Positions 1-64,000 of a stretch of DNA of 64,000 nt are shown here, one piece after another. The position numbers and the translations under genes are program-made. Location of the stretch: NCBI GenBank assembly GCA_003153035.1, contig PMBT01000026.1:296-64295 (forward strand). The letters run 5' to 3'. The DNA is from Opitutia bacterium. GTDB taxonomy: Bacteria; Verrucomicrobiota; Verrucomicrobiia; Opitutales; Opitutaceae. The first letter of the stretch is position 1, and each line of letters starts with the position of its first letter. Under the pieces are notes generated by a model. That model saw nothing but the letters and a program-made list of their open reading frames with translations, searched no databases and was not told the origin of the DNA.

Positions 1-982
1 CGGGGCGCTTGGCGAGGCTCAGCGTGACAGCGGCCTGCTCGCGGGAAGCTGGGGATGCGACCCCCTGGTCGCGTTGCGGCGACGAGGGCGTCGCCGCTCC
101 ATCCCCCACCCCGTAGAGCACATAGTTGGACGGCTCCTCCGGCCCGTCCGTGATCGTCGCCACATCACGCAGGTAGACCGGGCTGCCATCGGACACGCCG
201 ACGACCACGGCCCCGACATCGCGAGCATCGCGGAAGAAGGTGCCGGTTTGCAGCAGGGTCTCCTGGTTGACGTAATTCTGCGCCCCGGTCTGCGCCTGCG
301 CGTTGGCCTGCTGGAGCATCGGCACCAGGTAGGCGGCGCTCAGGTTGCGCGAGGTGAGCCGCTGCGGGTCGAGCAGCACGCGGATCTGGCGGTGCGTGCC
401 CCCGATCAGCGTGGTTTCGGCGACCTGGGGGACCGTCTTCACGGCATCGTCCACCTGGGCCGCGATCCGGCGAAGGACGGCATGATCGTAGCGTTCGCTA
501 TGGAAAGTAAGCGCGAGGATCGGCACGTCGTCGATCGTGCGCGGCTTGATCAGCGGAAAACTGACGCCGAGCGGGATGCGGTCGAAATTCGTCTGCAGCT
601 TCTGGTTCAGCTTCACAAGACTCTTCTCGAGATCCTCGCCAACCTTGAAGCGCACGATGGTCATGTTGGCGCCGGGCATCGCGGTGGAATAGATGTATTC
701 CACGCCGGGGATCTCCCAGAGCAGCTTTTCCATGGGACGCGTGACGCGGTTCTCGACGTCGCGCGCGTCGGCGCCGGGCATGGCAACCATGACGTCGATC
801 ATGGGTACCTTAATCTGCGGCTCCTCCTCGCGCGGCAGCATGAGGATCGAGAAGAGGCCGAGCAGCAGCGAGGCGGCCACGACGATGGGCGTCAGTTTCG
901 AGTCGATGAAGACCGACGCCATGCGGCCGGCAATGCCGTATTTCACCGGATCGGAGAACGGCGGGAGCTGGCCGGCCCTCAT
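1..982 (-). CDS. RND efflux transporter permease (AcrB/CzcA superfamily), N-terminal ~327 codons; continues beyond window start
   Basis: My own minus-strand translation from ATG 982..980 gives MRAGQLPPFSDPVKYGIAGRMASVFIDSKLTPIVVAASLLLGLFSILMLPREEEPQIKVPMIDVMVAMPGADARDVENRV... This is TM1 followed by a large periplasmic loop, as in RND pumps. The ATG overlaps the stop of the upstream MFP gene (ATGA at 979-982). It is absent from the ORF track because it has no stop codon in the window. Confidence 0.9.
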   Translation of the reverse strand, partial: MRAGQLPPFSDPVKYGIAGRMASVFIDSKLTPIVVAASLLLGLFSILMLPREEEPQIKVPMIDVMVAMPGADARDVENRVTRPMEKLLWEIPGVEYIYSTAMPGANMTIVRFKVGEDLEKSLVKLNQKLQTNFDRIPLGVSFPLIKPRTIDDVPILALTFHSERYDHAVLRRIAAQVDDAVKTVPQVAETTLIGGTHRQIRVLLDPQRLTSRNLSAAYLVPMLQQANAQAQTGAQNYVNQETLLQTGTFFRDARDVGAVVVGVSDGSPVYLRDVATITDGPEEPSNYVLYGVGDGAATPSSPQRDQGVASPASREQAAVTLSLAKRP

Positions 983-2007
983 GGCTGGACCTCCAACCCC
1001 TGGCCTTCACGCAGTCCGGCAGGCGGGTTGAGGACGAGCCGGTCGCCCTCGGCCACGCCGGAGAGTATCTCAACTCGTTCGCCGCGGGTCGCGCCGGTCT
1101 TCACGAGGCGGAGGACGGCGCGGTTGTCGACCGCCACAAACACGCGCTCCATCTGGCCGAGCGTGCTGACGGCGGCGGCAGGCGCGAGCATGATGCGGGC
1201 GGGAGCACCCGGCACCTGGACCCGGGCAAACTGGCCCGAGCGCACGGCGGTACCGGCGGGCACGGAAATTTTGGCGGGCACGTTGCGGGCAAAGGCGTCG
1301 GACGCCGACGAGAGTTCGACCAGCGCTCCGGTAAACGTCACCCCGGCGGCGGGCACCTCCACCACGAGCGGCGTACCGACGGCGAGCCGCGCGGCGAGCG
1401 AATCCGGGACGCCGGCTTCAATCTGAAAGGCGGCCGTGCCTTCGATTTCAAGCAGCGGCTGCCCCGGAGCAGAAAGATCGCCGGCGTTGGCCAACTTGCG
1501 GGCGACGACCCCGTCGAACGGCGCGCGCACGGTGGCATAACTGAGCATGGTCTCGGCCTCGCTCACCATCGCCTGGGTCATAACGAAGCGGTCCTCAAGA
1601 CCCTTCACCATCTCGGTGGTGCTGGCGTTCTTCGCGAGCAAGTCGCGTTCGCGCTCCAGATCGCGCCGGGCCATGTTGAGCTGCGACTGGGCCTGCAGCA
1701 CCTTGGCGGAAATTTCGGCGGCGGAGATCTTCACCAGCAAGTCGCCTGCCTTAACGCGCTGACCGAGCGTGACGGGCAGCTCTTCGATTGCCCCCATGAC
1801 CTTGGCGGCGATCATCGCCCGCTGGACCGGTCGGACGGTTCCCGTGACCTCGGTGAGCGTGGGCACGTTTTCGACGTGTACATCGACCAGACGAACTCGG
1901 GCCGGCGGAAGGTTCGACGCGGCATTCGCCGCAGTTTCCTCATGCGGGGAACACCCCGCGATCAGCGCGAGGGTGAGGAGGAGGATGGCAGGACGGATCG
2001 GATTCAT
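979..2007 (-). CDS. Efflux RND periplasmic adaptor (membrane fusion protein, HlyD/AcrA family), lipoprotein-like N-terminus
   Basis: Track ORF 979..2208 trimmed to the internal ATG at 2007: MNPIRPAILLLTLALIAGCSPHEE (lipobox-like LIAGC). It has a coiled-coil hairpin region (AEISAKVLQAQSQLNMARRDLERERDLLAK) and beta-barrel segments typical of MFPs. It sits between the OMF and RND genes. Confidence 0.9.
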   Translation of the reverse strand: MNPIRPAILLLTLALIAGCSPHEETAANAASNLPPARVRLVDVHVENVPTLTEVTGTVRPVQRAMIAAKVMGAIEELPVTLGQRVKAGDLLVKISAAEISAKVLQAQSQLNMARRDLERERDLLAKNASTTEMVKGLEDRFVMTQAMVSEAETMLSYATVRAPFDGVVARKLANAGDLSAPGQPLLEIEGTAAFQIEAGVPDSLAARLAVGTPLVVEVPAAGVTFTGALVELSSASDAFARNVPAKISVPAGTAVRSGQFARVQVPGAPARIMLAPAAAVSTLGQMERVFVAVDNRAVLRLVKTGATRGERVEILSGVAEGDRLVLNPPAGLREGQGLEVQP

Positions 2008-2039
2008 GATCGGAAAGAGAGGGGAAGGCAGGAGGTCTT

Positions 2040-2100
2040 TGTGAGAGCGAGCTTGCGCGCCATGCAGCGTGCTAAAATCGCCTGCAAGCAAGCTCCTACA
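2040..2100. repeat. REP-doublet (REPIN-like) copy 1: TGTGAGAGCGAGCTTGCGCGCC ... ATCGCCTGCAAGCAAGCTCCTACA
   Basis: Two inverted arms of the GTAGGAGC-[stem]-GC(A/T)(A/T)GC-[stem]-GAT type are separated by about 14 nt. The same architecture occurs at 30647-30709 and 58426-58549. The right arm contains the stop codon of the OMF gene. Confidence 0.75.
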
Positions 2101-3439
2101 TTTCAGGCGATGGTTCGGCCAGCGGAGTGAGGCCGAGGGCGCGGCGCAGTTCGGCCAGGGCGAGGCGCTCGTCGGCGCCGGCGACGACGCGCCGCATGCG
2201 CGTTTCAATCAGACGGCTTTCGACGCCGATCAGGTCGGCGGTGAGAAGCGCGCCCTTCTCAAAGCGGGCGCGGCTGAGCGCGGCGCTTTCCTCGGCCTGC
2301 TCGACGGCTTGGGCGGTCACGGCGAGGCGCTCGACGGCATCGGCGTGGGCCAGCCGGGCCTGCTCGACTTCGAGCCCGATGCCGAGTGTGACCTTGCGGA
2401 GCATCTCCTTTACCTGGGCGAGCTCGGCCGTGCTCTTGCGGATCTTCCCGGAGGTCTGGCCGCCGTCGAAGACGTTGAGATCAATCGAGACGCCGGCCAT
2501 CCAGCTGTCGCCATGGCTGTCGAGTTTCCAGCCCTGGTCGTATTGGTAGCTGGCGAACGCGTTGATCGTCGGCTGGCGGTTTCCCCGCGCCGCGCGCACC
2601 ATCGCTTCGGCCGCCCGGATCCGTTCCTGCAAACCGAGCAGTTCGGGGCGCTGCGAATAGTCATGGAAGTCGGGCACGCCAAGTCGGGCCACCGACGGAT
2701 CGTCGGCGGCGAGCTCGACAGATTCACCGGATGCTTCCTGACCCAGCACGAAGAGGAAGGTGCGCGCGGCGAGGGCCGCGCCGTGACGGACCGAGGAAAG
2801 GGTTTCGCGGGTCTGGGCGAGCTGGACTTCGAGGCTGAGCAGGTCGGCCTTCAGCATCTGACCCGCCTCGAACCGGGCGCGCGCGGCGGCGACCCCGGCC
2901 TCGTAGGCCTTCGCACCGGCCTCGACGGCCGCAACCCCCTCCCGGGCTTTGCGGATGCTGAGGTAGGCCCTGACCACCTCGACGCCGAGCTGGTTTTGTG
3001 TCGCCCGCAGGTCCTGCTCGGCGGCGCGCGCGCCGGCCCGGGCGGCGTTGCGACCGGCTGTGGCGCGTCCGCCGCTGTAGAGGTTGTAGGCGACCGTGCC
3101 GGTTCCGTTGAGATTGTCGATCTGACCCGGATGGTTGAAATCAAGGCCGAAGTTGAACGCCCGCTGGTTGAGGATCGCGCCGAACGCCATCATCGCGTTG
3201 TTGGTCTCGGTATAGCCGCCCCGCAGCATCACCTGCGGCATCCAGGCGGAGCTCGCCTGCTCGGTCAGCGCCTGGGCGGCCTCGATGCGCTGGCGGGCGA
3301 TGCGGGCGTCGGGACTGTTCTTGAGCGCCGTCTCGACGGCATGTTCGAGCGTCCAGGGTTCGGCGCGCAGCAGCGAGGCCGAGGCGAGGATGGCGAGCGC
3401 AAGCGCGACGGTCAGCCAACGGACCCTGAGATCCATCAT
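2096..3439 (-). CDS. Outer-membrane efflux factor (TolC/OprM/CzcC family)
   Basis: Track ORF 2096..3490. The likely start is MMDLRVRWLTVALALAILASASLLRAEPWTLEHAVETALKNSPD, a signal peptide followed by the typical OMF N-terminus. Two repeated alpha-helical/beta halves are present. First gene of the OMF-MFP-RND triplet. Confidence 0.9.
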   Translation of the reverse strand: MMDLRVRWLTVALALAILASASLLRAEPWTLEHAVETALKNSPDARIARQRIEAAQALTEQASSAWMPQVMLRGGYTETNNAMMAFGAILNQRAFNFGLDFNHPGQIDNLNGTGTVAYNLYSGGRATAGRNAARAGARAAEQDLRATQNQLGVEVVRAYLSIRKAREGVAAVEAGAKAYEAGVAAARARFEAGQMLKADLLSLEVQLAQTRETLSSVRHGAALAARTFLFVLGQEASGESVELAADDPSVARLGVPDFHDYSQRPELLGLQERIRAAEAMVRAARGNRQPTINAFASYQYDQGWKLDSHGDSWMAGVSIDLNVFDGGQTSGKIRKSTAELAQVKEMLRKVTLGIGLEVEQARLAHADAVERLAVTAQAVEQAEESAALSRARFEKGALLTADLIGVESRLIETRMRRVVAGADERLALAELRRALGLTPLAEPSPEM

Positions 3440-3494
3440 CGGATCCGCGTGGAAAGCGCGCACCGCAGACGTAGGGCGATTAATGCGCATGGCT

Positions 3495-3677
3495 TTAGGA
3501 GGAGCGGGCGCTCAGTGCCATCAGCAGGCCGATAAAACCGCCATATAATGCACCGCGCCACCAAGTCGAGGTAAGCGGACAGGTGCCGGACGAGCACTGC
3601 CCGAAATAGCCCATCAGTCCGCCGAGCAGGACGCCGGCAAGCACGATGGCGGCGAAACGAAGTGCCGGATGATTCAT
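3495..3677 (-). CDS. Small two-TM membrane protein with CSSGTC motif (DUF6132-like, recalled from memory)
   Basis: MNHPALRFAAIVLAGVLLGGLMGYFGQCSSGTCPLTSTWWRGALYGGFIGLLMALSARSS has two hydrophobic helices flanking CxxGxC. Its start overlaps the stop of the upstream DUF2892 gene (ATGA at 3674-3677), which suggests translational coupling. Confidence 0.65.
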   Translation of the reverse strand: MNHPALRFAAIVLAGVLLGGLMGYFGQCSSGTCPLTSTWWRGALYGGFIGLLMALSARSS

Positions 3678-3895
3678 GACCGCTTCTCCGGTTGGACTCC
3701 GCAAGCGCCCTCACCCAGGCCGAGCTTATGCAGGACGAACTCCGCCAAACAGAAGCCGGTGAAGGCGGATTGGATGAGGTTGAGGCCGACGAACACGGCC
3801 AGCAGCAGCCACCAGGGGCTGACGAAATGCGCCAGCGCGACGCTGACGAGCACGAGGGTGCCGGCGAGGATGCGGATGTAGGATTCGGTTTTCAT
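3674..3895 (-). CDS. DUF2892 / YgaP-like transmembrane-domain protein
   Basis: From the internal ATG at 3895: MKTESYIRILAGTLVLVSVALAHFVSPWWLLLAVFVGLNLIQSAFTGFCLAEFVLHKLG. This is the characteristic two-helix DUF2892 pattern (RxxxG...G.NL.QS.FT.FC). It is divergent from an ArsR gene, a frequent pairing. Confidence 0.8.
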   Translation of the reverse strand: MKTESYIRILAGTLVLVSVALAHFVSPWWLLLAVFVGLNLIQSAFTGFCLAEFVLHKLGLGEGACGVQPEKRS

Positions 3896-3952
3896 GGGAA
3901 GGAGCTTGACTTTTATTTCGTTATATGAGCATATGATCATGTAGTTGATTTT
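3896..3952. promoter_or_regulatory. AT-rich divergent promoter/operator region between the DUF2892 operon and arsR-family gene
   Basis: GGAGCTTGACTTTTATTTCGTTATATGAGCATATGATCATGTAGTTGATTTT is strikingly AT-rich in a GC-rich genome. It contains CATATG and the perfect palindrome ATGATCAT (3933-3940) plus a TTGACT -35-like hexamer. Exact operator boundaries are not determined. Confidence 0.45.
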
Positions 3953-4318
3953 ATGTCAAGCCCGCTTTCAATCGCCTGCTTCCTGATGAAGACCCGCTCG
4001 CTCTCCCCCGAAGTGCTGGAACTGGTCGCGCGCCGCTTCGCGGTGCTGGCCGAGCCGATGCGCCTGCGCCTCCTGCAGTCGCTGATCGACGGCGAAAAGA
4101 ACGTGCACACGCTCGTCGGGCTGACGGGCGGCACGCAGGCCAATGTCTCCCGCCATCTGCAGACCCTGACGGACGCCCACCTGCTCCGGCGCCGGAAGGA
4201 GGGATTGCAAGTTTTCTACGCCATTGCCGACCCGTCGATCTTCAAGCTCTGCGAGCTCGTCTGCGGCAGTCTGGAGAAGGAGCACGCCGCCCGCGCCGGG
4301 GTATTCCGCGGCGAGTAG
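3953..4318 (+). CDS. ArsR/SmtB-family metalloregulatory transcriptional repressor
   Basis: FAVLAEPMRLRLLQSLIDGEKNVHTLVGLTGGTQANVSRHLQTLTDAHLLRRRKEGLQVFYAI is a canonical ArsR winged helix-turn-helix. The start could instead be the ATG at 3986 (MKTRS). Confidence 0.9.
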   Translation: MSSPLSIACFLMKTRSLSPEVLELVARRFAVLAEPMRLRLLQSLIDGEKNVHTLVGLTGGTQANVSRHLQTLTDAHLLRRRKEGLQVFYAIADPSIFKLCELVCGSLEKEHAARAGVFRGE

Positions 4319-4448
4319 CCGGGCTAACGCTGCGGCGATGGCTTGATCTTTTGTCTGCTAACCGCTTGATCCGGTTGTTTTTGGCGGGAGTTTCTCCGGA
4401 TTTTGCCCGATCACTGAAGGTTCTTACGACATTTTCCGATCAATTTTT

Positions 4449-6200
4449 ATGGTAGATGACCTGATTATAGGCATGGCCGGCTCCGGCGGTGATGGCATCG
4501 TTTCCGCCGGTGAATCGCTCATCAGCGCGGCGGCCGCGGAGGGTTACTTCGCCATCCTGACCAAGAGCTTCGGCTCCCAGATTCGCGGAGGCGAGTCGTC
4601 CTGCCGGCTGCGGGTGTCGACCCGGCCGGTGTTGAATCCTGGCGGCACGCTGAGCGTGGCGGTGGTGCTGAACTGGGAAGATTTCCTGAAATTCGGCGCC
4701 GAGCTGCCCGTCGGCGCCAACACGGTGGTCGTCTATGAAACGAAGACCGGCGTTGAACCAGCCGTGATTCCGCTGGGCGGGGTCACTCCGGCCGTGGTTT
4801 TTGCCGCGCCGATGGAAGCCATGGCGCTGAAGGCGGCGGGCACGATGCAGGCCAAGAACAGCGTCGTGCTCGGTTTGCTCGCCGGCTGGTTCGGGCTGGC
4901 GCGCAAAAGCATTCTCAAGGGCATCAGCAAGAAATTCGCGCGAAAAGGCGCAGCCGTCCTGGAGGGCAATGAACGGGCGTTTGCCGCCGGATTGGAATAC
5001 GCGGAACAGCATCCGCTCAGCGCCGACCGCCAGCTGAGCCCGCCAGCGCCCACGGCCGGCCGCAAGCTCCTGACCGACGGCAACGACATGTGCGGCGCCG
5101 CGGCGCTGTTTGCCGGGTGCAAGTTCTTCGGTGGCTATCCCATCACGCCGGCCTCGGAAATCATGCAGTATCTCGGCCGGGAGATCTGGAAATACGGGGG
5201 CTCGCTGCTGCAGGCGGAAGACGAGATCGCCGGCGTCGCCGCGGCGGTGGGTGCCTCGTTTGCCGGAGTCAAGGCCATGACCGCCACCTCCGGCCCGGGG
5301 CTCTCGCTCAAAACGGAGGTCCTGGGCCTGGCGAGCGTCGCCGAGCTGCCGCTGGTGTGCGTGGACGTCCAGCGCGGCGGCCCTTCCACCGGCATGCCGA
5401 CCAAGGCCGAGCAGGCGGACCTGTTTGCCGCGGTCTTCTCGGCGCACGGCGACACCGTGCGGCCGGTGCTGGCGCCGATCAGCGTCGCGGACACTTTCGG
5501 CATTACCGTGGAGGCTTTCAATATTGCGGAGCAATACCAGACGCCGGTGATCGTGCTGTCGGATCAAGAGATCGCCCAGCGAAAGGAAATCGTTACTCCA
5601 ATCGACACGTCGCGCTTCAAGCTGATCGAGCGCCTCAAGCCGACTGAACAGGAACTGGATCAGTATACGCGCTTTCGCTTCACCGAATCCGGCATCAGTC
5701 CGCTCAGCCACCCCGGCATGAAGGGCGGCAACTACCTGGCGGCGGGCATTGAGCACAACGAGCAGGGCGCCCCGACGGCGAGCGGCGAGATGCATGCCCG
5801 CATGAACGACAAGCGGCTCCGCAAGATGGATCCGCTCAAGCAGCGTCACGATCTTTTCGTGCTGGAGGGCGATCCGGACGCCACCATCGGCCTGATCAGC
5901 TGGGGCAGCGTTGCCGGCGTGGCGCTGGAAGCACTGCACCTGGCCCGGGCCGAGGGCCTCAAGGCGCGGCTGCTCGTGCCCAAGCTGCTCTATCCGGTGG
6001 CCGAGGATGTTTACCGGGAATTTTTCGCCCCGCTGCGGAAATGTCTCGTCATCGAGCAATCCCACCAGGGGCAACTCTACCGGATCATCCGCATGTGGGT
6101 GCCGGTCCCACCGGAATTCCAGGTGCTGGCAAAGAGCGGCTCCAATCCTATTTCTCCGGAGGAAGTGCTGGAGAAAATCCGGCTGATGGCGCGGGCCTGA
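4449..6200 (+). CDS. korA: 2-oxoacid:ferredoxin oxidoreductase, alpha (fused gamma-alpha) subunit
   Basis: MVDDLIIGMAGSGGDGIVSAGESLISAAAAEGYFAILTKSFGSQIRGGES is a gamma-domain N-terminus. It is followed by the alpha domain (GYPITPASEIMQYL, EDEIAGVAAAVGASFAGVKAMTATSGPGLSL). The adjacent downstream gene is the beta subunit. Confidence 0.92.
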   Translation: MVDDLIIGMAGSGGDGIVSAGESLISAAAAEGYFAILTKSFGSQIRGGESSCRLRVSTRPVLNPGGTLSVAVVLNWEDFLKFGAELPVGANTVVVYETKTGVEPAVIPLGGVTPAVVFAAPMEAMALKAAGTMQAKNSVVLGLLAGWFGLARKSILKGISKKFARKGAAVLEGNERAFAAGLEYAEQHPLSADRQLSPPAPTAGRKLLTDGNDMCGAAALFAGCKFFGGYPITPASEIMQYLGREIWKYGGSLLQAEDEIAGVAAAVGASFAGVKAMTATSGPGLSLKTEVLGLASVAELPLVCVDVQRGGPSTGMPTKAEQADLFAAVFSAHGDTVRPVLAPISVADTFGITVEAFNIAEQYQTPVIVLSDQEIAQRKEIVTPIDTSRFKLIERLKPTEQELDQYTRFRFTESGISPLSHPGMKGGNYLAAGIEHNEQGAPTASGEMHARMNDKRLRKMDPLKQRHDLFVLEGDPDATIGLISWGSVAGVALEALHLARAEGLKARLLVPKLLYPVAEDVYREFFAPLRKCLVIEQSHQGQLYRIIRMWVPVPPEFQVLAKSGSNPISPEEVLEKIRLMARA

Positions 6201-6218
6201 ATCCCCGAGTCCACTCCC

Positions 6219-7130
6219 ATGAGCACCGAATGTCCCCTGAGTCCGGAGGTCTTCACGGCCAAAACCTTTCGCAGCAACCTGAAGCCCATTTGGTGTCCCG
6301 GCTGCGGCGATTACGGCGTGGTGACGGCCCTTTATCGTGCCCTGGCCGCCATCAAGCGCCCGCCGCATGAAATCGCGTTCATCTCGGGCATCGGCTGCTC
6401 CAGCCGCATCCCCGGATACACGACGGCCTACGGTTTCAACACCGTACACGGCCGGGCGCTGCCGATCGCGCAAGGCATTAAGATGGCCAACCCCGAGCTG
6501 CTCGTGCTAGTCGCCGGCGGCGACGGCGACGGTTTTTCGATCGGCGGCGGGCATGTGCCGCACGCCATCCGCCGCAATCTTGATCTGACCTACATCGTCA
6601 TGGACAATCAGATCTATGGGCTGACGAAGGGCCAGTTGTCTCCGACGTCCCCGCGCGGGAAGAAGACCGCCTCCACGGTTTACGGCAGCATGGAGGACCC
6701 GGTGAACCCGCTTCTTTACGTGCTCGCTTACGGCGCCGGGTTCGTGGCCCAGGGCGTGCCGGCCGACATGGAGGGGCTGGCCAACCTACTCGAGGAGGCC
6801 ATTCGCTATCCCGGATTCTCGTTCGTGAACATCCAGTCACCGTGCATCACCTACGGCGAGCCGGACACTCAACTGAAGACCCAGAAGACCCGCATGCGCA
6901 AACTCGAGGCGGAGGGGCACGATTCCAGCAACCGCCTGCGCGCGATGGAACTGGCACAGGAATACGGTCGGACGCTCTACACCGGCGTTTTCTACCGCAA
7001 CCCCAACCCGCCACCCACCTATGAGAGCCAGATCCGGGAGCGGCAGCAGGAATTGAACGGCAAGGACATGGCGCTGGAACAGCTCCTCGGCGCCAAGGAT
7101 GCCGAGAACGGGAATCTCGTCGCCGGTTGA
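6219..7130 (+). CDS. korB: 2-oxoacid:ferredoxin oxidoreductase, beta (TPP-binding) subunit
   Basis: WCPGCGDYGV, GIGCSSRIP and GGDGDGFSIGGGH are TPP/Fe-S-proximal motifs of KorB-type subunits. It starts 19 nt after korA. Confidence 0.92.
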   Translation: MSTECPLSPEVFTAKTFRSNLKPIWCPGCGDYGVVTALYRALAAIKRPPHEIAFISGIGCSSRIPGYTTAYGFNTVHGRALPIAQGIKMANPELLVLVAGGDGDGFSIGGGHVPHAIRRNLDLTYIVMDNQIYGLTKGQLSPTSPRGKKTASTVYGSMEDPVNPLLYVLAYGAGFVAQGVPADMEGLANLLEEAIRYPGFSFVNIQSPCITYGEPDTQLKTQKTRMRKLEAEGHDSSNRLRAMELAQEYGRTLYTGVFYRNPNPPPTYESQIRERQQELNGKDMALEQLLGAKDAENGNLVAG

Positions 7131-7168
7131 TGGCCGGCCCGCCCCGGGGGCAGCCAGGTCTTCAAACT

Positions 7169-7252
7169 GTCATTGCGAGGAGTCCTGCCCTGCAGGACGA
7201 CGAAGCAATCCAGCTGGATCGCCACGGCGCGCCGAGCGCGCCTCGCGATGAC
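7169..7252. repeat. 84-bp palindromic intergenic element with 12-bp terminal inverted repeats (GTCATTGCGAGG / CCTCGCGATGAC) and two internal hairpins
   Basis: The terminal arms have one mismatch. Internal stems are GTCCTGC-cct-GCAGGAC and GGCGCGC-cga-GCGCGCC. It lies in the convergent gap between korB (stop 7130) and the GH31 gene (stop 7274), so it may act as a bidirectional terminator. Confidence 0.6.
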
Positions 7253-7273
7253 AGGCGGTTTGCGACGCCACCG

Positions 7274-10200
7274 CTACCGCGCCGCGAGCTCCAGCGATTC
7301 GAGCGCGATCGAGTCCCAGCCATCAACCAGACCGGCGAGGGTGATCCGGTTGGCACCGGGCTGAAGCTGGACGGCGACCTCGAAAGTTTTCCATTCGCCG
7401 CCGGTGGACGGAATCTCGAACGGAATTTCCTTGGTGTCGCCGACCTTGAGCGAGTACGGAAGCGGTTTGCCGGCCGCGCCCTGGTAGCGGAAACGCAGGA
7501 CCGTCTCCCCGCCCCGGGCCGACACGGCGCCAAACGTAACGCTGGAGCCGATGCGCCCAAGGTTCCTGATCAGTCCGCGACCAGCGGGCCCGTTGCCCAA
7601 GTCGGTGAGCTCAACGACACCGGTCCGCGCCGCCAATGCGGCTGGATAGACGGACGGCGGCTTTTCAGTCGGCCGGAATTCAAAGGAGTTCAGCGCGAAG
7701 CCGGGCGCATCGACGAAGACCAGGAGGCTGAGTTCGCCAGGATTCAGGTAGACCGCCGGAATGGTAAGATCCTTAAAGGTATCGCCACCTCCCGTCGCCG
7801 GCACATCAAAGATGGCGACGGCCTGATCGAGGGCCATGAACCGGATCCGTCCACCCCCGGATTGGCTCGCAACCCGGGCGGTGAGGTCGAAGAAGCCGCC
7901 GTTGCCGCAATCGACGGAATAGCGCACCCATTCGCCCGGCCGGAGGCCGGTCAGGACGTAACCGCCACCGGCGTCGTTGGTGTCGGCGACACCGAAATCG
8001 TCAGGACGGTAACGCGGGTGGTCCGGCCGCCGGCGCACGCTGTGAAACGCCACGCCTTCCCCACCCCCGTCGTAATTGACCGCCTTGATTCGTGTGGGAA
8101 TGGCCGGCGGAGGGAAGAAATGAGGCATCGGCCGGCCCATCGAACCGGCTACTTCGCCCTGCGCATTGACCGCCTCGGCCTGAAGCTCCGGCGCGATGCG
8201 GGCCGGCAGAGTCTGAGCATCGAGTGAGACATTGATGACATGCGCCGTGAAACCGCGACCGTCCACGGTCACACTCAGAATCCGCGCGTCCGCATCCCAC
8301 GTCCATTCCTCGGCCGCCACCCCGTCACCGGTCGCGCGCCTCAAGGCAGAATCGGCCACCTGCACGCCCACCGGTGTCCGATTGAGATGAAAGCGCACGC
8401 GGTAGGTGGTGGGGGCGAAGCGCTGGTTGGACTCGTTGATGGCCAGCCGGACGGAGTCGCCGGCCTCGTCCACGGTGAGGCGCGTGAGGGTGGATTCGCC
8501 CTGGCGGTAGGCGAAGGTAGCGCCGTCATCGCGGTAAAGGGTGAAGCTCGACCGGCCGGAGGGAAAGATCTCGAGCGTGAGCGGATCCCACGGTTTCTCG
8601 CCGGTGTCCTTCATGTCCGGTGCGAGCGGAATGATCGCTCCCGCCCGCACCGCGACCGGAATGCGGTTCGGCGGCGCTGCGACCACCCACTCCCTCCCGC
8701 CGGCATACTCATAGCCGTAATCCCAATCAATCCACCGGCCCGGCGGAAAATAGACCCGGCGGTTCGTCTGGCCCTCGAACAGGACCGGCGCGACCAGCAG
8801 TTCGCGGCCGAAGAGATACTCGTCTCCGGGCGTGGCGACGGACCGGGGATCGTCGGGAAATTCGAGCGCGAGCGGGCGCACGAGGGGCAGGCCGCGCTGG
8901 CTGGCCTCCCAGGCGTACGAATAGATGTACGGCAGGAGCCGGTAGCGGAGCTGCAGGTAGTGGCGCGTGCTCTGCTCGACGGCGGGGCCAAATTGATATG
9001 GCTCGGGTGCGCCGCCGGCTTTGTGCGCGCGGGTGATCGGGCTGAAGACGGAGAACTGCATCCAGCGCTCGTAGAGTTGGGCATGGGCGCCGAACTGGTC
9101 GTTCCGGTAATAGCCAGTCAGGAACCCGCCGGTGTCGCAGGTCCACCAGTTGAAACCCGACAGGCCTGAGTTCAGCATCTCCGGAGGATGCGCACGGAGC
9201 GTGGCGTAATCGCTGTAGATGTCACCCGTCCACACGGCGGCATGATGGCGCTGCAGTCCGGCAGAGCCGGCGCGCGTAAGGATGAAAGGGCGCTGAGCGG
9301 GATGCACGGCGAGCTGCACGCCCTCGAAACTCCAGGTGCACAGCAGTGAGAACTGGTTGTGGATGTTGGCCGGAAGACCGCCGAAGTAATGGGTCTGCGG
9401 CGGCTCGCCCTCGGGCTCGGTCAGGTCGAGCCACCAGCCGGCGGCGCCCGCCTCGTTGAGACGGCGGGTCTGGGGCCAGAGCCAGCCATTGAGCTTAGGA
9501 CTGGTGAAATCGAGGAGCTTGCCGCCGTAATACCCGCACTCGACGGGGTGCCCCTGGCCGTCGGTTGCAAATACGCCGGCCGCCCAGCCCGAGGCAAAAG
9601 TCGGCGAATCATCACGGACCATCGGACCCGACTGCGACATGACGATCTTCACGCCCTTCTTCGCGTACTCCGCGATCTTTTCGGCCGGAGTCAGGCCGTG
9701 GCCGCTTTCGGCAGCGCTCCAGCGCTTTCCCCAGACATAGTCGGTGATGATCTCCGGCCAGCCAGCATCGATGACCATCACGTCGACCGGAAAACCGCGC
9801 GAGGTGAGCTGGCGGTAGGCCTCGTCGACTTCGTCCCAGTTATTGTACTGGCATTTGCTCTGCCAGTAACCGAGTGCCCAGAGCGGTGGCAGCGACGGCC
9901 GGCCGGTCAGGCTCGTGTAGCGTGCGATGACGTCAGCAAGCTTCGGACCGTCGATCACGTAGATATCGATTTCGCCGCCATCCGCATCACAGCGGACCTG
10001 TCCGGTGGTGGTTTTCGCGAGGTCGAAGCGCAGGTGGTGAACATTGTCAATGAACACGCCGTAGGCGTGGCCGTGGCGGCCCGTGCTTAGCAGGAAGGGG
10101 ATTGGATACTGCGCGGTGACGTTGCCAGAATTGATCTGCTGGCCAGCCCAGAGGTCGCGGATCACGCCCCGCCGGTCGAGGCGGCCGTTGTTTTGATTGT

Positions 10201-10825
10201 CCTGGCCAAGGCCGAACAGTCGTTCACCGGCATCGAGGGCGTGGGTCAGCGTCCAGGCCGCCCCGGGGCTCGTCATCGTCACCCGCGCATCGGCTACGAG
10301 CCGGGTGCCGTCCGCAGACAATACTTCGAACCGCAGCGTCTGCCGGTCGATCTGCACCGTCAGAGCGCCTGTGTCCACCGCCACGAGGTTGGCATGATCG
10401 GCGACCATCAGCGGCACCCGCGTCCCCGGCGCCGTCTCCAACGCCAGCGAGGGCTCGCGCGCGAACTCGCCGGCGGGCTTCAGCCAGACGCGCACGAGAT
10501 GCGCGTCGAGGGCCTCGACCCGCAGCCGGGTGCCACCGGGTGCTTGCACAGTGGCCGAGAGCACGGTCGCGCCATGGGCGTCGCCGTCAGCGGCGCACGC
10601 CAGTGGACCGGTGCCCGCCACCCCGACCAGCAGGGCAACTTGAGCCGAGATTCGCAAAATGCCGCGGTAGAGCCGCAGCCAAACCGTTTTATAGGAGGTA
10701 ACAGAGGAAGCTGAGGAAATAGACGATGGACAAGAAGACCCTCTCAGTTCCCTCTGTTTTCTCCTGTGAGCAGTCACGGGGTTAAAATGGTCGCGAAAGA
10801 GCACGTTCCGTAGAGATGATAGCAT
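7274..10825 (-). CDS. Glycoside hydrolase family 31 (alpha-glucosidase/alpha-xylosidase type) with two C-terminal CBM6/CBM35-like modules
   Basis: GH31 blocks: VDVMVIDAGW, GWWLDLTEPE (nucleophile region) and AVWTGDIYSDYATLRAHPPEMLNSGLSGFNWWTCDTGGF. C-terminal modules: NYDGGGEGVAFHSV...GEWVRYSVDCGNGGFFDLTARVAS and a second beta-sandwich module. The start is uncertain. ATG 10825 gives a 56-aa non-signal leader, whereas in-frame TTG 10657 would give MRISAQVALLVGVAGTGPLACAAD, a clean signal peptide. Confidence 0.88.
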   Translation of the reverse strand: MLSSLRNVLFRDHFNPVTAHRRKQRELRGSSCPSSISSASSVTSYKTVWLRLYRGILRISAQVALLVGVAGTGPLACAADGDAHGATVLSATVQAPGGTRLRVEALDAHLVRVWLKPAGEFAREPSLALETAPGTRVPLMVADHANLVAVDTGALTVQIDRQTLRFEVLSADGTRLVADARVTMTSPGAAWTLTHALDAGERLFGLGQDNQNNGRLDRRGVIRDLWAGQQINSGNVTAQYPIPFLLSTGRHGHAYGVFIDNVHHLRFDLAKTTTGQVRCDADGGEIDIYVIDGPKLADVIARYTSLTGRPSLPPLWALGYWQSKCQYNNWDEVDEAYRQLTSRGFPVDVMVIDAGWPEIITDYVWGKRWSAAESGHGLTPAEKIAEYAKKGVKIVMSQSGPMVRDDSPTFASGWAAGVFATDGQGHPVECGYYGGKLLDFTSPKLNGWLWPQTRRLNEAGAAGWWLDLTEPEGEPPQTHYFGGLPANIHNQFSLLCTWSFEGVQLAVHPAQRPFILTRAGSAGLQRHHAAVWTGDIYSDYATLRAHPPEMLNSGLSGFNWWTCDTGGFLTGYYRNDQFGAHAQLYERWMQFSVFSPITRAHKAGGAPEPYQFGPAVEQSTRHYLQLRYRLLPYIYSYAWEASQRGLPLVRPLALEFPDDPRSVATPGDEYLFGRELLVAPVLFEGQTNRRVYFPPGRWIDWDYGYEYAGGREWVVAAPPNRIPVAVRAGAIIPLAPDMKDTGEKPWDPLTLEIFPSGRSSFTLYRDDGATFAYRQGESTLTRLTVDEAGDSVRLAINESNQRFAPTTYRVRFHLNRTPVGVQVADSALRRATGDGVAAEEWTWDADARILSVTVDGRGFTAHVINVSLDAQTLPARIAPELQAEAVNAQGEVAGSMGRPMPHFFPPPAIPTRIKAVNYDGGGEGVAFHSVRRRPDHPRYRPDDFGVADTNDAGGGYVLTGLRPGEWVRYSVDCGNGGFFDLTARVASQSGGGRIRFMALDQAVAIFDVPATGGGDTFKDLTIPAVYLNPGELSLLVFVDAPGFALNSFEFRPTEKPPSVYPAALAARTGVVELTDLGNGPAGRGLIRNLGRIGSSVTFGAVSARGGETVLRFRYQGAAGKPLPYSLKVGDTKEIPFEIPSTGGEWKTFEVAVQLQPGANRITLAGLVDGWDSIALESLELAAR

Positions 10826-10935
10826 GGGAGTAAAAGGGCCGGGCTAAACTAGTTTTGTTTGCCTAATACTCCAGCCACGGGCCAGCAATAAGCAGAGGCG
10901 GCGGATTTTCGGCAGAGGCTGAATGCGCCGACGCA

Positions 10936-11409
10936 TCAGTTTGCTTCCCCGGCCCGGCGCAGCAACTCCATGACCGGCGCGTGCAATTGTTCCGGTGGAA
11001 TCCGCGCGAGCAGGTCCCGCATTAATGTCCGAACCTCGTCGGGACTATTCTCGTCCTCCACGACGACCGTGAGCATGCCGTGCAAGGCCAGCTGAAAACA
11101 GCCCACAGCCAGATCGTGGCGGCTCATGGCTTCGTAGACCAGGCCCGTCTCCCGGAGCAAAGCTGCATAACCAAGGACCTTTTCACGGCCGATGGCGTTG
11201 GTTTCATCCAGCCGAAGAAGCCGGAGCAGCTCCTCCAGATCCAACGCCGCCAGCTCGGCCGTCTTCCGACCAAAGAGCTTCTCCTGGGCACTGAAAGCGG
11301 CGAGGAGCGCTTCGTCATACCGACCCGCTACGCGATAGTTGAGGATCTGCGCGATTGCTTGGCGAAGCAGTCCGATGAACCGAAGGATGTAGTCCTCGCG
11401 GGTGTCCAT
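10936..11409 (-). CDS. Hypothetical cytoplasmic all-helical protein (157 aa)
   Basis: Clean ORF with ATG start and helical, TPR-like composition (DYILRFIGLLRQAIAQILNYRVAGRYDEALLAAF...). I do not recognise a family. The call rests on ORF length in an otherwise ORF-poor gap. Confidence 0.55.
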   Translation of the reverse strand: MDTREDYILRFIGLLRQAIAQILNYRVAGRYDEALLAAFSAQEKLFGRKTAELAALDLEELLRLLRLDETNAIGREKVLGYAALLRETGLVYEAMSRHDLAVGCFQLALHGMLTVVVEDENSPDEVRTLMRDLLARIPPEQLHAPVMELLRRAGEAN

Positions 11410-11867
11410 AGGTGATGGCTGTAGTATCTGACGGCCCGCACCGCCGTCGTAAGCGCGAGGCGGCCCGGACGTGCCGGGACAGATTCAGCCTGATTCGAAG
11501 CCGATGCGATCATTAACCCCGGCATGCTTCGCCGATGGATATGCCGGTGTCGAATGACAGAAATTCTCACGACAATTGCTCGATCAAGACGCAGGTGTAG
11601 GAGCGTCCACATTGATTTTGGCAAGGGTTATCAAAGCCCAACCATGTTCGCTGTCACTTCCAGGCGCGTTCCGGCAGAAGGCACAGTGACCCTAGGGCGC
11701 GCGTTTGTGGTGTCCCTTCGCCCATAGTGTGTTCAATCTACGGTGGCCGATGCCTGAGGAGAATTCACATCAACTGATGAACCGATGTCCGAAGACGTAG
11801 TCCGGTCGCGGCGAGTCGCGCCTTTGATCACCATCTGCCCCCAACTCCACTTTCTGCCCGACCGATC

Positions 11868-14261
11868 ATGCTCTCCGATCTTCGTTTTGCGTTCCGCACT
11901 CTCGCACGCAATCGCAGTTTCACCTTGGTCACGGTCCTGACCCTCGCCCTTGGTATTGGCTCGGCCGCCGCGATTTTCAGCGTTACCGACTGGATCTTGT
12001 TCCGGGCGTCCAAGTTTCCAAACGATGTCTTTCTCATCGGCGGACGCAACGATCAGACTCCGTCGATGCCGGTGCGCATGGACTTCATGGCCCGCGCCTA
12101 CGCGGAGCAGACGAACGCCGTGGCTGAATACGCCAAGGCCGCCTACACGACGGGCAACATTGTCATCGACGGCCAGCCGGTCACCACGAGCTGGATCGGG
12201 ATCAGCCCGAATCTCTTTCCGATGCTCGGCATCGCGCCTGTACTCGGACGCGGTTTTCTGCCCGGCGAAGACGCCGAGGGTGCCGATCAGGTCATCGTCG
12301 TGAGCCATCAGTTCTGGCAGCGCCACCTCGGCGGAAAGGCCGACGCGCTGGGCCGCAAGATCACCGTCGGCGACCAGGTCTGCACCGTCGTCGGCGTGCT
12401 GCGCGAAGCCCAGAACCTGCCCGCCTACTTCTACAACGATGTCTTTCGTCCGCTCGCCTACCGGGTAAATCCCGCGCAACCGTGGCTTCCCTCCCTGTTC
12501 CTGCTGGGCAAGGTGCGCCCCGGTTTCACGCGCGAACAGGCCGAACAATCGCTTGCCGCCGCCAAGCTCGACGTGCCCGGCCCTCTCCGCCCGTTCATCG
12601 TCAATGACCGCCCCGTCTTCTCGAGCATGGGCGAAGTGAACCAATTGATGCGCGCGGAAATCTACTGGGTGATGCTCGGCGCGGTCGGCTTTCTCTACGC
12701 GATCGCCTGCCTGAATGCGTCGAACCTCATGCTCGTGCGCATGCTCGGCCAGCGGCGCGAACTCAGCATCCGGCTCGCCCTCGGCGGCGGCCGCTGGCAA
12801 ATCATCCGGCTGCTAGCGGCAGAGAGTGTGACGCTCGCCGTGCTCGCCTCTCTCGCCGGCCTGCTCGTGGCCAACTGGTTTTTCCCGTTGCTGTTGAGCG
12901 CCGCCGGCAGTTCCGCCTTTGCCCCGAACTGGACCAGCTGGACCCTCGGCTGGCGGGTAGTCGGCGTGATGGCGTTGCTGACTGTCGCCACCAGTCTGCT
13001 GATCGTCGCCATCCCGGCCTACCGCATTTTTCGCACCGACATCTATTCGGGGCTGAAGGATGGCGGCGCCGCGCTCGGGGAGAGCCCGGCGCTGGCCCGT
13101 CTGCGCGGGGCCTTCGTGATCCTGCAAGCCGCCTTTGCCGTCGTGTTGCTGGCTGGCGCCGGGCTGATGATCCGCACCTTTCACCAGTTCCAGCACGTTG
13201 ACCTCGGCTTCGATCCCGCCGGCCGCGCCAAGATTCAGCTCGGTTTTCCTCCCGATTATCCGATCGAAACGGAAGCGCGTCTCGCCCGCCTGCGGGAAAT
13301 CCAGGCGGAGCTCCAACGAATCCCCGGCGTGGCCGCCGTCGGTTTCGGCTGCGATGTGTTGTTGTCCGGCTATTATTTCAGCCAGTTCACGCTGGAAGGA
13401 CCGGAGGGCCGTCCCCTCAGGGCGTCCATGCTCGGCTTCAATATCGGCTTTCAGGATGCCTCCGGCCTGAAGCTGAAGCGCGGTCGCTGGCTGAATCAGA
13501 CGAATGGCAATGAGATCCTGGTCAACGAGGCCTTCGCCCGCGCTTGCTGGCCGGGAAAGGATCCGGTCGGCCAGTTTCTCCGGCCCGTGAGCGGCATCTC
13601 CGGCCCGCCGGCGGACTGGAAAGGCTGGGTCATCGCAGGTGTGATCGGCGACATTCATACCACGCTGCGCAATGCGCCCGAATTTTATATTTACAGCCCC
13701 GAGGGTTGGGCACCGTTCAACTTCAACACCTTCGTCGTGCGGCTCTCACGCGACTACGACGAGGCGTTCGCCGGCCTGATCCGCCGCAAGCTCTACACGT
13801 TCAATCCACGAATCGTCGTTTCCCAGATTCTGCCGCTCAACGGGGTGCGGGACAATCAGCTCTGGGCGGAGCGCATGGCTAATTCCGTGCTCAAGGTTCT
13901 GGCCGGCATCGCGCTCCTGCTGACCGTCGTTGGCATCTTCTCCGTGCTCGCCTACACCGTGGACCGCCGCATGGGCGAATTCGGCGTCCGCATGGCGATG
14001 GGCGCCACGCGGCGTGATCTCATCCAGCTCGTTATGCGGCGCGGCCTGCTGCTGACGCTGGCCGGCATCGTATTCGGCCTCGCCGGTTCCATGGCGTTGA
14101 CACGCTACCTGCAGAGCCTGCTCTTCGAAACCTCCGCACAAGACCCGTGGGTGTTGGCGGCCGTTGGTGGCATTCTGCTCGGCACCTCCGTTCTCGCGTG
14201 CGTCCTGCCCGCGCAGCGTGCCGCAAAAGTGGATATTTCCCGTCTGCTGCGGTCAGAATGA
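11868..14261 (+). CDS. ADOP-family duplicated MacB/FtsX-type ABC transporter permease
   Basis: The N-terminus MLSDLRFAFRTLARNRSFTLVTVLTLALGIGSAAAIFSV is the hallmark of duplicated orphan permeases. There are two MacB periplasmic domain/FtsX halves, with the second FtsX near the C-terminus (GIFSVLAYTVDRRMGEFGVRMAMGATRRDL). No ATPase gene is adjacent. Confidence 0.9.
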   Translation: MLSDLRFAFRTLARNRSFTLVTVLTLALGIGSAAAIFSVTDWILFRASKFPNDVFLIGGRNDQTPSMPVRMDFMARAYAEQTNAVAEYAKAAYTTGNIVIDGQPVTTSWIGISPNLFPMLGIAPVLGRGFLPGEDAEGADQVIVVSHQFWQRHLGGKADALGRKITVGDQVCTVVGVLREAQNLPAYFYNDVFRPLAYRVNPAQPWLPSLFLLGKVRPGFTREQAEQSLAAAKLDVPGPLRPFIVNDRPVFSSMGEVNQLMRAEIYWVMLGAVGFLYAIACLNASNLMLVRMLGQRRELSIRLALGGGRWQIIRLLAAESVTLAVLASLAGLLVANWFFPLLLSAAGSSAFAPNWTSWTLGWRVVGVMALLTVATSLLIVAIPAYRIFRTDIYSGLKDGGAALGESPALARLRGAFVILQAAFAVVLLAGAGLMIRTFHQFQHVDLGFDPAGRAKIQLGFPPDYPIETEARLARLREIQAELQRIPGVAAVGFGCDVLLSGYYFSQFTLEGPEGRPLRASMLGFNIGFQDASGLKLKRGRWLNQTNGNEILVNEAFARACWPGKDPVGQFLRPVSGISGPPADWKGWVIAGVIGDIHTTLRNAPEFYIYSPEGWAPFNFNTFVVRLSRDYDEAFAGLIRRKLYTFNPRIVVSQILPLNGVRDNQLWAERMANSVLKVLAGIALLLTVVGIFSVLAYTVDRRMGEFGVRMAMGATRRDLIQLVMRRGLLLTLAGIVFGLAGSMALTRYLQSLLFETSAQDPWVLAAVGGILLGTSVLACVLPAQRAAKVDISRLLRSE

Positions 14262-14328
14262 TTTCCGGCCCTCCTCGGCGATTGACAGGGCGGGAGGCAT
14301 TTACTCAGAGAGCCGCCATTTCCGCGCG

Positions 14329-15846
14329 TCACTTCACCCCGCCCATGAGCTTTTTGACCCAGGGAACACCGGCGAGCAGCGCGACCGCCGCGACGCCGAC
14401 CCACAGGGCCTGTTTGAGGAAGAAGGCGGCAAGAACGTTCCCGTCGGTTGAGGTGAACTCGCCCGCGAGCACGCCCGCGAGCTGGTTGCCGAGCGCGTCG
14501 GCCAGGAACCAGATCCCCATGATAAGCCCGAGCAGTTTGGGCGGCGCGAGCTTGGTCATGGTGCTAAGGCCGACGGGGCTGAGCAGCAGTTCGCCAACCG
14601 TCTGGAGGAAAAAGAGCCCGACAATCCACAGGGGGCTGACCCGGCCCTCGATGGTCAGCCGCGCCGCCGGCACCATCAGCAAAAACGAGAGGGCGAGAAA
14701 CCCGAGGCCCAGCGTGAACTTGAATGGCGCCGACGGCTGGTTGGCTCCCAGCCGCACCCACAGCCATCCGAAGACCGGGGCGAGCAGGATGACAAAGACG
14801 GAGTTCACCGACTGAAACCAGGCGGAGGGAAACCGGTAGCCGAGCACCTCCGTCCGCGTGAGCTGGTCGCCGAAGAGCGCGATCGTCGAGCCCGCCTGCT
14901 CGAAGATCGCCCAGAAGACCACCGCCGCCAGCGAGAACACGAGGACCGCGGCAATGCGCTTCGCATCGAGACTGACCTGGAAGCCGAACCAGAGGATCGC
15001 GAGCACCGGCAGCACGACGTAGCCGTAGCGGATCCACGCGAAATCCGGATTGAGGTCGGAGAGGAGCACGACAGCAAGGACCGCGGCCGCACCGAGGAGC
15101 ACGAGTCCGAGCGGGCGCCACGGACGGGTGCCGGCGGCGGGAGGGCGGCCCACCTGGACAAGGCGCCGGCCGGTGATCAAATAGACCACCAGGCCGAGAG
15201 TCATGCCGACTCCGGCGGCCGCAAAGCCCCAGTGCCAGCTGTGGACCGGATCGAGGCCCCATCCCGCGAGCAGGCGCTTGAATTCATCGCTCTGCGCGAG
15301 CCAGCCGGTGATGAGCGGCCCGTTGAACGCGCCGAGGTTGATGCCCATGTAGAAAAGCGAGAACCCGCCGTCGCGCCGCGGATCGCCCGGCGGATATAGG
15401 CTGCCGACCATCGAGCTGATGTTTGGCTTGAGCAAGCCCGTGCCGAACGTGATGAGGACGAGCCCGCCGAAAAACGCCGCCTCCGAGGGCAGCGCCAGCG
15501 TAAAATGGCCCAGCGCAATAATGAGTCCGCCGCAGAACACCGACCGCCGCCCGCCGAGGAAGTTGTCCGCGACGAACCCGCCCGGAATGCAGAGCATGTA
15601 GACGCACATCGTGTACGTTCCGTAGATGATGCCGGCTTTGCGGTTGTCATAGGCAAGCCCGCCGGCTGCGACAGGCGCAACCATGAAATAGACCAACAGG
15701 GCGCGCATGCCGTAGTAGGAAAACCGCTCCCACATTTCGGTGAAGAAGAGGGTGGTCAGACCGCGAGGGTGGCCGCCAAGACCAGCCATATCCGGCAAAT
15801 CGCCGGGGGCGACGGATAACAGAGCGGCTGCCGGGGACGAACTCAT
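14329..15846 (-). CDS. Proton-dependent oligopeptide transporter (POT/PTR2 family, DtpT-like)
   Basis: GHPRGLTTLFFTEMWERFSYYGMRALLVYFM is the PTR2 signature. The rest is polytopic. I prefer ATG 15846 (MSSSPAA) to the GTG at 15897 used by the track. Confidence 0.9.
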   Translation of the reverse strand: MSSSPAAALLSVAPGDLPDMAGLGGHPRGLTTLFFTEMWERFSYYGMRALLVYFMVAPVAAGGLAYDNRKAGIIYGTYTMCVYMLCIPGGFVADNFLGGRRSVFCGGLIIALGHFTLALPSEAAFFGGLVLITFGTGLLKPNISSMVGSLYPPGDPRRDGGFSLFYMGINLGAFNGPLITGWLAQSDEFKRLLAGWGLDPVHSWHWGFAAAGVGMTLGLVVYLITGRRLVQVGRPPAAGTRPWRPLGLVLLGAAAVLAVVLLSDLNPDFAWIRYGYVVLPVLAILWFGFQVSLDAKRIAAVLVFSLAAVVFWAIFEQAGSTIALFGDQLTRTEVLGYRFPSAWFQSVNSVFVILLAPVFGWLWVRLGANQPSAPFKFTLGLGFLALSFLLMVPAARLTIEGRVSPLWIVGLFFLQTVGELLLSPVGLSTMTKLAPPKLLGLIMGIWFLADALGNQLAGVLAGEFTSTDGNVLAAFFLKQALWVGVAAVALLAGVPWVKKLMGGVK

Positions 15847-16068
15847 TGGCGGCGCGAGCGTGGCGGGCGCCGGGCCCAGGGCAAAGCCGAAAACCACCCG
15901 GGCCGCTTCCCGGTATGGCTGGTCGTAAGATTCTCGTTAATTCCGCCCGGGGGGGTTGCCCACCTTTGCTGCCCCGATTATGGTTCGACATTGGAAAACA
16001 TTTAATGCGATAAATGGCAAATTTCTGTTCTCTGGCCGGTTTTTCCCGGCCAGTGGTTGAAGTATTGC

Positions 16069-18372
16069 ATGAACCCTGAACCACCACTCGAAAAGATCCT
16101 CCGACAAGAGCTGGAGACCTCGGAGAAAAGATACCGGCAGCTTTTCGAGTCGGCCCGGGAAGGCATCTTGATCTTTGATGCCGCCACCGGCCGGATCACC
16201 GCCGCCAACCGGTATCTGGCGGAGCTCTTGGACTATCTGCCGGGGGAATTATTGGAGAAACGGCCGTGGGAATTCGGTCTCTTCAGTGAGGGCACGCCAG
16301 CTGAGGCCGCCCTGCAGAAGCTCCCGGCTCAGGGCGAATTCCATTACGACAACCTCACGCTCCAGAGCAAAACGGGGCGGCCGATCGCAGTGGAGCTTTT
16401 CGGCAACGTGAAGGGGACCGGTCCAGAGAAGATTGTGCAGTGCCATCTCCGCGACATCACGAATTACCGGAAAGCCGAGCAGACATTGCGGCAGTCCCTT
16501 TCCTTGCTGCAAGCGACGCTGGATTCCAGCAGTGACGGGATCCTCGTAGCCGACCATTCGGGGAGAATCACCGGTTTCAATGGTCAGTTCGCAAGGCACT
16601 GGCGCCTGCCCCATTCCATCGTAGAATCCCACGCCGACGGGCAGATCCTGGACTTAATTGGGACTCAACTGAAGGCTCCGCTGGCGCTCCAAGCCAAAGT
16701 GCAGGAGATGCGGGCCCGCCCGGAGGCGGAGAGTTTCGACGTGCTGGAGTGCACGGATGGGCGCGTCTTCGAGTGCTATTCCAAGCCGCAGCAAATCGGC
16801 GGACAGCCGGTGGGCCGGGTGTGGAGCTTCCGCGACGTCACGGCGCGCAAGCGCGGGGAGGAGGAAATCCGCCGACTATCGCGAGCGGTGGAGCAGAGCC
16901 CCGTCAGCGTGATCATCACCGATCCGGCCGGAAAGATCGAATACGTCAACCGGAAGTGCTGCGAACTGACGGGCTACCGGCGCGAGGAACTGTTGGGAAT
17001 GAATCCGCGGGTGCTCAAATCCGGCGAAATGCCGCCCGAAGTCTACCAGCAAATGTGGAACACGGTCATCGCCGGCGGCGAGTGGCGCGGCGAGTTTCAC
17101 AACCGGAAGAAGGATGGGGAGCTTTACTGGGAGAACGCCTCCATCTCAGCGATCCGGGATGACACAGGACGAATCACCCACTTCCTTGCCGTCAAGGAGG
17201 ACATCACCCGGCAGAGGCTGCTGGAAGAGCAGCTGAGGCAGGCCCAGAAGATGGAGGCGGTGGGGCAACTGGCGGGCGGCGTGGCGCACGGGTTCAACAA
17301 CATCCTTACCTCGACCCTGATGCAGCTTGGCCTCCTACTGGACGATCCAAAGCTGACCGAGGGAACGAGGACGTCGCTCAAGCAACTTGAAAGCGAAGCC
17401 CAGCGCGCGGCCGACCTGGCCCGCCAGCTACTGACCTTCAGCCGCCGCCAAGTCATCCAGCGGAAGCCGGTGGATTTAAACAAGGTGCTGGCCGGCCTGG
17501 GCAAGACGCTGCAGCAGTTGATGGGCGAACCCATTGCAATCGACTTCGCCGGCGGGAACACTCCGCTTTGGATTGAGGCCGATGTTCGCATGATCGAACA
17601 GGTGGTGACCAACCTGTGCGTCAATGCGCGGGATGCGATGATGCCAGGCGGCGGCCGCCTGACCATTGACGCCAAGCTGATGGAGCTGGACGCGGCAGCC
17701 GCGCAAGCCAACCCCGAGGCACGGCCGGGGTTGTTCGTGTGTCTCTCGGTAACTGACACCGGCCGGGGCATGGACGAGCGCACGCTCAAACACACCTTCG
17801 AGCCCTTCTTCACCACTAAAGAGGTCGGCAAGGGCATGGGACTGGGGTTGGCCACGGTCTATGGAATCGCGAAGCAACATGAAGGCTGGGTCGAAGCCAC
17901 CAGCCAGGTTCGCCATGGCAGCGTTTTCCGGGTCTATCTTCCCGCCCTGATCACCGCCGCCCCTCCCCGGTCCGAAGCCATTGATGGGAATGCCCCGCAA
18001 GGAAAGGAATTGATCCTGCTGGTCGAAGATGAGCCGGCCGTTCGCGAGATGGTCGCGTTGGGGCTGCAGTTATTCGGATATCGGGTCCTGGAGGCAGCCA
18101 ACGGAGCCGAGGCGCTCAAGATCTGGGAAAAGCAGGCGCGGGAGATCGATTTGCTGTTCACGGATATGCGGATGCCCGGCATGACCGGCATGGAATTGTA
18201 CGGTCGCTTGAAGCGGTCGAGAACCGACTTGAAGGCAGTTCTTTCGAGCGGCTACAGCGAGGAGATCTTGAAGTTGGACCGGATCACCGACCAGGGAATC
18301 ACTTTCCTGCCGAAGCCGTATAACATAAAGACCCTGGCAGTCACGGTGCGCAACTGCCTGGACCAGAAGTGA
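16069..18372 (+). CDS. Hybrid sensor histidine kinase: three PAS domains, HisKA, HATPase and a C-terminal receiver
   Basis: PAS-like repeats are present (SEKRYRQLFESAREGILIFD; LLQATLDSSSDGILVAD; RLSRAVEQSPVSVIITD). H-box is VAHGFNNILT. N/G boxes are NLCVNARDAM, DTGRGM and GKGMGLGLATV. Receiver is ILLVEDEPAVREM...DLLFTDMRMPGMTG...KP. I prefer ATG 16069 to the TTG at 16057. Confidence 0.9.
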   Translation: MNPEPPLEKILRQELETSEKRYRQLFESAREGILIFDAATGRITAANRYLAELLDYLPGELLEKRPWEFGLFSEGTPAEAALQKLPAQGEFHYDNLTLQSKTGRPIAVELFGNVKGTGPEKIVQCHLRDITNYRKAEQTLRQSLSLLQATLDSSSDGILVADHSGRITGFNGQFARHWRLPHSIVESHADGQILDLIGTQLKAPLALQAKVQEMRARPEAESFDVLECTDGRVFECYSKPQQIGGQPVGRVWSFRDVTARKRGEEEIRRLSRAVEQSPVSVIITDPAGKIEYVNRKCCELTGYRREELLGMNPRVLKSGEMPPEVYQQMWNTVIAGGEWRGEFHNRKKDGELYWENASISAIRDDTGRITHFLAVKEDITRQRLLEEQLRQAQKMEAVGQLAGGVAHGFNNILTSTLMQLGLLLDDPKLTEGTRTSLKQLESEAQRAADLARQLLTFSRRQVIQRKPVDLNKVLAGLGKTLQQLMGEPIAIDFAGGNTPLWIEADVRMIEQVVTNLCVNARDAMMPGGGRLTIDAKLMELDAAAAQANPEARPGLFVCLSVTDTGRGMDERTLKHTFEPFFTTKEVGKGMGLGLATVYGIAKQHEGWVEATSQVRHGSVFRVYLPALITAAPPRSEAIDGNAPQGKELILLVEDEPAVREMVALGLQLFGYRVLEAANGAEALKIWEKQAREIDLLFTDMRMPGMTGMELYGRLKRSRTDLKAVLSSGYSEEILKLDRITDQGITFLPKPYNIKTLAVTVRNCLDQK

Positions 18373-18424
18373 CCGTTTTGCGCCTCAGCGAGTACCACGC
18401 CGTCTGTAATGATGCAGTCCCACC

Positions 18425-18442
18425 TGCAAAACGCGTTTTGCA
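18425..18442. other. Perfect 18-bp palindrome TGCAAAACGCGTTTTGCA
   Basis: Read directly from the sequence. It lies in the convergent gap between the kinase (stop 18372) and the GH2 gene (stop 18609). Its half-sites resemble the TGCAAAC/GTTTGCA motif found around the LacI gene at 58-60 kb. Confidence 0.6.
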
Positions 18443-18608
18443 CTGGAAGGGAAGGAACTTTCGGGTCTGGTAGCCGACCCCGGCCCGGCCTCAATGAGGC
18501 CGGCTACAACGCAAGCACTGTCTCCCAGGAGTCGGCGGTGGGGTGGAAGGCATGATACCCGGCACCACTCCGTCGAACGGAGCAGTGCCAGGTGACTTCT
18601 GCAACCGG

Positions 18609-21488
18609 TCACGGCACCGCCGGTCGCGGCGCCGCCGTTTTCGCCTGGAGCAGGATCGTCGCCGGCTGCAGCCCGGCAGACCGCGCCGTCAGCTTGATCG
18701 CGCCGGCCTCCTTGGACGATTGAACGATGATCTGCGCGAGCCCGTTGAAGACGCTGCGCCGCCACTCGACCGGCAGCGGAGGCTCCGGCATTCGCAAGCA
18801 CACGCCCTTGTTCACGCCCGCGGCCGGACCGTAGTTCGCGATGGCCACGGCAATCGTATTCTCTCCGGGATGCAGGAACGTTTTGACATCGTAGCTCGAG
18901 GCCGAACGCGGGTCGCCGGCTGACCCGATTTGCTGGCCGTTCACGAATACCTTGCCATCGCCGTCGATCTTCCCGAAGTAGAGTTCCATTGCCGGCGCAG
19001 TCAGATCCTGCGCCGATGCCATGAACCGCGTGCGGAACACGCCCTGTTCACGCAAGCCCAACGGGCCGCTCTCCGCCGTGACATCCAATTTGTCCCAGCC
19101 CGAGTCATCCATGGACCCACCCGTTTCGGGTAGATCCTGGGCATAGATGCTGGCGACTTTCTTCCATCGCCAGCCACCAATTATCATGGTGCGCAGTGGC
19201 GCCGTCGCCACAAACACGTCGGGCTCGTGGCAACTGGGATCGCCGTTGCCCACCCCGATAATCCGACCCGGGCCTTCGAGTTCAAACCTGACCGCGTTGC
19301 CCGCCACCGGGACGATACGCCCCGCGGCATCCGCGACCGCGACCGTGATGACCGAGACGTCTTCGCCGTTTGCGTCGATCGTCGGTCGATCCGGCGTGAG
19401 CAACACAGCCGCCGGCGCACCCGTGGTCTCGACCTTCGTCTCCGCCACCAGCTGTCCGCCCTTGAAACCTCTCGCGGAAAGCGTGCCCGGCGCATATGGC
19501 ACCTTCCACTTCAGTGTTTCGGTGCGCTTCAGGGTCTGCCGGCCGAGGCTCCGGCCGTTGAGGAACAGCTCGACCTCCTCGCAATTGCTTAATGCCCGCA
19601 CATCGATCTCCGAGCCTTCCTTGCCGGGCCAGTTCCAGTGGGGCAGCAGGTGCAACACCGGCCGGTCTACCCACCACGACTGGTAATACCAGTAATTGTC
19701 CTTGGGGAATCCGCAGGTGTCATAGATGCCGAAATGCGAGTTGATGCACGGCCAGCCGTAGGGGGTCGGTTCGCCGCGGTAGTCGAAACCGGTCCAGACG
19801 AAACCGCCGGACAACCAGGGACGGGAGTCGAAAAAACTCATCCATTCCTCGGCGGTGTTCGACCAAGTCTGCCCGTGGTCATCGTAGGCGGACACATAGC
19901 CGCGCTCCTTGTCGTCCGCATAGATTCCGCGCGTGCCGACGGTGCTGCCCTGTTCGCTGCCGACATTCGGCTGCTGCGGATGGGCGGCGTGGTAGGCGTC
20001 CATGTTGTCCTTTCCGATGTGGTAGCTCCACCCGCGCACCTCGATGACGGTGTTGATTCCCGTGAATTCGTTCCCGACCGCGGCGTTGCAGGTGATGGGG
20101 CGCGTCGGATCGAGCCGTTTCACCAGTTCCTGCATCGCGGTGGCGACGCGGGCGCCGGAGGGTATGCCCTGCACGGTGAATTCCTCGTTCCCCAGCGACC
20201 AGATCGCCACGCTGGGATGATTGCGGTCGCGCCGGACCTGTTCCTCAAACCACTTCAGATGCAGCGCATCGCTGCCGACCAGCCGGCTCTCGTCCATGAC
20301 GAGCATGCCAAGGCGGTCGCAGGCTTCGAGCAGCTCCGGCGTGGGGGAATTGTGCGAGGTGCGATAGGCGTTGCCGCCCATCTCCTTCAATTTTGCGATC
20401 CGGAAAAACTGCAACTGGTCCGGCAAGGCGGCGCCCACGCCGGCGTGGTCCTGGTGGTTGCAGGTGCCCTTGAGTAGATAGGGTTTGCCGTTGAGCAGGA
20501 AGCCCCGGTTCGCGTCAAACGCCACTGTGCGGATGCCGAATTCGGTCTCGACCCGGTCGACGGTCCGGCCGCCGCTCGCGATAGTCGTCACCAACCGGTA
20601 GAGCTTCGGCGTCTCCGGCGACCACAGCTCCGGCACCGCGATTTTCGTCAACTGTTCGACCTCGCCGGTCGCCGCCGCGGCAATGCGCCCGGTTTGCGAA
20701 GCGGTGCCGAGCACCTTGCCGTCGGGGCCGTCGATCTCCCACGTGACCGCGGCGTCGGCCGGCACGCTTTGCGCATTGGTCAGCCGCGCCTGCAAGTGGA
20801 TCTCGGCCGGACCCACCGGGAGATTGTCCTTGAACTGGCTGTAAACGAACACCCCGTCCGGCGCAACCGCCAGCGGCGCCGTCTTCACCAGCCAGACGTG
20901 GCGGTAGATGCCGGCGCCCTCGTAGAACCAGCCTTCGGTCTGCGTGGCATCCACCTTGACGGCAACGACGTTCTTTCCTCCGCAGTTCACGACGTCGGTA
21001 ATGTCATAGCGCACGCCGCTGTAGCCGCTCTCGTGATGGCCGACGAACCAGCCGTTGACAAAGACCGTGCAGTCGCGAAACGCGCCGTCGAACTCGAGCC
21101 AGAGGCGCCGGCCGGTGTCGGTCGCCGGCAATTCGAACGTGCGACGGTACCATCCGATGCTGTTTTGCGGAAACGCCTCGCCAAGCGCCTTGGACCCGTG
21201 GGCGGTGTCGCCTTTCGGATCAAAGGGCAATTCGACGGCCCAGTCGTGCGGCAGGTCCACCCGCCGCCAGCCCGCGTCGCCGAACCCCGCGCTCGCCGGG
21301 CCGTAGCCCGTGCCGGCCTTGGCTAGGTTCTGGGCGATTCCCCATTCGTTACCGAGGTGGAACCTCCAGCCGGCATCCAGCAGGAGGCGTTCGCGCGGGG
21401 CGGGAACGGCGGAGGCTGCGGCAGCCGCAAGGGCGCCCACCGCGAGTATGAGAACAAGGGCAAGGATACTGCGTTGATGGCGTTTCAT
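18609..21488 (-). CDS. Secreted glycoside hydrolase family 2 (beta-galactosidase/beta-glucuronidase-like)
   Basis: Track ORF trimmed to ATG 21488: MKRHQRSILALVLILAVGALAAAAASA (signal peptide). GH2 blocks: LLDAGWRFHLG, FVNGWFVGHHESGYSGVRYDIT, NHPSVAIWSLGNEE (acid/base region) and several C-terminal beta-sandwich domains. Confidence 0.88.
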   Translation of the reverse strand: MKRHQRSILALVLILAVGALAAAAASAVPAPRERLLLDAGWRFHLGNEWGIAQNLAKAGTGYGPASAGFGDAGWRRVDLPHDWAVELPFDPKGDTAHGSKALGEAFPQNSIGWYRRTFELPATDTGRRLWLEFDGAFRDCTVFVNGWFVGHHESGYSGVRYDITDVVNCGGKNVVAVKVDATQTEGWFYEGAGIYRHVWLVKTAPLAVAPDGVFVYSQFKDNLPVGPAEIHLQARLTNAQSVPADAAVTWEIDGPDGKVLGTASQTGRIAAAATGEVEQLTKIAVPELWSPETPKLYRLVTTIASGGRTVDRVETEFGIRTVAFDANRGFLLNGKPYLLKGTCNHQDHAGVGAALPDQLQFFRIAKLKEMGGNAYRTSHNSPTPELLEACDRLGMLVMDESRLVGSDALHLKWFEEQVRRDRNHPSVAIWSLGNEEFTVQGIPSGARVATAMQELVKRLDPTRPITCNAAVGNEFTGINTVIEVRGWSYHIGKDNMDAYHAAHPQQPNVGSEQGSTVGTRGIYADDKERGYVSAYDDHGQTWSNTAEEWMSFFDSRPWLSGGFVWTGFDYRGEPTPYGWPCINSHFGIYDTCGFPKDNYWYYQSWWVDRPVLHLLPHWNWPGKEGSEIDVRALSNCEEVELFLNGRSLGRQTLKRTETLKWKVPYAPGTLSARGFKGGQLVAETKVETTGAPAAVLLTPDRPTIDANGEDVSVITVAVADAAGRIVPVAGNAVRFELEGPGRIIGVGNGDPSCHEPDVFVATAPLRTMIIGGWRWKKVASIYAQDLPETGGSMDDSGWDKLDVTAESGPLGLREQGVFRTRFMASAQDLTAPAMELYFGKIDGDGKVFVNGQQIGSAGDPRSASSYDVKTFLHPGENTIAVAIANYGPAAGVNKGVCLRMPEPPLPVEWRRSVFNGLAQIIVQSSKEAGAIKLTARSAGLQPATILLQAKTAAPRPAVP

Positions 21489-21531
21489 GATAGGGAGAGA
21501 ATCGACGGGCGTTCGGGAGGATGAGGATGAC

Positions 21532-22776
21532 TCAGGAAGGAAGGGCGGGAGCATTCGCCACTGCAGTGGATGGGGCGGACCGGGCTTTGCGCATCGGCGT
21601 GGCCAGCGAACCGAAGGTGAATGCACGCCATAACCACTCAAGTGGCCCATAAGTAAAGCGCCTCAGCCAGAAATGCGCAAACACGCATTGGCCGGCAAAA
21701 ATCGCGCCGCCAACAAGCACGCTGTAGAACGACCCCAAGTGGCGGTACAGCGCCAGTCCGTAGCCGTAGAACAGCGGTACGCCCACGAGCGCTTGTGTGA
21801 CGTAACACGTCAGGCTCATCCGTCCGTACGGCGCCAGCAGGCGAAGCGCCGCCCTGGCCGTCGCCCATTGGTAGAGCAGGACAAATCCACCGGCCCAGAC
21901 GGCCATCTGCGACAGGTTGCAGTAGGACGAGATCAGATTGTCGGTCACGTAATGATCCAAATCTCGAAGCCCCCAAGCGCCAAGGTGCAGCTTGATCGGG
22001 TAGCAAACCGCAAACCCGATCGCCCCCCAGAGCAGGGCGCGCCGGGCCAGCCGCGCGCAGCGGACGGGGTCCTCAAAAACCCGGGCCCGGCCCAGCAGCA
22101 GGCCCCAAACGAACAGGCCCAGCATCTGGGTATAGCGTCCTGTTTCGATCGTCCACCAGAGCCGCGACCACTGTCCCGTCCAGAGATTGGTGGTGGTCAC
22201 ATCCCAAAACGACCCGCCGGCAAAAACATTGAAGAGCTGCCCATAGATCGCCCAGTGGCGGGGCTGTGGTGGCTGATAGCCCGGCTCGAAGAGCACGCGG
22301 CCCGTGTCCCACAACGACGGGATCTGCAGCACCAACGCCACGGAAATCCACGCAAGCGCGCGGTTGCCGAGCTTGTACAGAAACACGAGCGGCACGCCGA
22401 GGACGGCGATCACCAGCAGAATGTCGCCGCAGTAGACGATGCCGTGCAGGTAGCCGAAGATGGCCAGCACGGCCAGGCGCCATAGAAACCTCCCCTGGAA
22501 ATTGACCCCGCGCTCCGACCACCGGTTCAGGATCAGGAAGAAGCTGAACCCGAACAACAGCGCAAAAACCGCGTAGGCCTTGCCCCCGAAAAGGAAGAAG
22601 GCCCCGTCGTGCGTCGCCGCGTCGAACGGCCGCAGCCAGGCAGGGGGATTCACGGGTGCGCGGAGAAAATCCCAGTGCTCCACCGAATGCAGCAGGAGGA
22701 TTCCGAGCAGGGCCGCGCCCCGGAGAGCGTCGACCAATTCGATGCGCGGGCGGGGTTCCACCGGGGCCATTTTCAT
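21532..22776 (-). CDS. DUF418/YeiB-like polytopic membrane protein (acyltransferase-3 clan)
   Basis: Trimmed to ATG 22776: MKMAPVEPRPRIELVDALRGAALLGILLLHSVEHWDF... The protein ends ...GRMSLTCYVTQALVGVPLFYGYGL...FTYGPLEWLWRAFTF, the typical DUF418 C-terminus. The start is 2 nt after the stop of the upstream membrane-protein gene. Confidence 0.85.
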   Translation of the reverse strand: MKMAPVEPRPRIELVDALRGAALLGILLLHSVEHWDFLRAPVNPPAWLRPFDAATHDGAFFLFGGKAYAVFALLFGFSFFLILNRWSERGVNFQGRFLWRLAVLAIFGYLHGIVYCGDILLVIAVLGVPLVFLYKLGNRALAWISVALVLQIPSLWDTGRVLFEPGYQPPQPRHWAIYGQLFNVFAGGSFWDVTTTNLWTGQWSRLWWTIETGRYTQMLGLFVWGLLLGRARVFEDPVRCARLARRALLWGAIGFAVCYPIKLHLGAWGLRDLDHYVTDNLISSYCNLSQMAVWAGGFVLLYQWATARAALRLLAPYGRMSLTCYVTQALVGVPLFYGYGLALYRHLGSFYSVLVGGAIFAGQCVFAHFWLRRFTYGPLEWLWRAFTFGSLATPMRKARSAPSTAVANAPALPS

Positions 22777-22778
22777 TT

Positions 22779-24605
22779 TCAGGGGCTGGAAAGAGAGGCC
22801 GGTAGGTTCGCGCCCTGAATACCGGCGCGGACGGCGCCCGGGTAGCCGGGGGCAACGCTCATCAGCACGATCGGGTTCGCACATTGCAGCCGTCGCACGG
22901 CGCGGAATCGGACTCCCGCGGCGCGGAGGCGTTCGCCGAACGACTCCCCAAAATAGGCGAAGTCCACCTCCACCGATTCCTGAGCGCGCAGGAAGGCCAT
23001 CTGCTCGCGCAGCGTGCGCGTGGCGGCGATCTCCCAGCGAAAATGCGCGAAGGCGATCAGCATCGCGTTGGCCAGCAGCACCGCCGCGAGCCCCGTGGCC
23101 ACCCACGGCGCCGTCCGCCCGTTCGGAACGGCGAGACCGCCGATCACGGCGACCACCGGCAGCCACCACAATTGCGGCGCATACCGGGCCCACCAGGTGT
23201 GCGGGCCGATCAGGAGCGACGCGATGATCGTGCCGGCCAGCAGCGCTAGCACGAGGCGCGGCACGCCCGGACGGACCAGCGCCATTCCCAGCAGCGGCAG
23301 CCCGATCAGCAACGCCCCGCTGAAGAGCGGGCCGAACCCCGCGACGCGCACCCCGTGGATCCGAAACATGTTGAAATCGTTCCAGCCGACGTCGAACGGC
23401 CACATGAGCTGCGCATCCAAGCCGCCGGTGACCGGCTGCGCGCCGGGGCGGCCGAAGATCGAGTAGGCGAGCCGATAAACGCGGTTGCGACCGACCAGGT
23501 TCGCCGGCGTCTCGTAACGCTCGTTCGGATCGCGTTCCCGCTGGCTGAAGCCAGGATTAGCGGCGGTGCCGGCCCACGGGTAAAACGGATTCCCGCGATG
23601 CACCGTGTTGGTCACGTAGGGATTGAAGCCGAACAGCGCGGTCCCCACCAGGATGGCGCTGGATTGAACCAGGACATAACGCGCCAGTCGGTCGCGCCGT
23701 TTGAGAAGGACAAAAAGCCCGCCGGCAGCGACTGCGAAACAGACATAAACGAGTCCCGTCTGCTTGGCGTTGATGCAGAGAATGGCCGATATGCCCGCGA
23801 CCCACGGCACCAGCCGGCCCGGCCGCCGGAAACTGCCGATCATGGCGGCGAGGAAACAGGCCAGGAACGAAGCCACGAGTCCGTCCACCAGATAGGAGGC
23901 GAGTTCGCAGAGGACGACTGGATTCAGGGCGACGAGCGCCGCAATGACGAAAGCGACCCGGCGGCGGCGACCGAACTCGAGCGCCACCGCGAACACGGCG
24001 AGGGTCGACGCGGCGAGCGCGATCCATGGCGCCGCCTTCGCCCACTCGATGTGGTGCGTCGTCTGGAACAGCGCGAGCGCCACATACCACGGTCCCTTGG
24101 CATAGTGGCGCACCCACGTTTCGAGATCGGGAGAGAAGCTGTGCAGCGGATCGCGCAGCGGATTCCAGCCGTGCGCCATTTGATACACCGCCGTCTGGTG
24201 ATACCACTGCCCGTCCCAGCCAAAGTCGAAGAAGCTGCCGGCGAAGAACAGGCCGGCCCCGACAATGGAAAGCGCGATGACCGGCGGCGCGAGGCGCCGC
24301 CGGCCACGCAGGTCCTCGCGGCGGGCTATCCAGTCGGCGGCGACCAGCGAACCCAGCAGCGCCGCCGGCGCGATGAACGGCGAAACGCGCGCGCCGAGAC
24401 AAAAGCAAAGCATGACGCCGAGGTGCGTGATTCCCAGAAAGGACAACAAGATCGCCGCGGTCGACCAGCAGATAGTCGAGAGCTCGCGGTTCAGAGCACC
24501 GGTTTCGATTTCTGCGGCTGCCTGGTTCTCCCGCAGCGCCAGACCGTGGTTCCCGAGCGGAGCCCGATCGCCGGCGTCGTTGCTCGCGGGCATTCCGCCA
24601 TTCAT
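22779..24605 (-). CDS. Large polytopic integral membrane protein (608 aa), family unknown; GT-C-like topology is possible
   Basis: At least 12 predicted hydrophobic helices and a roughly 90-aa soluble C-terminal tail (TLREQMAFLRAQESVEVDFAYFGESFGERLRAAG...). It has consistent codon usage and is tightly coupled to the DUF418 gene. No motif I can assign with confidence. Confidence 0.7.
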   Translation of the reverse strand: MNGGMPASNDAGDRAPLGNHGLALRENQAAAEIETGALNRELSTICWSTAAILLSFLGITHLGVMLCFCLGARVSPFIAPAALLGSLVAADWIARREDLRGRRRLAPPVIALSIVGAGLFFAGSFFDFGWDGQWYHQTAVYQMAHGWNPLRDPLHSFSPDLETWVRHYAKGPWYVALALFQTTHHIEWAKAAPWIALAASTLAVFAVALEFGRRRRVAFVIAALVALNPVVLCELASYLVDGLVASFLACFLAAMIGSFRRPGRLVPWVAGISAILCINAKQTGLVYVCFAVAAGGLFVLLKRRDRLARYVLVQSSAILVGTALFGFNPYVTNTVHRGNPFYPWAGTAANPGFSQRERDPNERYETPANLVGRNRVYRLAYSIFGRPGAQPVTGGLDAQLMWPFDVGWNDFNMFRIHGVRVAGFGPLFSGALLIGLPLLGMALVRPGVPRLVLALLAGTIIASLLIGPHTWWARYAPQLWWLPVVAVIGGLAVPNGRTAPWVATGLAAVLLANAMLIAFAHFRWEIAATRTLREQMAFLRAQESVEVDFAYFGESFGERLRAAGVRFRAVRRLQCANPIVLMSVAPGYPGAVRAGIQGANLPASLSSP

Positions 24606-24715
24606 GGGCGAAGCGCGAAGCTCAGCAGCGCACGTTTGCAGGGCAGGCAGTCCATTTTTCGTCTTCAGCGTTTAGCAGTTGACCCTTTTGATATCACAAT
24701 CGTTCGATTGCGTCC

Positions 24716-25576
24716 ATGGATCGCATCCCAAAAAACATTCGTGAAATCCACTCGCTTGGCGCGCGGACGCGCGAATGGATGGTCAGCAGCCGGCAGGTGC
24801 CCGGGTTCGGAGCCACCCACACGCGGATCGCCGGATATACCGAGGCCCGCGCCGGCTACGAGTTCGTCCGGTTCTCCCCGGCGTATAGCGTGATTCTTGT
24901 CGGCGCGCAGGGCGAGGGACAGGCCCTCGTCGACGGCGTCTGGCGCCGCTTTCCGCCGGGATTTGCCTACATCACGGCGCCGCGCGCGCTGAACGCCTTT
25001 CACATTGCGTCCGGAAGCCGCTGGCGGCTCCACTGGGTGCTCTATGAGGAATCGGCCAGCCTCCCGACGGTCGAACCGGGCCGCCAACCGCGGCTGATCC
25101 CGGTCGACGGGACAGGCTTCCGCCTCGCGGTGGAGGGGCTCTGCCACGAGAACGCGGGTAAGGCGGACCAGGCGGTCATGGGATTCTGGGCAGCCCTGGT
25201 TGACCGGATGGTGTGGCGGATCCTCGAGTCGGAGATGGGGGAACCGCGGCTGGACCAGCTCTGGCTGGCGATCCGGGAAGACGTCGGGGGGACGTGGAAC
25301 CTGCGGCGCATGGCCCGTTGCATCGGCATGAGCGAGGAGAACCTGCGGCGCCTCTGTCACCGCCACGTGCACCGGTCCCCGATGTCCCATCTCACCTACC
25401 TGCGGATGCTCGCGGCTACCGATCTGCTGTGCCATTCGACGGAAAAGATCGCCTCGATCGCCGCTCGCACCGGCTATGGGGATGCGTTTTCGTTCAGCAC
25501 CGCCTTCAAGCGGGAGATGGGCATGCCGCCGAAGCGGTTTCGGGCCGCTAATCGGCCGGAGGGAATTCCAGCGTAG
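24716..25576 (+). CDS. AraC/XylS-family transcriptional regulator
   Basis: The C-terminal double HTH is LRRMARCIGMSEENLRRLCHRHVHRSPMSHLTYLRMLAATDLLCHSTEKIASIAARTGYGDAFSFSTAFKREMGMPPKRFR. The N-terminus is a cupin-like sensing domain. The gene is divergent from the membrane protein/DUF418/GH2 cluster. Confidence 0.9.
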   Translation: MDRIPKNIREIHSLGARTREWMVSSRQVPGFGATHTRIAGYTEARAGYEFVRFSPAYSVILVGAQGEGQALVDGVWRRFPPGFAYITAPRALNAFHIASGSRWRLHWVLYEESASLPTVEPGRQPRLIPVDGTGFRLAVEGLCHENAGKADQAVMGFWAALVDRMVWRILESEMGEPRLDQLWLAIREDVGGTWNLRRMARCIGMSEENLRRLCHRHVHRSPMSHLTYLRMLAATDLLCHSTEKIASIAARTGYGDAFSFSTAFKREMGMPPKRFRAANRPEGIPA

Positions 25577-25622
25577 CGTGCGGCCGTGGTCGTCGCCTCC
25601 GCCAGAACCAGTGGAGCAAATG

Positions 25623-25763
25623 AACCACGGAGGCACAGAGCGCACTGAGATCAATCGTTTGAAGTGACAGTCTCCGGATGCATCTCGATCAACCCGGATG
25701 CACCGCCCAGCGCCGTGCAGTACTCAGATCGATTTCCTCGGTGTCCTCTGTGCCTTGTGGTAG
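25623..25763. repeat. Imperfect inverted-repeat element (arms AACCACGGAGGCACAGAG / CTCTGTGCCTTGTGGT) enclosing a direct CCGGATGCA repeat
   Basis: The arms are at 25623-25640 and 25746-25761. Between them is TCCGGATGCATCTCGATCAACCCGGATGCAC. It lies in the convergent gap between the AraC and C-N hydrolase genes. A related CCGTG-rich hairpin is at 32108-32160. Confidence 0.5.
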
Positions 25764-25825
25764 AACAAATTCGCGGCCTGCGAGTCGGCCAGAGTCAGGC
25801 CCCAGCGCAAAGGTACCGCGCGGCC

Positions 25826-26980
25826 TTACGGAGCCGCCGGCGGGCCTCCCCGCGCCTTTTCCTGGAGCCGGCGTATCCGGTCCACGTTGGCGTCCGACTC
25901 AGTCAGTCCCAGGGTCCGGATCATCTGCGCAATCGGCGTGGCCGGATCGTTGGACCAAAAAATGCCCCCGTCCTCCGGGCGGTAGTAGTGAAAACCCACC
26001 TTGTCCCCGAATTTCCGCCTGAGCCCCTCGCCTTCCTCCAACACGGCCTCCCAGTGCAGAATCGCATACGACAGGTCGATCTGGTGAACCAGCACGTCTT
26101 CCTGGGTAATCTGCGCCTCGATCATGCCGAGCGGGTTGAAAACCGCGGCATGATCCCGGGGCGCCGCGCTCACGATGTAGTACCGGTGCAGCAGCGCGTA
26201 GAGGGAGGGATGCGCGGTCTCCGGCGAGGCCGATGGCAGCGCGACGATCTCAGCCCCCTTTCTGGCCAGCGCGTCCCAGCCATCGGCATAAAGCATATCA
26301 AAACAGATCTGGATTCCCACGCGCCCAAAATCGCACTCAAAGACCGGAAATTCCCGCCCCGGCGTCGTCCCGCCTTCCAACACATCGCTGCCTTGGGGGG
26401 CCACCGGATGGACCTTGCGGTAGATTCCCACCACACTCCCCTCGCGGTCCACCAGCATCGCGGTATTGCTGTAACGCAGGGGCGGGGCCGCCTCCCGCAG
26501 GAGCACCGGCACGATCAGGTAGCATCCATGCAGCTTGGCGCATGCCGCAATTCGGGGAAGCACTTCCTCCATCCGCACCACCTGCTGCGCCAGCGAGTCG
26601 CCCGGGCGGGCAAGAAAGGTCTCCGGGAGCACGACGAGGTCCAGCCGCGCGGCGGGAAAATTCACCCGCGCCCGCGCAGCCATCGCCTCAACCAGTTCGT
26701 CCATCCGCTGGAGCCGTTTCTCCAAGGGCTGCGTGAAGATCTCGTAGCCGCTGATCACTGTGCCGAGCAGGACCTTCCTGGGAAGTCCGGCGCGGCGCAA
26801 TGCGGCCGCCGGGCTTTCTGACCGCGCCAGTGGTTTGGATGCTGCCATTTGCGGACCGGCCGCGATTCCGCCGGCCCAGAATGCCAAGGTGGCGATGATC
26901 GTCAGGTGGCGCGCCCGGGCCCGCCCGCAATGTCGGGTGAAAAATCGGGCGCGAACGAAATTTCCGAAAAGAGTTTTCAT
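25826..26980 (-). CDS. Carbon-nitrogen hydrolase (nitrilase superfamily) with an N-terminal export/anchor segment
   Basis: Trimmed to ATG 26980 (MKTLFGNFVRARFF...RARARHLTIIATLAFWAGGIAAG). The E-K-C triad context is present: VVLPETF, YRKVHP and VGIQICFD. Confidence 0.85.
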   Translation of the reverse strand: MKTLFGNFVRARFFTRHCGRARARHLTIIATLAFWAGGIAAGPQMAASKPLARSESPAAALRRAGLPRKVLLGTVISGYEIFTQPLEKRLQRMDELVEAMAARARVNFPAARLDLVVLPETFLARPGDSLAQQVVRMEEVLPRIAACAKLHGCYLIVPVLLREAAPPLRYSNTAMLVDREGSVVGIYRKVHPVAPQGSDVLEGGTTPGREFPVFECDFGRVGIQICFDMLYADGWDALARKGAEIVALPSASPETAHPSLYALLHRYYIVSAAPRDHAAVFNPLGMIEAQITQEDVLVHQIDLSYAILHWEAVLEEGEGLRRKFGDKVGFHYYRPEDGGIFWSNDPATPIAQMIRTLGLTESDANVDRIRRLQEKARGGPPAAP

Positions 26981-27017
26981 TGTGGAGGGGAGTCGTAATT
27001 GAAGCCAATGCGATAAA

Positions 27018-27153
27018 GTAGAGATCCTTGGGGCAAGCTGCGAGGCGCTTGAGTGAGTTACTTCATGTCCCGCTCCATCCGTCGGCGGTTTCGTGGCACG
27101 GGTTTCCTGACCCGTGGTTCCGCTCCCCACGGGTCGGGAGACCCGTGCCACTG
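27018..27153 (-). repeat. Composite double-hairpin repeat, copy A (minus orientation)
   Basis: The reverse complement reads GTGGCACGGGTCTCCCGACCCGTGGGGAGCGGAACCACGGGTCAGGAAACCCGTGCCAC...GGGACATGAAG...CCTCGCAGCTTGCCCCAAGGATCTC. It aligns with copies at 48429-48560 and 52085-52210. It lies immediately 5' of the C-N hydrolase gene. Confidence 0.8.
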
Positions 27154-27185
27154 CGAGTGGTGTGCAATCATCCTCACGTAACCAG

Positions 27186-28610
27186 TCAGTGGATCAGCCG
27201 GGCCGGAAACTTCTCCGGCCAGGCGGCCTCGCCGGTAAAATCCCTGACCTCCAGGCCGGGACAATGCTCGGCGTCGAGCGCGTGGCGATAGTAGTCCGGG
27301 CGGTGTTCGCCCCACGTCACCTGGCAGTCGCGGATCGTCACCCCGGCGGCATTGCGCAGCAGGAATCCGCTGGTGGGCAGCGCCGGCATGGCCTCGCCGG
27401 GGCACGGACGGAAATCCTGCTGCCCGCCGGCGTAGGCCGTCGTCTTGTCGATCTGCACCGCGACATGATCAAAGGTGACGCCCGCGATCAGGCCGGGCGC
27501 GAATCCATAAACCACGATGCCGTTTTCGCCCCGGCACATGATGTTGCTGAACCGGATGTCGCGCACGGTGCCGGCCTGGGTGACCTCGTTCCACGGCGTG
27601 ACCACGACGTCGATGGGCGTGCCCCGGCCCCACCAGGCGGGATCGTAGAGCCGCGTTTCGATGCTCAGGTTGGAAAATGACACGCGCTCGATGCTGCCCT
27701 TCATGTTGAGACGGACCGAGACGCCGCGGTGACTGTCGCGGATCACGCAGGAGTCCACCACCACGTCGTGGATGGAGCCGACCACGTCGCTGCCCATCAC
27801 AATCGCGGAGGAGCGCGACATGAGCGTGCAGCCCGTGATGACTACATTGGCGCACGGCCGGGTGATGCCGGTGCTTTCGGGGGCCGTCTTGAGCGCAATG
27901 CAGTCGTCGCCCGAGACGATATTGCAGCCGCGAATGCGGACGCTGGACGACCAATCGATGTCCAGACCGTCGTTGTTGGGCATCAGGAGGCTGTTATCGA
28001 TGCGGAGATCTGCAATCAGGACGTCGTCGCAGCCCAGCACGCGCACGGTCCAGAAAGCTCCATTGCGGACCGTGACATCGCGCAAGGTGACGTGCCGACA
28101 GGCGCGGAACACGATTGTGTAGGGACGCTGGTCCTTGGCCCGGTCAATCTCCTGGCCGTGTTCGGCGACGTAGGCGGGGCTGTTGCCGTCGATGACGCCG
28201 GCGCCGGTGATCGCGACGTCCTCGGCTTCGTCCGCCAAGATCATCACGCCGATCAGCGGCGCCGCCTCCCCGGGATGCGTGGTGACCGGATAAGGCAGGG
28301 TGAGGGAAAAATCCCCGTGGCAGGGACTGGCCTGCAGGACGGCGCCGCGCTCGAGGTGGAGCGCCACGTGTGAGCGCAGGCGGATCGAGCCAACGGTCAC
28401 GTGCGTGCCGCCCGGCACGACCACCGAGCCGCCGCCGGCCCCGGCGCAAGCATCAATGGCCCGCTGGATGAGGGCCGTGTCCGCGGCGATTTCGCCGCGG
28501 AACTGACCGAACGATGAGACGTCAAATCGCGACGACGGAGCACTCATGGCGAGGCGGGGCAGACCCGCGAGAACAAGACCGGCTAGCAGGGCACACAATG
28601 CTACGCGCAT
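27186..28610 (-). CDS. Secreted glycoside hydrolase family 28 (polygalacturonase-like right-handed beta-helix)
   Basis: The signal peptide is MRVALCALLAGLVLAGLPRLAMSA. Pectate-lyase-fold motifs are NNDGLDIDWSS, VSGDDCIALKT and DSHRGVSVRL, with periodic beta-helix repeats. Confidence 0.85.
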   Translation of the reverse strand: MRVALCALLAGLVLAGLPRLAMSAPSSRFDVSSFGQFRGEIAADTALIQRAIDACAGAGGGSVVVPGGTHVTVGSIRLRSHVALHLERGAVLQASPCHGDFSLTLPYPVTTHPGEAAPLIGVMILADEAEDVAITGAGVIDGNSPAYVAEHGQEIDRAKDQRPYTIVFRACRHVTLRDVTVRNGAFWTVRVLGCDDVLIADLRIDNSLLMPNNDGLDIDWSSSVRIRGCNIVSGDDCIALKTAPESTGITRPCANVVITGCTLMSRSSAIVMGSDVVGSIHDVVVDSCVIRDSHRGVSVRLNMKGSIERVSFSNLSIETRLYDPAWWGRGTPIDVVVTPWNEVTQAGTVRDIRFSNIMCRGENGIVVYGFAPGLIAGVTFDHVAVQIDKTTAYAGGQQDFRPCPGEAMPALPTSGFLLRNAAGVTIRDCQVTWGEHRPDYYRHALDAEHCPGLEVRDFTGEAAWPEKFPARLIH

Positions 28611-28778
28611 GGGAAAACCATATCCAGGGAGGCGCCGCAGGCACGTCTAATCCCGTTGCGTGCGGACTGAGGGCATGGCTGGACCTTTCGCCAGCGCGAT
28701 GCTTGCCTCCAATCACCCCTTGCACCCGAATCGGATGCTCACAACGAGTCAACCCAACCCCAACATAAGAAAGCTCCG

Positions 28779-29108
28779 ATGATCAAATCCTGGAAGAACC
28801 CACTGCTCTGCCTCGCTCTGATCGTGATTCTCGTGGCATTGCTGATGCACACGACCGCCTTTGCCGGCGCACCGACCTTTGGCCGGGAGAAGTTGAAGGG
28901 CCAGACCACGGCCGAAGGGAACCTCGCGACCCAGCAGCAATACATTGCCGATGCTCAGAATCTAGCCTTTCAAGCGTGTGACAAAGTCGTCGCTGCTGAA
29001 AGGATCGGTAAAGGGGACGGCATGGGGCATGCGAGGAGGGCGGAGGAATTGCTGGTGAAGGTCCAGAACGAGTTGAAGCTCGCGGCGGAGGCTTCGATCC
29101 CGAAGTGA
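28779..29108 (+). CDS. Small secreted hypothetical protein (109 aa)
   Basis: The signal peptide is MIKSWKNPLLCLALIVILVALLMHTTAFA, followed by a helical mature part (GHARRAEELLVKVQNELKLAAEA). GC is lower than in surrounding genes. No family recognised. Confidence 0.55.
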   Translation: MIKSWKNPLLCLALIVILVALLMHTTAFAGAPTFGREKLKGQTTAEGNLATQQQYIADAQNLAFQACDKVVAAERIGKGDGMGHARRAEELLVKVQNELKLAAEASIPK

Positions 29109-29268
29109 ACCGCTCCGCTCGGCCAACCGGATCACGGTCACCCGCCCTTTCACGCTCACTCTCGCCGCGCCAGCGGGCCTGCCGCGCTGCCACCGAAAAA
29201 CTCCTCGCTGCCACTGTGGCCCGTTTTCATGCTGCGTAATCGGACTTATTCCGGCCTGATCCACCTAC

Positions 29269-29967
29269 ATGCCCGCCAATACTCTCACTCATTACGTGTT
29301 CGTGGACTTTGAGAATGTCCCGGAGGTCAATCTCGGGTTGATCGAGGGGAAGCCGGTCCAGGTCACACTACTGATCGGGAAGAACCAGAAGAAGCTCGAT
29401 CTGGCGCTCGTCCAGCAGATCCGTCGGCTGGCAAGCCAGGTCGAGTTGATCGAGGTGGGCGCCTCCGGGCACAACGCGCTCGACCTGACCCTGGCCTATT
29501 ACCTCGGGCAGGCCGTGCAGCGCTGCCCGGACGCGCATTTTCACATCGTCTCCAAGGACAAGGATTTCGAGCCAATGATTACGCATCTTTCCGACGAAGG
29601 CATTCCCGTGGATCGCTGCGACAGCTTCGCCGCCCGGCCGTTTCTGCCCAAACCGACCAAACCCCATCCGATCAAGGCCGCAGTTCCGACCAGGTCGGGC
29701 GCCCTGGCGAAGGCGGTGGTCCCGGTCAAGACCGGCGCACCGGACGTCCGGCTTGAGAAACTCATCGCGCGGCTCAAAGACAACTCAGCTCCGCGACCGA
29801 GAACGAAGTCCAGACTGCTGGCCCACATCAACACGGTCTTTGGCGGCCGGCTGACTGAGACGGAGCAGACCCAGAAACTGGCCGAGCTGATCAGCCGCGG
29901 CCTCCTCACCATCGACGCCAATGGCAAGGTCAGCTACGCGACGCCGCCGGGAACCCGGCGGCGTTGA
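29269..29967 (+). CDS. PIN/NYN-like nuclease-fold protein with basic linker and C-terminal helical domain
   Basis: The N-terminus HYVFVDFENVPEVN...ALDLTLAYYLGQ...HFHIVSKDKDFEPMITHL has the acidic-residue pattern of PIN-like/NYN (LabA-like) domains. A Pro/Lys-rich linker follows, then the C-terminal RLEKLIARLKDN...KLAELISRGLLTIDANGKVSY, which looks winged-helix-like. Family naming is by resemblance only. Confidence 0.7.
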   Translation: MPANTLTHYVFVDFENVPEVNLGLIEGKPVQVTLLIGKNQKKLDLALVQQIRRLASQVELIEVGASGHNALDLTLAYYLGQAVQRCPDAHFHIVSKDKDFEPMITHLSDEGIPVDRCDSFAARPFLPKPTKPHPIKAAVPTRSGALAKAVVPVKTGAPDVRLEKLIARLKDNSAPRPRTKSRLLAHINTVFGGRLTETEQTQKLAELISRGLLTIDANGKVSYATPPGTRRR

Positions 29968-30006
29968 TCCGGCCGATTGAGTGCCAGGTTGCGGCCGGAA
30001 TTGCCG

Positions 30007-30474
30007 TCAATGTTTCGCCACTTTGGTTACATGAGTGGCGATGGCCTTCCAGACGCCGTTGCGTTTCACAAAGACATCCGTGAACCGGTACTGTCCGCTG
30101 GAGTCCGCTCCCTTGTAAGTGCTCTTTTCCGTTTCGAGCCCGAACACCACGGCCGTGTCGCCGTCGACGTGCACGGTCAAGTTGTCAATCGTGAACGATT
30201 CAATGGCGACCACCCCGGCCTTCAGCTCGGCGTCGCATTGCGCCTTGTCGGCAATCCCCCCATCAGGGTCTGACATCATCCAGCTGGGAGAGACGATGCG
30301 GTCGACCGTCACGATATCGTGCTTCACCAGGGCGACCGCCCAGTCGTTCTCCAACTGGCTGAGAAGCTGTTCGTTGCCTCCACCCTGGGTTTTCGGTTCT
30401 TTGGCTGATGGTTCACCAAACGCTAGGGAAGTCGCGGCAACGGCCAGCATGACCATGGGAATAATTCGCTTCAT
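30007..30474 (-). CDS. Secreted SnoaL-like/NTF2-fold protein (DUF4440-like)
   Basis: Trimmed to ATG 30474: MKRIIPMVMLAVAATSLAFG (signal peptide). This is followed by LENDWAVALVKHDIVTVDRIVSPSWMMSDPDG...RFTDVFVKRNGVWKAIATHVT, the usual DUF4440 pattern. Confidence 0.75.
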   Translation of the reverse strand: MKRIIPMVMLAVAATSLAFGEPSAKEPKTQGGGNEQLLSQLENDWAVALVKHDIVTVDRIVSPSWMMSDPDGGIADKAQCDAELKAGVVAIESFTIDNLTVHVDGDTAVVFGLETEKSTYKGADSSGQYRFTDVFVKRNGVWKAIATHVTKVAKH

Positions 30475-30646
30475 CGGAGAGACTCCAGGACTTGGGGTTG
30501 ATGGGTGATCTGTTTTCACTCTTCCGCTCTCGGGTAACCAGAGGCGGGGTGCTTGTGACTGAGCGTAACCGCGTCCAGATAAATCGCAAACGCACCCCGC
30601 CTTTATGGCGTACCTCCAAACCCCGACACCCAGCCGGAACGATGCA

Positions 30647-30709
30647 GTGCAGGAAGCGAGCTTGCTCGCGATGGCAGAGGAGAAATCGCCTGCAAGCAGG
30701 CTTCCTACA
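30647..30709. repeat. REP-doublet (REPIN-like) copy 2: GTGCAGGAAGCGAGCTTGCTCGCGAT ... ATCGCCTGCAAGCAGGCTTCCTACA
   Basis: Inverted arms are separated by 12 nt in the 493-bp divergent intergenic region. It is the same family as 2040-2100 and 58426-58549. Confidence 0.8.
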
Positions 30710-30967
30710 TTGTTCACCGTATGATTCGTGTCGATACGAGGACGATAGTGGTTCGTTTGCATGGGTCCGGCTGAGATCCGTCGTCCTACGGGGCCACCGG
30801 ACAGGACAGGCCGCACATTTTTCGTTCTCGGGCTCTGCGACCTCCATTACCTCATGTAAACAGGACCGGCTGACTCCCGGTCCCGTGGCGGACCCGGCCA
30901 AAGCGGGCGTCACCAAAAAACCGCCACTCGACAACCAAGGGGCAGCCAGCAATCATCGGGACCTGTC

Positions 30968-32095
30968 GTGCCCGCGCCGATTGCCACCGCCCCGCCCGCC
31001 CCGCGCCTGCTCTCGCTTGATGCGCTGCGCGGCTTCGACATGTTGTGGATTATCGGGGCCGACGCCCTCGGCGGCGCGCTGGCCAACTTTCGCGGCGGCG
31101 CCCCGGCGCGCTTGCTGGCGGGGCAGTTGGATCACGTAAGCTGGGCCGGCTTTCATTTCTACGACCTGATTTTCCCGCTGTTCGTGTTCATGGTTGGCGC
31201 CGCCGTGCCGCTCTCGCTGGACAAACTCGTCGCCACCGGCGGCGGGAGTGCGGCGCTCCACCGGGTGCTGCGGCGTACGCTGCTGCTCTATGCGCTCGGA
31301 CTTTTCTACTACGGCGGCTTCGCCACGCCGCTCGCGGAAATCCGGCTGCTGGGCGTGCTGCAGCGCCTGGCCCTCTGTTATGGCGGGGTCAGCCTGCTCT
31401 ACCTTTATCTGCGGCCGCGCGGATTGGTGGCGACGGCGCTCCTGCTGCTGGCCGGCTACTGGGCGATGCTGACCTTCATCTCGGTGCCAGGATTCGGCGC
31501 GGGCGATTTCGCCGAGGGCCACAATCTCACCAACTGGCTCGACGCCCATTACCTGCCCCTGCGCAAGTGGGATGGGGATCACGATCCCGAGGGCCTGCTT
31601 AGCACCCTGCCGGCCCTTGCTTCGTGCATCCTGGGCGTGCTGGCCAGCCTGTGGCTCCGGGACTCTGCGCGCCGCCCGAAGACCCGCGGCTGGCTGCTCG
31701 TCGGCGCGGGTGTTGCCCTGTGCGCCGCTGGTTACCTGTGGGGCCTGCAGTTTCCCGTCATCAAGAAGCTCTGGACCTCGTCATTCGTCCTCGTCACCGG
31801 CGGCTGGAGCGCGGTGCTGCTCGGCGGGTTCTATCTGGTGCTCGACGTGTGGCAGGTGCGGGCCTGGGCTTGGCCGTTTGTGTGGGTCGGCTGCAACCCG
31901 CTGGCTATCTACCTTGCGAGCAACCTCGTGGATTTCGGCAAGATTTCCGAGCGCTTCGCCGGCGGCGACATTGCCGCCGCGCTCAACGCGCTCTGGCCCG
32001 GCCTGGGCGGCCTGGTGCTCGCGGTCACCGGCGCAGGATTGTGCTTCGGGATTTGCCGGTTCCTTTACCGCCGAAAGATCTTTTTGCGCATCTAG
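30968..32095 (+). CDS. Transmembrane acyltransferase-like protein (DUF5009/DUF1624, heparan-alpha-glucosaminide N-acetyltransferase-like)
   Basis: PRLLSLDALRGFDMLWIIGADAL..., DLIFPLFVFMVGAAVPLS, GVLQRLALCYG, DPEGLLSTLPA and FPVIKKLWTSSFVLVTGG match the HGSNAT-like bacterial family pattern. The GTG start is the only in-frame start before the conserved LDALRG. Confidence 0.82.
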   Translation: MPAPIATAPPAPRLLSLDALRGFDMLWIIGADALGGALANFRGGAPARLLAGQLDHVSWAGFHFYDLIFPLFVFMVGAAVPLSLDKLVATGGGSAALHRVLRRTLLLYALGLFYYGGFATPLAEIRLLGVLQRLALCYGGVSLLYLYLRPRGLVATALLLLAGYWAMLTFISVPGFGAGDFAEGHNLTNWLDAHYLPLRKWDGDHDPEGLLSTLPALASCILGVLASLWLRDSARRPKTRGWLLVGAGVALCAAGYLWGLQFPVIKKLWTSSFVLVTGGWSAVLLGGFYLVLDVWQVRAWAWPFVWVGCNPLAIYLASNLVDFGKISERFAGGDIAAALNALWPGLGGLVLAVTGAGLCFGICRFLYRRKIFLRI

Positions 32096-32107
32096 CAGGA
32101 GATCTCA

Positions 32108-32160
32108 ACACGGATAAAGGCAGTGTCTGCATCCGTGTCCATCCGTGTGCTCCGTGGTCA
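32108..32160. repeat. CCGTG-rich hairpin/tandem element (ACACGGAT...ATCCGTGTCCATCCGTGTGCTCCGTGGTC)
   Basis: The stem is ACACGGAT (32108-32115) paired with ATCCGTGT (32131-32138), followed by a tandem ATCCGTGT(C/G)C. It sits just after the acyltransferase stop. It shares CCGTG/CACGG-rich content and a similar motif (CTCCGTGG here, CCACGGAG on the other strand there) with the 25623-25763 element. Confidence 0.45.
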
Positions 32161-32237
32161 TTTGCGGCATCGACGACTTGGAAAAGCCCATCCATGCTGT
32201 AGCTTCAAGCGGCGGCCGAACTGGGGCCATTCTCGTC

Positions 32238-34043
32238 ATGAATAAAATCAGCTTGTTCGTTCTAATGAATACCGCGGCCTTCACCGTCCACGCCGCTCCG
32301 GTCCTGCCGGTTCCGTACGTGGTGGCGCCGGTCGCTCCGGAGGTCCTGCACCCTATTCAGCCGTCAGCGGTGAGAATCGAGGGGTGGCTCGGAGCGCGCA
32401 TTGACGCCAATGAACGCCATCGCCTGCTGGTGGTGGACACGGAGCCCTTGCTCGCCGGCTACCGGCAGAAGCCCGGAGAGCAGCCCTGGATCGGCGAACA
32501 CGTTGGCAAATGGCTGCATGCCGCCACCCTGGCCTGGGCCTATTCCAGCGATGAAGCGCTGCGCCGGAAACTCGATTCGGTGGCAGCGGCGCTCATTGCC
32601 ACGCAAGAGCCCGATGGCTACCTCGGAACGTACGCCCCCGGAAAACGGTTCGGCCTGTACGATGGCGCGGATTGGGATGTGTGGTCCCACAAATACAATT
32701 TGATCGGACTGTTAACCTACTACCGGTACACCGACAATCGGAGCGCGCTGGAGGCGTCCCGGAAGATCGGCGATCTGCTGATCGCAACTTTTCCGGCGAA
32801 AAAGAGCATTCTGGCCGCCGGCACGCACCTGGGCATGGCCGCGACCAGCACGCTCGGACCCGTGGTCGAGCTCTACCGGCTAACCGGCGACGCGCGGTAT
32901 CTCGAGTTCGCCCGCTACATCGTGCGGGCTTACGAGGAAACCGGGGGGCCGGATATCGTCCGCGCCCTGCTCGCTCCCGGCGGAAAGGTCGACCACATCG
33001 CCAACGGCAAAGCGTACGAAATGTTGTCCAATCTGGTCGGCCTCGGGGAGCTCTACCAGGTGACGGGCGACCCCCGCCTGTTGCGGGCCCTGGAAAATGC
33101 CTGGACCGACATCACCCAAAATCGCCTTTATCTGACCGGCACCGCCAGCATTCGCGAACTCTTCGGCGCCGATCATGAACTGCCGAACGGGGAGGAAGCC
33201 CACCTGGGGGAAACGTGCGTCACGGTAACCTGGCTGCAGTTCAACGCCCTCCTGCTGGCCCAGACCGGCGAGGCCAAATACGCCGACGAGATCGAGTGTT
33301 CCCTGTACAACCAGCTGACCGCTGCGCAGAATCCACGCGGTGACGATTGGTGCTACTACACCGCCCTGGAAGGGGCGAAGCACTACGACAGTGGCATCAG
33401 CTGCTGCCACTCCAGCGGACCGCGCGGCCTGGTGCTCGCGCCGACTCTCGCGTACCTGGAGGCCGGCGACGCAATCTACGTGAGCACGCTGGAGACGTCC
33501 CGGGCGCAATTCACTGTGGGTGGCCACCCTGTCGAGATCCGGCAGGAGAGCCAGTTTCCCTACGAGGGCAAATCCACGCTGACGGTCAAGACCTCCGGCC
33601 CGGCCCGTTTCACTCTCAAGATCCGGGTTCCGGCCTGGGCGGCGCCGCTTCGGGCCGGTGATATTTCGAGCTTGGCGGGGTGGCTCGCCCTCCCGGAACG
33701 CGAATGGCGGGACGGGGATCAGGTGACGCTCGTGTTCAATCTCAGCGGTCGCGTCATTCGCGGCGAATATACCAACCATGCCCGCGTGGCGTATGCCTGG
33801 GGGCCTTTCATTCTGGCCCTCGACCAGAAGCTAAATCCTGAGTTTGGCGGGCAGGACGCACCGCAGTTCATCCACGCTTTTGACGGCCAGCCCCCGACCT
33901 TGTTGCGGGACTCCAGCCGGCTCATCCTCCAGTCGACGGTCCGTGGGGAGTGGGACATCAATGCGCATCCGATCAAGCTGGTACCGTTTGCGGAAGCCGG
34001 GGTCGACGGCCAGCACTATGCAGTCTGGCTGCGCGCTCCCTAA
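32238..34043 (+). CDS. Glycoside hydrolase family 127 (beta-L-arabinofuranosidase-like, DUF1680)
   Basis: Trimmed to ATG 32238 (MNKISLFVLMNTAAFTVHA, signal peptide). GH127 hallmarks: EHVGKWLHA, GKAYEMLSNLVGLGELY, HLGETCVTVTW (E-x-C) and SGISCCHSSGPRG (Cys-Cys catalytic/Zn site). Confidence 0.88.
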   Translation: MNKISLFVLMNTAAFTVHAAPVLPVPYVVAPVAPEVLHPIQPSAVRIEGWLGARIDANERHRLLVVDTEPLLAGYRQKPGEQPWIGEHVGKWLHAATLAWAYSSDEALRRKLDSVAAALIATQEPDGYLGTYAPGKRFGLYDGADWDVWSHKYNLIGLLTYYRYTDNRSALEASRKIGDLLIATFPAKKSILAAGTHLGMAATSTLGPVVELYRLTGDARYLEFARYIVRAYEETGGPDIVRALLAPGGKVDHIANGKAYEMLSNLVGLGELYQVTGDPRLLRALENAWTDITQNRLYLTGTASIRELFGADHELPNGEEAHLGETCVTVTWLQFNALLLAQTGEAKYADEIECSLYNQLTAAQNPRGDDWCYYTALEGAKHYDSGISCCHSSGPRGLVLAPTLAYLEAGDAIYVSTLETSRAQFTVGGHPVEIRQESQFPYEGKSTLTVKTSGPARFTLKIRVPAWAAPLRAGDISSLAGWLALPEREWRDGDQVTLVFNLSGRVIRGEYTNHARVAYAWGPFILALDQKLNPEFGGQDAPQFIHAFDGQPPTLLRDSSRLILQSTVRGEWDINAHPIKLVPFAEAGVDGQHYAVWLRAP

Positions 34044-34120
34044 TGGAATCCTGCCCGCTGCGCCGCACCCTGCATTCCGCGACGCCTGTGATTTCAGGAC
34101 CGTTGGTTTTTCTTCCCGGC

Positions 34121-35050
34121 TCAACGCGACCGCGTTGCCAGGAACGAGTCGATTTCCTTCCGATCCGGGGCGGAAGGTTGCGCTCCGAGACGGGTGACCG
34201 AGATCGCGGCGGCCGCATTGGCGAAACGCACCGCCTCCAGCAGCGGCTTGTTTTCGTCCAGTGCCGCCGCCAAGGCACCGTTGAAGACATCCCCGGCGGC
34301 GGTGGTATCCACCGGTTTCACTTTGAAACCAGGCACGAGCTGTCTGCCCTCCTTCGTCGCCACGAAAGCGCCGCGACGGCCGAGCGTAATGATCACGGTC
34401 TCCACGCCCTTGGCCATGAGCCTGCCGGCGGCCGTGGCAGCGTCAGCTGGGTTGCTTACCTTGATGCCGGTAAGCAACTCGGTCTCGGTTTCATTCGGCG
34501 TGAGGATCGAGATGTGCCTGAACAGCTTGTCCGGCAGCGGCCGGGCCGGCGCGGGGTTGAGGATCACCCGCAGGCCAGCCTCGGTCGCAAGCTGCGCGGC
34601 GGCCTGCACAGTCGCGAGCGGCGTTTCGAGTTGCATGACGAGCAGGCTGGCTCCGGCGAAGGCTCTTCTTGCCTTCCTGACGTCGGCGGGCGACAGCCGG
34701 CTGTTGGCACCGGGGGCGACGGCAATGCTGTTCTCGCCGTTCTTCCCGACAAAGATCAAGGCCACGCCGGACGGCGCCGCGTGGTCCTTGAAGACGTAGC
34801 TGACGCTGATGCCGTCCTTGACGAGACTCGCGACGGCCTGGGCGCCAAACATATCCCGGCCCACGCGCGCGACGAAGCTGACGCGGGCCCCGGCGCGCGC
34901 CGCCCCGACGGCCTGATTGGCGCCCTTGCCGCCAGCCGCGATGCTGAACACGCCGCCCAGGATGGTTTCACCAGGCTTGGGGAGTCGCGCCATCTGGACG
35001 ATCATGTCCGTGTTGGAGCTGCCGACGACGACGATGCCGTTCTTGGCCAT
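34121..35050 (-). CDS. rbsK: Ribokinase (PfkB family)
   Basis: VVVGSSNTDMIV, AAGGKGANQAVGAARAG and the C-terminal DTTAAGDVFNGALAAAL are the PfkB signatures, with ribokinase-typical spacing. Confidence 0.88.
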   Translation of the reverse strand: MAKNGIVVVGSSNTDMIVQMARLPKPGETILGGVFSIAAGGKGANQAVGAARAGARVSFVARVGRDMFGAQAVASLVKDGISVSYVFKDHAAPSGVALIFVGKNGENSIAVAPGANSRLSPADVRKARRAFAGASLLVMQLETPLATVQAAAQLATEAGLRVILNPAPARPLPDKLFRHISILTPNETETELLTGIKVSNPADAATAAGRLMAKGVETVIITLGRRGAFVATKEGRQLVPGFKVKPVDTTAAGDVFNGALAAALDENKPLLEAVRFANAAAAISVTRLGAQPSAPDRKEIDSFLATRSR

Positions 35051-35111
35051 AAAGCACCTCAGGTTGGGGATGGGATGGTATTCTGCCGGATTAGGGCGGT
35101 TTAGATAAATT

Positions 35112-35196
35112 CGTAGCCGCGATTGGATGGAGGGCGGACCTCCGTGTCCGCCGCGGCTCGGCGGGAGCCTCGCCCTCCATTTGGCCGCTGTCTACG
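35112..35196. repeat. Imperfect long palindromic element between the transporter and ribokinase genes
   Basis: CGTAG...ATGGAGGGCG (35127-35136)...GGCTCGGCGGGAGCCTCGCCCTCCAT (ending 35180)...CTACG. The arms pair over about 25 nt with gaps. The core is of the GGAGCCTCGCCCTCC type. Confidence 0.55.
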
Positions 35197-35219
35197 GCTG
35201 CAGTATTCGTGAAACCGGG

Positions 35220-36239
35220 CTAGAGTTTCGACATGATCAGGATGCCGAGGCCGAGGAGGTAAAAGAAGAACATGGCGGTCAGCAGGCTGTTCGTGCCTTT
35301 GGGCGCGTCCTTGAACTCCTTCCAGATGAACACGCCCCAAAAGGCGCCGATCATGGTCGCTCCCTGGCCGAGGCCGTAGGAAAGCGCCGCCCCGGCCCTC
35401 GTGCTCGCGATGATGTTGAACGACATGCCGAGGTTCCAGATCACGCCGCCCAGGATCCCGATCAGATGCAGGCGGGCGTTTCCTTTCGTGAAATAATCGC
35501 CCAATGGCACCGGGGCGCCGGTGAGCGGTTTCACCATCATGATGGTGTTCCAGAGGAAATTGGAAATCAGCAGGCCCGCTGAGAACAACACGACGGCGGT
35601 ATAGGGAGTCAGCTTGCCCGCCGGCCCCAACACGACGACATCGTTGACCACCTTGATCCCCGCCATCGACTGCGCCACGAAGCTGTAGAACCAGCCCATC
35701 AGCAATCCGGCCGCAATGGAGATGGCGATGCCCTTGACCGGAGCCTTGCGGGCACCGCTGGCCAGACGCTTGTAGGCCAGTGCATCGAGGATGATGGCCA
35801 CCACGATTGCCGCCACGCCGGCCGCCAGCATCGGCGTGTTCCCGACCCGCGTCGACAGGTAGGTGGTAATAACGCCCAGAACGAGCGCCAGGCCGACGCC
35901 GATCGGAAAGGCCACCGCGAGGCCTGCGATGTCGATGGCGGCGACGAGCAGGATGTTGGAGAGATTGAAGACGACGCCACCGAGAAAGGCCGAACCGAGC
36001 CAGTGGCTGTCAGCCTGCCGGAGATCGGCCAGGAAGCCGCGTCCGCCGCCGCCCGTGCTGCCCATCGTGAACGCCAGGATGAGCGACCACAACAGCACGC
36101 CGATCGCGTAGTCCCAGTAGAAGAGCTGAAAGCGCCATTCCTTGCTGGCGAGCTTCTGCGTGTTGGCCCAGGACCCCCAGCAGAGCATGGTGATGACGCA
36201 CATCGCGAGGGCGAGCGAGGAGGATTCGACAATGATCAT
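35220..36239 (-). CDS. Ten-TM sugar transporter (GRP/RhaT-like, DMT superfamily)
   Basis: MCVITMLCWGSWANTQKLASKEWRFQLFYWDY..., with two five-helix halves and repeated G-rich helix ends. It lies upstream of and co-directional with ribokinase. Substrate (ribose or glucose) is inferred from context only. Confidence 0.72.
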   Translation of the reverse strand: MIIVESSSLALAMCVITMLCWGSWANTQKLASKEWRFQLFYWDYAIGVLLWSLILAFTMGSTGGGGRGFLADLRQADSHWLGSAFLGGVVFNLSNILLVAAIDIAGLAVAFPIGVGLALVLGVITTYLSTRVGNTPMLAAGVAAIVVAIILDALAYKRLASGARKAPVKGIAISIAAGLLMGWFYSFVAQSMAGIKVVNDVVVLGPAGKLTPYTAVVLFSAGLLISNFLWNTIMMVKPLTGAPVPLGDYFTKGNARLHLIGILGGVIWNLGMSFNIIASTRAGAALSYGLGQGATMIGAFWGVFIWKEFKDAPKGTNSLLTAMFFFYLLGLGILIMSKL

Positions 36240-36595
36240 GGAGGGACTCCGCGGTTCGGGGGATTGTGGAACGGGAGGGTTCCGTTCCGGAGAGAACCAA
36301 ATGGTCGGCTTTCCATGAGAACGCTCCTCAAAGCGGCGACGGGGATTCGCGGAAGATCAGATTTCTCCGCTCGGGATGCAACCGGATTCCCGCACTTGCA
36401 CGCTCGCGTTAGTGGGTTGGGCCATTTTTACCTGTCATCATCCATGGACGCGTTCCCTATGAAATCCATCGCCCTCCTCCCCGCCGCCACATGAAGGCGG
36501 CCCGGCGCGCTCTGGTATGCGACGCGAAAGAGGCGGTCAGTTTGGGCGGGATAGGGCTGGAAGGGCTTTGATTGTGCAGCCAGAGTTGAACGACC

Positions 36596-37612
36596 ATGAA
36601 ACTCCTTTTCCTCGGCGGAACCGGCAACATCAGCGCCGCGTGCGTGCGGCTCGCCCTCACCCAGGGGCATGAGGTCTTCATGCTCAATCGCGGCAACCGC
36701 GACCCCGCTGCCCATGGTATCCATGGGGCGATCACGCTGGCCGGGAACATCCAGGACGAATTCTCCATCCATGCCGCCCTCGGCGCCCGCACCTTTGATG
36801 CCGTCGCCGACTTCGTCGCCTACAAGGCCGCCGACGTGGAGCGCGATATTCGTCTCTTTTCCGGCCGCTGCGCCCAGTATTTCTTTATCAGCTCGGCATC
36901 GGCCTACGAGAAGCCGCCGCGCCTTCCCTTCATCACCGAGTCGCACCCGCTCAAGAACCCCTACTGGGAATACTCTCGCGACAAGATCGCCTGCGAGGAG
37001 GCCTGCACCGGCGCCTACCGCGAACGCGATTTCCCGGCGATCATCGTCCGTCCGTCCCTGACCTATGAGACCGTCTGGCCCATCGCCATCGGCGGCTGGG
37101 ATGATTTCACGCTCATCGACCGCATTCGTCGCGGTGGCGAGATCGTCGTCCACGGCGACGGGACCTCCCTCTGGACCGTCACCCACTCCGAGGATTTTGC
37201 CCGCGGCTTCGACGGACTTTTTGGCAACATGGCCGCCGTCGGCCACGCCTTCCACATCACCTCCGACGAAGTTCTCACTTGGAACCAACTCTACGCCACT
37301 CTCGCCGAGGCCGCCGGTGTCGCGCCGAAGTTCGTTCATATCCCCTCCGATTTTCTCGCGGCGATCAACCCCTGGGAGCGCGGCAATCTCCTCGGTGACA
37401 AGGCCCACTCCGCGATCTTCGACAACTCCAAGATCAAGCGCTTCGTCCCCAGTTTCCAGGCCGTCATCCCCTTCCACGCCGGCGTCCGCCGCACCCTCGC
37501 CTGGTTCGAGGCCGACGCGTCCCGACAGAAGATCATCCCCGGCGTCAACCAAACCATGGACGGTTACCTCGGCGCCTGGCGGGCCGCCCTTGCCACGCTC
37601 CCCGGAAAATAA
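36596..37612 (+). CDS. NAD-dependent epimerase/dehydratase (extended SDR)
   Basis: MKLLFLGGTGNISAACV is a Rossmann GxxGxxG. The YSRDK catalytic Y-x3-K is present. Length is 338 aa. Confidence 0.85.
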   Translation: MKLLFLGGTGNISAACVRLALTQGHEVFMLNRGNRDPAAHGIHGAITLAGNIQDEFSIHAALGARTFDAVADFVAYKAADVERDIRLFSGRCAQYFFISSASAYEKPPRLPFITESHPLKNPYWEYSRDKIACEEACTGAYRERDFPAIIVRPSLTYETVWPIAIGGWDDFTLIDRIRRGGEIVVHGDGTSLWTVTHSEDFARGFDGLFGNMAAVGHAFHITSDEVLTWNQLYATLAEAAGVAPKFVHIPSDFLAAINPWERGNLLGDKAHSAIFDNSKIKRFVPSFQAVIPFHAGVRRTLAWFEADASRQKIIPGVNQTMDGYLGAWRAALATLPGK

Positions 37613-37655
37613 ACCCACCCGGTGATTATCTCGGTTGGCGAGTCAATCATCCCCC

Positions 37656-38633
37656 ATGAAAACTCATTTCATCGCGATATTCGGGTGCGGCGACTTCCTC
37701 CGCTGGCAGGCCGACTCCCTCAAAAACTCCGGAGCCTTCAGGATCGCCGCCCTCTATGATCCCGATCAGGCTCGCGCGCAGAAATATTGCCATCAGTTCG
37801 GCAGCCGTGTGGTCGCCGATCCCGACGCCATCTTCGCCGACGAGTCCATCGACCTCGTCGCCCTCTTTGTCCCGCCCTGGGTCCGCAAGGGCCTCTTCCT
37901 GAAGGCCGCCGGCGCCGGCAAGCACGTCATCACCACGAAGCCCTTTGGCTCCACCAGCGCCGAATGCCGGGAGATGACAACCGCCGCCACTAGGACCGGC
38001 ATCAAGGCCGGCGTCATTTACAGCCGCACGGACGACCCCTTCATGGAGGCCGCCCGGGACCTTTTCGCCTCCGGCCGCCTCGGCCGCCTCGCCCTCTACA
38101 AGCAGGACTGGATCCATGCCTATCCGCAGTGGAACAACTGGGCCACCGACCCCGAGAAGAACGGCGGCCCGTTCATGGATGCCATGATCCACAACCTCAA
38201 TGCGGCCTGCTACCTCATGGATCAGCCCGTTGGAAAAACCGCCTTCTTTTCCGACCGCCTTGCGCACACCGACTTGAAGTGCGCCGATACCGAGGCGATG
38301 ATTGTGAACTTCGCCGGAGGAGGCGTGGCCAATCTCTTCATCACCTGGGCCGCCGACCTCGCCACCCACAGCCGCGAGGGCAACGACCGTGAACACATCG
38401 ACCTTTTTTACCTCGTCACCGACCAAGGCTGGCGCATCACCAGGGAATGGCGCGACGGCCGCCCGGTCATCGTCGCCTCGCGCGATGGCAGACAGGAGGT
38501 CATCCCCTGTCCGCCGATCGCACAGACGCCGTACGATGCCTTCGCCGCGCACGTGGACGGCGCCCCCTTCCCCCGGGTCCTGGCCAGCCTTTCGGACGCC
38601 ACCCGCGACATCGCTCTCATTCGCCGGGACTGA
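37656..38633 (+). CDS. Gfo/Idh/MocA-family NAD(P)-dependent oxidoreductase
   Basis: MKTHFIAIFGCGDFLRWQADSL...DLVALFVPPWVRKGLFLKAAGAGKHVITTKP is the typical N-terminal Rossmann domain plus an EKP-like motif. I prefer ATG 37656 to the TTG at 37635. Confidence 0.82.
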   Translation: MKTHFIAIFGCGDFLRWQADSLKNSGAFRIAALYDPDQARAQKYCHQFGSRVVADPDAIFADESIDLVALFVPPWVRKGLFLKAAGAGKHVITTKPFGSTSAECREMTTAATRTGIKAGVIYSRTDDPFMEAARDLFASGRLGRLALYKQDWIHAYPQWNNWATDPEKNGGPFMDAMIHNLNAACYLMDQPVGKTAFFSDRLAHTDLKCADTEAMIVNFAGGGVANLFITWAADLATHSREGNDREHIDLFYLVTDQGWRITREWRDGRPVIVASRDGRQEVIPCPPIAQTPYDAFAAHVDGAPFPRVLASLSDATRDIALIRRD

Positions 38634-38756
38634 TGCAGGCCCGTCCGTCCGGATAAACTGCCAGTGGACGTCTGCCCGGCTGGAGGCCCATTGCGGCGTG
38701 GTGGTTCAGAAGTGACCTGGCGATTCCCTGGTGTTTGAGCCTCGCGACTTCCGTGA

Positions 38757-40907
38757 CTACAGCGCGACGTTGAACCGCGCGGATTCCGGGCCCGCGAACA
38801 GCAGGATCTCGCCGGGTTCGAGGATCCGTCGGCCGTCGCCATCCGGAAATGACAGGTCGCGCGCTGGATTGATTTCGAACTGGAACACGCGACTGGCGCC
38901 CGCCGCGATGGCCGCTGATTCGAAGTGCGTCAGCTCTTTCAGCGGACGCGTGATGCCCGCCGCCGGATCGCGAATGAACCAGAGTACCGTCTCGGTGCCG
39001 TCGCGCCGGCCGGTATTCGTCACTGTGACCTCCGCCTGCAACGTTTCGTCCGGGCTGACGGTGGGACGCCTCAGCCGAATTGGACTGTAGGCAAACCTCG
39101 TGTAGCTCAGGCCGTGGCCGAACTCGTAGAGCGGAGTCGTTCCGAAGTCCTGATACTCACCGTTCGGACTCACACGCGCCCGCGGCCGCATGTTGTGGTA
39201 GATCGGAATCTGGCCGGTGGTGCGCGGCCACGTGACCGACAGGCGGCCGCTGGGATTCCTGCGTCCGAGCAGCAGGTCCGCGACCGCCGCGCCGCCGCGG
39301 GTGCCCGGCTGCCAGACCGCCAGAATCGCCGCCATTCCCGGCTCCACTGCCGCCAACTCCACCGGTCGGCCGGAGACAACGAGCAGCACGACCGGCGTGC
39401 CCGTTGCCGCGACGGCCAGCGCAAGCTCCTGCTGCAAACCCGGGAGCCGCAGCGTCGAGCGGGAGGCGTTTTCGCCGCTCATCTGCGCGGATTCACCCAG
39501 GCAGAGCAGGACCAGATCGGAATCCCGGGCCAGCGCCACCGCCTCGGCAAATCCGTCCCGTCCGCCGCCGTCAATCGCGCAGCCCTGCGCAGCGCGCAGC
39601 TGAACTCCCGCCGGGAGCTTCTCCCTCACCCCTTCAAGCAGGCTCACAACCTCGTGCGCCCTGCCCTGCTGGCTCCAAGCACCCAGCAGTGCCGCTTTTT
39701 CATCCCCAAGCGGGCCGATCATCGCCAGCCGGCACACACTGCCGGCCACCGGCAGGATGTCGCCGCGGTTCTTCAGCAATACCATCGACTGAGCGGCGAA
39801 CTCCTCCGCCAGTTTCAGAAAGTCCCCGCGTGGCGGCAAATCCTCTCCCGAGGCCGGTGGACAAAACGGATGTTCGAACAGGCCGAGGTCGAATTTCACG
39901 CGCAGGATCCGCTGGACGGCCGCGTCGATGGTCCCTGGCGAGACCCTCGTCTGCTGCATAAGCGCGCCCAGGTGCTTGCGATAGAGCCCGTCCGCCATAT
40001 CGAGGTCCACGCCGGCGTTGATCGCTTTCTCGGCCGCCTCCGCCTCGTCGGCGGCGAATCCCTGGTTGATCAACTGCCGGACGGCGTTCCAGTCGGAAAC
40101 GACCAGTCCCTCAAACCCCCACCGATTGCGGAGAATCTCCGTCAGCAAGTGGCGGTTGGCGCTGGCCGGCACGCCGTTGAGGTCATTGTAGGCGCTCATG
40201 ACCGTGCGCGCGCCGGCCTTTACCCCCGCTGCGAAGGGTGGCAGATGCATCTCCCAGAGGCGCTGCGGCGAAATATCTGTATAGCTGTAGTCCCGCCCGC
40301 CTTCGGAATTGCCATAGCCGGCAAAGTGCTTGAGGCAGGCGGCCAGCGCTGGCGACGTCCCCGCCTCAAGGCCTTGATAACCACGCACCGCGGCCTCGCA
40401 GTAGATCGAGGCAGCGCAGGGGGACTCGCCAAAGGTCTCGGCAATGCGTCCCCAGCGGGCATCCACCGCGATGTCGACCATCGGCGCAAAGGTCCAGTCC
40501 ACGCCCTGGGCGCGGGCCTCCTCCGCGGCGGCGGCGCAGGCCTGGCGCACCAGTTCCGGATTCCATGAGCAGGCCTGTGCGAGGGGAATCGGGAAGATTG
40601 TCCGGTAGCCGTGGATAACGTCGGCCCCAAAGATCGCGGGAATGCCCAGCCGCGATTCTTCGACACATTTCCGCTGGAGGGCATTGCGGAGCGCCAGATC
40701 CGGCTGGGCGCCGTTGAGAATAAACGAGCCGTAAGTCGGTCGAAACTGCTCGGCCAGCAAAGGAAGGTTATTCGGGTTGGTGTCGCCGGCACCGCACTGG
40801 TGCAGCTGATCGATCTTCTCCTCGAGGGTCATCCGTCCGAGCAAATCCCGCACCCGCTGCTCCAAAGGCAGGCGGGCATTCCGGTAGGGCAAGGTCTCCG
40901 CAGCCAT
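38757..40907 (-). CDS. Glycoside hydrolase family 3 beta-glucosidase (BglX-like), no signal peptide
   Basis: LEQRVRDLLGRMTLEEKIDQL, GIPAIFGADVIHG, KHFAGYG and GLVVSDWNAV (SDW nucleophile motif), with a C-terminal Fn3-like domain. A GAGGAGG Shine-Dalgarno sequence lies upstream. Confidence 0.9.
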   Translation of the reverse strand: MAAETLPYRNARLPLEQRVRDLLGRMTLEEKIDQLHQCGAGDTNPNNLPLLAEQFRPTYGSFILNGAQPDLALRNALQRKCVEESRLGIPAIFGADVIHGYRTIFPIPLAQACSWNPELVRQACAAAAEEARAQGVDWTFAPMVDIAVDARWGRIAETFGESPCAASIYCEAAVRGYQGLEAGTSPALAACLKHFAGYGNSEGGRDYSYTDISPQRLWEMHLPPFAAGVKAGARTVMSAYNDLNGVPASANRHLLTEILRNRWGFEGLVVSDWNAVRQLINQGFAADEAEAAEKAINAGVDLDMADGLYRKHLGALMQQTRVSPGTIDAAVQRILRVKFDLGLFEHPFCPPASGEDLPPRGDFLKLAEEFAAQSMVLLKNRGDILPVAGSVCRLAMIGPLGDEKAALLGAWSQQGRAHEVVSLLEGVREKLPAGVQLRAAQGCAIDGGGRDGFAEAVALARDSDLVLLCLGESAQMSGENASRSTLRLPGLQQELALAVAATGTPVVLLVVSGRPVELAAVEPGMAAILAVWQPGTRGGAAVADLLLGRRNPSGRLSVTWPRTTGQIPIYHNMRPRARVSPNGEYQDFGTTPLYEFGHGLSYTRFAYSPIRLRRPTVSPDETLQAEVTVTNTGRRDGTETVLWFIRDPAAGITRPLKELTHFESAAIAAGASRVFQFEINPARDLSFPDGDGRRILEPGEILLFAGPESARFNVAL

Positions 40908-41008
40908 GGCAAAAGTTCCTCCTCAATTCACGCTGCACCCCATCGTCAGCGTGAGCGGTCGCCACAAATCTGTGCCCGGTGAAGCCGGGAGCGGAGAGAC
41001 GGGGGTTT

Positions 41009-44000
41009 TCATTGCACGGAAAGACGCAGCAGTTTCGGCGGCGGCGCAGTAAACGCACGCTCTGTTTCGCGACCATCAGGCCAGCGAATCCGCAGCCGAA
41101 CCGGCAGAGCGGAATCGGCGTAACCGAAAAATACCGTCGCGCTCGACTGCGCCAAATAACCCGAGCCGGCGCTGACTTCAGCGGTCTGGGTCGAACCGTC
41201 GGTGAGCTGCAGCGTGAGCCGGGCCCCGACGGCCGTGGGGTTTCCCGGCGCACTGCGCAGCGCCACGCCGAAACTGTGCCGGCCGGGCTGGCCGCGGTTG
41301 AGAAAGGTCAGCGGGAGGTCGTTATTGCGCGTCACGAAAACATCAGGCCAGCCATCCTGGTTGAGATCGGCCGCCGCCAGCGCGCGAGCATCGCCGGGTA
41401 CGATGAATCCGCTCTCGGCCGGCGGCACCGGGGTGAAACCGCCTGCGCCGTCACCACGCAACAGCCAGCCGATGCCGCCGTCGAACCGGCCGGTCTCCGG
41501 AATTGGCGCATAGGAGTTGCCGACCAGCAGGAGGTCGGCGCGACCGTCACCGTCGAAATCGCCGGCCACGATGCCGTGGACCGGGGCGATTTGGGCCAGA
41601 CGCGGCAGTGGCGTGAAGCGGTAGGTGCCGTCGCGCTGCGAGAGAAAAATGCCGCTGCGCAATTCGGTGGCTGCGAACTTGGTGGCCGCCGCCAGCGTTG
41701 CCGCTGGAAATACCTCCTCAAGCGTGGCTTTCGCGTAAGATTCGGCCGTGGGGAAGCGGCGGGCCAGCGAAGGGAATACGCTCGCCAGCGTCTCACGGGT
41801 GCGCAGCGGATACCATTTGCCTCCCTCGGCCTGCGCCTCGACGAGCTGCGGAGCAGAGCCGTCGAGCGCCACATTAGCGTAGAGCACCGCCGGCTCGGCG
41901 GCGGAGGCGTGATAGCGGGTGTTGAGTCCGATGTTGCCCACGACAAAGTCCGGCTGGCCGTCGCCGTTGAAATCCGCCGCCGCCAGCGAGCGCCACCAGC
42001 CGTTGCCGGCGGAGGCGAAGCCGAGCTTTTCCGTCACGTCCTCGAGACATTTCCCGTTCACGTTGCGATAGCACGCGACCGGACCCCAGTCGTACGCGAC
42101 CAGCAGGTCGGGCCAGCCATCGCCATCGATATCGCTCCAGAGCGCGGCCGTGACCATGCCGCGCGCGGCGAGCGAGGGTGCGAACTCGGCGGTCACATCG
42201 ACATAGCGCCCGTCGCGCCACGCGAGCAGGGCGCTGCGCGGCGCTTCCGGATAGCGGCCCGGCACGATGCGACCGCCGATGAATATCCCGAGCCGGCCGC
42301 TGTGCTCGAAGTCGGCGGCGGCGGCAGCCCCAACGGTGATGGGGAGCGGTGGCATCATCCTGGCCGGCGCCGCCGCGAACTGGCCGCGGCCCTTATTGAG
42401 CAGGAGGTGCGGCTGGTAAGCCGGCGAATCGGCTGGCGCGGCGATGCCGGCTTTGGTGACCAGCAAATCCAGGTCGCCATCCGCATCGGCATCGAACGCG
42501 AGGATCGGCCCGTCGGCGACCACCACATTCTCATTGAACAGGCTCAAACCATAAGCGAGAAACCGGCCGCCGCCGAGATTGGAAAAAAGCCGGCCGGACT
42601 CACCCGACACGCCGCCCAGTGCGAGATCGTCCTCTCCATCGCCATCAAAATCGGCGAAGGCGACCGCGGGGCCGGGCCGGTTGAACCGGAAAGGCAGCAG
42701 CGGCTGCTGACTCAGTTCATTGAGCGGACGCTCGTGATTGGGGACATCAAGATTTGCAGCCTGACCGGCCTCGGTGAATAACGGGGTGGGCCTCGCCGGT
42801 AGTGATACGGTCGGGGCTTCCGCGGGTTCGGTGATGGTGTACCGCCGGTCGGCGACGAGGTTGCTGAATGTCTGGCGGCGGCCGCTGGGCCACTCGATTG
42901 TCAGCCGTCGGATGACGTTATTGTTGCCGAGGCCAAAGTGCACGATGGGCTCGCTCGTGGAGAGGTAACCGCGAGCGAGAGTGAGCGTGCGCATCTGCGG
43001 ACCGTCGTCGGTCACGATCCGTACGGTGGCGCCGACTCCGAAGCGATTGGAGGCGGTGCCGCGCAGATCGAGCACGACCGCATGGCCGGCATCCGCGTCG
43101 TTCCGGCAGACGGTGAGCTCACCGTCATAGCTGGCGAACACGAGGTCGAGGTCACCATCGCCATCGAGATCGCCGAACGCCGCGCCAAAGCCGACCCCGA
43201 GGTGATCGAGACCCCACGCCGCGCTGACGTTCTCAAACCGCAGGTCGCCGAGGTTGCGGAATGCCAGGTGCCGCTCGGCCAGTGGCGGACTCACCTTCAT
43301 GACCCGGATGCTCTCGGCCATGGTCTCGGCGGCCAAGGAACGTTGCACGAGGTCGGCATTGGTGAATTCGCGCACCATCCCGGTGGTGAAATAGGCGTCG
43401 AGCCGGCCATCCAGATCGAGATCTTCCAGGCGGACGCCAAAAGTCCAGTCGGTCGCCTGCAAGCCGGCCAGGTGCGCGGCCTCGAGCACGCGGCCGGTGC
43501 CGGTGCCGAGGAAAAGGGCATTCTGCATGTACTGTGGCGCGGCCTGGGGATACTGTTCGTCGTCCGGCAAAGCGCTCCTGAGTTTCGCCATGCCACGATG
43601 GTTTTTGTAGCGCGTGGTGGCCGCCATGTCGGCGACGAACAGGTCGAGATGACCGTTATTCTCCAGGTCGCCCAGGTCGGCGCTCATCGAGAAGTGCGGC
43701 GTGTGCGGGACGACGGAAGAGAGCACATTGGTGAAGGTGCCGTCACGGTTGTTGTGGTAGAGCTGATCGGGCTGCCAGAAATCACTCGGGACATAAAGAT
43801 CGGGCCAGCCGTCCTCATCATAATCCCACCACATGGCTGAATGGCTCTGCAACTCGCCGGAAATCCCGGCCCGATCGGTCACGTTTGTGAACGTCCCGTT
43901 GCGATTGCTGTGAAAAAGATAGCCGCGCTGGCCATTGGGATGCGCGGCATGGTCCAGCAGGTTGGTTGCTAGGTACATGTCGAGCCAGCCGTCGCGGTCG

Positions 44001-44608
44001 TAGTCGCAGAAGGCCGCCATCACGCTTGAGTCGGTGACATCGAGCCCGTAGGCATGCGCCATCTCCTTGAAGCTGCCGTCCCCCTGGTTGATATAAAGCA
44101 GGTTCGGGGCGTTGAAACGGCAGACATAAATATCGAGCCGGCCGTCATTGTTCACGTCCGCAAAGGCCGCACCCTGTTTCCACGCGCCCGTCGGACCGGC
44201 GACGCCGGCCCGCTCAGTGACATCCTCGAAACGGAAGCCGCCGAGATTGCGAAACAGATGGTTCGGGCCTGTTTTGCTCACCACAAAAACATCCGGCCGG
44301 CCGTCACCATCGAAATCGCCGATCGCGACGCCTGTGCCGATCGAACCGGCGTTGAATTCGTGGTAAAGTTGCCCCCACATCGCCGGATCGTCGTACGCAT
44401 TGCCGGCCTTCAGGCCGGTCTGTGCTGACGGCAAAGTCACGAAGAGGGTCGGACCACGCGGGCCGGACCGTACAGCCAATGGAACCGAGGCCGGCTCGGC
44501 CGGAGACCCCCCCGCCGACCCTGCGCAGACTCCCATGGCCGCCATGATGCCCAGGCAGAGACCATGGGATAGTCGCCTATTATGCAGGATGCTCGGCAGA
44601 GCAGACAT
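41009..44608 (-). CDS. CRTAC1-family protein: multiple FG-GAP/VCBS repeats plus two ASPIC/UnbV domains (1199 aa), secreted
   Basis: Trimmed to ATG 44608 (MSALPSILHNRRLSHGLCLGIMAAMGVCAG). Repeated GDFDGDGRPD, DYDRDGWLD, GDLDGDGDLD and DFDGDGEDD Ca-binding FG-GAP loops. UnbV-type blocks are RFGVGATVRIVTDDG...ARGYLSTSEPIVHFGLG and AVGARLTLQLTDGS...GSGYLAQSSATVFFGY. Confidence 0.88.
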   Translation of the reverse strand: MSALPSILHNRRLSHGLCLGIMAAMGVCAGSAGGSPAEPASVPLAVRSGPRGPTLFVTLPSAQTGLKAGNAYDDPAMWGQLYHEFNAGSIGTGVAIGDFDGDGRPDVFVVSKTGPNHLFRNLGGFRFEDVTERAGVAGPTGAWKQGAAFADVNNDGRLDIYVCRFNAPNLLYINQGDGSFKEMAHAYGLDVTDSSVMAAFCDYDRDGWLDMYLATNLLDHAAHPNGQRGYLFHSNRNGTFTNVTDRAGISGELQSHSAMWWDYDEDGWPDLYVPSDFWQPDQLYHNNRDGTFTNVLSSVVPHTPHFSMSADLGDLENNGHLDLFVADMAATTRYKNHRGMAKLRSALPDDEQYPQAAPQYMQNALFLGTGTGRVLEAAHLAGLQATDWTFGVRLEDLDLDGRLDAYFTTGMVREFTNADLVQRSLAAETMAESIRVMKVSPPLAERHLAFRNLGDLRFENVSAAWGLDHLGVGFGAAFGDLDGDGDLDLVFASYDGELTVCRNDADAGHAVVLDLRGTASNRFGVGATVRIVTDDGPQMRTLTLARGYLSTSEPIVHFGLGNNNVIRRLTIEWPSGRRQTFSNLVADRRYTITEPAEAPTVSLPARPTPLFTEAGQAANLDVPNHERPLNELSQQPLLPFRFNRPGPAVAFADFDGDGEDDLALGGVSGESGRLFSNLGGGRFLAYGLSLFNENVVVADGPILAFDADADGDLDLLVTKAGIAAPADSPAYQPHLLLNKGRGQFAAAPARMMPPLPITVGAAAAADFEHSGRLGIFIGGRIVPGRYPEAPRSALLAWRDGRYVDVTAEFAPSLAARGMVTAALWSDIDGDGWPDLLVAYDWGPVACYRNVNGKCLEDVTEKLGFASAGNGWWRSLAAADFNGDGQPDFVVGNIGLNTRYHASAAEPAVLYANVALDGSAPQLVEAQAEGGKWYPLRTRETLASVFPSLARRFPTAESYAKATLEEVFPAATLAAATKFAATELRSGIFLSQRDGTYRFTPLPRLAQIAPVHGIVAGDFDGDGRADLLLVGNSYAPIPETGRFDGGIGWLLRGDGAGGFTPVPPAESGFIVPGDARALAAADLNQDGWPDVFVTRNNDLPLTFLNRGQPGRHSFGVALRSAPGNPTAVGARLTLQLTDGSTQTAEVSAGSGYLAQSSATVFFGYADSALPVRLRIRWPDGRETERAFTAPPPKLLRLSVQ

Positions 44609-44792
44609 GGGGAGTAATCTGGGGTGGATGCTAGCGGGCAAAAGGAACGCCTTCTTATTGTGCGACCGCAACACAGGGTTGGCCAGCTGAAGGTTAGAAG
44701 ACGTTCGTTTGCCACGACAATCCGGGTATGACTTTGCCCTCAATCGGGCCGGCAAGAACAGCCGCCGGGCGGCGCCCCCGCCCTCGCGACGA

Positions 44793-46016
44793 TTATCGCT
44801 TGCTGAAGGCGTCTTTTATCTCGTCCAACGAAACACCAAGGGTGGCGCGAGCCACTCCGTCCAGCGCGGCCTTCGGCCCGCTCAGGTGAAATGTCCGCTG
44901 GGTGTGCGAGAGCCTCTCGCCGGGCGCAAGCGCCGCTGCCGGCGAGGAGGATTCGAGTTCGTAAAAGGGCCCCATCGGCTTCGCCCCTGGCGTGGCCGGT
45001 CCGTCGTTGTAGGCGTTCGCCGCGTCGCCTCGGAAAGGATTATCCTGGAGCTTCCAGAGCGAATTCACGTAATCGGTCACGCCGGCCGGCTGCGTAAACT
45101 TGACCAGCGTCAGGACGTTGTTGCTCGCATCATAACTGCCCAGGATCGCCTTGCTGCGTTTAGGGCTAATGCCGATCTTGCTGCGGTACTTGCCGTCCGC
45201 CGCGAACAAAATGACGTCGTCCCTGATGATGAGCCGATCCGCAGGAACGGGGCCGAAGTAATCCGACGTCGCCTTCACCCCGAGTTCGGATTCCGGGCCG
45301 GACTTGATCGGAACCACGATACTGGTGGAAGGGGAAGGATTGAACATACTCAGGATCCAGATTGAGAGCTCCCCGGTTTCTTTCTTCCACGCCTCTTTGC
45401 CCGCGTTGGTGATCCGGTTCTCGCTGGCAAACGCCACCATGCTCACGTCCTTGACCGGCAAGATTCCCAGTTCCTTCCAAACCGCCGCGGCATCCAACAA
45501 ACTGACTTTGCGCTCCACTTTGACCTCGAAGCGCGTTCCTGAGTGGTTAACGAGGCCGAACTTCGCCCCGAAGAGCACAGCATCGTTGGATTTGGAGATT
45601 ACCGCGAACGGCAATGTGTCGAAAACCGCCGGGGTTTGCCAATCGGCGAACTCGAACTTCGTGCCTGGCGCAAAAAAGATCGAGAACTGGCCGCCTTCCG
45701 GGCCCATCCAGAATCGATCTTCACCCCCAAACGCGTTCATGTGCGGCAATGGTTTCCCGGAGGCAATGAGCTCACGATTGACCCAGCCGTGGCTCGAGCC
45801 GCCATCGCCCCCGGCACTGCTCGTCATCACCCGGCCCTGCCAAGCCGGAACCACGGCGAGTTCCGCAGCTCCGGCATGGTCCCTCAACACGATGACTTCA
45901 GTGTGATCTTTGAGAAAAGTCACATCGTCGCCGAACGTGGCGGCCCGGCCAAAGGGAGTGAATGCTGCCGCTGCGATCATCACCGCTATAGCGCTTCCGA
46001 TGGGGCTTTGTTTCAT
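44793..46016 (-). CDS. Secreted hypothetical protein (407 aa), possible mutarotase-like beta-sandwich
   Basis: The signal peptide is MKQSPIGSAIAVMIAAAAFTPFGRA. FGGEDRFWMGPEGG recalls the GG(H/E)R(L/F)W..PE motif of DUF4380/aldose-epimerase-like folds. It is beta-rich throughout. Family not assigned. Confidence 0.7.
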   Translation of the reverse strand: MKQSPIGSAIAVMIAAAAFTPFGRAATFGDDVTFLKDHTEVIVLRDHAGAAELAVVPAWQGRVMTSSAGGDGGSSHGWVNRELIASGKPLPHMNAFGGEDRFWMGPEGGQFSIFFAPGTKFEFADWQTPAVFDTLPFAVISKSNDAVLFGAKFGLVNHSGTRFEVKVERKVSLLDAAAVWKELGILPVKDVSMVAFASENRITNAGKEAWKKETGELSIWILSMFNPSPSTSIVVPIKSGPESELGVKATSDYFGPVPADRLIIRDDVILFAADGKYRSKIGISPKRSKAILGSYDASNNVLTLVKFTQPAGVTDYVNSLWKLQDNPFRGDAANAYNDGPATPGAKPMGPFYELESSSPAAALAPGERLSHTQRTFHLSGPKAALDGVARATLGVSLDEIKDAFSKR

Positions 46017-46141
46017 GATGGTATCTGGGATGGTTTTTCACTGCGTTTCTGCCGGAGATAAAACTCTGCCCACCAGATGGGCCGGGGGTTGGCATTGGTG
46101 CAGGTTTCCTGGAACGAGACGAGGAAACTTTCCTCCCTTGC

Positions 46142-48343
46142 TCACCGCGAATCCGGATGGTCCGGCTTGAAACCGATGGCGTCGAGCGCGGGCTGGATCT
46201 CCGGGTTGGCCATGAATTCCTTCCACAGGAGGCCGGTGCGGTGGTTCTCGATCATGGCGACGATCTGCGCCTGGTTGAGCCCCATCCACACCTCTTCGTA
46301 CCAGTTCAGCGAAGGATTAAAGCTGTCATAGAATCCATAGATTCCCCACGTCTTGGCCCCGAGATCGCGGTAATAATGCTTCAGCGCGGCCATCGATTCC
46401 TCAGGCGTGTAGGGGAACGCCCCGAGCGCGGCCGAGATGCAGATGGTGCCGATGTCGTCGCGCGGGACGGGACGGCCGCCCCCGCAATTAATCCCCGCTG
46501 AGAGTCCCCAGCAATCGGGCCCGTAACCGGCGTGCCCGCGCGCGTTCTCCATGCAATAGGCGCGGTTGATAAGCGCAAGCGCGCGGTTGTTCTGGAAATA
46601 GTTCGTGTAGGCGTCGCGCCGGCCCCGCGGATCGAAGCCCAAGAAGGAGAACTGGGTGAAGAACAGTTCGCCGCCGGTGCCGAGGCCGACGTCGAGCTTG
46701 TGGCCATAGTAGCTGTTCCCGTTGGTATAGTGGTCGCCGGCCGTCGTTCGGCTCCAGCCCCGGCGGTAGCGGACCGCCGGCGCGGATTGTCCGGCCCACC
46801 CCGTGTGGTAGAGGCTGGCCGGCACCGCATGCGTCGGCGACGCAATCGCGAGCAGGTAGATGATCAGCGTCTCATTCCAGCCGACCAGCGGGTGGCTGAT
46901 ATGCCAGCCGTGGTCGGGCGACCAGTGCCAATAAAGAAAATCGCCCGCCGGCTCCTTGCGGAACCAGTTCCATTCGACGCCGCGCCAGCAGGCGGTGATC
47001 GTTTCGCGGATCGCCCGTTCGGCGGCGTTGTCGCGGTTGAAATACTGCCGGGCCGTCAGCAGGCCCTGCATGAGGAATGCCGTCTCCACCAGGTCGGCGC
47101 CATCGTCGTAGGATCCAAAGTAAGGGATGACCTTGCCGGTGCGCCCGTCGAGGAAATGAGGCCACGCGCCGTGGAACCGGTCGGCGGTCTGCAGGAAATG
47201 CACGATCTTCAGCAGGCGCCCAGCGCCCTGCTCGCGGGTGATGAAACCGCGCTCCGTCCCCGTGACCAGCGCCATGACGCCGAAACCCGTCGCGCCAAGC
47301 GCGCACAGATCGTCGTTGCCCGGCAGAAGTTCGATGGCCATGCCGGAATTGGGATGGCCCGCCTCCCAGTAGTAGCGGAAACAGCCTTCCTGCACCATGG
47401 TGAGCAACTCCTCGTCGTTGAACTCGCGAGTCGCGCCCGAGGCCGCGGGGGACAGGACCGACTCGCGGCCGGACTCGTCGATTGCACTGATCTTGTAGAA
47501 CGCCTGGCGGCCTGGTTGTCCTATGAAATCCGCGTAACGGTTCACCTCACCTTGCTGAATGCCGACGGGAGCGTACGTCCGGCCGTCCAATGAGCGGTAG
47601 ATCTGGTAGCGGAACGGCGGTTTCCCGGCCGGCCGCGCCCACGTCAGGTCGAAGTGGCGTTCGCCGGGCTTGACCGCGAGACCGTCCGGCGCGGCGGGCG
47701 CCGGCCCGCCCGCAACTTCGTCTGGCCCGACCTCCACGTCGTCAATGTAGAGCGTGTGTTCCCGGCCATCGTCGAGGCCCTGCTCGAAGATCAGGCCCGC
47801 CAGCTTGTGAAGGTCGAAGCGATTCTCAGCGGTCCCGCCATATTGCCCCTGAAAATCAGCCAGCCTGAAGCGCAACTGCACCCACCGGCCGGCCGGAAGC
47901 GCGCCCTGCCGGTCGAGCAGCGTGATGGTGCCCGCCCAGGCGTCCGTCATGTCCTTCAGGTTCAGTCGCGGCGACTCCTCGGGTGTCAGGCCCTCTTCCG
48001 AGAAACACCAGAAGGACAGGGTGTCGCCCCGGTAGTCGAAGCTCGGGCTGTAGTGTTCCGACGCCTTGAGCGTCATTTGCCAATCGCCACCTGGTGCGGA
48101 TTTCCATTTTAGCCGCAGCCCGTTCGGTGGTGAAATGAAGTGGTCGGTCTCAACCGGGAACTTGCCGTCGACTAGATCGAGTTTGCTGGGCGCAATGATT
48201 TTGCCATAGCTCCGGTAAAGTGATCCGTCGGCCAGGCTGTTATCGAAGACGACGTGGTGGAAATAAGTGGACTCGGCCAGGACATTGAGGCTGCCAAGCG
48301 ACAGCAGGACGGCGAGGCAGGCGGAACGGACTTTGATGTGCAT
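46142..48343 (-). CDS. GH144-type (DUF3131/'glucoamylase-family') candidate endo-beta-1,2-glucanase with N-terminal CBM-like and Fn3-like modules
   Basis: The signal peptide is [23 protein letters not shown]. The Fn3-like module is [24 protein letters not shown]...[14 protein letters not shown]. Catalytic-domain blocks are shared with the paralog at 55316-58111: [40 protein letters not shown] and [13 protein letters not shown]. Confidence 0.82.
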
Positions 48344-48428
48344 GGTGGGTTAAACGGTCTTGGCTGGCTCAGGCAACGTTCATCGCGATGGTTTCGCTAC
48401 CCAGGAGGTTGCTTCGGCTTGGTGGAAA

Positions 48429-48560
48429 GTGGCACGGGTCTCCCGACTCGTGGTTAAAGGGAACACGGGTCAGGAGACCCGTGCCACAAAACTGATGATA
48501 GTTGGAACGGGACATAAGGGGTCTTGTGCAAATGCCTTGGGGCAAGCCCCGAGGATCTCC
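48429..48560 (+). repeat. Composite double-hairpin repeat, copy B
   Basis: GTGGCACGGGTCTCCCGACTCGTGGTTAAAGGGAACACGGGTCAGGAGACCCGTGCCAC-AAAACTGA...GGGACATAAGGGGTCTTGTGCAAATGCCTTGGGGCAAGCCCCGAGGATCTCC. It lies between the GH94 stop (48630) and the GH144 start (48343). Confidence 0.85.
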
Positions 48561-48629
48561 GCTTCCTCTTTTACCTCCTATAAAATGGTCTGTGGCTGCT
48601 CCGCCGCGCTTTGGGACATCCGCGCCTAC

Positions 48630-51600
48630 TCACAATTCCACAACGATCCCGTTCTTCTCCGTCCGCAGCTGCTCCGCCACTTGGGCGGCGGGGATGCGAA
48701 GCCCGCCGGCGCGGTACGGATTGGGATCGCGCCGCACGGAACCCGTCATCCGGACCCCGTTTACGATGACCCTGGCCGGCGAAAAGGTACCGACCTTCAC
48801 CCGGTATTGAATCTCCACCCGATGACCGCAGAGTGTCATGGTCGCGATCAAGCCGTCGAGGCTCTTCGGCATCACCGGATCAAACACCAGATCGCCGAAG
48901 GACTCCCTGATGCCGAGCAGGCATGTGCGGACATTGTGGAGGAACATGCCCGGTCCGCTCGAGTAAAGCCGCCAGCCGCCCCGCACCCCAACCTGCCCCG
49001 CCCGCAGCTCCGGCCACCGTGCAGTGGCCTCGTAACGGTCGGCAAAATCCGCGTCGGAACTGGAAAAATAGACGTTGCTTTGGCGCGGCTCGGCCTGCCG
49101 CACAACCTCCGCAAGCCCAACCGGGTTGACGACCTGCAAAGCGGTCCACAACCCCTCGGCTTCACCGACTTTGGCCAGCGCCTCGGCATAGCGCAGATGG
49201 GCGTGGACATATTGCAGCCCGATCTCCCGACCGACGTTGGCGGCGGTCTCAGCCCGCCGGAAAAGATGTGCGCTCCCGCCGTGGTACGTGGCTGGTTCGC
49301 TCATCAGCCGCACCCCGTCGGGGTACAGTAGCTCACGGGCGATGATCTCGAGGTGGCGGGCGGCTTCCGCCGGCGTGAAGAGCTCCGCCAGGATCGAACG
49401 GGTCATTGGCAGCAACCGGTAGCGGATGCCAGTGACGGCATCCGTCGGATGAAGCAGCGGCCGGGCACGGCCATCCGGTTCCACGACGACGAATCCCGCC
49501 ACAATTCCGTCCGGCATCAATCGCGCCGCAAAATCGCTCCGCATGCGTTGCAACCACGCGTCAAGCCGGTCCGCCCGTCCAGGCTGTCCGGCGCGCCGGC
49601 AGACTTCCGCCAGCTGCCGGAAAGTGTGAAACGCCAGTCCGACCGTCCAGGCGCTGATCATGCGGGTGCGCATCGTCGGGTCGGCGGGCTGCAGGGTGTC
49701 GTCCCAATCGCCATCACCGTAGTTGACCAGCGCCGTCCTGTCCACGAACCGCGACTCGACGTGTGCCATCACGCGATCGCAGTGGTCGAGAAGCGGTTCC
49801 TCCGGCCCGGTGGGTTCGAAACGCCGCGGATCGGTGTAGCCGATCGTCTGCTTCAGAAACTCCCGGTCGTTGCTCGCCTCCACGTAGTCGCACAACGCCT
49901 TGACCGGCCAAAAGCAGACATCGCCATGGCTGTGCGCCTGCTGGATGAAACGGAACGGTGGGAACATGAACCACTGGGGCCAGCTGCCATCGTGCGGGTA
50001 CTGCTGCGCGAACACCGTCTCCAGAACGCGGCGCACCACGTCATGGCGGCCCGCGGCCAGGAGCCACTCCACCGATCCCTGGCAGACATCGCGCACCCCC
50101 CAGGCCCCGCCGCCATACTGTTCGAGGCCATGCGGCGCGGAGAAATGGATGCTGGCATTGTGGGTGAACCATGGCAGCACCTCGTTAACACGCGCGATGC
50201 CCGCATCGTGGCCGCCGTGCAAGCGCACCGGTGCCGCCGGCGGCGCGGCCGGCCGGATTCCGGCCCCGTACTCACCTCGGGCCGCGGCAACCGCGGCCGC
50301 CAGCGCCGCCGGTCCGTCCGAAGTGCCGGTCAGGATCGCCCCGCACTGGCTGACCGCCCGGGAACGCAAAACCACATAGGGCCCGTTCCGGCAAATCCCG
50401 TCGGCATGCAGCAGTTCATCGCCGCCAATGACCGCCATCTCCCCGGTGTCCATCGCCGCCAGCGCGAAGCAGGTGCCCGGAAGATGCTCCGCCAGCAATC
50501 CGTCCCCTGCGGGCTCGCACCCCACCCAGCCCTCCGCCGCAAAGATCTCCGCCGAGCCGGCGCTATCGAACTCGTTCGAGCCGATCACCAGTTGGTGGGT
50601 GAGCAAAAACTCCCGCGGCGCCCCGGCGGTCACGCGCAGCTCGAGGAACGAGGCGGAGAGGCGTCGCGCGCACCAGACGCGCGCTTCGATGACGTCAGCG
50701 CCGAACTGGTAAATCCAGCGGACCTCGCCGGGACTCATGGCAAAAGCGGAAGGAATCCCGAGCTGCCGCCAGACCCCTTCATGGCGGATAAAAACGCGCT
50801 GGCCGCTGCCGCGGACAACATTCAGGGAGTTGCGGATGACCGGCAGAAAACGCGCCAGGCTCGGGTTGCCGAAATAGGCCTGGGCGGCAAAAATGCCGGC
50901 CGCATAGACGGTCAGGCCGAACTGGGCGTTATCAATCCAGGTTGCCTCGCCGGACCGAAGGAGGTGGCCGTGCGGGCGGGCGACGAGCGCCTCCTTGTCA
51001 CGGGTGACGACGTGAGTATCCTCGGCGCTGAAAAACGCCAGCGGGGCCCGGTCAGCGCCGCGCTCTTCGTGGCGGCGCGCACCCGGAAACCATGCCGACA
51101 AATCGGCCTCCGTGGGCCGGTCACCATGCAACCATTTTGCTGTGACGAACACCGACGGTTCCGCAGCCGCGGACGGAGCGCGCGGTGTCGCGCAGCCCCA
51201 GTCCACCGGGAGAACCTCCCTCAACCGGGCGAGATCGGACGGGGCGGACGCTTCTGGATGATCCTCGAGATACCGGGCGACGAAACTGATCTCGCCGGTG
51301 GCGCCAGGCGGCAGCTCGAGCGCACGGCTCTGCAGGCCGCCGAGCGCAAACTCGTATTGCAGGCGTTTCGACGGGAGCGATGCCATCCATGCGGCGGCGG
51401 GCTCGCCCGTGAGCCGGTGGTCGGCGCCAAAAAACTGCCACCCGTCGGTGCAGAACGCCGCCGCGCCCGTTGCACACGCGAGCGCCAGCCACGGATGGCG
51501 GCCGCCCGTCATCGCCTGGTTCTGGCGGGCCAGGACCGCCCAGCCGAGCGCGGCGTCGTCGACTGGCAGCAAGTCGATGTAGTGCGAGATATACGCCTCG

Positions 51601-52037
51601 TTGTTTCGGACGGCTCCTTCATCGGCGAGGCCGAGGTCCTGCGCCAGCAGCACATCAAGGCGGCGCACAACGGACCCGGTGTTACGCACGCGCACCCGCC
51701 AGGCCCAGGCCGCATGCTGCCCGTGCAACTGGAGCGTGGTGGTGCATTGCAGGCCGGCATCGGCCACCGAATTCCAGGCGGCCGCATCCACGCCATTGTG
51801 GGAGAAATCAAGCCCCGGGCCGGTCAGCGGGCACCAACCGGCAACGCCGGCGGCGCCGTGCCAGCGCAGGAGCAGACGGAACAAGCCGTCCTCCGCCGGG
51901 CCGGGCAGCAGCTGGTTGAGAAGCGTCGGGCCGTGGCGCAGAGCGAACACGGCGCCCGAAGGCAGCAGTTGCACGACGAGCGGCGAACGATTGTGCAGCT
52001 CCACCAATCCCAGATCAGCTATGGCCGGGATTTTCAT
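48630..52037 (-). CDS. GH94-type glycoside phosphorylase (candidate 1,2-beta-oligoglucan phosphorylase), cytoplasmic
   Basis: About 1135 aa with no signal peptide. The (alpha/alpha)6 catalytic region contains VNYGDGDWDDTLQP (GH94 catalytic Asp context) and HGLEQYGGGAWGVRDVCQG. I prefer ATG 52037 (MKIPAIADLG), because the track start at 52091 lies inside repeat copy C. Confidence 0.82.
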   Translation of the reverse strand: MKIPAIADLGLVELHNRSPLVVQLLPSGAVFALRHGPTLLNQLLPGPAEDGLFRLLLRWHGAAGVAGWCPLTGPGLDFSHNGVDAAAWNSVADAGLQCTTTLQLHGQHAAWAWRVRVRNTGSVVRRLDVLLAQDLGLADEGAVRNNEAYISHYIDLLPVDDAALGWAVLARQNQAMTGGRHPWLALACATGAAAFCTDGWQFFGADHRLTGEPAAAWMASLPSKRLQYEFALGGLQSRALELPPGATGEISFVARYLEDHPEASAPSDLARLREVLPVDWGCATPRAPSAAAEPSVFVTAKWLHGDRPTEADLSAWFPGARRHEERGADRAPLAFFSAEDTHVVTRDKEALVARPHGHLLRSGEATWIDNAQFGLTVYAAGIFAAQAYFGNPSLARFLPVIRNSLNVVRGSGQRVFIRHEGVWRQLGIPSAFAMSPGEVRWIYQFGADVIEARVWCARRLSASFLELRVTAGAPREFLLTHQLVIGSNEFDSAGSAEIFAAEGWVGCEPAGDGLLAEHLPGTCFALAAMDTGEMAVIGGDELLHADGICRNGPYVVLRSRAVSQCGAILTGTSDGPAALAAAVAAARGEYGAGIRPAAPPAAPVRLHGGHDAGIARVNEVLPWFTHNASIHFSAPHGLEQYGGGAWGVRDVCQGSVEWLLAAGRHDVVRRVLETVFAQQYPHDGSWPQWFMFPPFRFIQQAHSHGDVCFWPVKALCDYVEASNDREFLKQTIGYTDPRRFEPTGPEEPLLDHCDRVMAHVESRFVDRTALVNYGDGDWDDTLQPADPTMRTRMISAWTVGLAFHTFRQLAEVCRRAGQPGRADRLDAWLQRMRSDFAARLMPDGIVAGFVVVEPDGRARPLLHPTDAVTGIRYRLLPMTRSILAELFTPAEAARHLEIIARELLYPDGVRLMSEPATYHGGSAHLFRRAETAANVGREIGLQYVHAHLRYAEALAKVGEAEGLWTALQVVNPVGLAEVVRQAEPRQSNVYFSSSDADFADRYEATARWPELRAGQVGVRGGWRLYSSGPGMFLHNVRTCLLGIRESFGDLVFDPVMPKSLDGLIATMTLCGHRVEIQYRVKVGTFSPARVIVNGVRMTGSVRRDPNPYRAGGLRIPAAQVAEQLRTEKNGIVVEL

Positions 52038-52084
52038 TCGCAATGGGTCCGACACCCCGAAACTTGTAGCGGCTTGGTCAGGAA

Positions 52085-52210
52085 GCGGCACGGGTCTCCC
52101 GACCCGTGGGGATCGGAAACACAGGTCGGGAGACCCGTGCCACTAAACTGACGCTGAATGCAGCGGGACATGAAGTGTCTTGTTCAAATGCCCCGGAACT
52201 TACTCCGGGG
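52085..52210 (+). repeat. Composite double-hairpin repeat, copy C
   Basis: GCGGCACGGGTCTCCCGACCCGTGGGGATCGGAAACACAGGTCGGGAGACCCGTGCCAC-TAAACTGA...GGGACATGAAGTGTCTTGTTCAAATGCCCCGGAACTTACTCCGGGG. It lies between the TonB-dependent receptor stop (52448) and the GH94 start (52037). Confidence 0.85.
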
Positions 52211-52447
52211 AACGTCAAGGGGGTTGGGGCATGGAGAGGTAGAGCGGGTGAATAACCAGCGCCCGTTTGCGCGAGCAGAGGCCAAACCCGCAGGAACCAG
52301 GAAGACACCGCCAGTGCCCAAACCCCGGCCAACGGGTCTGGGCGCGCCAGTGGTTCTGAAGCGCCATCCGGCCGTCCGGGCCGGATGGCTTCCTCAGAAT
52401 GGAGATGGCACCAGCATCAGGCCCGATGCCATCGGATTTGGGAGTCC

Positions 52448-55243
52448 TCAGAACTCGAATTTCGCAGTGAGGGTGAACTTCCGCGACGGGATGAAGTTAT
52501 AATCCATCGGCTGCGTCCCATTGTAGCTTTGGAACACGAGCGTCTTGTTTCCGAACAGGTTGTCCACGTTGAGCTGGACCCGCGCATGGAGCTTATGGCC
52601 CATCGTGTCGAACGCTCTTGAATAGCCGACAAGGAGCGATTCCGTCGTGTAGGCGGTCGTCCGGTTCACCTGGTCGATCTGGCGCGCGCCCGTTTCGGTC
52701 GCACCGAAACCGATATCGAAACCCTTGAAGGTGTCGTCCGTGAAGCTATACGTAGCGAAGGCATTCCACATGGACTTGACCACACCGCCGGCGAGGGTGG
52801 GAATCGCCCAAATCGCGTAGTTATGCTGGGCCGTTGCGAGATCAGAGGCCAGTTTCTGGCTCTGGGTGGAGCTCCCGGCGGCCGCTACCTGCCATTCCGC
52901 CAGATGTTGATTGAAATATTTGAGGCCATCCACTCCGTCGTCGGTCCGTTGTCCCTTGGGAGCGGCATAGTGCACTTGCAGACGGATGTTCTTGGTCGGA
53001 TTAGCGGTCATCTCGAACTCGACGCCCTTATACTCCACGTTGTAGATGGTGTTATATTGCATCTGGGCAGTGACACCATTTATCTGACCGGCCGGCCCGA
53101 TGTCTCTCGCCGTGCCGCCAGCCGCCAGGTAGTCATTCCAAATGGTCTGGAAGTCGGCGCTATCGCCACCGATGACATCCGTTGCGGTGTCCTTATACCA
53201 CGTGGCTGAGGCGTAATATTTGCCATCAGTCGTGGAGACACGAATGCCAGCGTTTTTGCCTTTGCCAAAGGACGCCCCGCGCAAATCGCCGAACAGGCTG
53301 GGGGCCAGGCCACCGGCGGCCGGCTGGTAGTTGTCGGAGAGATTCGCGAAAAGCCCGAGCCAGTCTGTCACGTAGCCAATGGCCCCGACGGAGTAGGTGT
53401 TGCCAGCTCCATTGCCGACGACCGGTACATTGCCGGTACCGCGCAGGCCGACCTTGGTGACGTCATAGGTGTCGCGCCGGATGCCGAGTGAGATGTTCAG
53501 GCGGTCGTCCCAGAGGCGGGTCTGCGAGAATGCGCCATAGTATTTGATGGTCTGCTTCGAGTTGAAGTCATACCAGTTGAACGGCATCGCCTTGTAGATG
53601 ACACCGGCGGGCACGTTGAAAGCCGCCTGCGGTTTGTCCCAATACATCCGTCCCCAGACCATGTCCTGGGTCCAGTTGTTGGCGGTCCAGTTGACTTGGT
53701 TCGGGTCGTTAGCAATCCAATCGGCATTGAGCTGACGGGCATCATACTCGGTCACCTGTTCGCCAGCGGAGGCGCTAAGCACCTGCTTCAGGGGGACATT
53801 CCACAATTCCGTGTCGAAATGATACGAGAACTGTCCGCGGACCTCGTTCACCCAATGATCCTGAACCTGTTTATCGAGGAAGAAATCCGAATAGAGCTTG
53901 CCGTAGTTGGGATTCGTCTGGCCGCTGGGCAGCTGCTTGTTGAGGTCGTACTGCGCGTTGGTCGCGCCTTCGAAGTTGATCGAGTACTGGTCGTCGACAT
54001 AGCGGTAACCCGAAAGCTCCAAATCCATGTTTTTATTGATCCGTTGGTCGTAGGTCAGCGTCATGTTGAGAGCCTGGGGTTTTAGATAGCCGTCGCTCGG
54101 GGATACCGTGAATTCCCTGCTTGGCAGCGCCATGATGGCTGTGCCACCGGTCGGCGCGTAGTTGAAGGAAGAGGGTCTCAGGTAGGCGCCCCACGCAATG
54201 TTGTTCGTACCCATGGACCGCACGCCAGCGCCCCAGTTCACCACGGCGCCAGATCCGGCGACCAAGACATTATAGGGATTCAGGCCCCAGTCCGACATCC
54301 CTGTCACGCCGGGTGCGCCGGGAGTGGTTTGGGGGTTGGCCCCTTGGTTGGGGATGGCAGCTCCCCAAGTGGCGGCGTTGGTTGTTCCGTTCCAGAGAGA
54401 GGCATTGTCCTGATAGGTCGCGCCGTAGATCGCCTTCTTTTCCTTCCAGCCTTCAATCTCAAAGCGCAGATGTCCATTGTCGTGGAAGAACTTCCAGTCA
54501 CCGGCAAGATCGGCGCCCAGTTTCTTGTGATAGTCGCCGTCTCTCCAGCCCTTCTCGTTCGCAATTACAGCGTTCACCCGGAGGGCGAGATCGCCCACGG
54601 ACTGGTTTGCGTCGATCGTGCCGCGATAGCCGCCGTAACTGTCGAGACCGAGGTTGAAGGTGTTGAAGTTCTTGTCGAACCGCGCCGTCTTGGTGTAGCT
54701 GCTCACCGCGCCACCGATGTCGCCGATGCCGAACAGAATGGAATTCGGACCTTGGTCGAACTCGATGCGCTCGATATTGTAGGTGTCCATCACCGTGTAG
54801 ATCGGGAAGTAGTTCTTCGTCGGGGGATTCCCGCCTTGCACATTTGCGCCACCGCGGGTGCTGATCGACCAGTAGTTGAACACTCCGCCGCCCGAGCCGC
54901 CCGACATACCACTTCGATCTGAGGCGGTAACAGTGTTGAGCGACCATTTCAAAACGTCATTCACATTGGTGAGCGACAAGTCGTCGAGGAAGGCCCCGGT
55001 TAGCGATGACATTGGGGCCGGGGTCACCCGGATGGGTGCGGCCTGCCGGCCGCCGGCGAGTGAATCGGTGGCGATGTAGCCGTTGTCCTTGTCGGTGTTG
55101 ACGGTGAACGTGTCCATCACGACCGTCTTTTCAGGCTCCGGGGCCGTCGGCGGCGGGGTGGAAGTCTGTGCCAATAGCGGGGCCTGCAGCCCCAGTGCCA
55201 GCGCGAACGCGGGCACGATGGTATGAATCATCCTGGTTTTCAT
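52448..55243 (-). CDS. TonB-dependent outer-membrane receptor (no adjacent SusD)
   Basis: The signal peptide is MKTRMIHTIVPAFALALGLQAPLLAQ. The plug motif is YNIERIEFDQGPNSILFGIGDIGG. A long beta-barrel ends in the terminal ...FTLTAKFEF (C-terminal Phe). Confidence 0.9.
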   Translation of the reverse strand: MKTRMIHTIVPAFALALGLQAPLLAQTSTPPPTAPEPEKTVVMDTFTVNTDKDNGYIATDSLAGGRQAAPIRVTPAPMSSLTGAFLDDLSLTNVNDVLKWSLNTVTASDRSGMSGGSGGGVFNYWSISTRGGANVQGGNPPTKNYFPIYTVMDTYNIERIEFDQGPNSILFGIGDIGGAVSSYTKTARFDKNFNTFNLGLDSYGGYRGTIDANQSVGDLALRVNAVIANEKGWRDGDYHKKLGADLAGDWKFFHDNGHLRFEIEGWKEKKAIYGATYQDNASLWNGTTNAATWGAAIPNQGANPQTTPGAPGVTGMSDWGLNPYNVLVAGSGAVVNWGAGVRSMGTNNIAWGAYLRPSSFNYAPTGGTAIMALPSREFTVSPSDGYLKPQALNMTLTYDQRINKNMDLELSGYRYVDDQYSINFEGATNAQYDLNKQLPSGQTNPNYGKLYSDFFLDKQVQDHWVNEVRGQFSYHFDTELWNVPLKQVLSASAGEQVTEYDARQLNADWIANDPNQVNWTANNWTQDMVWGRMYWDKPQAAFNVPAGVIYKAMPFNWYDFNSKQTIKYYGAFSQTRLWDDRLNISLGIRRDTYDVTKVGLRGTGNVPVVGNGAGNTYSVGAIGYVTDWLGLFANLSDNYQPAAGGLAPSLFGDLRGASFGKGKNAGIRVSTTDGKYYASATWYKDTATDVIGGDSADFQTIWNDYLAAGGTARDIGPAGQINGVTAQMQYNTIYNVEYKGVEFEMTANPTKNIRLQVHYAAPKGQRTDDGVDGLKYFNQHLAEWQVAAAGSSTQSQKLASDLATAQHNYAIWAIPTLAGGVVKSMWNAFATYSFTDDTFKGFDIGFGATETGARQIDQVNRTTAYTTESLLVGYSRAFDTMGHKLHARVQLNVDNLFGNKTLVFQSYNGTQPMDYNFIPSRKFTLTAKFEF

Positions 55244-55315
55244 GGTAGTCTGGGTTATGCGTTCGAGAGTTGCTGTTGTTTGGTGTTGTTTACTGTCGGG
55301 GAAGAATCGTCGGGG

Positions 55316-58111
55316 CTACTCGAGGCGCAGCGTGCCGAGCCCAAAGCGTTCGTCGCGGCGGTCGTAATAGCGCCAGTTCAACTTCAATGATGGCTCCCAT
55401 TCGAAGGAGCCCTCTGAGACCACCGCGGGGGAAACGCCAATCACAAGGCCGGAGCGGGGCGTGAGCCCCAAGTCCGACCAGGGGATGTCGGCCTCGACTT
55501 CATAGCCCTGGTCCGTGCGCCGGACCTCCCCCTGCACCGGGCGGTTGTGGAACCACTCCGTCACCGCGCCGTTGGCCCGGAAGCTGAACTGGCTGTCATC
55601 CGCACCAGACCAGACGAGACCATCGTTTTTCGGGTCGACGAACAATTCCACGCCGTTGCGCGGCGAGGGGGTTGTCAGCTTGGGAAGTTCATCCATCACC
55701 TCGGCGTGGAAGTGCAGCGCGGCCTGGTCCCAGGTGAAGGCGAAGCGCATCGCGAGCGCCGGGTCGCCCGGCCGGATGTCAGCCACGGAATCCTTGAATT
55801 CCAGGCCGGCCACCCGGGTCCACCTCCACTGGTCGCGCGGCGCGGTGGCGGACACGGCGACTGCCAGGCGCTCGGGCGGCACCAATTCCGGCCCGGCCAA
55901 TTGTCTCCGGTACAGGATCGAGTTGTTGCGACCGAACGCTGCTTCGACGAACTCCGGGATCGCCGCGCGGCCGGCCTGAACCAGCGGATCTTGCTGGAAC
56001 CATTGCCGGATGCAATCGGGCACAAGGAGGTTGGCCACAGTGATGAGCAGCGCGGCTCGGTCCTCCGCTGATGTCTTTTCGATCCACTCCGCCGGCGGCG
56101 GCGCCCTGTCTAAATGTGCAACCGTCGTCGCGGGGAATTCCGCCAGGAGCAACGCAGTCGTTAGCACGTCGTAAGGAAAAGTCTTCGCTGCGCCGGAGTC
56201 CTCTCTGAGTCGCGCGTAGGCAAACTGTGCCGCCGATGCTCCCGAGATGATCGATCGCTCGTCGAGCCAGAGCCCGGGTAGCAATTGGTCACGGACGTTT
56301 ACCGGCGCGAGCACGTAAACCGGTCCAAAAGGCTGCGGCGTGCGTTCCAGCCCGGTCCAAGCCGACGGCGGGCGGGCGCCTGCGGCCACCTGGAAAAACG
56401 TCGTCAGCCGATCCACGGCGCCTAGCTGGTCCGATACGGCCGGAATCGTCTTCCAGTCAATCGCGGTCAGGCGGCGCGTCGCTTCCGCCGCCAGACTTGG
56501 GATCGCCTGGCGCAGCGTGGCCAGGCCTGCGGCATACTCCGCCACCGCGACCCCGTCCTGCGCCGCCGGCGCCGTGCGCAACAATGCCCCGGCCCGGGCC
56601 GCCGCCTCCGCGCTAGAGATAAAACCGAGCGTCTCGGCCGCGATGATCGATGACAGCTCCAATCCCACCGTAACGCCCGGCGTCGCTCCAAGCGATTTCC
56701 ACGCCCGGGCCGCCAGCTCGCGCAGTTCATCGTGGCCGGGTCCGGTCAGATCGCGGCTCGTCGAGACGAACCCGGCGCGGGCCAGCGCCCGCTGGACCTC
56801 AGGCGCCCCCATGAACAACGACCAGACGAAGCCGGTCCGGACGTTTTCCGCCTGTAGCAGCGTGATTCCCAGATCGATGCCGATGACATCCGGATTGACC
56901 CACCCTGTCTCGGGGTTGAAGGCATCCACAAAACCGTAGCGTTTCCAGATGCGATCGCCGTAGGCGGTGCGCATGTATTGGAGCGCCGTCAGAGTCTCGC
57001 CAGGGGCAAAGGGCAACGAACCCGCCGGCGCGCATGGCACGATCGTGCCGTCGAGCGCGTTGAAATCAGTGGTGCGCGGCGGCCCCCCCCAGGCCTTGTA
57101 GCCGGTTGCGGAATCGGAGGCGGTGAGGCCCCACAGTTTTTCGCCCCAATGGGGAAATTCCGACCGCAGATCCATGCAGAATTTTCGCTGCGCCAGCGTG
57201 GCCAGGGTGGAGTTCAGGAAATAATCCGCATATGCATCCCGCAGGCCGCGAAAATCGCAGTAGGCCTGGGCGAATTGATGCACGAACAACTGCGCCCCCT
57301 GAATGTAATGGTAACCGCCGTAGCTGCCGAGCGGTGCGCGGGCCCAGGCGCTCCAGAGTTCCGGCTCGATCGGCCGCTCGGGCGCGCCCAGCCCCAGCAG
57401 GGTGAGCAGCTTCAGCTCCGAGTACCGATCCCAGCGGAAGCGCGAGAAACCCGTCTCGTCGAACCAGCCCATCGCGAAGGTCCTCCCGCCGTTGAGAAAC
57501 CAGTGCCAGTCCACCTCGCGATAGAGTTGGTCGACCAGCCTGGTGATCTCGGGGTCGTGGAAGTACTCGCGCGCCGCGATGGCGCCGGCGAGAAACAACC
57601 CGGTGTCGATGGTCGAGATCTCGCACTTCCACGCGCGCGCCCCGGTATCCATCTCCATGAAGTGGTAGAAGAAGCCGTGCTGGCGCCGAGCCTCGGTGGC
57701 GAGGAAGCGCAGCAGGGTCTGCACGCGCCGCACTGCCGTCGAGCGCTCCATCCAGCCCCGCTCGGTGCCCACCGCCCAGGCGCTGAGGGCGAAACCGGTC
57801 GCCGCGATGCTGGCCTTGCCTTCGGTCGGCGAGCCGTCGGCCCGCGCCCGGTCGCGCACCAGACCAGTACGGGGATCCGCCTGCTCCGAGAAATAGCGAA
57901 AGGACGCCATCTCCAGCTCGTTGAGAAACGCATCATCGGCAGCCGGCAGCTTCACCACCGCCCGCGCCCCCGGCCGTTCGCCGGCCCCGCCCTGCATCAC
58001 CGTTTCTTCGCGCGGCGTTTCCGCCCGCCCTCGCCCGCCTGCAAGCAAGAGGACGAGCGCGCCCAGAAAGAGCCGACGTGGTGACGCCGCGGGGATGCGA
58101 AACGGAGCCAT
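55316..58111 (-). CDS. GH144-type (DUF3131) candidate beta-1,2-glucanase, with an unassigned central region and a C-terminal CBM9-like module
   Basis: The N-terminus has an RR motif (SPRRLFLGALVLLLAG, Tat-like). Catalytic blocks are ASFRYFSEQADPRTGL, IAATGFALSA, HGFFYHF, LWGLTASD and RYGFVDAFNPETGW. The C-terminal module is ALHFHAEVMDE...GVELFVDPKNDG...DSQFSF...GYEVEADIPWSDLGL (CBM9/DOMON-like pattern). Confidence 0.82.
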   Translation of the reverse strand: MAPFRIPAASPRRLFLGALVLLLAGGRGRAETPREETVMQGGAGERPGARAVVKLPAADDAFLNELEMASFRYFSEQADPRTGLVRDRARADGSPTEGKASIAATGFALSAWAVGTERGWMERSTAVRRVQTLLRFLATEARRQHGFFYHFMEMDTGARAWKCEISTIDTGLFLAGAIAAREYFHDPEITRLVDQLYREVDWHWFLNGGRTFAMGWFDETGFSRFRWDRYSELKLLTLLGLGAPERPIEPELWSAWARAPLGSYGGYHYIQGAQLFVHQFAQAYCDFRGLRDAYADYFLNSTLATLAQRKFCMDLRSEFPHWGEKLWGLTASDSATGYKAWGGPPRTTDFNALDGTIVPCAPAGSLPFAPGETLTALQYMRTAYGDRIWKRYGFVDAFNPETGWVNPDVIGIDLGITLLQAENVRTGFVWSLFMGAPEVQRALARAGFVSTSRDLTGPGHDELRELAARAWKSLGATPGVTVGLELSSIIAAETLGFISSAEAAARAGALLRTAPAAQDGVAVAEYAAGLATLRQAIPSLAAEATRRLTAIDWKTIPAVSDQLGAVDRLTTFFQVAAGARPPSAWTGLERTPQPFGPVYVLAPVNVRDQLLPGLWLDERSIISGASAAQFAYARLREDSGAAKTFPYDVLTTALLLAEFPATTVAHLDRAPPPAEWIEKTSAEDRAALLITVANLLVPDCIRQWFQQDPLVQAGRAAIPEFVEAAFGRNNSILYRRQLAGPELVPPERLAVAVSATAPRDQWRWTRVAGLEFKDSVADIRPGDPALAMRFAFTWDQAALHFHAEVMDELPKLTTPSPRNGVELFVDPKNDGLVWSGADDSQFSFRANGAVTEWFHNRPVQGEVRRTDQGYEVEADIPWSDLGLTPRSGLVIGVSPAVVSEGSFEWEPSLKLNWRYYDRRDERFGLGTLRLE

Positions 58112-58207
58112 GGGAACAACCTGGCGAGCGGGGTAGGATTTTAAGAGGGTCCGTCGCAGCCGGGCCTACCGGGGCCGGGTTGCACGGAAATGCAACGTAA
58201 CTGACAA

Positions 58208-58224
58208 CGTTTGCATTGCAAACG
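58208..58224. promoter_or_regulatory. Candidate LacI-family operator O1: CGTTTGCATTGCAAACG (perfect 17-bp palindrome)
   Basis: Read directly from the sequence. It is about 97 nt upstream of the GH144 gene start (58111), inside an unusually AT-rich stretch (58185-58300). Confidence 0.6.
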
Positions 58225-58283
58225 GAAAATGCCAAAACCCTCATTTTTTCACCTAACGATGGCACAACTAATCAAGTCGTTAT

Positions 58284-58297
58284 TGCAAACATTTGCG
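58284..58297. promoter_or_regulatory. Candidate LacI-family operator O2: TGCAAACATTTGCG
   Basis: ATTGCAAACATTTGC is shared exactly (15 nt) with the site at 59742-59755, and the full 20-nt context matches at 18 of 20 positions. It is about 173 nt upstream of the GH144 gene start. Confidence 0.6.
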
Positions 58298-58425
58298 TTC
58301 TCCTGTCAGTCGCGCTGGACCGGGGCGGATGGCGCGGACAGCCTTCGTATTTACCCAACGCGCCAGGTGCTTTTCCTCGTGTCGTGCCGGAGAAGTTCCA
58401 TGGCAAATCTGCGGTCGAGATGGGG

Positions 58426-58549
58426 TGTAGGAAGCCCGCTTGCGGGCGATGATTCCTCTGCCATCCCCCTTCGCCAGGACTTCCGCCTCGCGGCCCAGCC
58501 TATGGCGGACAGGACGGAGGACAGGTCGCGCGCAAGCGCGCTTCCTACA
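58426..58549. repeat. REP-doublet (REPIN-like) copy 3 with long spacer: TGTAGGAAGCCCGCTTGCGGGCGAT ...74 nt... GTCGCGCGCAAGCGCGCTTCCTACA
   Basis: Same head (GTAGGAAGC) and GC(A/T)(A/T)GC-centred stems as copies 1 and 2. The stem sequences differ but remain self-complementary. Confidence 0.75.
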
Positions 58550-58563
58550 GATGCGAAGTTGGC

Positions 58564-59637
58564 CTAGACTGGCTGGGTCGACTCGCGGATCACCAGGGCC
58601 GCCGGCATCTCATGGAGGACCGGCCGCCGGGCCTTGCCCGGCGCGCCCGCCGCCTCGACCACCAACCCGACCGCCCGCTCCGCCATGTCCGCCAACGGCT
58701 GACGGATGGTGGTCAGCGCCGGCCGGCAGGCCGTCGCCCACATCCCGTCATCAAACCCGACCACCGAGACATCCTCCGGGCAGCGCAGTCCCGCCAGGTT
58801 CGCCTCATGGATCGCGCCAAAGGCGATTTCGTCATTGGCACAGCAGAGCCCCGTGGGCCTGTCCCCGGAACCGAGGAAACGTGCGAAGCCCTCCCGTCCG
58901 GTCTCGGCACTGAACGGACCTTCGTAAATCCACTCGGCGCGCGGCGTCACCCCTGCTTTTTCCAGCGCATCGAGATATCCCTGCCTGCGCTCGTGGACAT
59001 CGCGGGAGGCGCTGGGGCCCAGCAGCAGCCCGATCCGCCGATGCCCGAGCTGCAGCAACAAGCTCGCCGCCGATTGGGCCCCGGCAAAATTGTTCACCCC
59101 CACCACCGGCACCCCAAAGTCGCTCACAGCGGTCTCAGGCGGCAGCACGGACTTGGCGACCACAAACGGCCGCCGGTAGCCGTGCAATTCCTGCAGATCT
59201 TTGAGCAGCAATGGCTCGGCCAGGTAGATGATGCCGGAGGAATCCATGCTCAGGTGCTGCATGGCCTCGCGAAAGCTCGCGCCGGGCTTCCGGTTCAGGG
59301 TGCAGATTTGCACGCCCCACCCGCGCGCCGCCGCCGCGTGCAGCGTGCCCGCCAGAAACCGGCCGTAAAACTCGGAAAAGAAAATGTTTTCATCCAACGG
59401 CACCACGACCGTCAGGGTGGAATTGATCCCCCGGCGCAGCATGCGGGCCCCGGGATTGGGGGAGAAATTCTGCTGCTCCGCCAGATCGAGGATGACTTTG
59501 CGGGTTTCCGCACTCACCAGATGAGCCGTTTCCGGTCGCAGCGCCCGCGAGACGGTCGAGGGGGACACGCCGAGACGCTCTGCGATCTGCACAATGCCCA
59601 CCCTGGTTGGCCGCGAGGAGGAGGATCGGATGGGCAT
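58564..59637 (-). CDS. LacI-family transcriptional regulator
   Basis: Trimmed to ATG 59637: MPIRSSSSRPTRVGIVQIAERLGVSPSTVSRALR (LacI HTH). A periplasmic-binding-protein-like sugar-binding core follows (VVPLDENIFFSEF..., VVGFDDG). Confidence 0.9.
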   Translation of the reverse strand: MPIRSSSSRPTRVGIVQIAERLGVSPSTVSRALRPETAHLVSAETRKVILDLAEQQNFSPNPGARMLRRGINSTLTVVVPLDENIFFSEFYGRFLAGTLHAAAARGWGVQICTLNRKPGASFREAMQHLSMDSSGIIYLAEPLLLKDLQELHGYRRPFVVAKSVLPPETAVSDFGVPVVGVNNFAGAQSAASLLLQLGHRRIGLLLGPSASRDVHERRQGYLDALEKAGVTPRAEWIYEGPFSAETGREGFARFLGSGDRPTGLCCANDEIAFGAIHEANLAGLRCPEDVSVVGFDDGMWATACRPALTTIRQPLADMAERAVGLVVEAAGAPGKARRPVLHEMPAALVIRESTQPV

Positions 59638-59741
59638 GGGGTGTTGAAGTCGGTTCACATTCTGAAGGGCCGGGAGCGGCGGCGGCAAGCATTCCCACCT
59701 GACAGCCCACTCCGGATGGTTCTAGTGATTCAATTTGGGAT

Positions 59742-59755
59742 TGCAAACATTTGCA
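59742..59755. promoter_or_regulatory. Candidate LacI-family operator O3: TGCAAACATTTGCA
   Basis: Palindromic half-sites TGCAAA/TTTGCA. It is centred in the divergent region, about 105 nt from the lacI-family start and about 98 nt from the MFS start. Confidence 0.65.
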
Positions 59756-59852
59756 TTCGGATTTCTATCCGCGCGCAGCCACCCCGAGGTCGACATTATC
59801 AGGCCATAACCCCAGCATTTCACCGGCCGATTGCCCCGGCCCCGGCTTAATC

Positions 59853-61289
59853 ATGAATCCACAGAAGCACCATCTTACCGCCCCGGCGGACAGAATTCCG
59901 GTGCCTCAGAAGATCGCCTACGGCCTGGGGGCCGTGGTCACGATCGTCGCGGTGAACTCAGTCCAGCAGCTAAGCGGACTCGTCTATGTGGTCGGGTTGG
60001 GAATCAGCGTGGTCTGGATCAACTGGGCCCAGGCGTTCCCGCGGTTGTGGGATGCCGTGGTGGATCCGTTCCTGGGCAACCTGTCCGACAACTCACGTTC
60101 ACGATTCGGCCGGCGGATCCCCTTTCTCGTGATCGGGGGAATCCTGATCGGAATCGCGTTCTGGCTGCTCTGGGCGGTGCCGCGGGACTGGAGCAAATCC
60201 GGGATGTTTGCCTACTTCGTCGTGGTCTCGCTCTTTTTCTACACAGTCATCCCCATTTACGCGATTCCTCACGGGGCGCTGGGACTTGAGATGACCGAGG
60301 ACTATCACGAGAAGACCAGCCTATTCGCCTACGCCAGCTTCGTCGGCAATGTGGGTGCCTTCACGCTTCCGTGGATTTACTACCTGGCCAACCGGCCGAT
60401 CTTCGGAGGCGACGCCGTGAAAGGGATCAAATGGGTGTGTCTCGGGATGAGTGTCCTGCTCACGGCGTGCGCGCTCACCTGCGCCCTGGTCTGCAAAGAG
60501 GCCAAGCTGAAGCAGGCGAAGTCGCAGGAGAAGGTGCCGATCTGGGAGAGCTTCAAGACCACGTATCGGAACCCGACCTTCCTGCGGCTCGTGCTGGTGT
60601 TTGTGCTGCTGATCGTCGGATTCCAGCTCGTCATGGGATTCAACAACTACATCTCCATCTTCTACCTTTTCGGGGGCAACAAGGACGCGGCTTCCACCCT
60701 TATGGGCGAAAATGGCACCCTCTGGGCCGCGATCGGGCTCGCGGGCGTCTTTCCGATGACGTGGTTGTCCAAGCGGTATGGCAAGCGGGCCACGGTCATG
60801 GTCGCGCTCGGGATCATGATCGTGGGGAACCTGTCGAAGATCCTGTGCTACAGCCGGACGTATCCCTGGCTGACGTTCATCCCGACCGTGGGGCTGTCGC
60901 TCGGCATGGTGTTCTCTTTCACGCTCGTCAACTCGATGATCGCCGACATCTGCGACGAAGACGAATTCGCGACGGGCATCAGAAGGGAGGGTATTTATTT
61001 CGCCGTCTACAACTGGTGGTGGAAGGTGGCGGTCTCGATCGCCACGGTCGTCAGCGGCTATGTGCTCCGATTCACGGGCTTCCAGGAGGGCCTGCCCACC
61101 CAGACCGAGGCCACGCTCTTCTGGATCAGATTCTGGGAAATCGGGCTGCCCCCGTGTCTGTGCCTGATCAGCCTGATCTTGCTGGTCAAATACCCGCTGA
61201 CTGAAGAGCGGGCCTACCAGATCAAGGGACTGCTGGCCGCCAAGCGCGCGCAGCGCCTGGCGACCGCTGCGGTGGAACCCGCCTCCTAG
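59853..61289 (+). CDS. Glycoside-pentoside-hexuronide (GPH):cation symporter family MFS transporter
   Basis: Trimmed to ATG 59853 (MNPQKHHLTAP...). WDAVVDPFLGNLSDNSRSRFGRRIPFLV is the GPH/MelB-type loop 2-3 signature. About 12 TM segments. Confidence 0.88.
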   Translation: MNPQKHHLTAPADRIPVPQKIAYGLGAVVTIVAVNSVQQLSGLVYVVGLGISVVWINWAQAFPRLWDAVVDPFLGNLSDNSRSRFGRRIPFLVIGGILIGIAFWLLWAVPRDWSKSGMFAYFVVVSLFFYTVIPIYAIPHGALGLEMTEDYHEKTSLFAYASFVGNVGAFTLPWIYYLANRPIFGGDAVKGIKWVCLGMSVLLTACALTCALVCKEAKLKQAKSQEKVPIWESFKTTYRNPTFLRLVLVFVLLIVGFQLVMGFNNYISIFYLFGGNKDAASTLMGENGTLWAAIGLAGVFPMTWLSKRYGKRATVMVALGIMIVGNLSKILCYSRTYPWLTFIPTVGLSLGMVFSFTLVNSMIADICDEDEFATGIRREGIYFAVYNWWWKVAVSIATVVSGYVLRFTGFQEGLPTQTEATLFWIRFWEIGLPPCLCLISLILLVKYPLTEERAYQIKGLLAAKRAQRLATAAVEPAS

Positions 61290-61357
61290 CCCGGATCTTC
61301 CGCAGGGCTGATGGCACAACCAAACCGTTTTACAGAAGTAACGGAGGAACCTGGAAG

Positions 61358-64000
61358 ATGGACCTTTCGCCACACGGATCGAATCACGGGGGCGCGCGGG
61401 TGCTTTTCGTCATCGCCGGGCTGATGCTGCCCGGGCTCCTTTGGTCACAATCCCGCCTGCTCGACGACTTTGAGACCCTGGCCGGATGGCAGGCCGTTCA
61501 TTCGGAGGGCGCCACGATGAACCTGGCCACCGCCGAGGGGAAAACCGGCAAAGCCATGGTCATGGAGTTCGATCTGAGCGGGGCGTACGGCTACGTCAGC
61601 GCGCGGAAGGATTTCCCGATCGATCTGCCCGAGAACTACCAGTTCACCTTTGATCTGCGGGCGGATGCCCCGGTTAATAACTTCGAGTTTAAGCTGATCG
61701 ACGCGCAGGAGAACACCTGGTTGGCCAGGAAACTGGATGTCACCTATCCGACGGAGTGGACCACGCAGCACATCCGCCGGCGCCAGGTGACCTTCGGATG
61801 GGGCCCGGCGGGAGGCGGCGAAATCCGGCACGTCAAGGCGCTCGTGTTCGTGGTGGCCTCCGGCACCGGGGGGAAGGGCAAGGTCTTCTTCGACAACCTC
61901 CGCATCGAAGCCGTCGATGAGCGCGCCAACCTCACCGCCCGCGCCCGGGTCGACGCTTCTTCGACGCAACCCGGGGGTGAACCGGCATGGGATGATAAGG
62001 AAGCGCGTCTGGTGCATTGGAGGAGCGCGGGAAACAACTCCCCGGAATGGCTCGCCGTCGACTTCGGCTACCAACGGGAGCTGGGCGGCCTGGTGATCGA
62101 CTGGCAGGGGGAGGATTATGCTTCGGCCTATGAAGTGCTCACGTCAGCCGATGGAAGGGACTGGCGGCCCTCCTCGTCGGTGACGCAGGGCAACGGCGGC
62201 CGCGATTACGTCTATCTGCCCGAACAGGAGGGCCGGTTTCTCAAGCTCGTGATGAAGAAAAGCGCGCACGGCCGGGGTTTCGCGATCGCCCAACTCGTGG
62301 TCAAAGGCCCCGAGTTCGGCGCCAGCGCCAACGGCTTTTTCAGCGCCGTGGCCCGCGACCAACGGCGCGGACTATATCCGAAATACCTGCGGCCGGAGCA
62401 GAGCTTCTGGACCGTTGTTGGCAGTCCCCGCGATGACCGCAAGGCGCTGATTAACGAGGAGGGCGCCATCGAGATCGATCAAACCCGCTTCACTATCGAA
62501 CCGTTTCTTTTCGTCGACGACCAGCTCGTGACCTGGAGCGATGTCACGCCGCGCCAATCCCTGGAGAAGGACTACCTCCCGATTCCGTCGGTCGAGTGGC
62601 AACACCGGAATCTCAAGCTGACTATCACCGCTTTCGCCGCAGGAGCCGCCGGACCGGACAGCCGGTTGCTCGCGACCTACCGGATCGAGAATTCAGGCGG
62701 GCCAGTCCGCGGAAAACTGTTCCTGGCGGTCCGTCCCTTTCAAGTAAATCCGCCCTGGCAGGGATTGCTGCACGCCGGTGGGTGGGCGCGCATCGATCAT
62801 GTGCAACTTGAAAACGGCGTGCTGACGGTTGACGACCGGAAGATTATCCCGATCGACGCCCCGTCGGGTTTTGGGGCGACGCCATTTGAGCACGGAGAGA
62901 TCACCGAATACTTGCAGCAGGGCCGGCTCCCAACCGGCAACCGGGTTCAGGACACCCAGGGATTTGGCTCCGGCGCGCTGGAGTACGACTTCGATCTCCC
63001 GGGCGCATCCTCTATCGAATACCACCTGGCGGTGCCCTTCCACAGCTGGAGCGGGAGCCCCACGCCGAATATGGACCGGACCGGCGCGGCGAATTACGCC
63101 AGCGGTGCCCATGCGGCGACCCGGCAGATGTGGGAGTCGATGCTCGACCGCTTTGACGTCCGGCTGCCCGCCTCCGCCCAGCCCATCATCAACACGATCA
63201 AATCGAATCTGGCGTACATCTTCATCAACCAAGTCGGGCCCCGCATTCAGCCGGGGGCGCGCAATTACAACCGGGCCTGGATTCGCGACGGCTCGCTGAC
63301 CTCCACCGCCCTGCTGGAGCTGGGCATCAAGGACGAGGTGAAGGCGTATGCCGACTGGTATTCCCAATTCCAATTCCCGAGCGGCAAGATTCCCTGTGTG
63401 GTCGATTCGCGCGGCGCCGATCCGACCGTGGAAAATGACAGCCACGGAGAGATGATCTATCTGATCATGCAGGTTTTCCGTTTCACGCATGACCGGACCT
63501 GGCTGCGTTCCAAGTGGGATCTGGTGGTGAAGACGGTGCGCTACATCCAGGGCCTTCGCGCCGAGCGGAAAACCGCGGTCTACCAGACGGGAACCCCGCA
63601 GCAGCGGGCCTGCTACGGGCTGGTCCCCGAGTCCATCAGCCATGAGGGATACTCGGCCCAGCCGATGCACTCCTACTGGGATGATTTCTTCATTCTCCGC
63701 GGGTTGAAGGATGCGACCGCCATGGCCGGCATCCTCGGCGAAACGGAAAAGCAGGCCGAGTTTGCCGCCGAGCGTGACGATTTCACAAAGGATCTCTACG
63801 CCTCGATGCGCCGGGCGATGGCGAACCGGCACATTGACTACATTCCCGGTTGCGTGGAACTGGGGGATCTTGACGTGGCCTCGACGACGATCGGCATCAC
63901 GCCGGTGAACGAGCTGGGAAACCTCCCGGAGCCTGAGCTCCACCACACCTTCGACCGGTATTTCGACTACTTCACGAAGCGCCAGCACAACACCATCGAT
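61358..64000 (+). CDS. Secreted multidomain protein: N-terminal beta-sandwich, F5/8 type C (discoidin)-like module and (alpha/alpha)6-barrel-like region; partial, runs off window end
   Basis: My own translation from ATG 61358 is open for 881 codons to the window end. It starts MDLSPHGSNHGGARVLFVIAGLMLPGLLWSQS (signal). The discoidin-like block is EWLAVDFGYQRELGGLVIDWQGEDYASAYEVLTSADGRDWRP...FLKLVMKK. The later motif ARNYNRAWIRDGSLTSTALLELG recalls the W-x-RD motif of GH15-like barrels. It is absent from the ORF track because it has no stop. The long antisense ORF 62693-63988 is a shadow of it. Confidence 0.8.
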   Translation, partial: MDLSPHGSNHGGARVLFVIAGLMLPGLLWSQSRLLDDFETLAGWQAVHSEGATMNLATAEGKTGKAMVMEFDLSGAYGYVSARKDFPIDLPENYQFTFDLRADAPVNNFEFKLIDAQENTWLARKLDVTYPTEWTTQHIRRRQVTFGWGPAGGGEIRHVKALVFVVASGTGGKGKVFFDNLRIEAVDERANLTARARVDASSTQPGGEPAWDDKEARLVHWRSAGNNSPEWLAVDFGYQRELGGLVIDWQGEDYASAYEVLTSADGRDWRPSSSVTQGNGGRDYVYLPEQEGRFLKLVMKKSAHGRGFAIAQLVVKGPEFGASANGFFSAVARDQRRGLYPKYLRPEQSFWTVVGSPRDDRKALINEEGAIEIDQTRFTIEPFLFVDDQLVTWSDVTPRQSLEKDYLPIPSVEWQHRNLKLTITAFAAGAAGPDSRLLATYRIENSGGPVRGKLFLAVRPFQVNPPWQGLLHAGGWARIDHVQLENGVLTVDDRKIIPIDAPSGFGATPFEHGEITEYLQQGRLPTGNRVQDTQGFGSGALEYDFDLPGASSIEYHLAVPFHSWSGSPTPNMDRTGAANYASGAHAATRQMWESMLDRFDVRLPASAQPIINTIKSNLAYIFINQVGPRIQPGARNYNRAWIRDGSLTSTALLELGIKDEVKAYADWYSQFQFPSGKIPCVVDSRGADPTVENDSHGEMIYLIMQVFRFTHDRTWLRSKWDLVVKTVRYIQGLRAERKTAVYQTGTPQQRACYGLVPESISHEGYSAQPMHSYWDDFFILRGLKDATAMAGILGETEKQAEFAAERDDFTKDLYASMRRAMANRHIDYIPGCVELGDLDVASTTIGITPVNELGNLPEPELHHTFDRYFDYFTKRQHNTID

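Follow-up and report, generated by a model that had tools for sequence, protein, structure and literature searches.

We describe here a locus of about 25 kb (38757-64000) from an uncultured member of the Opitutaceae (Verrucomicrobiota), which is very probably a LacI-repressed catabolic locus of the CUT type for the uptake and degradation of beta-1,2-glucan. The window mentioned below is the whole stretch of DNA that was analysed, 64,000 nucleotides in length. Our reading draws on observed family memberships and on the observed conservation of residues, gene order and operators. All genes and motifs that an earlier note had listed for the locus are present. Seven open reading frames run co-directionally on the minus strand from 58111 to 38757 with Pfam assignments that match the earlier description, and a GPH symporter and a large secreted protein, which continues past the end of the window, lie on the plus strand. 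The LacI gene, which had been called divergent from the operon, is encoded on the minus strand directly 5' of the seven genes and in the same direction as these; the GPH gene is the only one from which it diverges. The genes are as follows.

38757-40907, minus strand: GH3, a leaderless beta-glucosidase of the BglX / Lin1840 / BT_3567 group with N, C and Fn3-like domains
41009-44608, minus strand: FG-GAP/ASPIC-UnbV ('CRTAC1-like'), an exported double-module protein; start uncertain, ORF extends to 44755
44793-46016, minus strand: DUF6786 protein with a Sec leader; PF20583, E 1e-157
46142-48343, minus strand: GH144b, an exported BDI_3064-like GH144; alignment to 5Z06, E 1e-205
48630-52037, minus strand: SOGP (GH94), 1135 aa from the likely ATG at 52037; ORF extends to a GTG at 52091
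52448-55243, minus strand: TBDT, a predicted TonB-dependent outer-membrane transporter, divergent and not SusC-type; Plug, E 4e-8
55316-58111, minus strand: GH144a, exported and endo-beta-1,2-glucanase-like; PF10091, E 1e-65; CBM9_1, E 1e-9
58564-59637, minus strand: LacI, a repressor with LacI HTH and Peripla_BP_3/1 domains; ORF extends to 59688
59853-61289, plus strand: GPH (MFS_2) cation symporter; PF13347, E 6e-66; TIGR00792, E 1e-49
61358-64000, plus strand: exported discoidin (F5/8 type C) and six-hairpin protein; the window end leaves 880 of 1076 aa

Start codons are likely to give shorter proteins than the maximal ORFs (SOGP ATG at 52037, LacI ATG at 59637, GPH ATG at 59853 and, with uncertainty, FG-GAP at about 44608).

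Conservation of the locus

The gene set consists mostly of known enzyme families and the locus is not unusual. Among 59 loci with an SOGP of 55% identity or more, mostly from Opitutaceae, the core order LacI>GH144a>TBDT>SOGP>(GPH>discoidin)>GH3/GH144b is found in most. Dozens of Opitutaceae species keep the core, and it is partly retained in other phyla as well. Counts given below refer to 38 related loci of at least 20 kb or, separately, to 77 other SOGP loci. With a TonB-dependent receptor, an inner-membrane transporter, a sugar regulator and degradative enzymes together in one locus, the arrangement has the components by which CUT loci were defined (PMC1790865). Genes 3' of GH3 (GFO/IDH/MocA, epimerase, ureide permease, PfkB) were rejected as members of the locus, being conserved only within the same strain.

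The two GH144 enzymes

Both GH144-type proteins match solved GH144 beta-1,2-glucanases with E-values of 6e-67 to 1e-205, which bears out the family assignment made from the sequence earlier, and the shared blocks ATGF(A/G), HG(FF/AW), WGL(T/S)A and YGF(V/Y)D(A/S)FNP can all be read in the translations. The DUF3131 and Fn3 domains also claimed for them are without a Pfam match in either protein; in GH144b, the first 300 aa share homology with the N-terminal domain of BDI_3064. As reference residues of the GH144/SGL enzymes we took E211 of CpSGL (E239 of XcSGL), E142 of CpSGL, F268 (F286) and Y330 of CpSGL (Y367 of XcSGL). Both proteins have the general-acid Glu, the candidate base and the conserved Phe of the SGL clan.

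GH144a is composed of a catalytic domain at about residues 50-455, a middle region of about 300 aa and a C-terminal CBM9. Its best PDB matches are XcSGL/XCC2207 (8XUL, E 6.5e-67), which is biochemically a beta-1,2-glucan-specific endo-enzyme (PMC12102758), and CpSGL (5GZH, E 1e-49). The functional residues as defined in PMC12102758 are all retained, namely the general-acid Glu (in RYSE), the acidic candidate base (STID), the Phe (QLF) and the -3 subsite Tyr (TGY), and we assign GH144a as an XcSGL-like enzyme with predicted endo activity. Its gene opens the regulated operon and is kept in 33 of the 38 loci.

GH144b is a different type of GH144. Residues 28-723 align with residues 6-700 of BDI_3064 (5Z06) in one alignment of 696 residues (688 bits, E 1e-205), and the extra N-terminal stretch of about 280 aa that marks the BDI_3064-type exo-sophorohydrolases is present and collinear. 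GH144b is thus probably an exo-acting sophorohydrolase. Equivalents of D135, D139, E142, E211 and F268 are kept, with the general-acid Glu in GWNE, the acidic candidate base in DLVE and the Phe in ELF. The clan-defining -3 subsite Tyr, found at WNY in BDI_3064, is absent from GH144b because the loop is 3 residues shorter (GINCGGG). This loss is common to 15 of the 16 orthologs in which the motif was recovered, the exception being the most distant homolog (Phycisphaerales, 40% identical), which keeps the Tyr. Homology of GH144b to GH144 is still clear (E 1e-121 to CpSGL). The missing Tyr makes its exact activity uncertain.

The leaders of the two enzymes had been described as Tat-like and Sec, respectively. 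The Sec-type leader of GH144b is readable in the sequence, and so is the RR pair of GH144a (SPRRLFLG). However, the RR is not kept in the orthologs of GH144a: the closest one (86% identical) has SRHR, and about 35 others have plain Sec-like leaders. The Tat inference is therefore weak, and Tat export as a general feature of GH144a was ruled out. Both leaders look cleavable, and the choice between surface and periplasm is not predictable from sequence for either enzyme. Clusters of the Bacteroidota type carry a T9SS tail on one GH144 that is absent from the other, which supports a split into one outer and one periplasmic GH144.

Phosphorylase and beta-glucosidase

The GH94 protein was found to be of the SOGP (1,2-beta-oligoglucan phosphorylase) type and not of the cellobiose- or chitobiose-phosphorylase type, as judged by its Pfam domains (SOGP_N, E 5e-57; SOGP_2nd, E 1e-38; SOGP_4th, E 2e-7), its PDB match and its residues. 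It aligns with LpSOGP (5H3Z) at E 2.8e-187, and the other PDB matches at E<=1e-3 are cyclic glucan synthases only. All 17 of the 17 catalytic, phosphate and subsite residues of LpSOGP are kept, as they are in the Listeria orthologs. The catalytic acid Asp (D760 of LpSOGP) corresponds to D798 within GDGDWDD, the subsite -1 and phosphate residues (R667, D668, W796, E956, Y961, H963, S1044 and S1045) are in place, and the +1/+2 specificity residues Q621, G623, A626, R907, R916 and Y1004 correspond to Q658, G660, A663, R946, R955 and Y1043. The extra N-terminal domain (PF21958, SOGP_N) spans residues 42-267 and holds N164 and Y167, the equivalents of N138 and Y141; this domain, Ndom1, builds the catalytic pocket of the SOGP monomer. 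Enzymes of the SOGP subgroup phosphorolyse Sop-n of DP>=3 and not sophorose.

For GH3, the PDB matches are JMB19063 (E 5e-160), P. aeruginosa BglX (E 9e-156), BT_3567 (E 2e-147) and Lin1840 (E 3e-134). The GH3 domains are present, as is the SDW motif with its nucleophile Asp; this motif and the GDGDWDDT of the phosphorylase are both readable in the translations, as reported. With 608 bits, the protein scores under the NCBIfam cut-off of 666 for BglX and is therefore BglX-like and not a certified equivalog. There is an in-frame stop 6 codons 5' of its ATG, and a Shine-Dalgarno GAGGAGG. That neither GH94 nor GH3 has a leader was confirmed.

Transport

The TBDT has 931 aa, a Sec leader and a C-terminal Phe, which is consistent with a TonB-dependent transporter, and its N-terminal part matches TonB-dependent receptors in the PDB (E 1e-7). 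In the Pfam scan the plug alone was detected, with no match to the barrel domain PF00593 (22-strand barrel). Neither a SusD domain nor a SusC-type NCBIfam or Pfam match was found among the proteins of the locus. The GPH protein is predicted to be the inner-membrane importer of sophoro-oligosaccharides, and its gene lies directly 3' of SOGP in most Opitutaceae loci. Across the 38 loci, 21 have a GPH importer, 14 an ABC importer, none both and 3 neither. GPH and ABC importers are thus mutually exclusive variants of the locus, a new point, and this argues that the GPH carrier does what the ABC system does elsewhere.

The earlier note had considered this transporter combination unusual. We came to a different view: a TonB-dependent transporter, an MFS-type importer, a LacI regulator and enzymes make up the classical layout of a CUT locus (PMC1790865), the core is standard in Opitutaceae (the TBDT lies between GH144a and SOGP in 36 of the 38 loci, beside the 21 with GPH), and a model with a TBDT, two GH144s and a GH94 had already been put forward as speculation for Ignavibacterium album (PMC8861115).

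Regulation

The regulator has the HTH_LacI domain and periplasmic-binding-like core of the LacI family, is CytR/RbsR-like by NCBIfam, and is encoded directly 5' of GH144a or SOGP in 32 of the 38 loci. Palindromes lie near the promoters, as is typical of the family. These and the repeats of the locus are as follows.

48429-48487: REP-like palindromic element in the SOGP-GH144b gap
52084-52144: REP-like palindromic element in the TBDT-SOGP gap; 25-nt arms, 92% complementary
58202-58215: operator-like palindrome TGACAACGTTTGCA, 91 bp 5' of the GH144a ATG
58284-58297: operator-like palindrome TGCAAACATTTGCG, upstream of GH144a
59742-59755: perfect operator palindrome TGCAAACATTTGCA, in the divergent lacI/GPH promoter region

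The predicted operator TGCAAACRTTTGCA has three matches in the window against 0.37 expected, all within the two promoter regions. It is conserved across Opitutaceae, and in other species the motif is found upstream of LacI, GH144a, SOGP and GH144b/GH3. The variant TGCAAACGTTGTCA, the same as the site at 58202, lies 100-220 bp 5' of GH144a in most Opitutaceae loci; the second site 5' of GH144a is also kept in orthologous loci, and sites equivalent to TGCAAACATTTGCA lie 40-80 bp 5' of LacI. In the window, no site was found 5' of SOGP, GH144b, DUF6786 or GH3, and a search with 3 mismatches added one site, which is outside the locus and at chance level. Gaps of 286 and 410 bp flank SOGP, both holding REP-like hairpins of an element with three copies in the window. 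Scans for sigma-70 promoters and intrinsic terminators over 38000-57999 gave counts not above those of shuffled sequence and do not inform the operon boundaries.

A proposed route

The substrate reported earlier, beta-1,2-glucan and its sophoro-oligosaccharides, is supported by the matches of both GH144s and by the SOGP type of the GH94, and so is the compartment logic leading from exported GH144s through the TBDT and GPH to cytoplasmic SOGP and GH3. The substrate, the compartments, the order of steps and the inducer would be as follows. Exported GH144a, which carries a CBM9, would cut linear or cyclic beta-1,2-glucan into sophoro-oligosaccharides, and the TBDT would move these into the periplasm. 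There GH144b would trim them, probably freeing sophorose, and the GPH symporter would carry short oligomers into the cytoplasm. SOGP would then phosphorolyse oligomers of DP>=3 to glucose-1-phosphate, and the leaderless GH3 would split leftover sophorose into glucose. If GH144b converted everything to sophorose, little substrate would be left for SOGP, which needs DP>=3. LacI would bind the TGCAAACRTTTGCA-type operators 5' of GH144a and in the lacI/GPH promoter, and would be released presumably by sophorose or an oligomer.

Accessory proteins

Of the three accessory proteins, the discoidin protein is a promising candidate for a new enzyme family. It has a Sec-type leader, and the AF2 model of the full-length protein (pLDDT 86.6) is composed of CBM-like, F5/8C, beta-sandwich, (alpha/alpha)6 barrel and C-terminal beta-sandwich domains. 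Foldseek matches the model to dextran dextrinase, GH94, GH116, GH65 and GH15 at about 10% identity. Below threshold, Pfam gives GH15 (E 0.0055) and Bac_rhamnosid6H (E 0.0057 for the window protein, 7e-7 for an ortholog). No PDB sequence match was obtained for the barrel, and a comparison with GH15, GH65, GH94 and GH116 gave no significant family match or identifiable catalytic residues, the likeness being one of fold alone; at the level of sequence, the protein is related to no GH family that is solved or defined in Pfam. The idea that it is a divergent GH94 or GH144 was rejected, with hhalign probabilities of 0.2 and 0.3 against SOGP and GH144 and with no GH144/GH162 structure in the top 50 Foldseek matches.

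The family is embedded in beta-1,2-glucan clusters of Opitutaceae and other phyla, where it stands beside GH144/GH94 in Verrucomicrobiota, Bacteroidota-like lineages, Zhuqueibacterota, Rokubacteria/Methylomirabilota, Lentisphaerota and Phycisphaerae. The protein is probably another glycosidase and belongs regularly to such loci. A more tentative proposal is that it founds an uncharacterised GH family dedicated to beta-1,2-glucan breakdown; in that role it might, for example, linearise cyclic glucans or take off branches or substituents beyond the reach of GH144. A literature search on beta-1,2-glucan in connection with discoidin, Opitutaceae or Verrucomicrobia gave no relevant paper, and the supplementary text of PMC8861115 has no list of hypothetical genes for the I. 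album cluster. For enzymology, the family is a concrete and well-supported target, and it likely represents an activity still missing from beta-1,2-glucan breakdown.

The other two proteins had been counted in a seven-gene pathway, but lack a general link to beta-1,2-glucan. The FG-GAP/ASPIC protein (FG-GAP_3 x11, E 1e-84; UnbV_ASPIC x2, E 2e-38) is found in 6 of the 77 other SOGP loci and, counted over the 38 related loci, in 5. It always occurs with a TBDT of the window type (5/5 vs 0/33 loci), and thus tracks one TBDT subtype, which is new. As a secondary reading, it may be an obligate partner of that subtype; if true, this would be the first functional context for the widespread 'CRTAC1-like' family, and the locus offers a genomic handle on its function. 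DUF6786 occurs in none of the 77 other SOGP loci, which rules it out as a general pathway member; elsewhere it adjoins MFS_1 genes, and here it is a lineage- or strain-specific insertion, an add-on. Sequence searches found no PDB match, and a literature search no paper that mentions it. Its AF2 model is poor (pLDDT 59.8, from an alignment of 36 sequences about 70% identical), and the top Foldseek matches to aldose-1-epimerase-like proteins (E 3e-8, TM 0.40/0.53) are therefore only a hint that the protein is possibly mutarotase-like.

Alternative explanations

A TonB importer, an inner-membrane symporter and a LacI regulator with conserved operators form a signature of catabolic uptake. This speaks against the locus remodeling or recycling the periplasmic beta-1,2-glucans of its own cell (OPG or cyclic glucan turnover) in place of a foreign glucan, a reading under which SOGP could even act in synthesis. 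SOGP is reversible (PMC3960220), the host of XcSGL, Xanthomonas, makes its own cyclic beta-1,2-glucan (PMC11228985), and both GH144s are exported, all of which would suit such turnover. However, SOGP and GH3 would be cytoplasmic whereas the glucan would be periplasmic, and no cyclic glucan synthase or OpgH-type gene is found among the Pfam-scanned ORFs of the window. We consider own-glucan turnover improbable.

Marginally less probable still is that small beta-1,2-glucosides (plant or microbial sophorosides, sophorolipids, short Sop-n), and not polymeric glucan, are what the locus really serves to degrade, with only a minor part for the GH144s. The missing -3 Tyr of GH144b suggests an exo-enzyme for short substrates, small oligomers are typical cargo of TBDTs and GPH carriers, and aryl and alkyl glucosides are substrates of IaSGT from the Ignavibacterium-type cluster (PMC8861115). 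Yet GH144a, the leading gene of the regulated operon and kept in those 33 loci, has the full residue set of an endo-glucanase that requires subsites -3 to +2 (PMC12102758) and has a CBM9 in addition. Adjacent but independently regulated CAZyme genes, brought together by chance in a CAZyme-rich genome, would account for the unrelated GH31, GH2 and GH28 in the window, the large intergenic gaps inside the cluster and a DUF6786 absent from other SOGP loci. This is highly improbable and already contradicted by a core order and content kept across dozens of species, partly across phyla, and by promoters marked with a shared operator motif.

Comparison with known systems

Many proteobacteria make beta-1,2-glucans, either as OPGs or, in rhizobia, Brucella and Agrobacterium, as cyclic glucans, and to our knowledge the consumers of these polymers in soil and water are barely known. 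The scavenging of another bacterium's glucan, as suggested earlier, is a plausible hypothesis. Opitutaceae, common Verrucomicrobia of soil, freshwater and wood, would widely carry a conserved, repressor-controlled system of beta-1,2-glucan uptake and phosphorolysis, in which a GPH carrier and an ABC system appear to act as interchangeable importers and the binding site of the regulator is predictable.

The SOGP clusters of Listeria innocua and Lachnoclostridium phytofermentans (Lin1839 SOGP, Lin1840 GH3 and a Sop-n ABC transporter) share with the locus an SOGP with identical substrate-binding residues and a leaderless BglX-type GH3 (PMC3960220, PMC4757417, PMC5309861). They differ in being Gram-positive, with an ABC importer and no outer-membrane step; Listeria loci are without GH144, and the SOGP here is only 34-37% identical to the Listeria orthologs. 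Closer in plan is the GH144 gene cluster IALB_1177-1187 of I. album (Kobayashi et al. 2022, PMC8861115), whose model likewise has an outer GH144, a TonB transporter, a periplasmic GH144, an inner-membrane importer and a cytoplasmic GH94, and clusters of the Ignavibacterium type also contain the discoidin/six-hairpin family. In contrast to the present locus, the I. album cluster has an ABC importer, a GH35 transglycosylase and T9SS-tailed GH144s, and its GH94, of about 800 aa, resembles the C-terminal domain of CGS and not a full SOGP. Ignavibacterium-type clusters sampled from other genomes showed no LacI regulator.

The CUT loci of Xanthomonas and Caulobacter, such as the sux sucrose locus (Blanvillain et al. 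2007, PMC1790865), combine a TBDR, an MFS-type transporter, a LacI-type repressor and enzymes in the same way, in another phylum and for another substrate. The XcSGL gene XCC2207 adjoins a TBDR gene, XCC2208, and the literature searched holds no description of a beta-1,2-glucan CUT locus with SOGP. The GH144 PULs of Bacteroidota (Chitinophaga pinensis Cpin_6279, B. thetaiotaomicron BT_3567, P. distasonis BDI_3064) likewise pair endo- and exo-acting GH144 with a GH3, a beta-glucosidase active on beta-1,2-linked glucose. They have SusC/SusD pairs and, as far as is known, hydrolytic breakdown only. The present locus differs from them in having no SusD domain, a TBDT without a SusC-type match, and a phosphorylase. 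The locus leaves the known picture of beta-1,2-glucan degradation unchanged, and what it adds is the exclusivity of GPH and ABC importers, the link between FG-GAP/ASPIC and TBDT, the DUF6786 add-on and a discoidin protein that stands beside beta-1,2-glucan genes in several phyla.

Gene content and layout of the locus

ORF calling and translation of the window, which has a G+C content of ~64%, place seven ORFs at 38757-58111, all co-directional on the minus strand, with a LacI-family gene directly upstream on the same strand and a divergent unit beyond it. It had been stated in the earlier note that the LacI gene diverges from the seven genes; it is instead co-directional with them and divergent from the GPH gene only. 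Every motif quoted in that note can be read in the ORF translations.

Genes of the putative beta-1,2-glucan locus (domains from Pfam where named)
55316-58111, minus: GH144a, PF10091 'Glycoamylase' plus CBM9; first in transcription order
52448-55243, minus: TonB-dependent transporter (TBDT), Plug domain only
48630-52037/52091, minus: GH94 protein with the SOGP-specific domains SOGP_N, SOGP_2nd and SOGP_4th
46142-48343, minus: GH144b, PF10091
44793-46016, minus: DUF6786 (Pfam)
41009 to ~44608, minus: FG-GAP/ASPIC-UnbV protein (Pfam)
38757-40907, minus: GH3 with Fn3-like domain (Pfam); last in transcription order
58564-59637, minus: LacI-family gene
59853-61289, plus: GPH/MFS_2 symporter
61358->64000, plus: exported discoidin-domain protein, running off the window

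Upstream of the locus, the window encodes further CAZymes, namely a GH31 with CBM6/35 (7274-10825, minus), a GH2 (18609-21650, minus) and a GH28 (27186-28610, minus). It also has genes for a pyruvate:ferredoxin oxidoreductase subunit (4449-6200), a POT-family peptide transporter (14329-15897) and a PAS hybrid histidine kinase (16057-18372). Genomes of polysaccharide-degrading Opitutaceae typically have such a content.

Identity of the enzymes

The GH94 protein matched the 1,2-beta-oligoglucan phosphorylase LpSOGP (5H3Z) in a PDB sequence search with E 2.8e-187, and its remaining matches at E<=1e-3 were cyclic beta-1,2-glucan synthases only, with no cellobiose or chitobiose phosphorylase among them. 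The residues of LpSOGP that bind Glc1P, phosphate and sophorose have been described (PMC5309861), and when mapped onto the GH94 protein 17/17 are conserved, the catalytic Asp included. The same 17 residues are kept in Listeria orthologs of the characterised Lin1839.

The best PDB match of GH144a is XcSGL (XCC2207, 8XUL; E 6.5e-67), a beta-1,2-glucan-specific GH144 enzyme (PMC12102758), followed by CpSGL. GH144a has kept the Glu that acts as general acid, the conserved Phe and the Tyr of subsite -3, and its candidate-base position is occupied by an acidic residue. The RR leader read in the earlier note as Tat-like is not conserved, being SRHR in an 86%-identical ortholog and replaced in others by ordinary Sec-looking leaders. 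GH144b is collinear with BDI_3064 (5Z06) over its whole length, the ~280-aa N-terminal region included (E 1e-205); BDI_3064 is an exo-enzyme that acts at the non-reducing end and sets sophorose free (PMC8861115, PMC11975218). The acid, base and Phe positions are kept in GH144b, and the subsite -3 Tyr, treated in the literature as the defining residue of the SGL clan, is absent because the loop is three residues shorter. This loss is common to 15/16 Opitutaceae-type GH144b orthologs with the motif recovered (from related loci L007, L019, L024, L028, L030, L037, L042, L044-L046, L051, L052, L055, L063 and L077), where the loop is GIN(S/C)GGG in place of WNY/KGY. The missing Tyr would fit an enzyme without a -3 subsite.

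The GH3 protein groups with JMB19063, P. aeruginosa BglX, BT_3567 and Lin1840 among its PDB matches. With an in-frame stop six codons 5' of the ATG and a GAGGAGG ribosome-binding site, it has no leader. GH3 orthologs in L007, L046, L016 and L048 have an in-frame upstream extension resembling a signal peptide, and the compartment of GH3 may therefore differ between species. The earlier note had named beta-1,2-glucan as the substrate of the locus, a call we infer to be right; none of the outcomes which that note had set against it was seen.

Conservation across Opitutaceae and beyond

Identical copies of the locus are carried by three metagenome contigs. With the GH94 protein as query and one genome per species scanned, 77 loci were collected, most of them from Opitutaceae (Oleiharenicola, Didemnitutus, Lacunisphaera and Opitutus). 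The closest SOGP among them has ~73% protein identity over its full length, and the window thus comes from an undescribed Opitutaceae lineage. From tblastn of all window proteins against the 77 loci, a family-wide core order of LacI>GH144a>TBDT>SOGP emerges, after which come GPH>discoidin protein and/or GH3 plus GH144b. In the set of 38 loci that span >=20 kb and have a SOGP at least 55% identical, TBDT is found in 36, GH3 in 34, GH144a in 33, LacI in 32, GH144b in 28, GPH in 21, the discoidin protein in 10, FG-GAP in 5 and DUF6786 in 0. The GPH and discoidin genes lie directly 3' of SOGP on the same strand in most species. The arrangement differs in the window and the loci nearest to it (L007, L046, L075): there the GPH gene forms a divergent unit on the opposite strand, upstream of lacI, and in the window the discoidin gene comes after it.

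SOGP genes in the Methylomirabilota/Rokubacteria MAGs L023, L025 and L083 are 62-63% identical to Opitutaceae SOGP, comparable to the identity between many Opitutaceae, which suggests either horizontal transfer or mis-binned contigs. Oleiharenicola sp. Vm1, a cultured relative whose genome is complete, has a closely related locus (L021) that shares the core and has neither DUF6786 nor FG-GAP. There the cluster continues with a 643-aa protein (20404-22335) absent from the window, another candidate accessory enzyme, for which the match is weak and GH125-like (six-hairpin; E 6e-13).

A conserved predicted operator

With <=2 mismatches allowed, the 64 kb contain three matches to the 14-mer TGCAAAYRTTTGCA where 0.37 are expected, and 0/100 shuffles reached three. 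All three sites fall within the two promoter regions of the locus.

Operator-like sites
58202-58215: site 1, upstream of GH144a
58284-58297: site 2, upstream of GH144a
59742-59755: site 3, perfectly palindromic, halfway from lacI to the GPH gene

Other Opitutaceae loci have this motif, its variant TGCAAACGTTGTCA included, in corresponding places: 5' of LacI, 5' of GH144a, between GH3 and GH144b when these two diverge, and 5' of SOGP in loci where SOGP is the first gene of a separate unit. This phylogenetic footprint is good evidence for a putative LacI regulon spanning the whole system, with an inferred inducer.

Accessory proteins and repeats

The full-length form of the discoidin protein (P0121) has 1076 aa and a confident AlphaFold model (pLDDT 86.6), comprising a CBM-like domain, an F5/8 type C domain, a beta-sandwich, an (alpha/alpha)6 barrel and a C-terminal beta-sandwich. 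Foldseek matched the model to dextran dextrinase and to GH94, GH116, GH65 and GH15 enzymes at ~10% identity; for the barrel, there was no PDB sequence match, and a Pfam search gave sub-threshold matches only. Kinship with SOGP or GH144 was considered and rejected, as the protein has no profile similarity to either. All five inspected contigs of non-Opitutaceae homologs (5/5) carry the gene within an I. album-type cluster, in the order large outer-membrane protein, PorV-like, GH94, T9SS-tailed GH144, GH144, discoidin protein, GH2/GH3/GH35 and ABC, with one to three discoidin copies per cluster. One Ignavibacterium-type beta-1,2-glucan cluster (L086, 6803-16360) has three tandem discoidin/six-hairpin paralogs and then a GH35 (IaSGT-like) gene. 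The family also lies beside SOGP/GH144 in Rokubacteria/Methylomirabilota, Lentisphaerae and Phycisphaerae loci. Its recurrence in beta-1,2-glucan clusters of several phyla makes it a consistent, uncharacterised component of such loci; it is most likely a glycosidase.

The FG-GAP/ASPIC gene is found in six other SOGP loci (L009, L016, L022, L031, L051, L078). Counting loci with enough downstream sequence and ignoring relatedness of species, it is present in 5/5 with a TBDT at least 65% identical to that of the window and in 0/33 with another TBDT type. This suggests a functional pairing with the window-subtype TBDT and hints that 'CRTAC1-like' proteins may work with a particular TonB-dependent transporter.

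DUF6786 was found in 0/77 other SOGP loci, and its presence in the window locus is best seen as a strain-specific addition. Conservation within the family is high (~70% identity across phyla, in Verrucomicrobiota and Planctomycetota), and its genes elsewhere adjoin MFS_1 genes and in one case an FG-GAP/ASPIC gene. The DUF6786 protein has the look of an exported, conserved companion to a sugar transporter; its own fold, judging by a poor model, may be mutarotase-like. In the DUF6786 loci L004-L006 and L087 the MFS_1 gene is repeatedly 3' of DUF6786, and in L087 the pair lies inside a LacI/GH116/FGGY sugar operon.

A REP-like palindromic element with arms of ~25 nt (GGCACGGGTCTCCCGACC...) and an 11-nt loop has three copies in the window (27095-27149, 48429-48487, 52084-52144), and its arm motif has 7 matches against 0.19 expected. 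Two copies occupy the large intergenic gaps flanking the SOGP gene on both sides, and the flanks of these two are also alike.

Transport and comparison with known systems

Of the Opitutaceae-type loci that span >=20 kb, 21 contain GPH and 14 an ABC system, scored as binding protein plus permease; none has both and three have neither (Fisher 7e-8, uncorrected for phylogeny). Of the evidence available, this complementarity speaks most strongly for the predicted import of sophoro-oligosaccharides by the GPH carrier. The GPH/ABC alternation is of real interest, as are the discoidin/six-hairpin family, the conserved operator, the TBDT/FG-GAP coupling and the Tyr-less GH144b subgroup.

The combination of TBDT and GPH, thought unusual in the earlier note, matches the definition of the Xanthomonas CUT locus, composed of a TBDR, an inner-membrane transporter, a regulator and enzymes (PMC1790865), and the XcSGL gene likewise adjoins a TBDR gene, XCC2208. 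Kobayashi et al. had already proposed a scheme for Ignavibacterium album with a TBDT, an ABC importer, a cytoplasmic GH94 and two GH144s, one outer and one periplasmic (PMC8861115). In Bacteroidota-type clusters a T9SS tail is found on exactly one of the two GH144s, which by analogy supports one outer and one periplasmic GH144 here. Family membership, residue conservation, synteny and operator conservation come directly from the comparisons above, and the compartments and the order of steps are predictions. The architecture is not an unusual one, and the locus is a lineage-typical variant of a kind of system already outlined.
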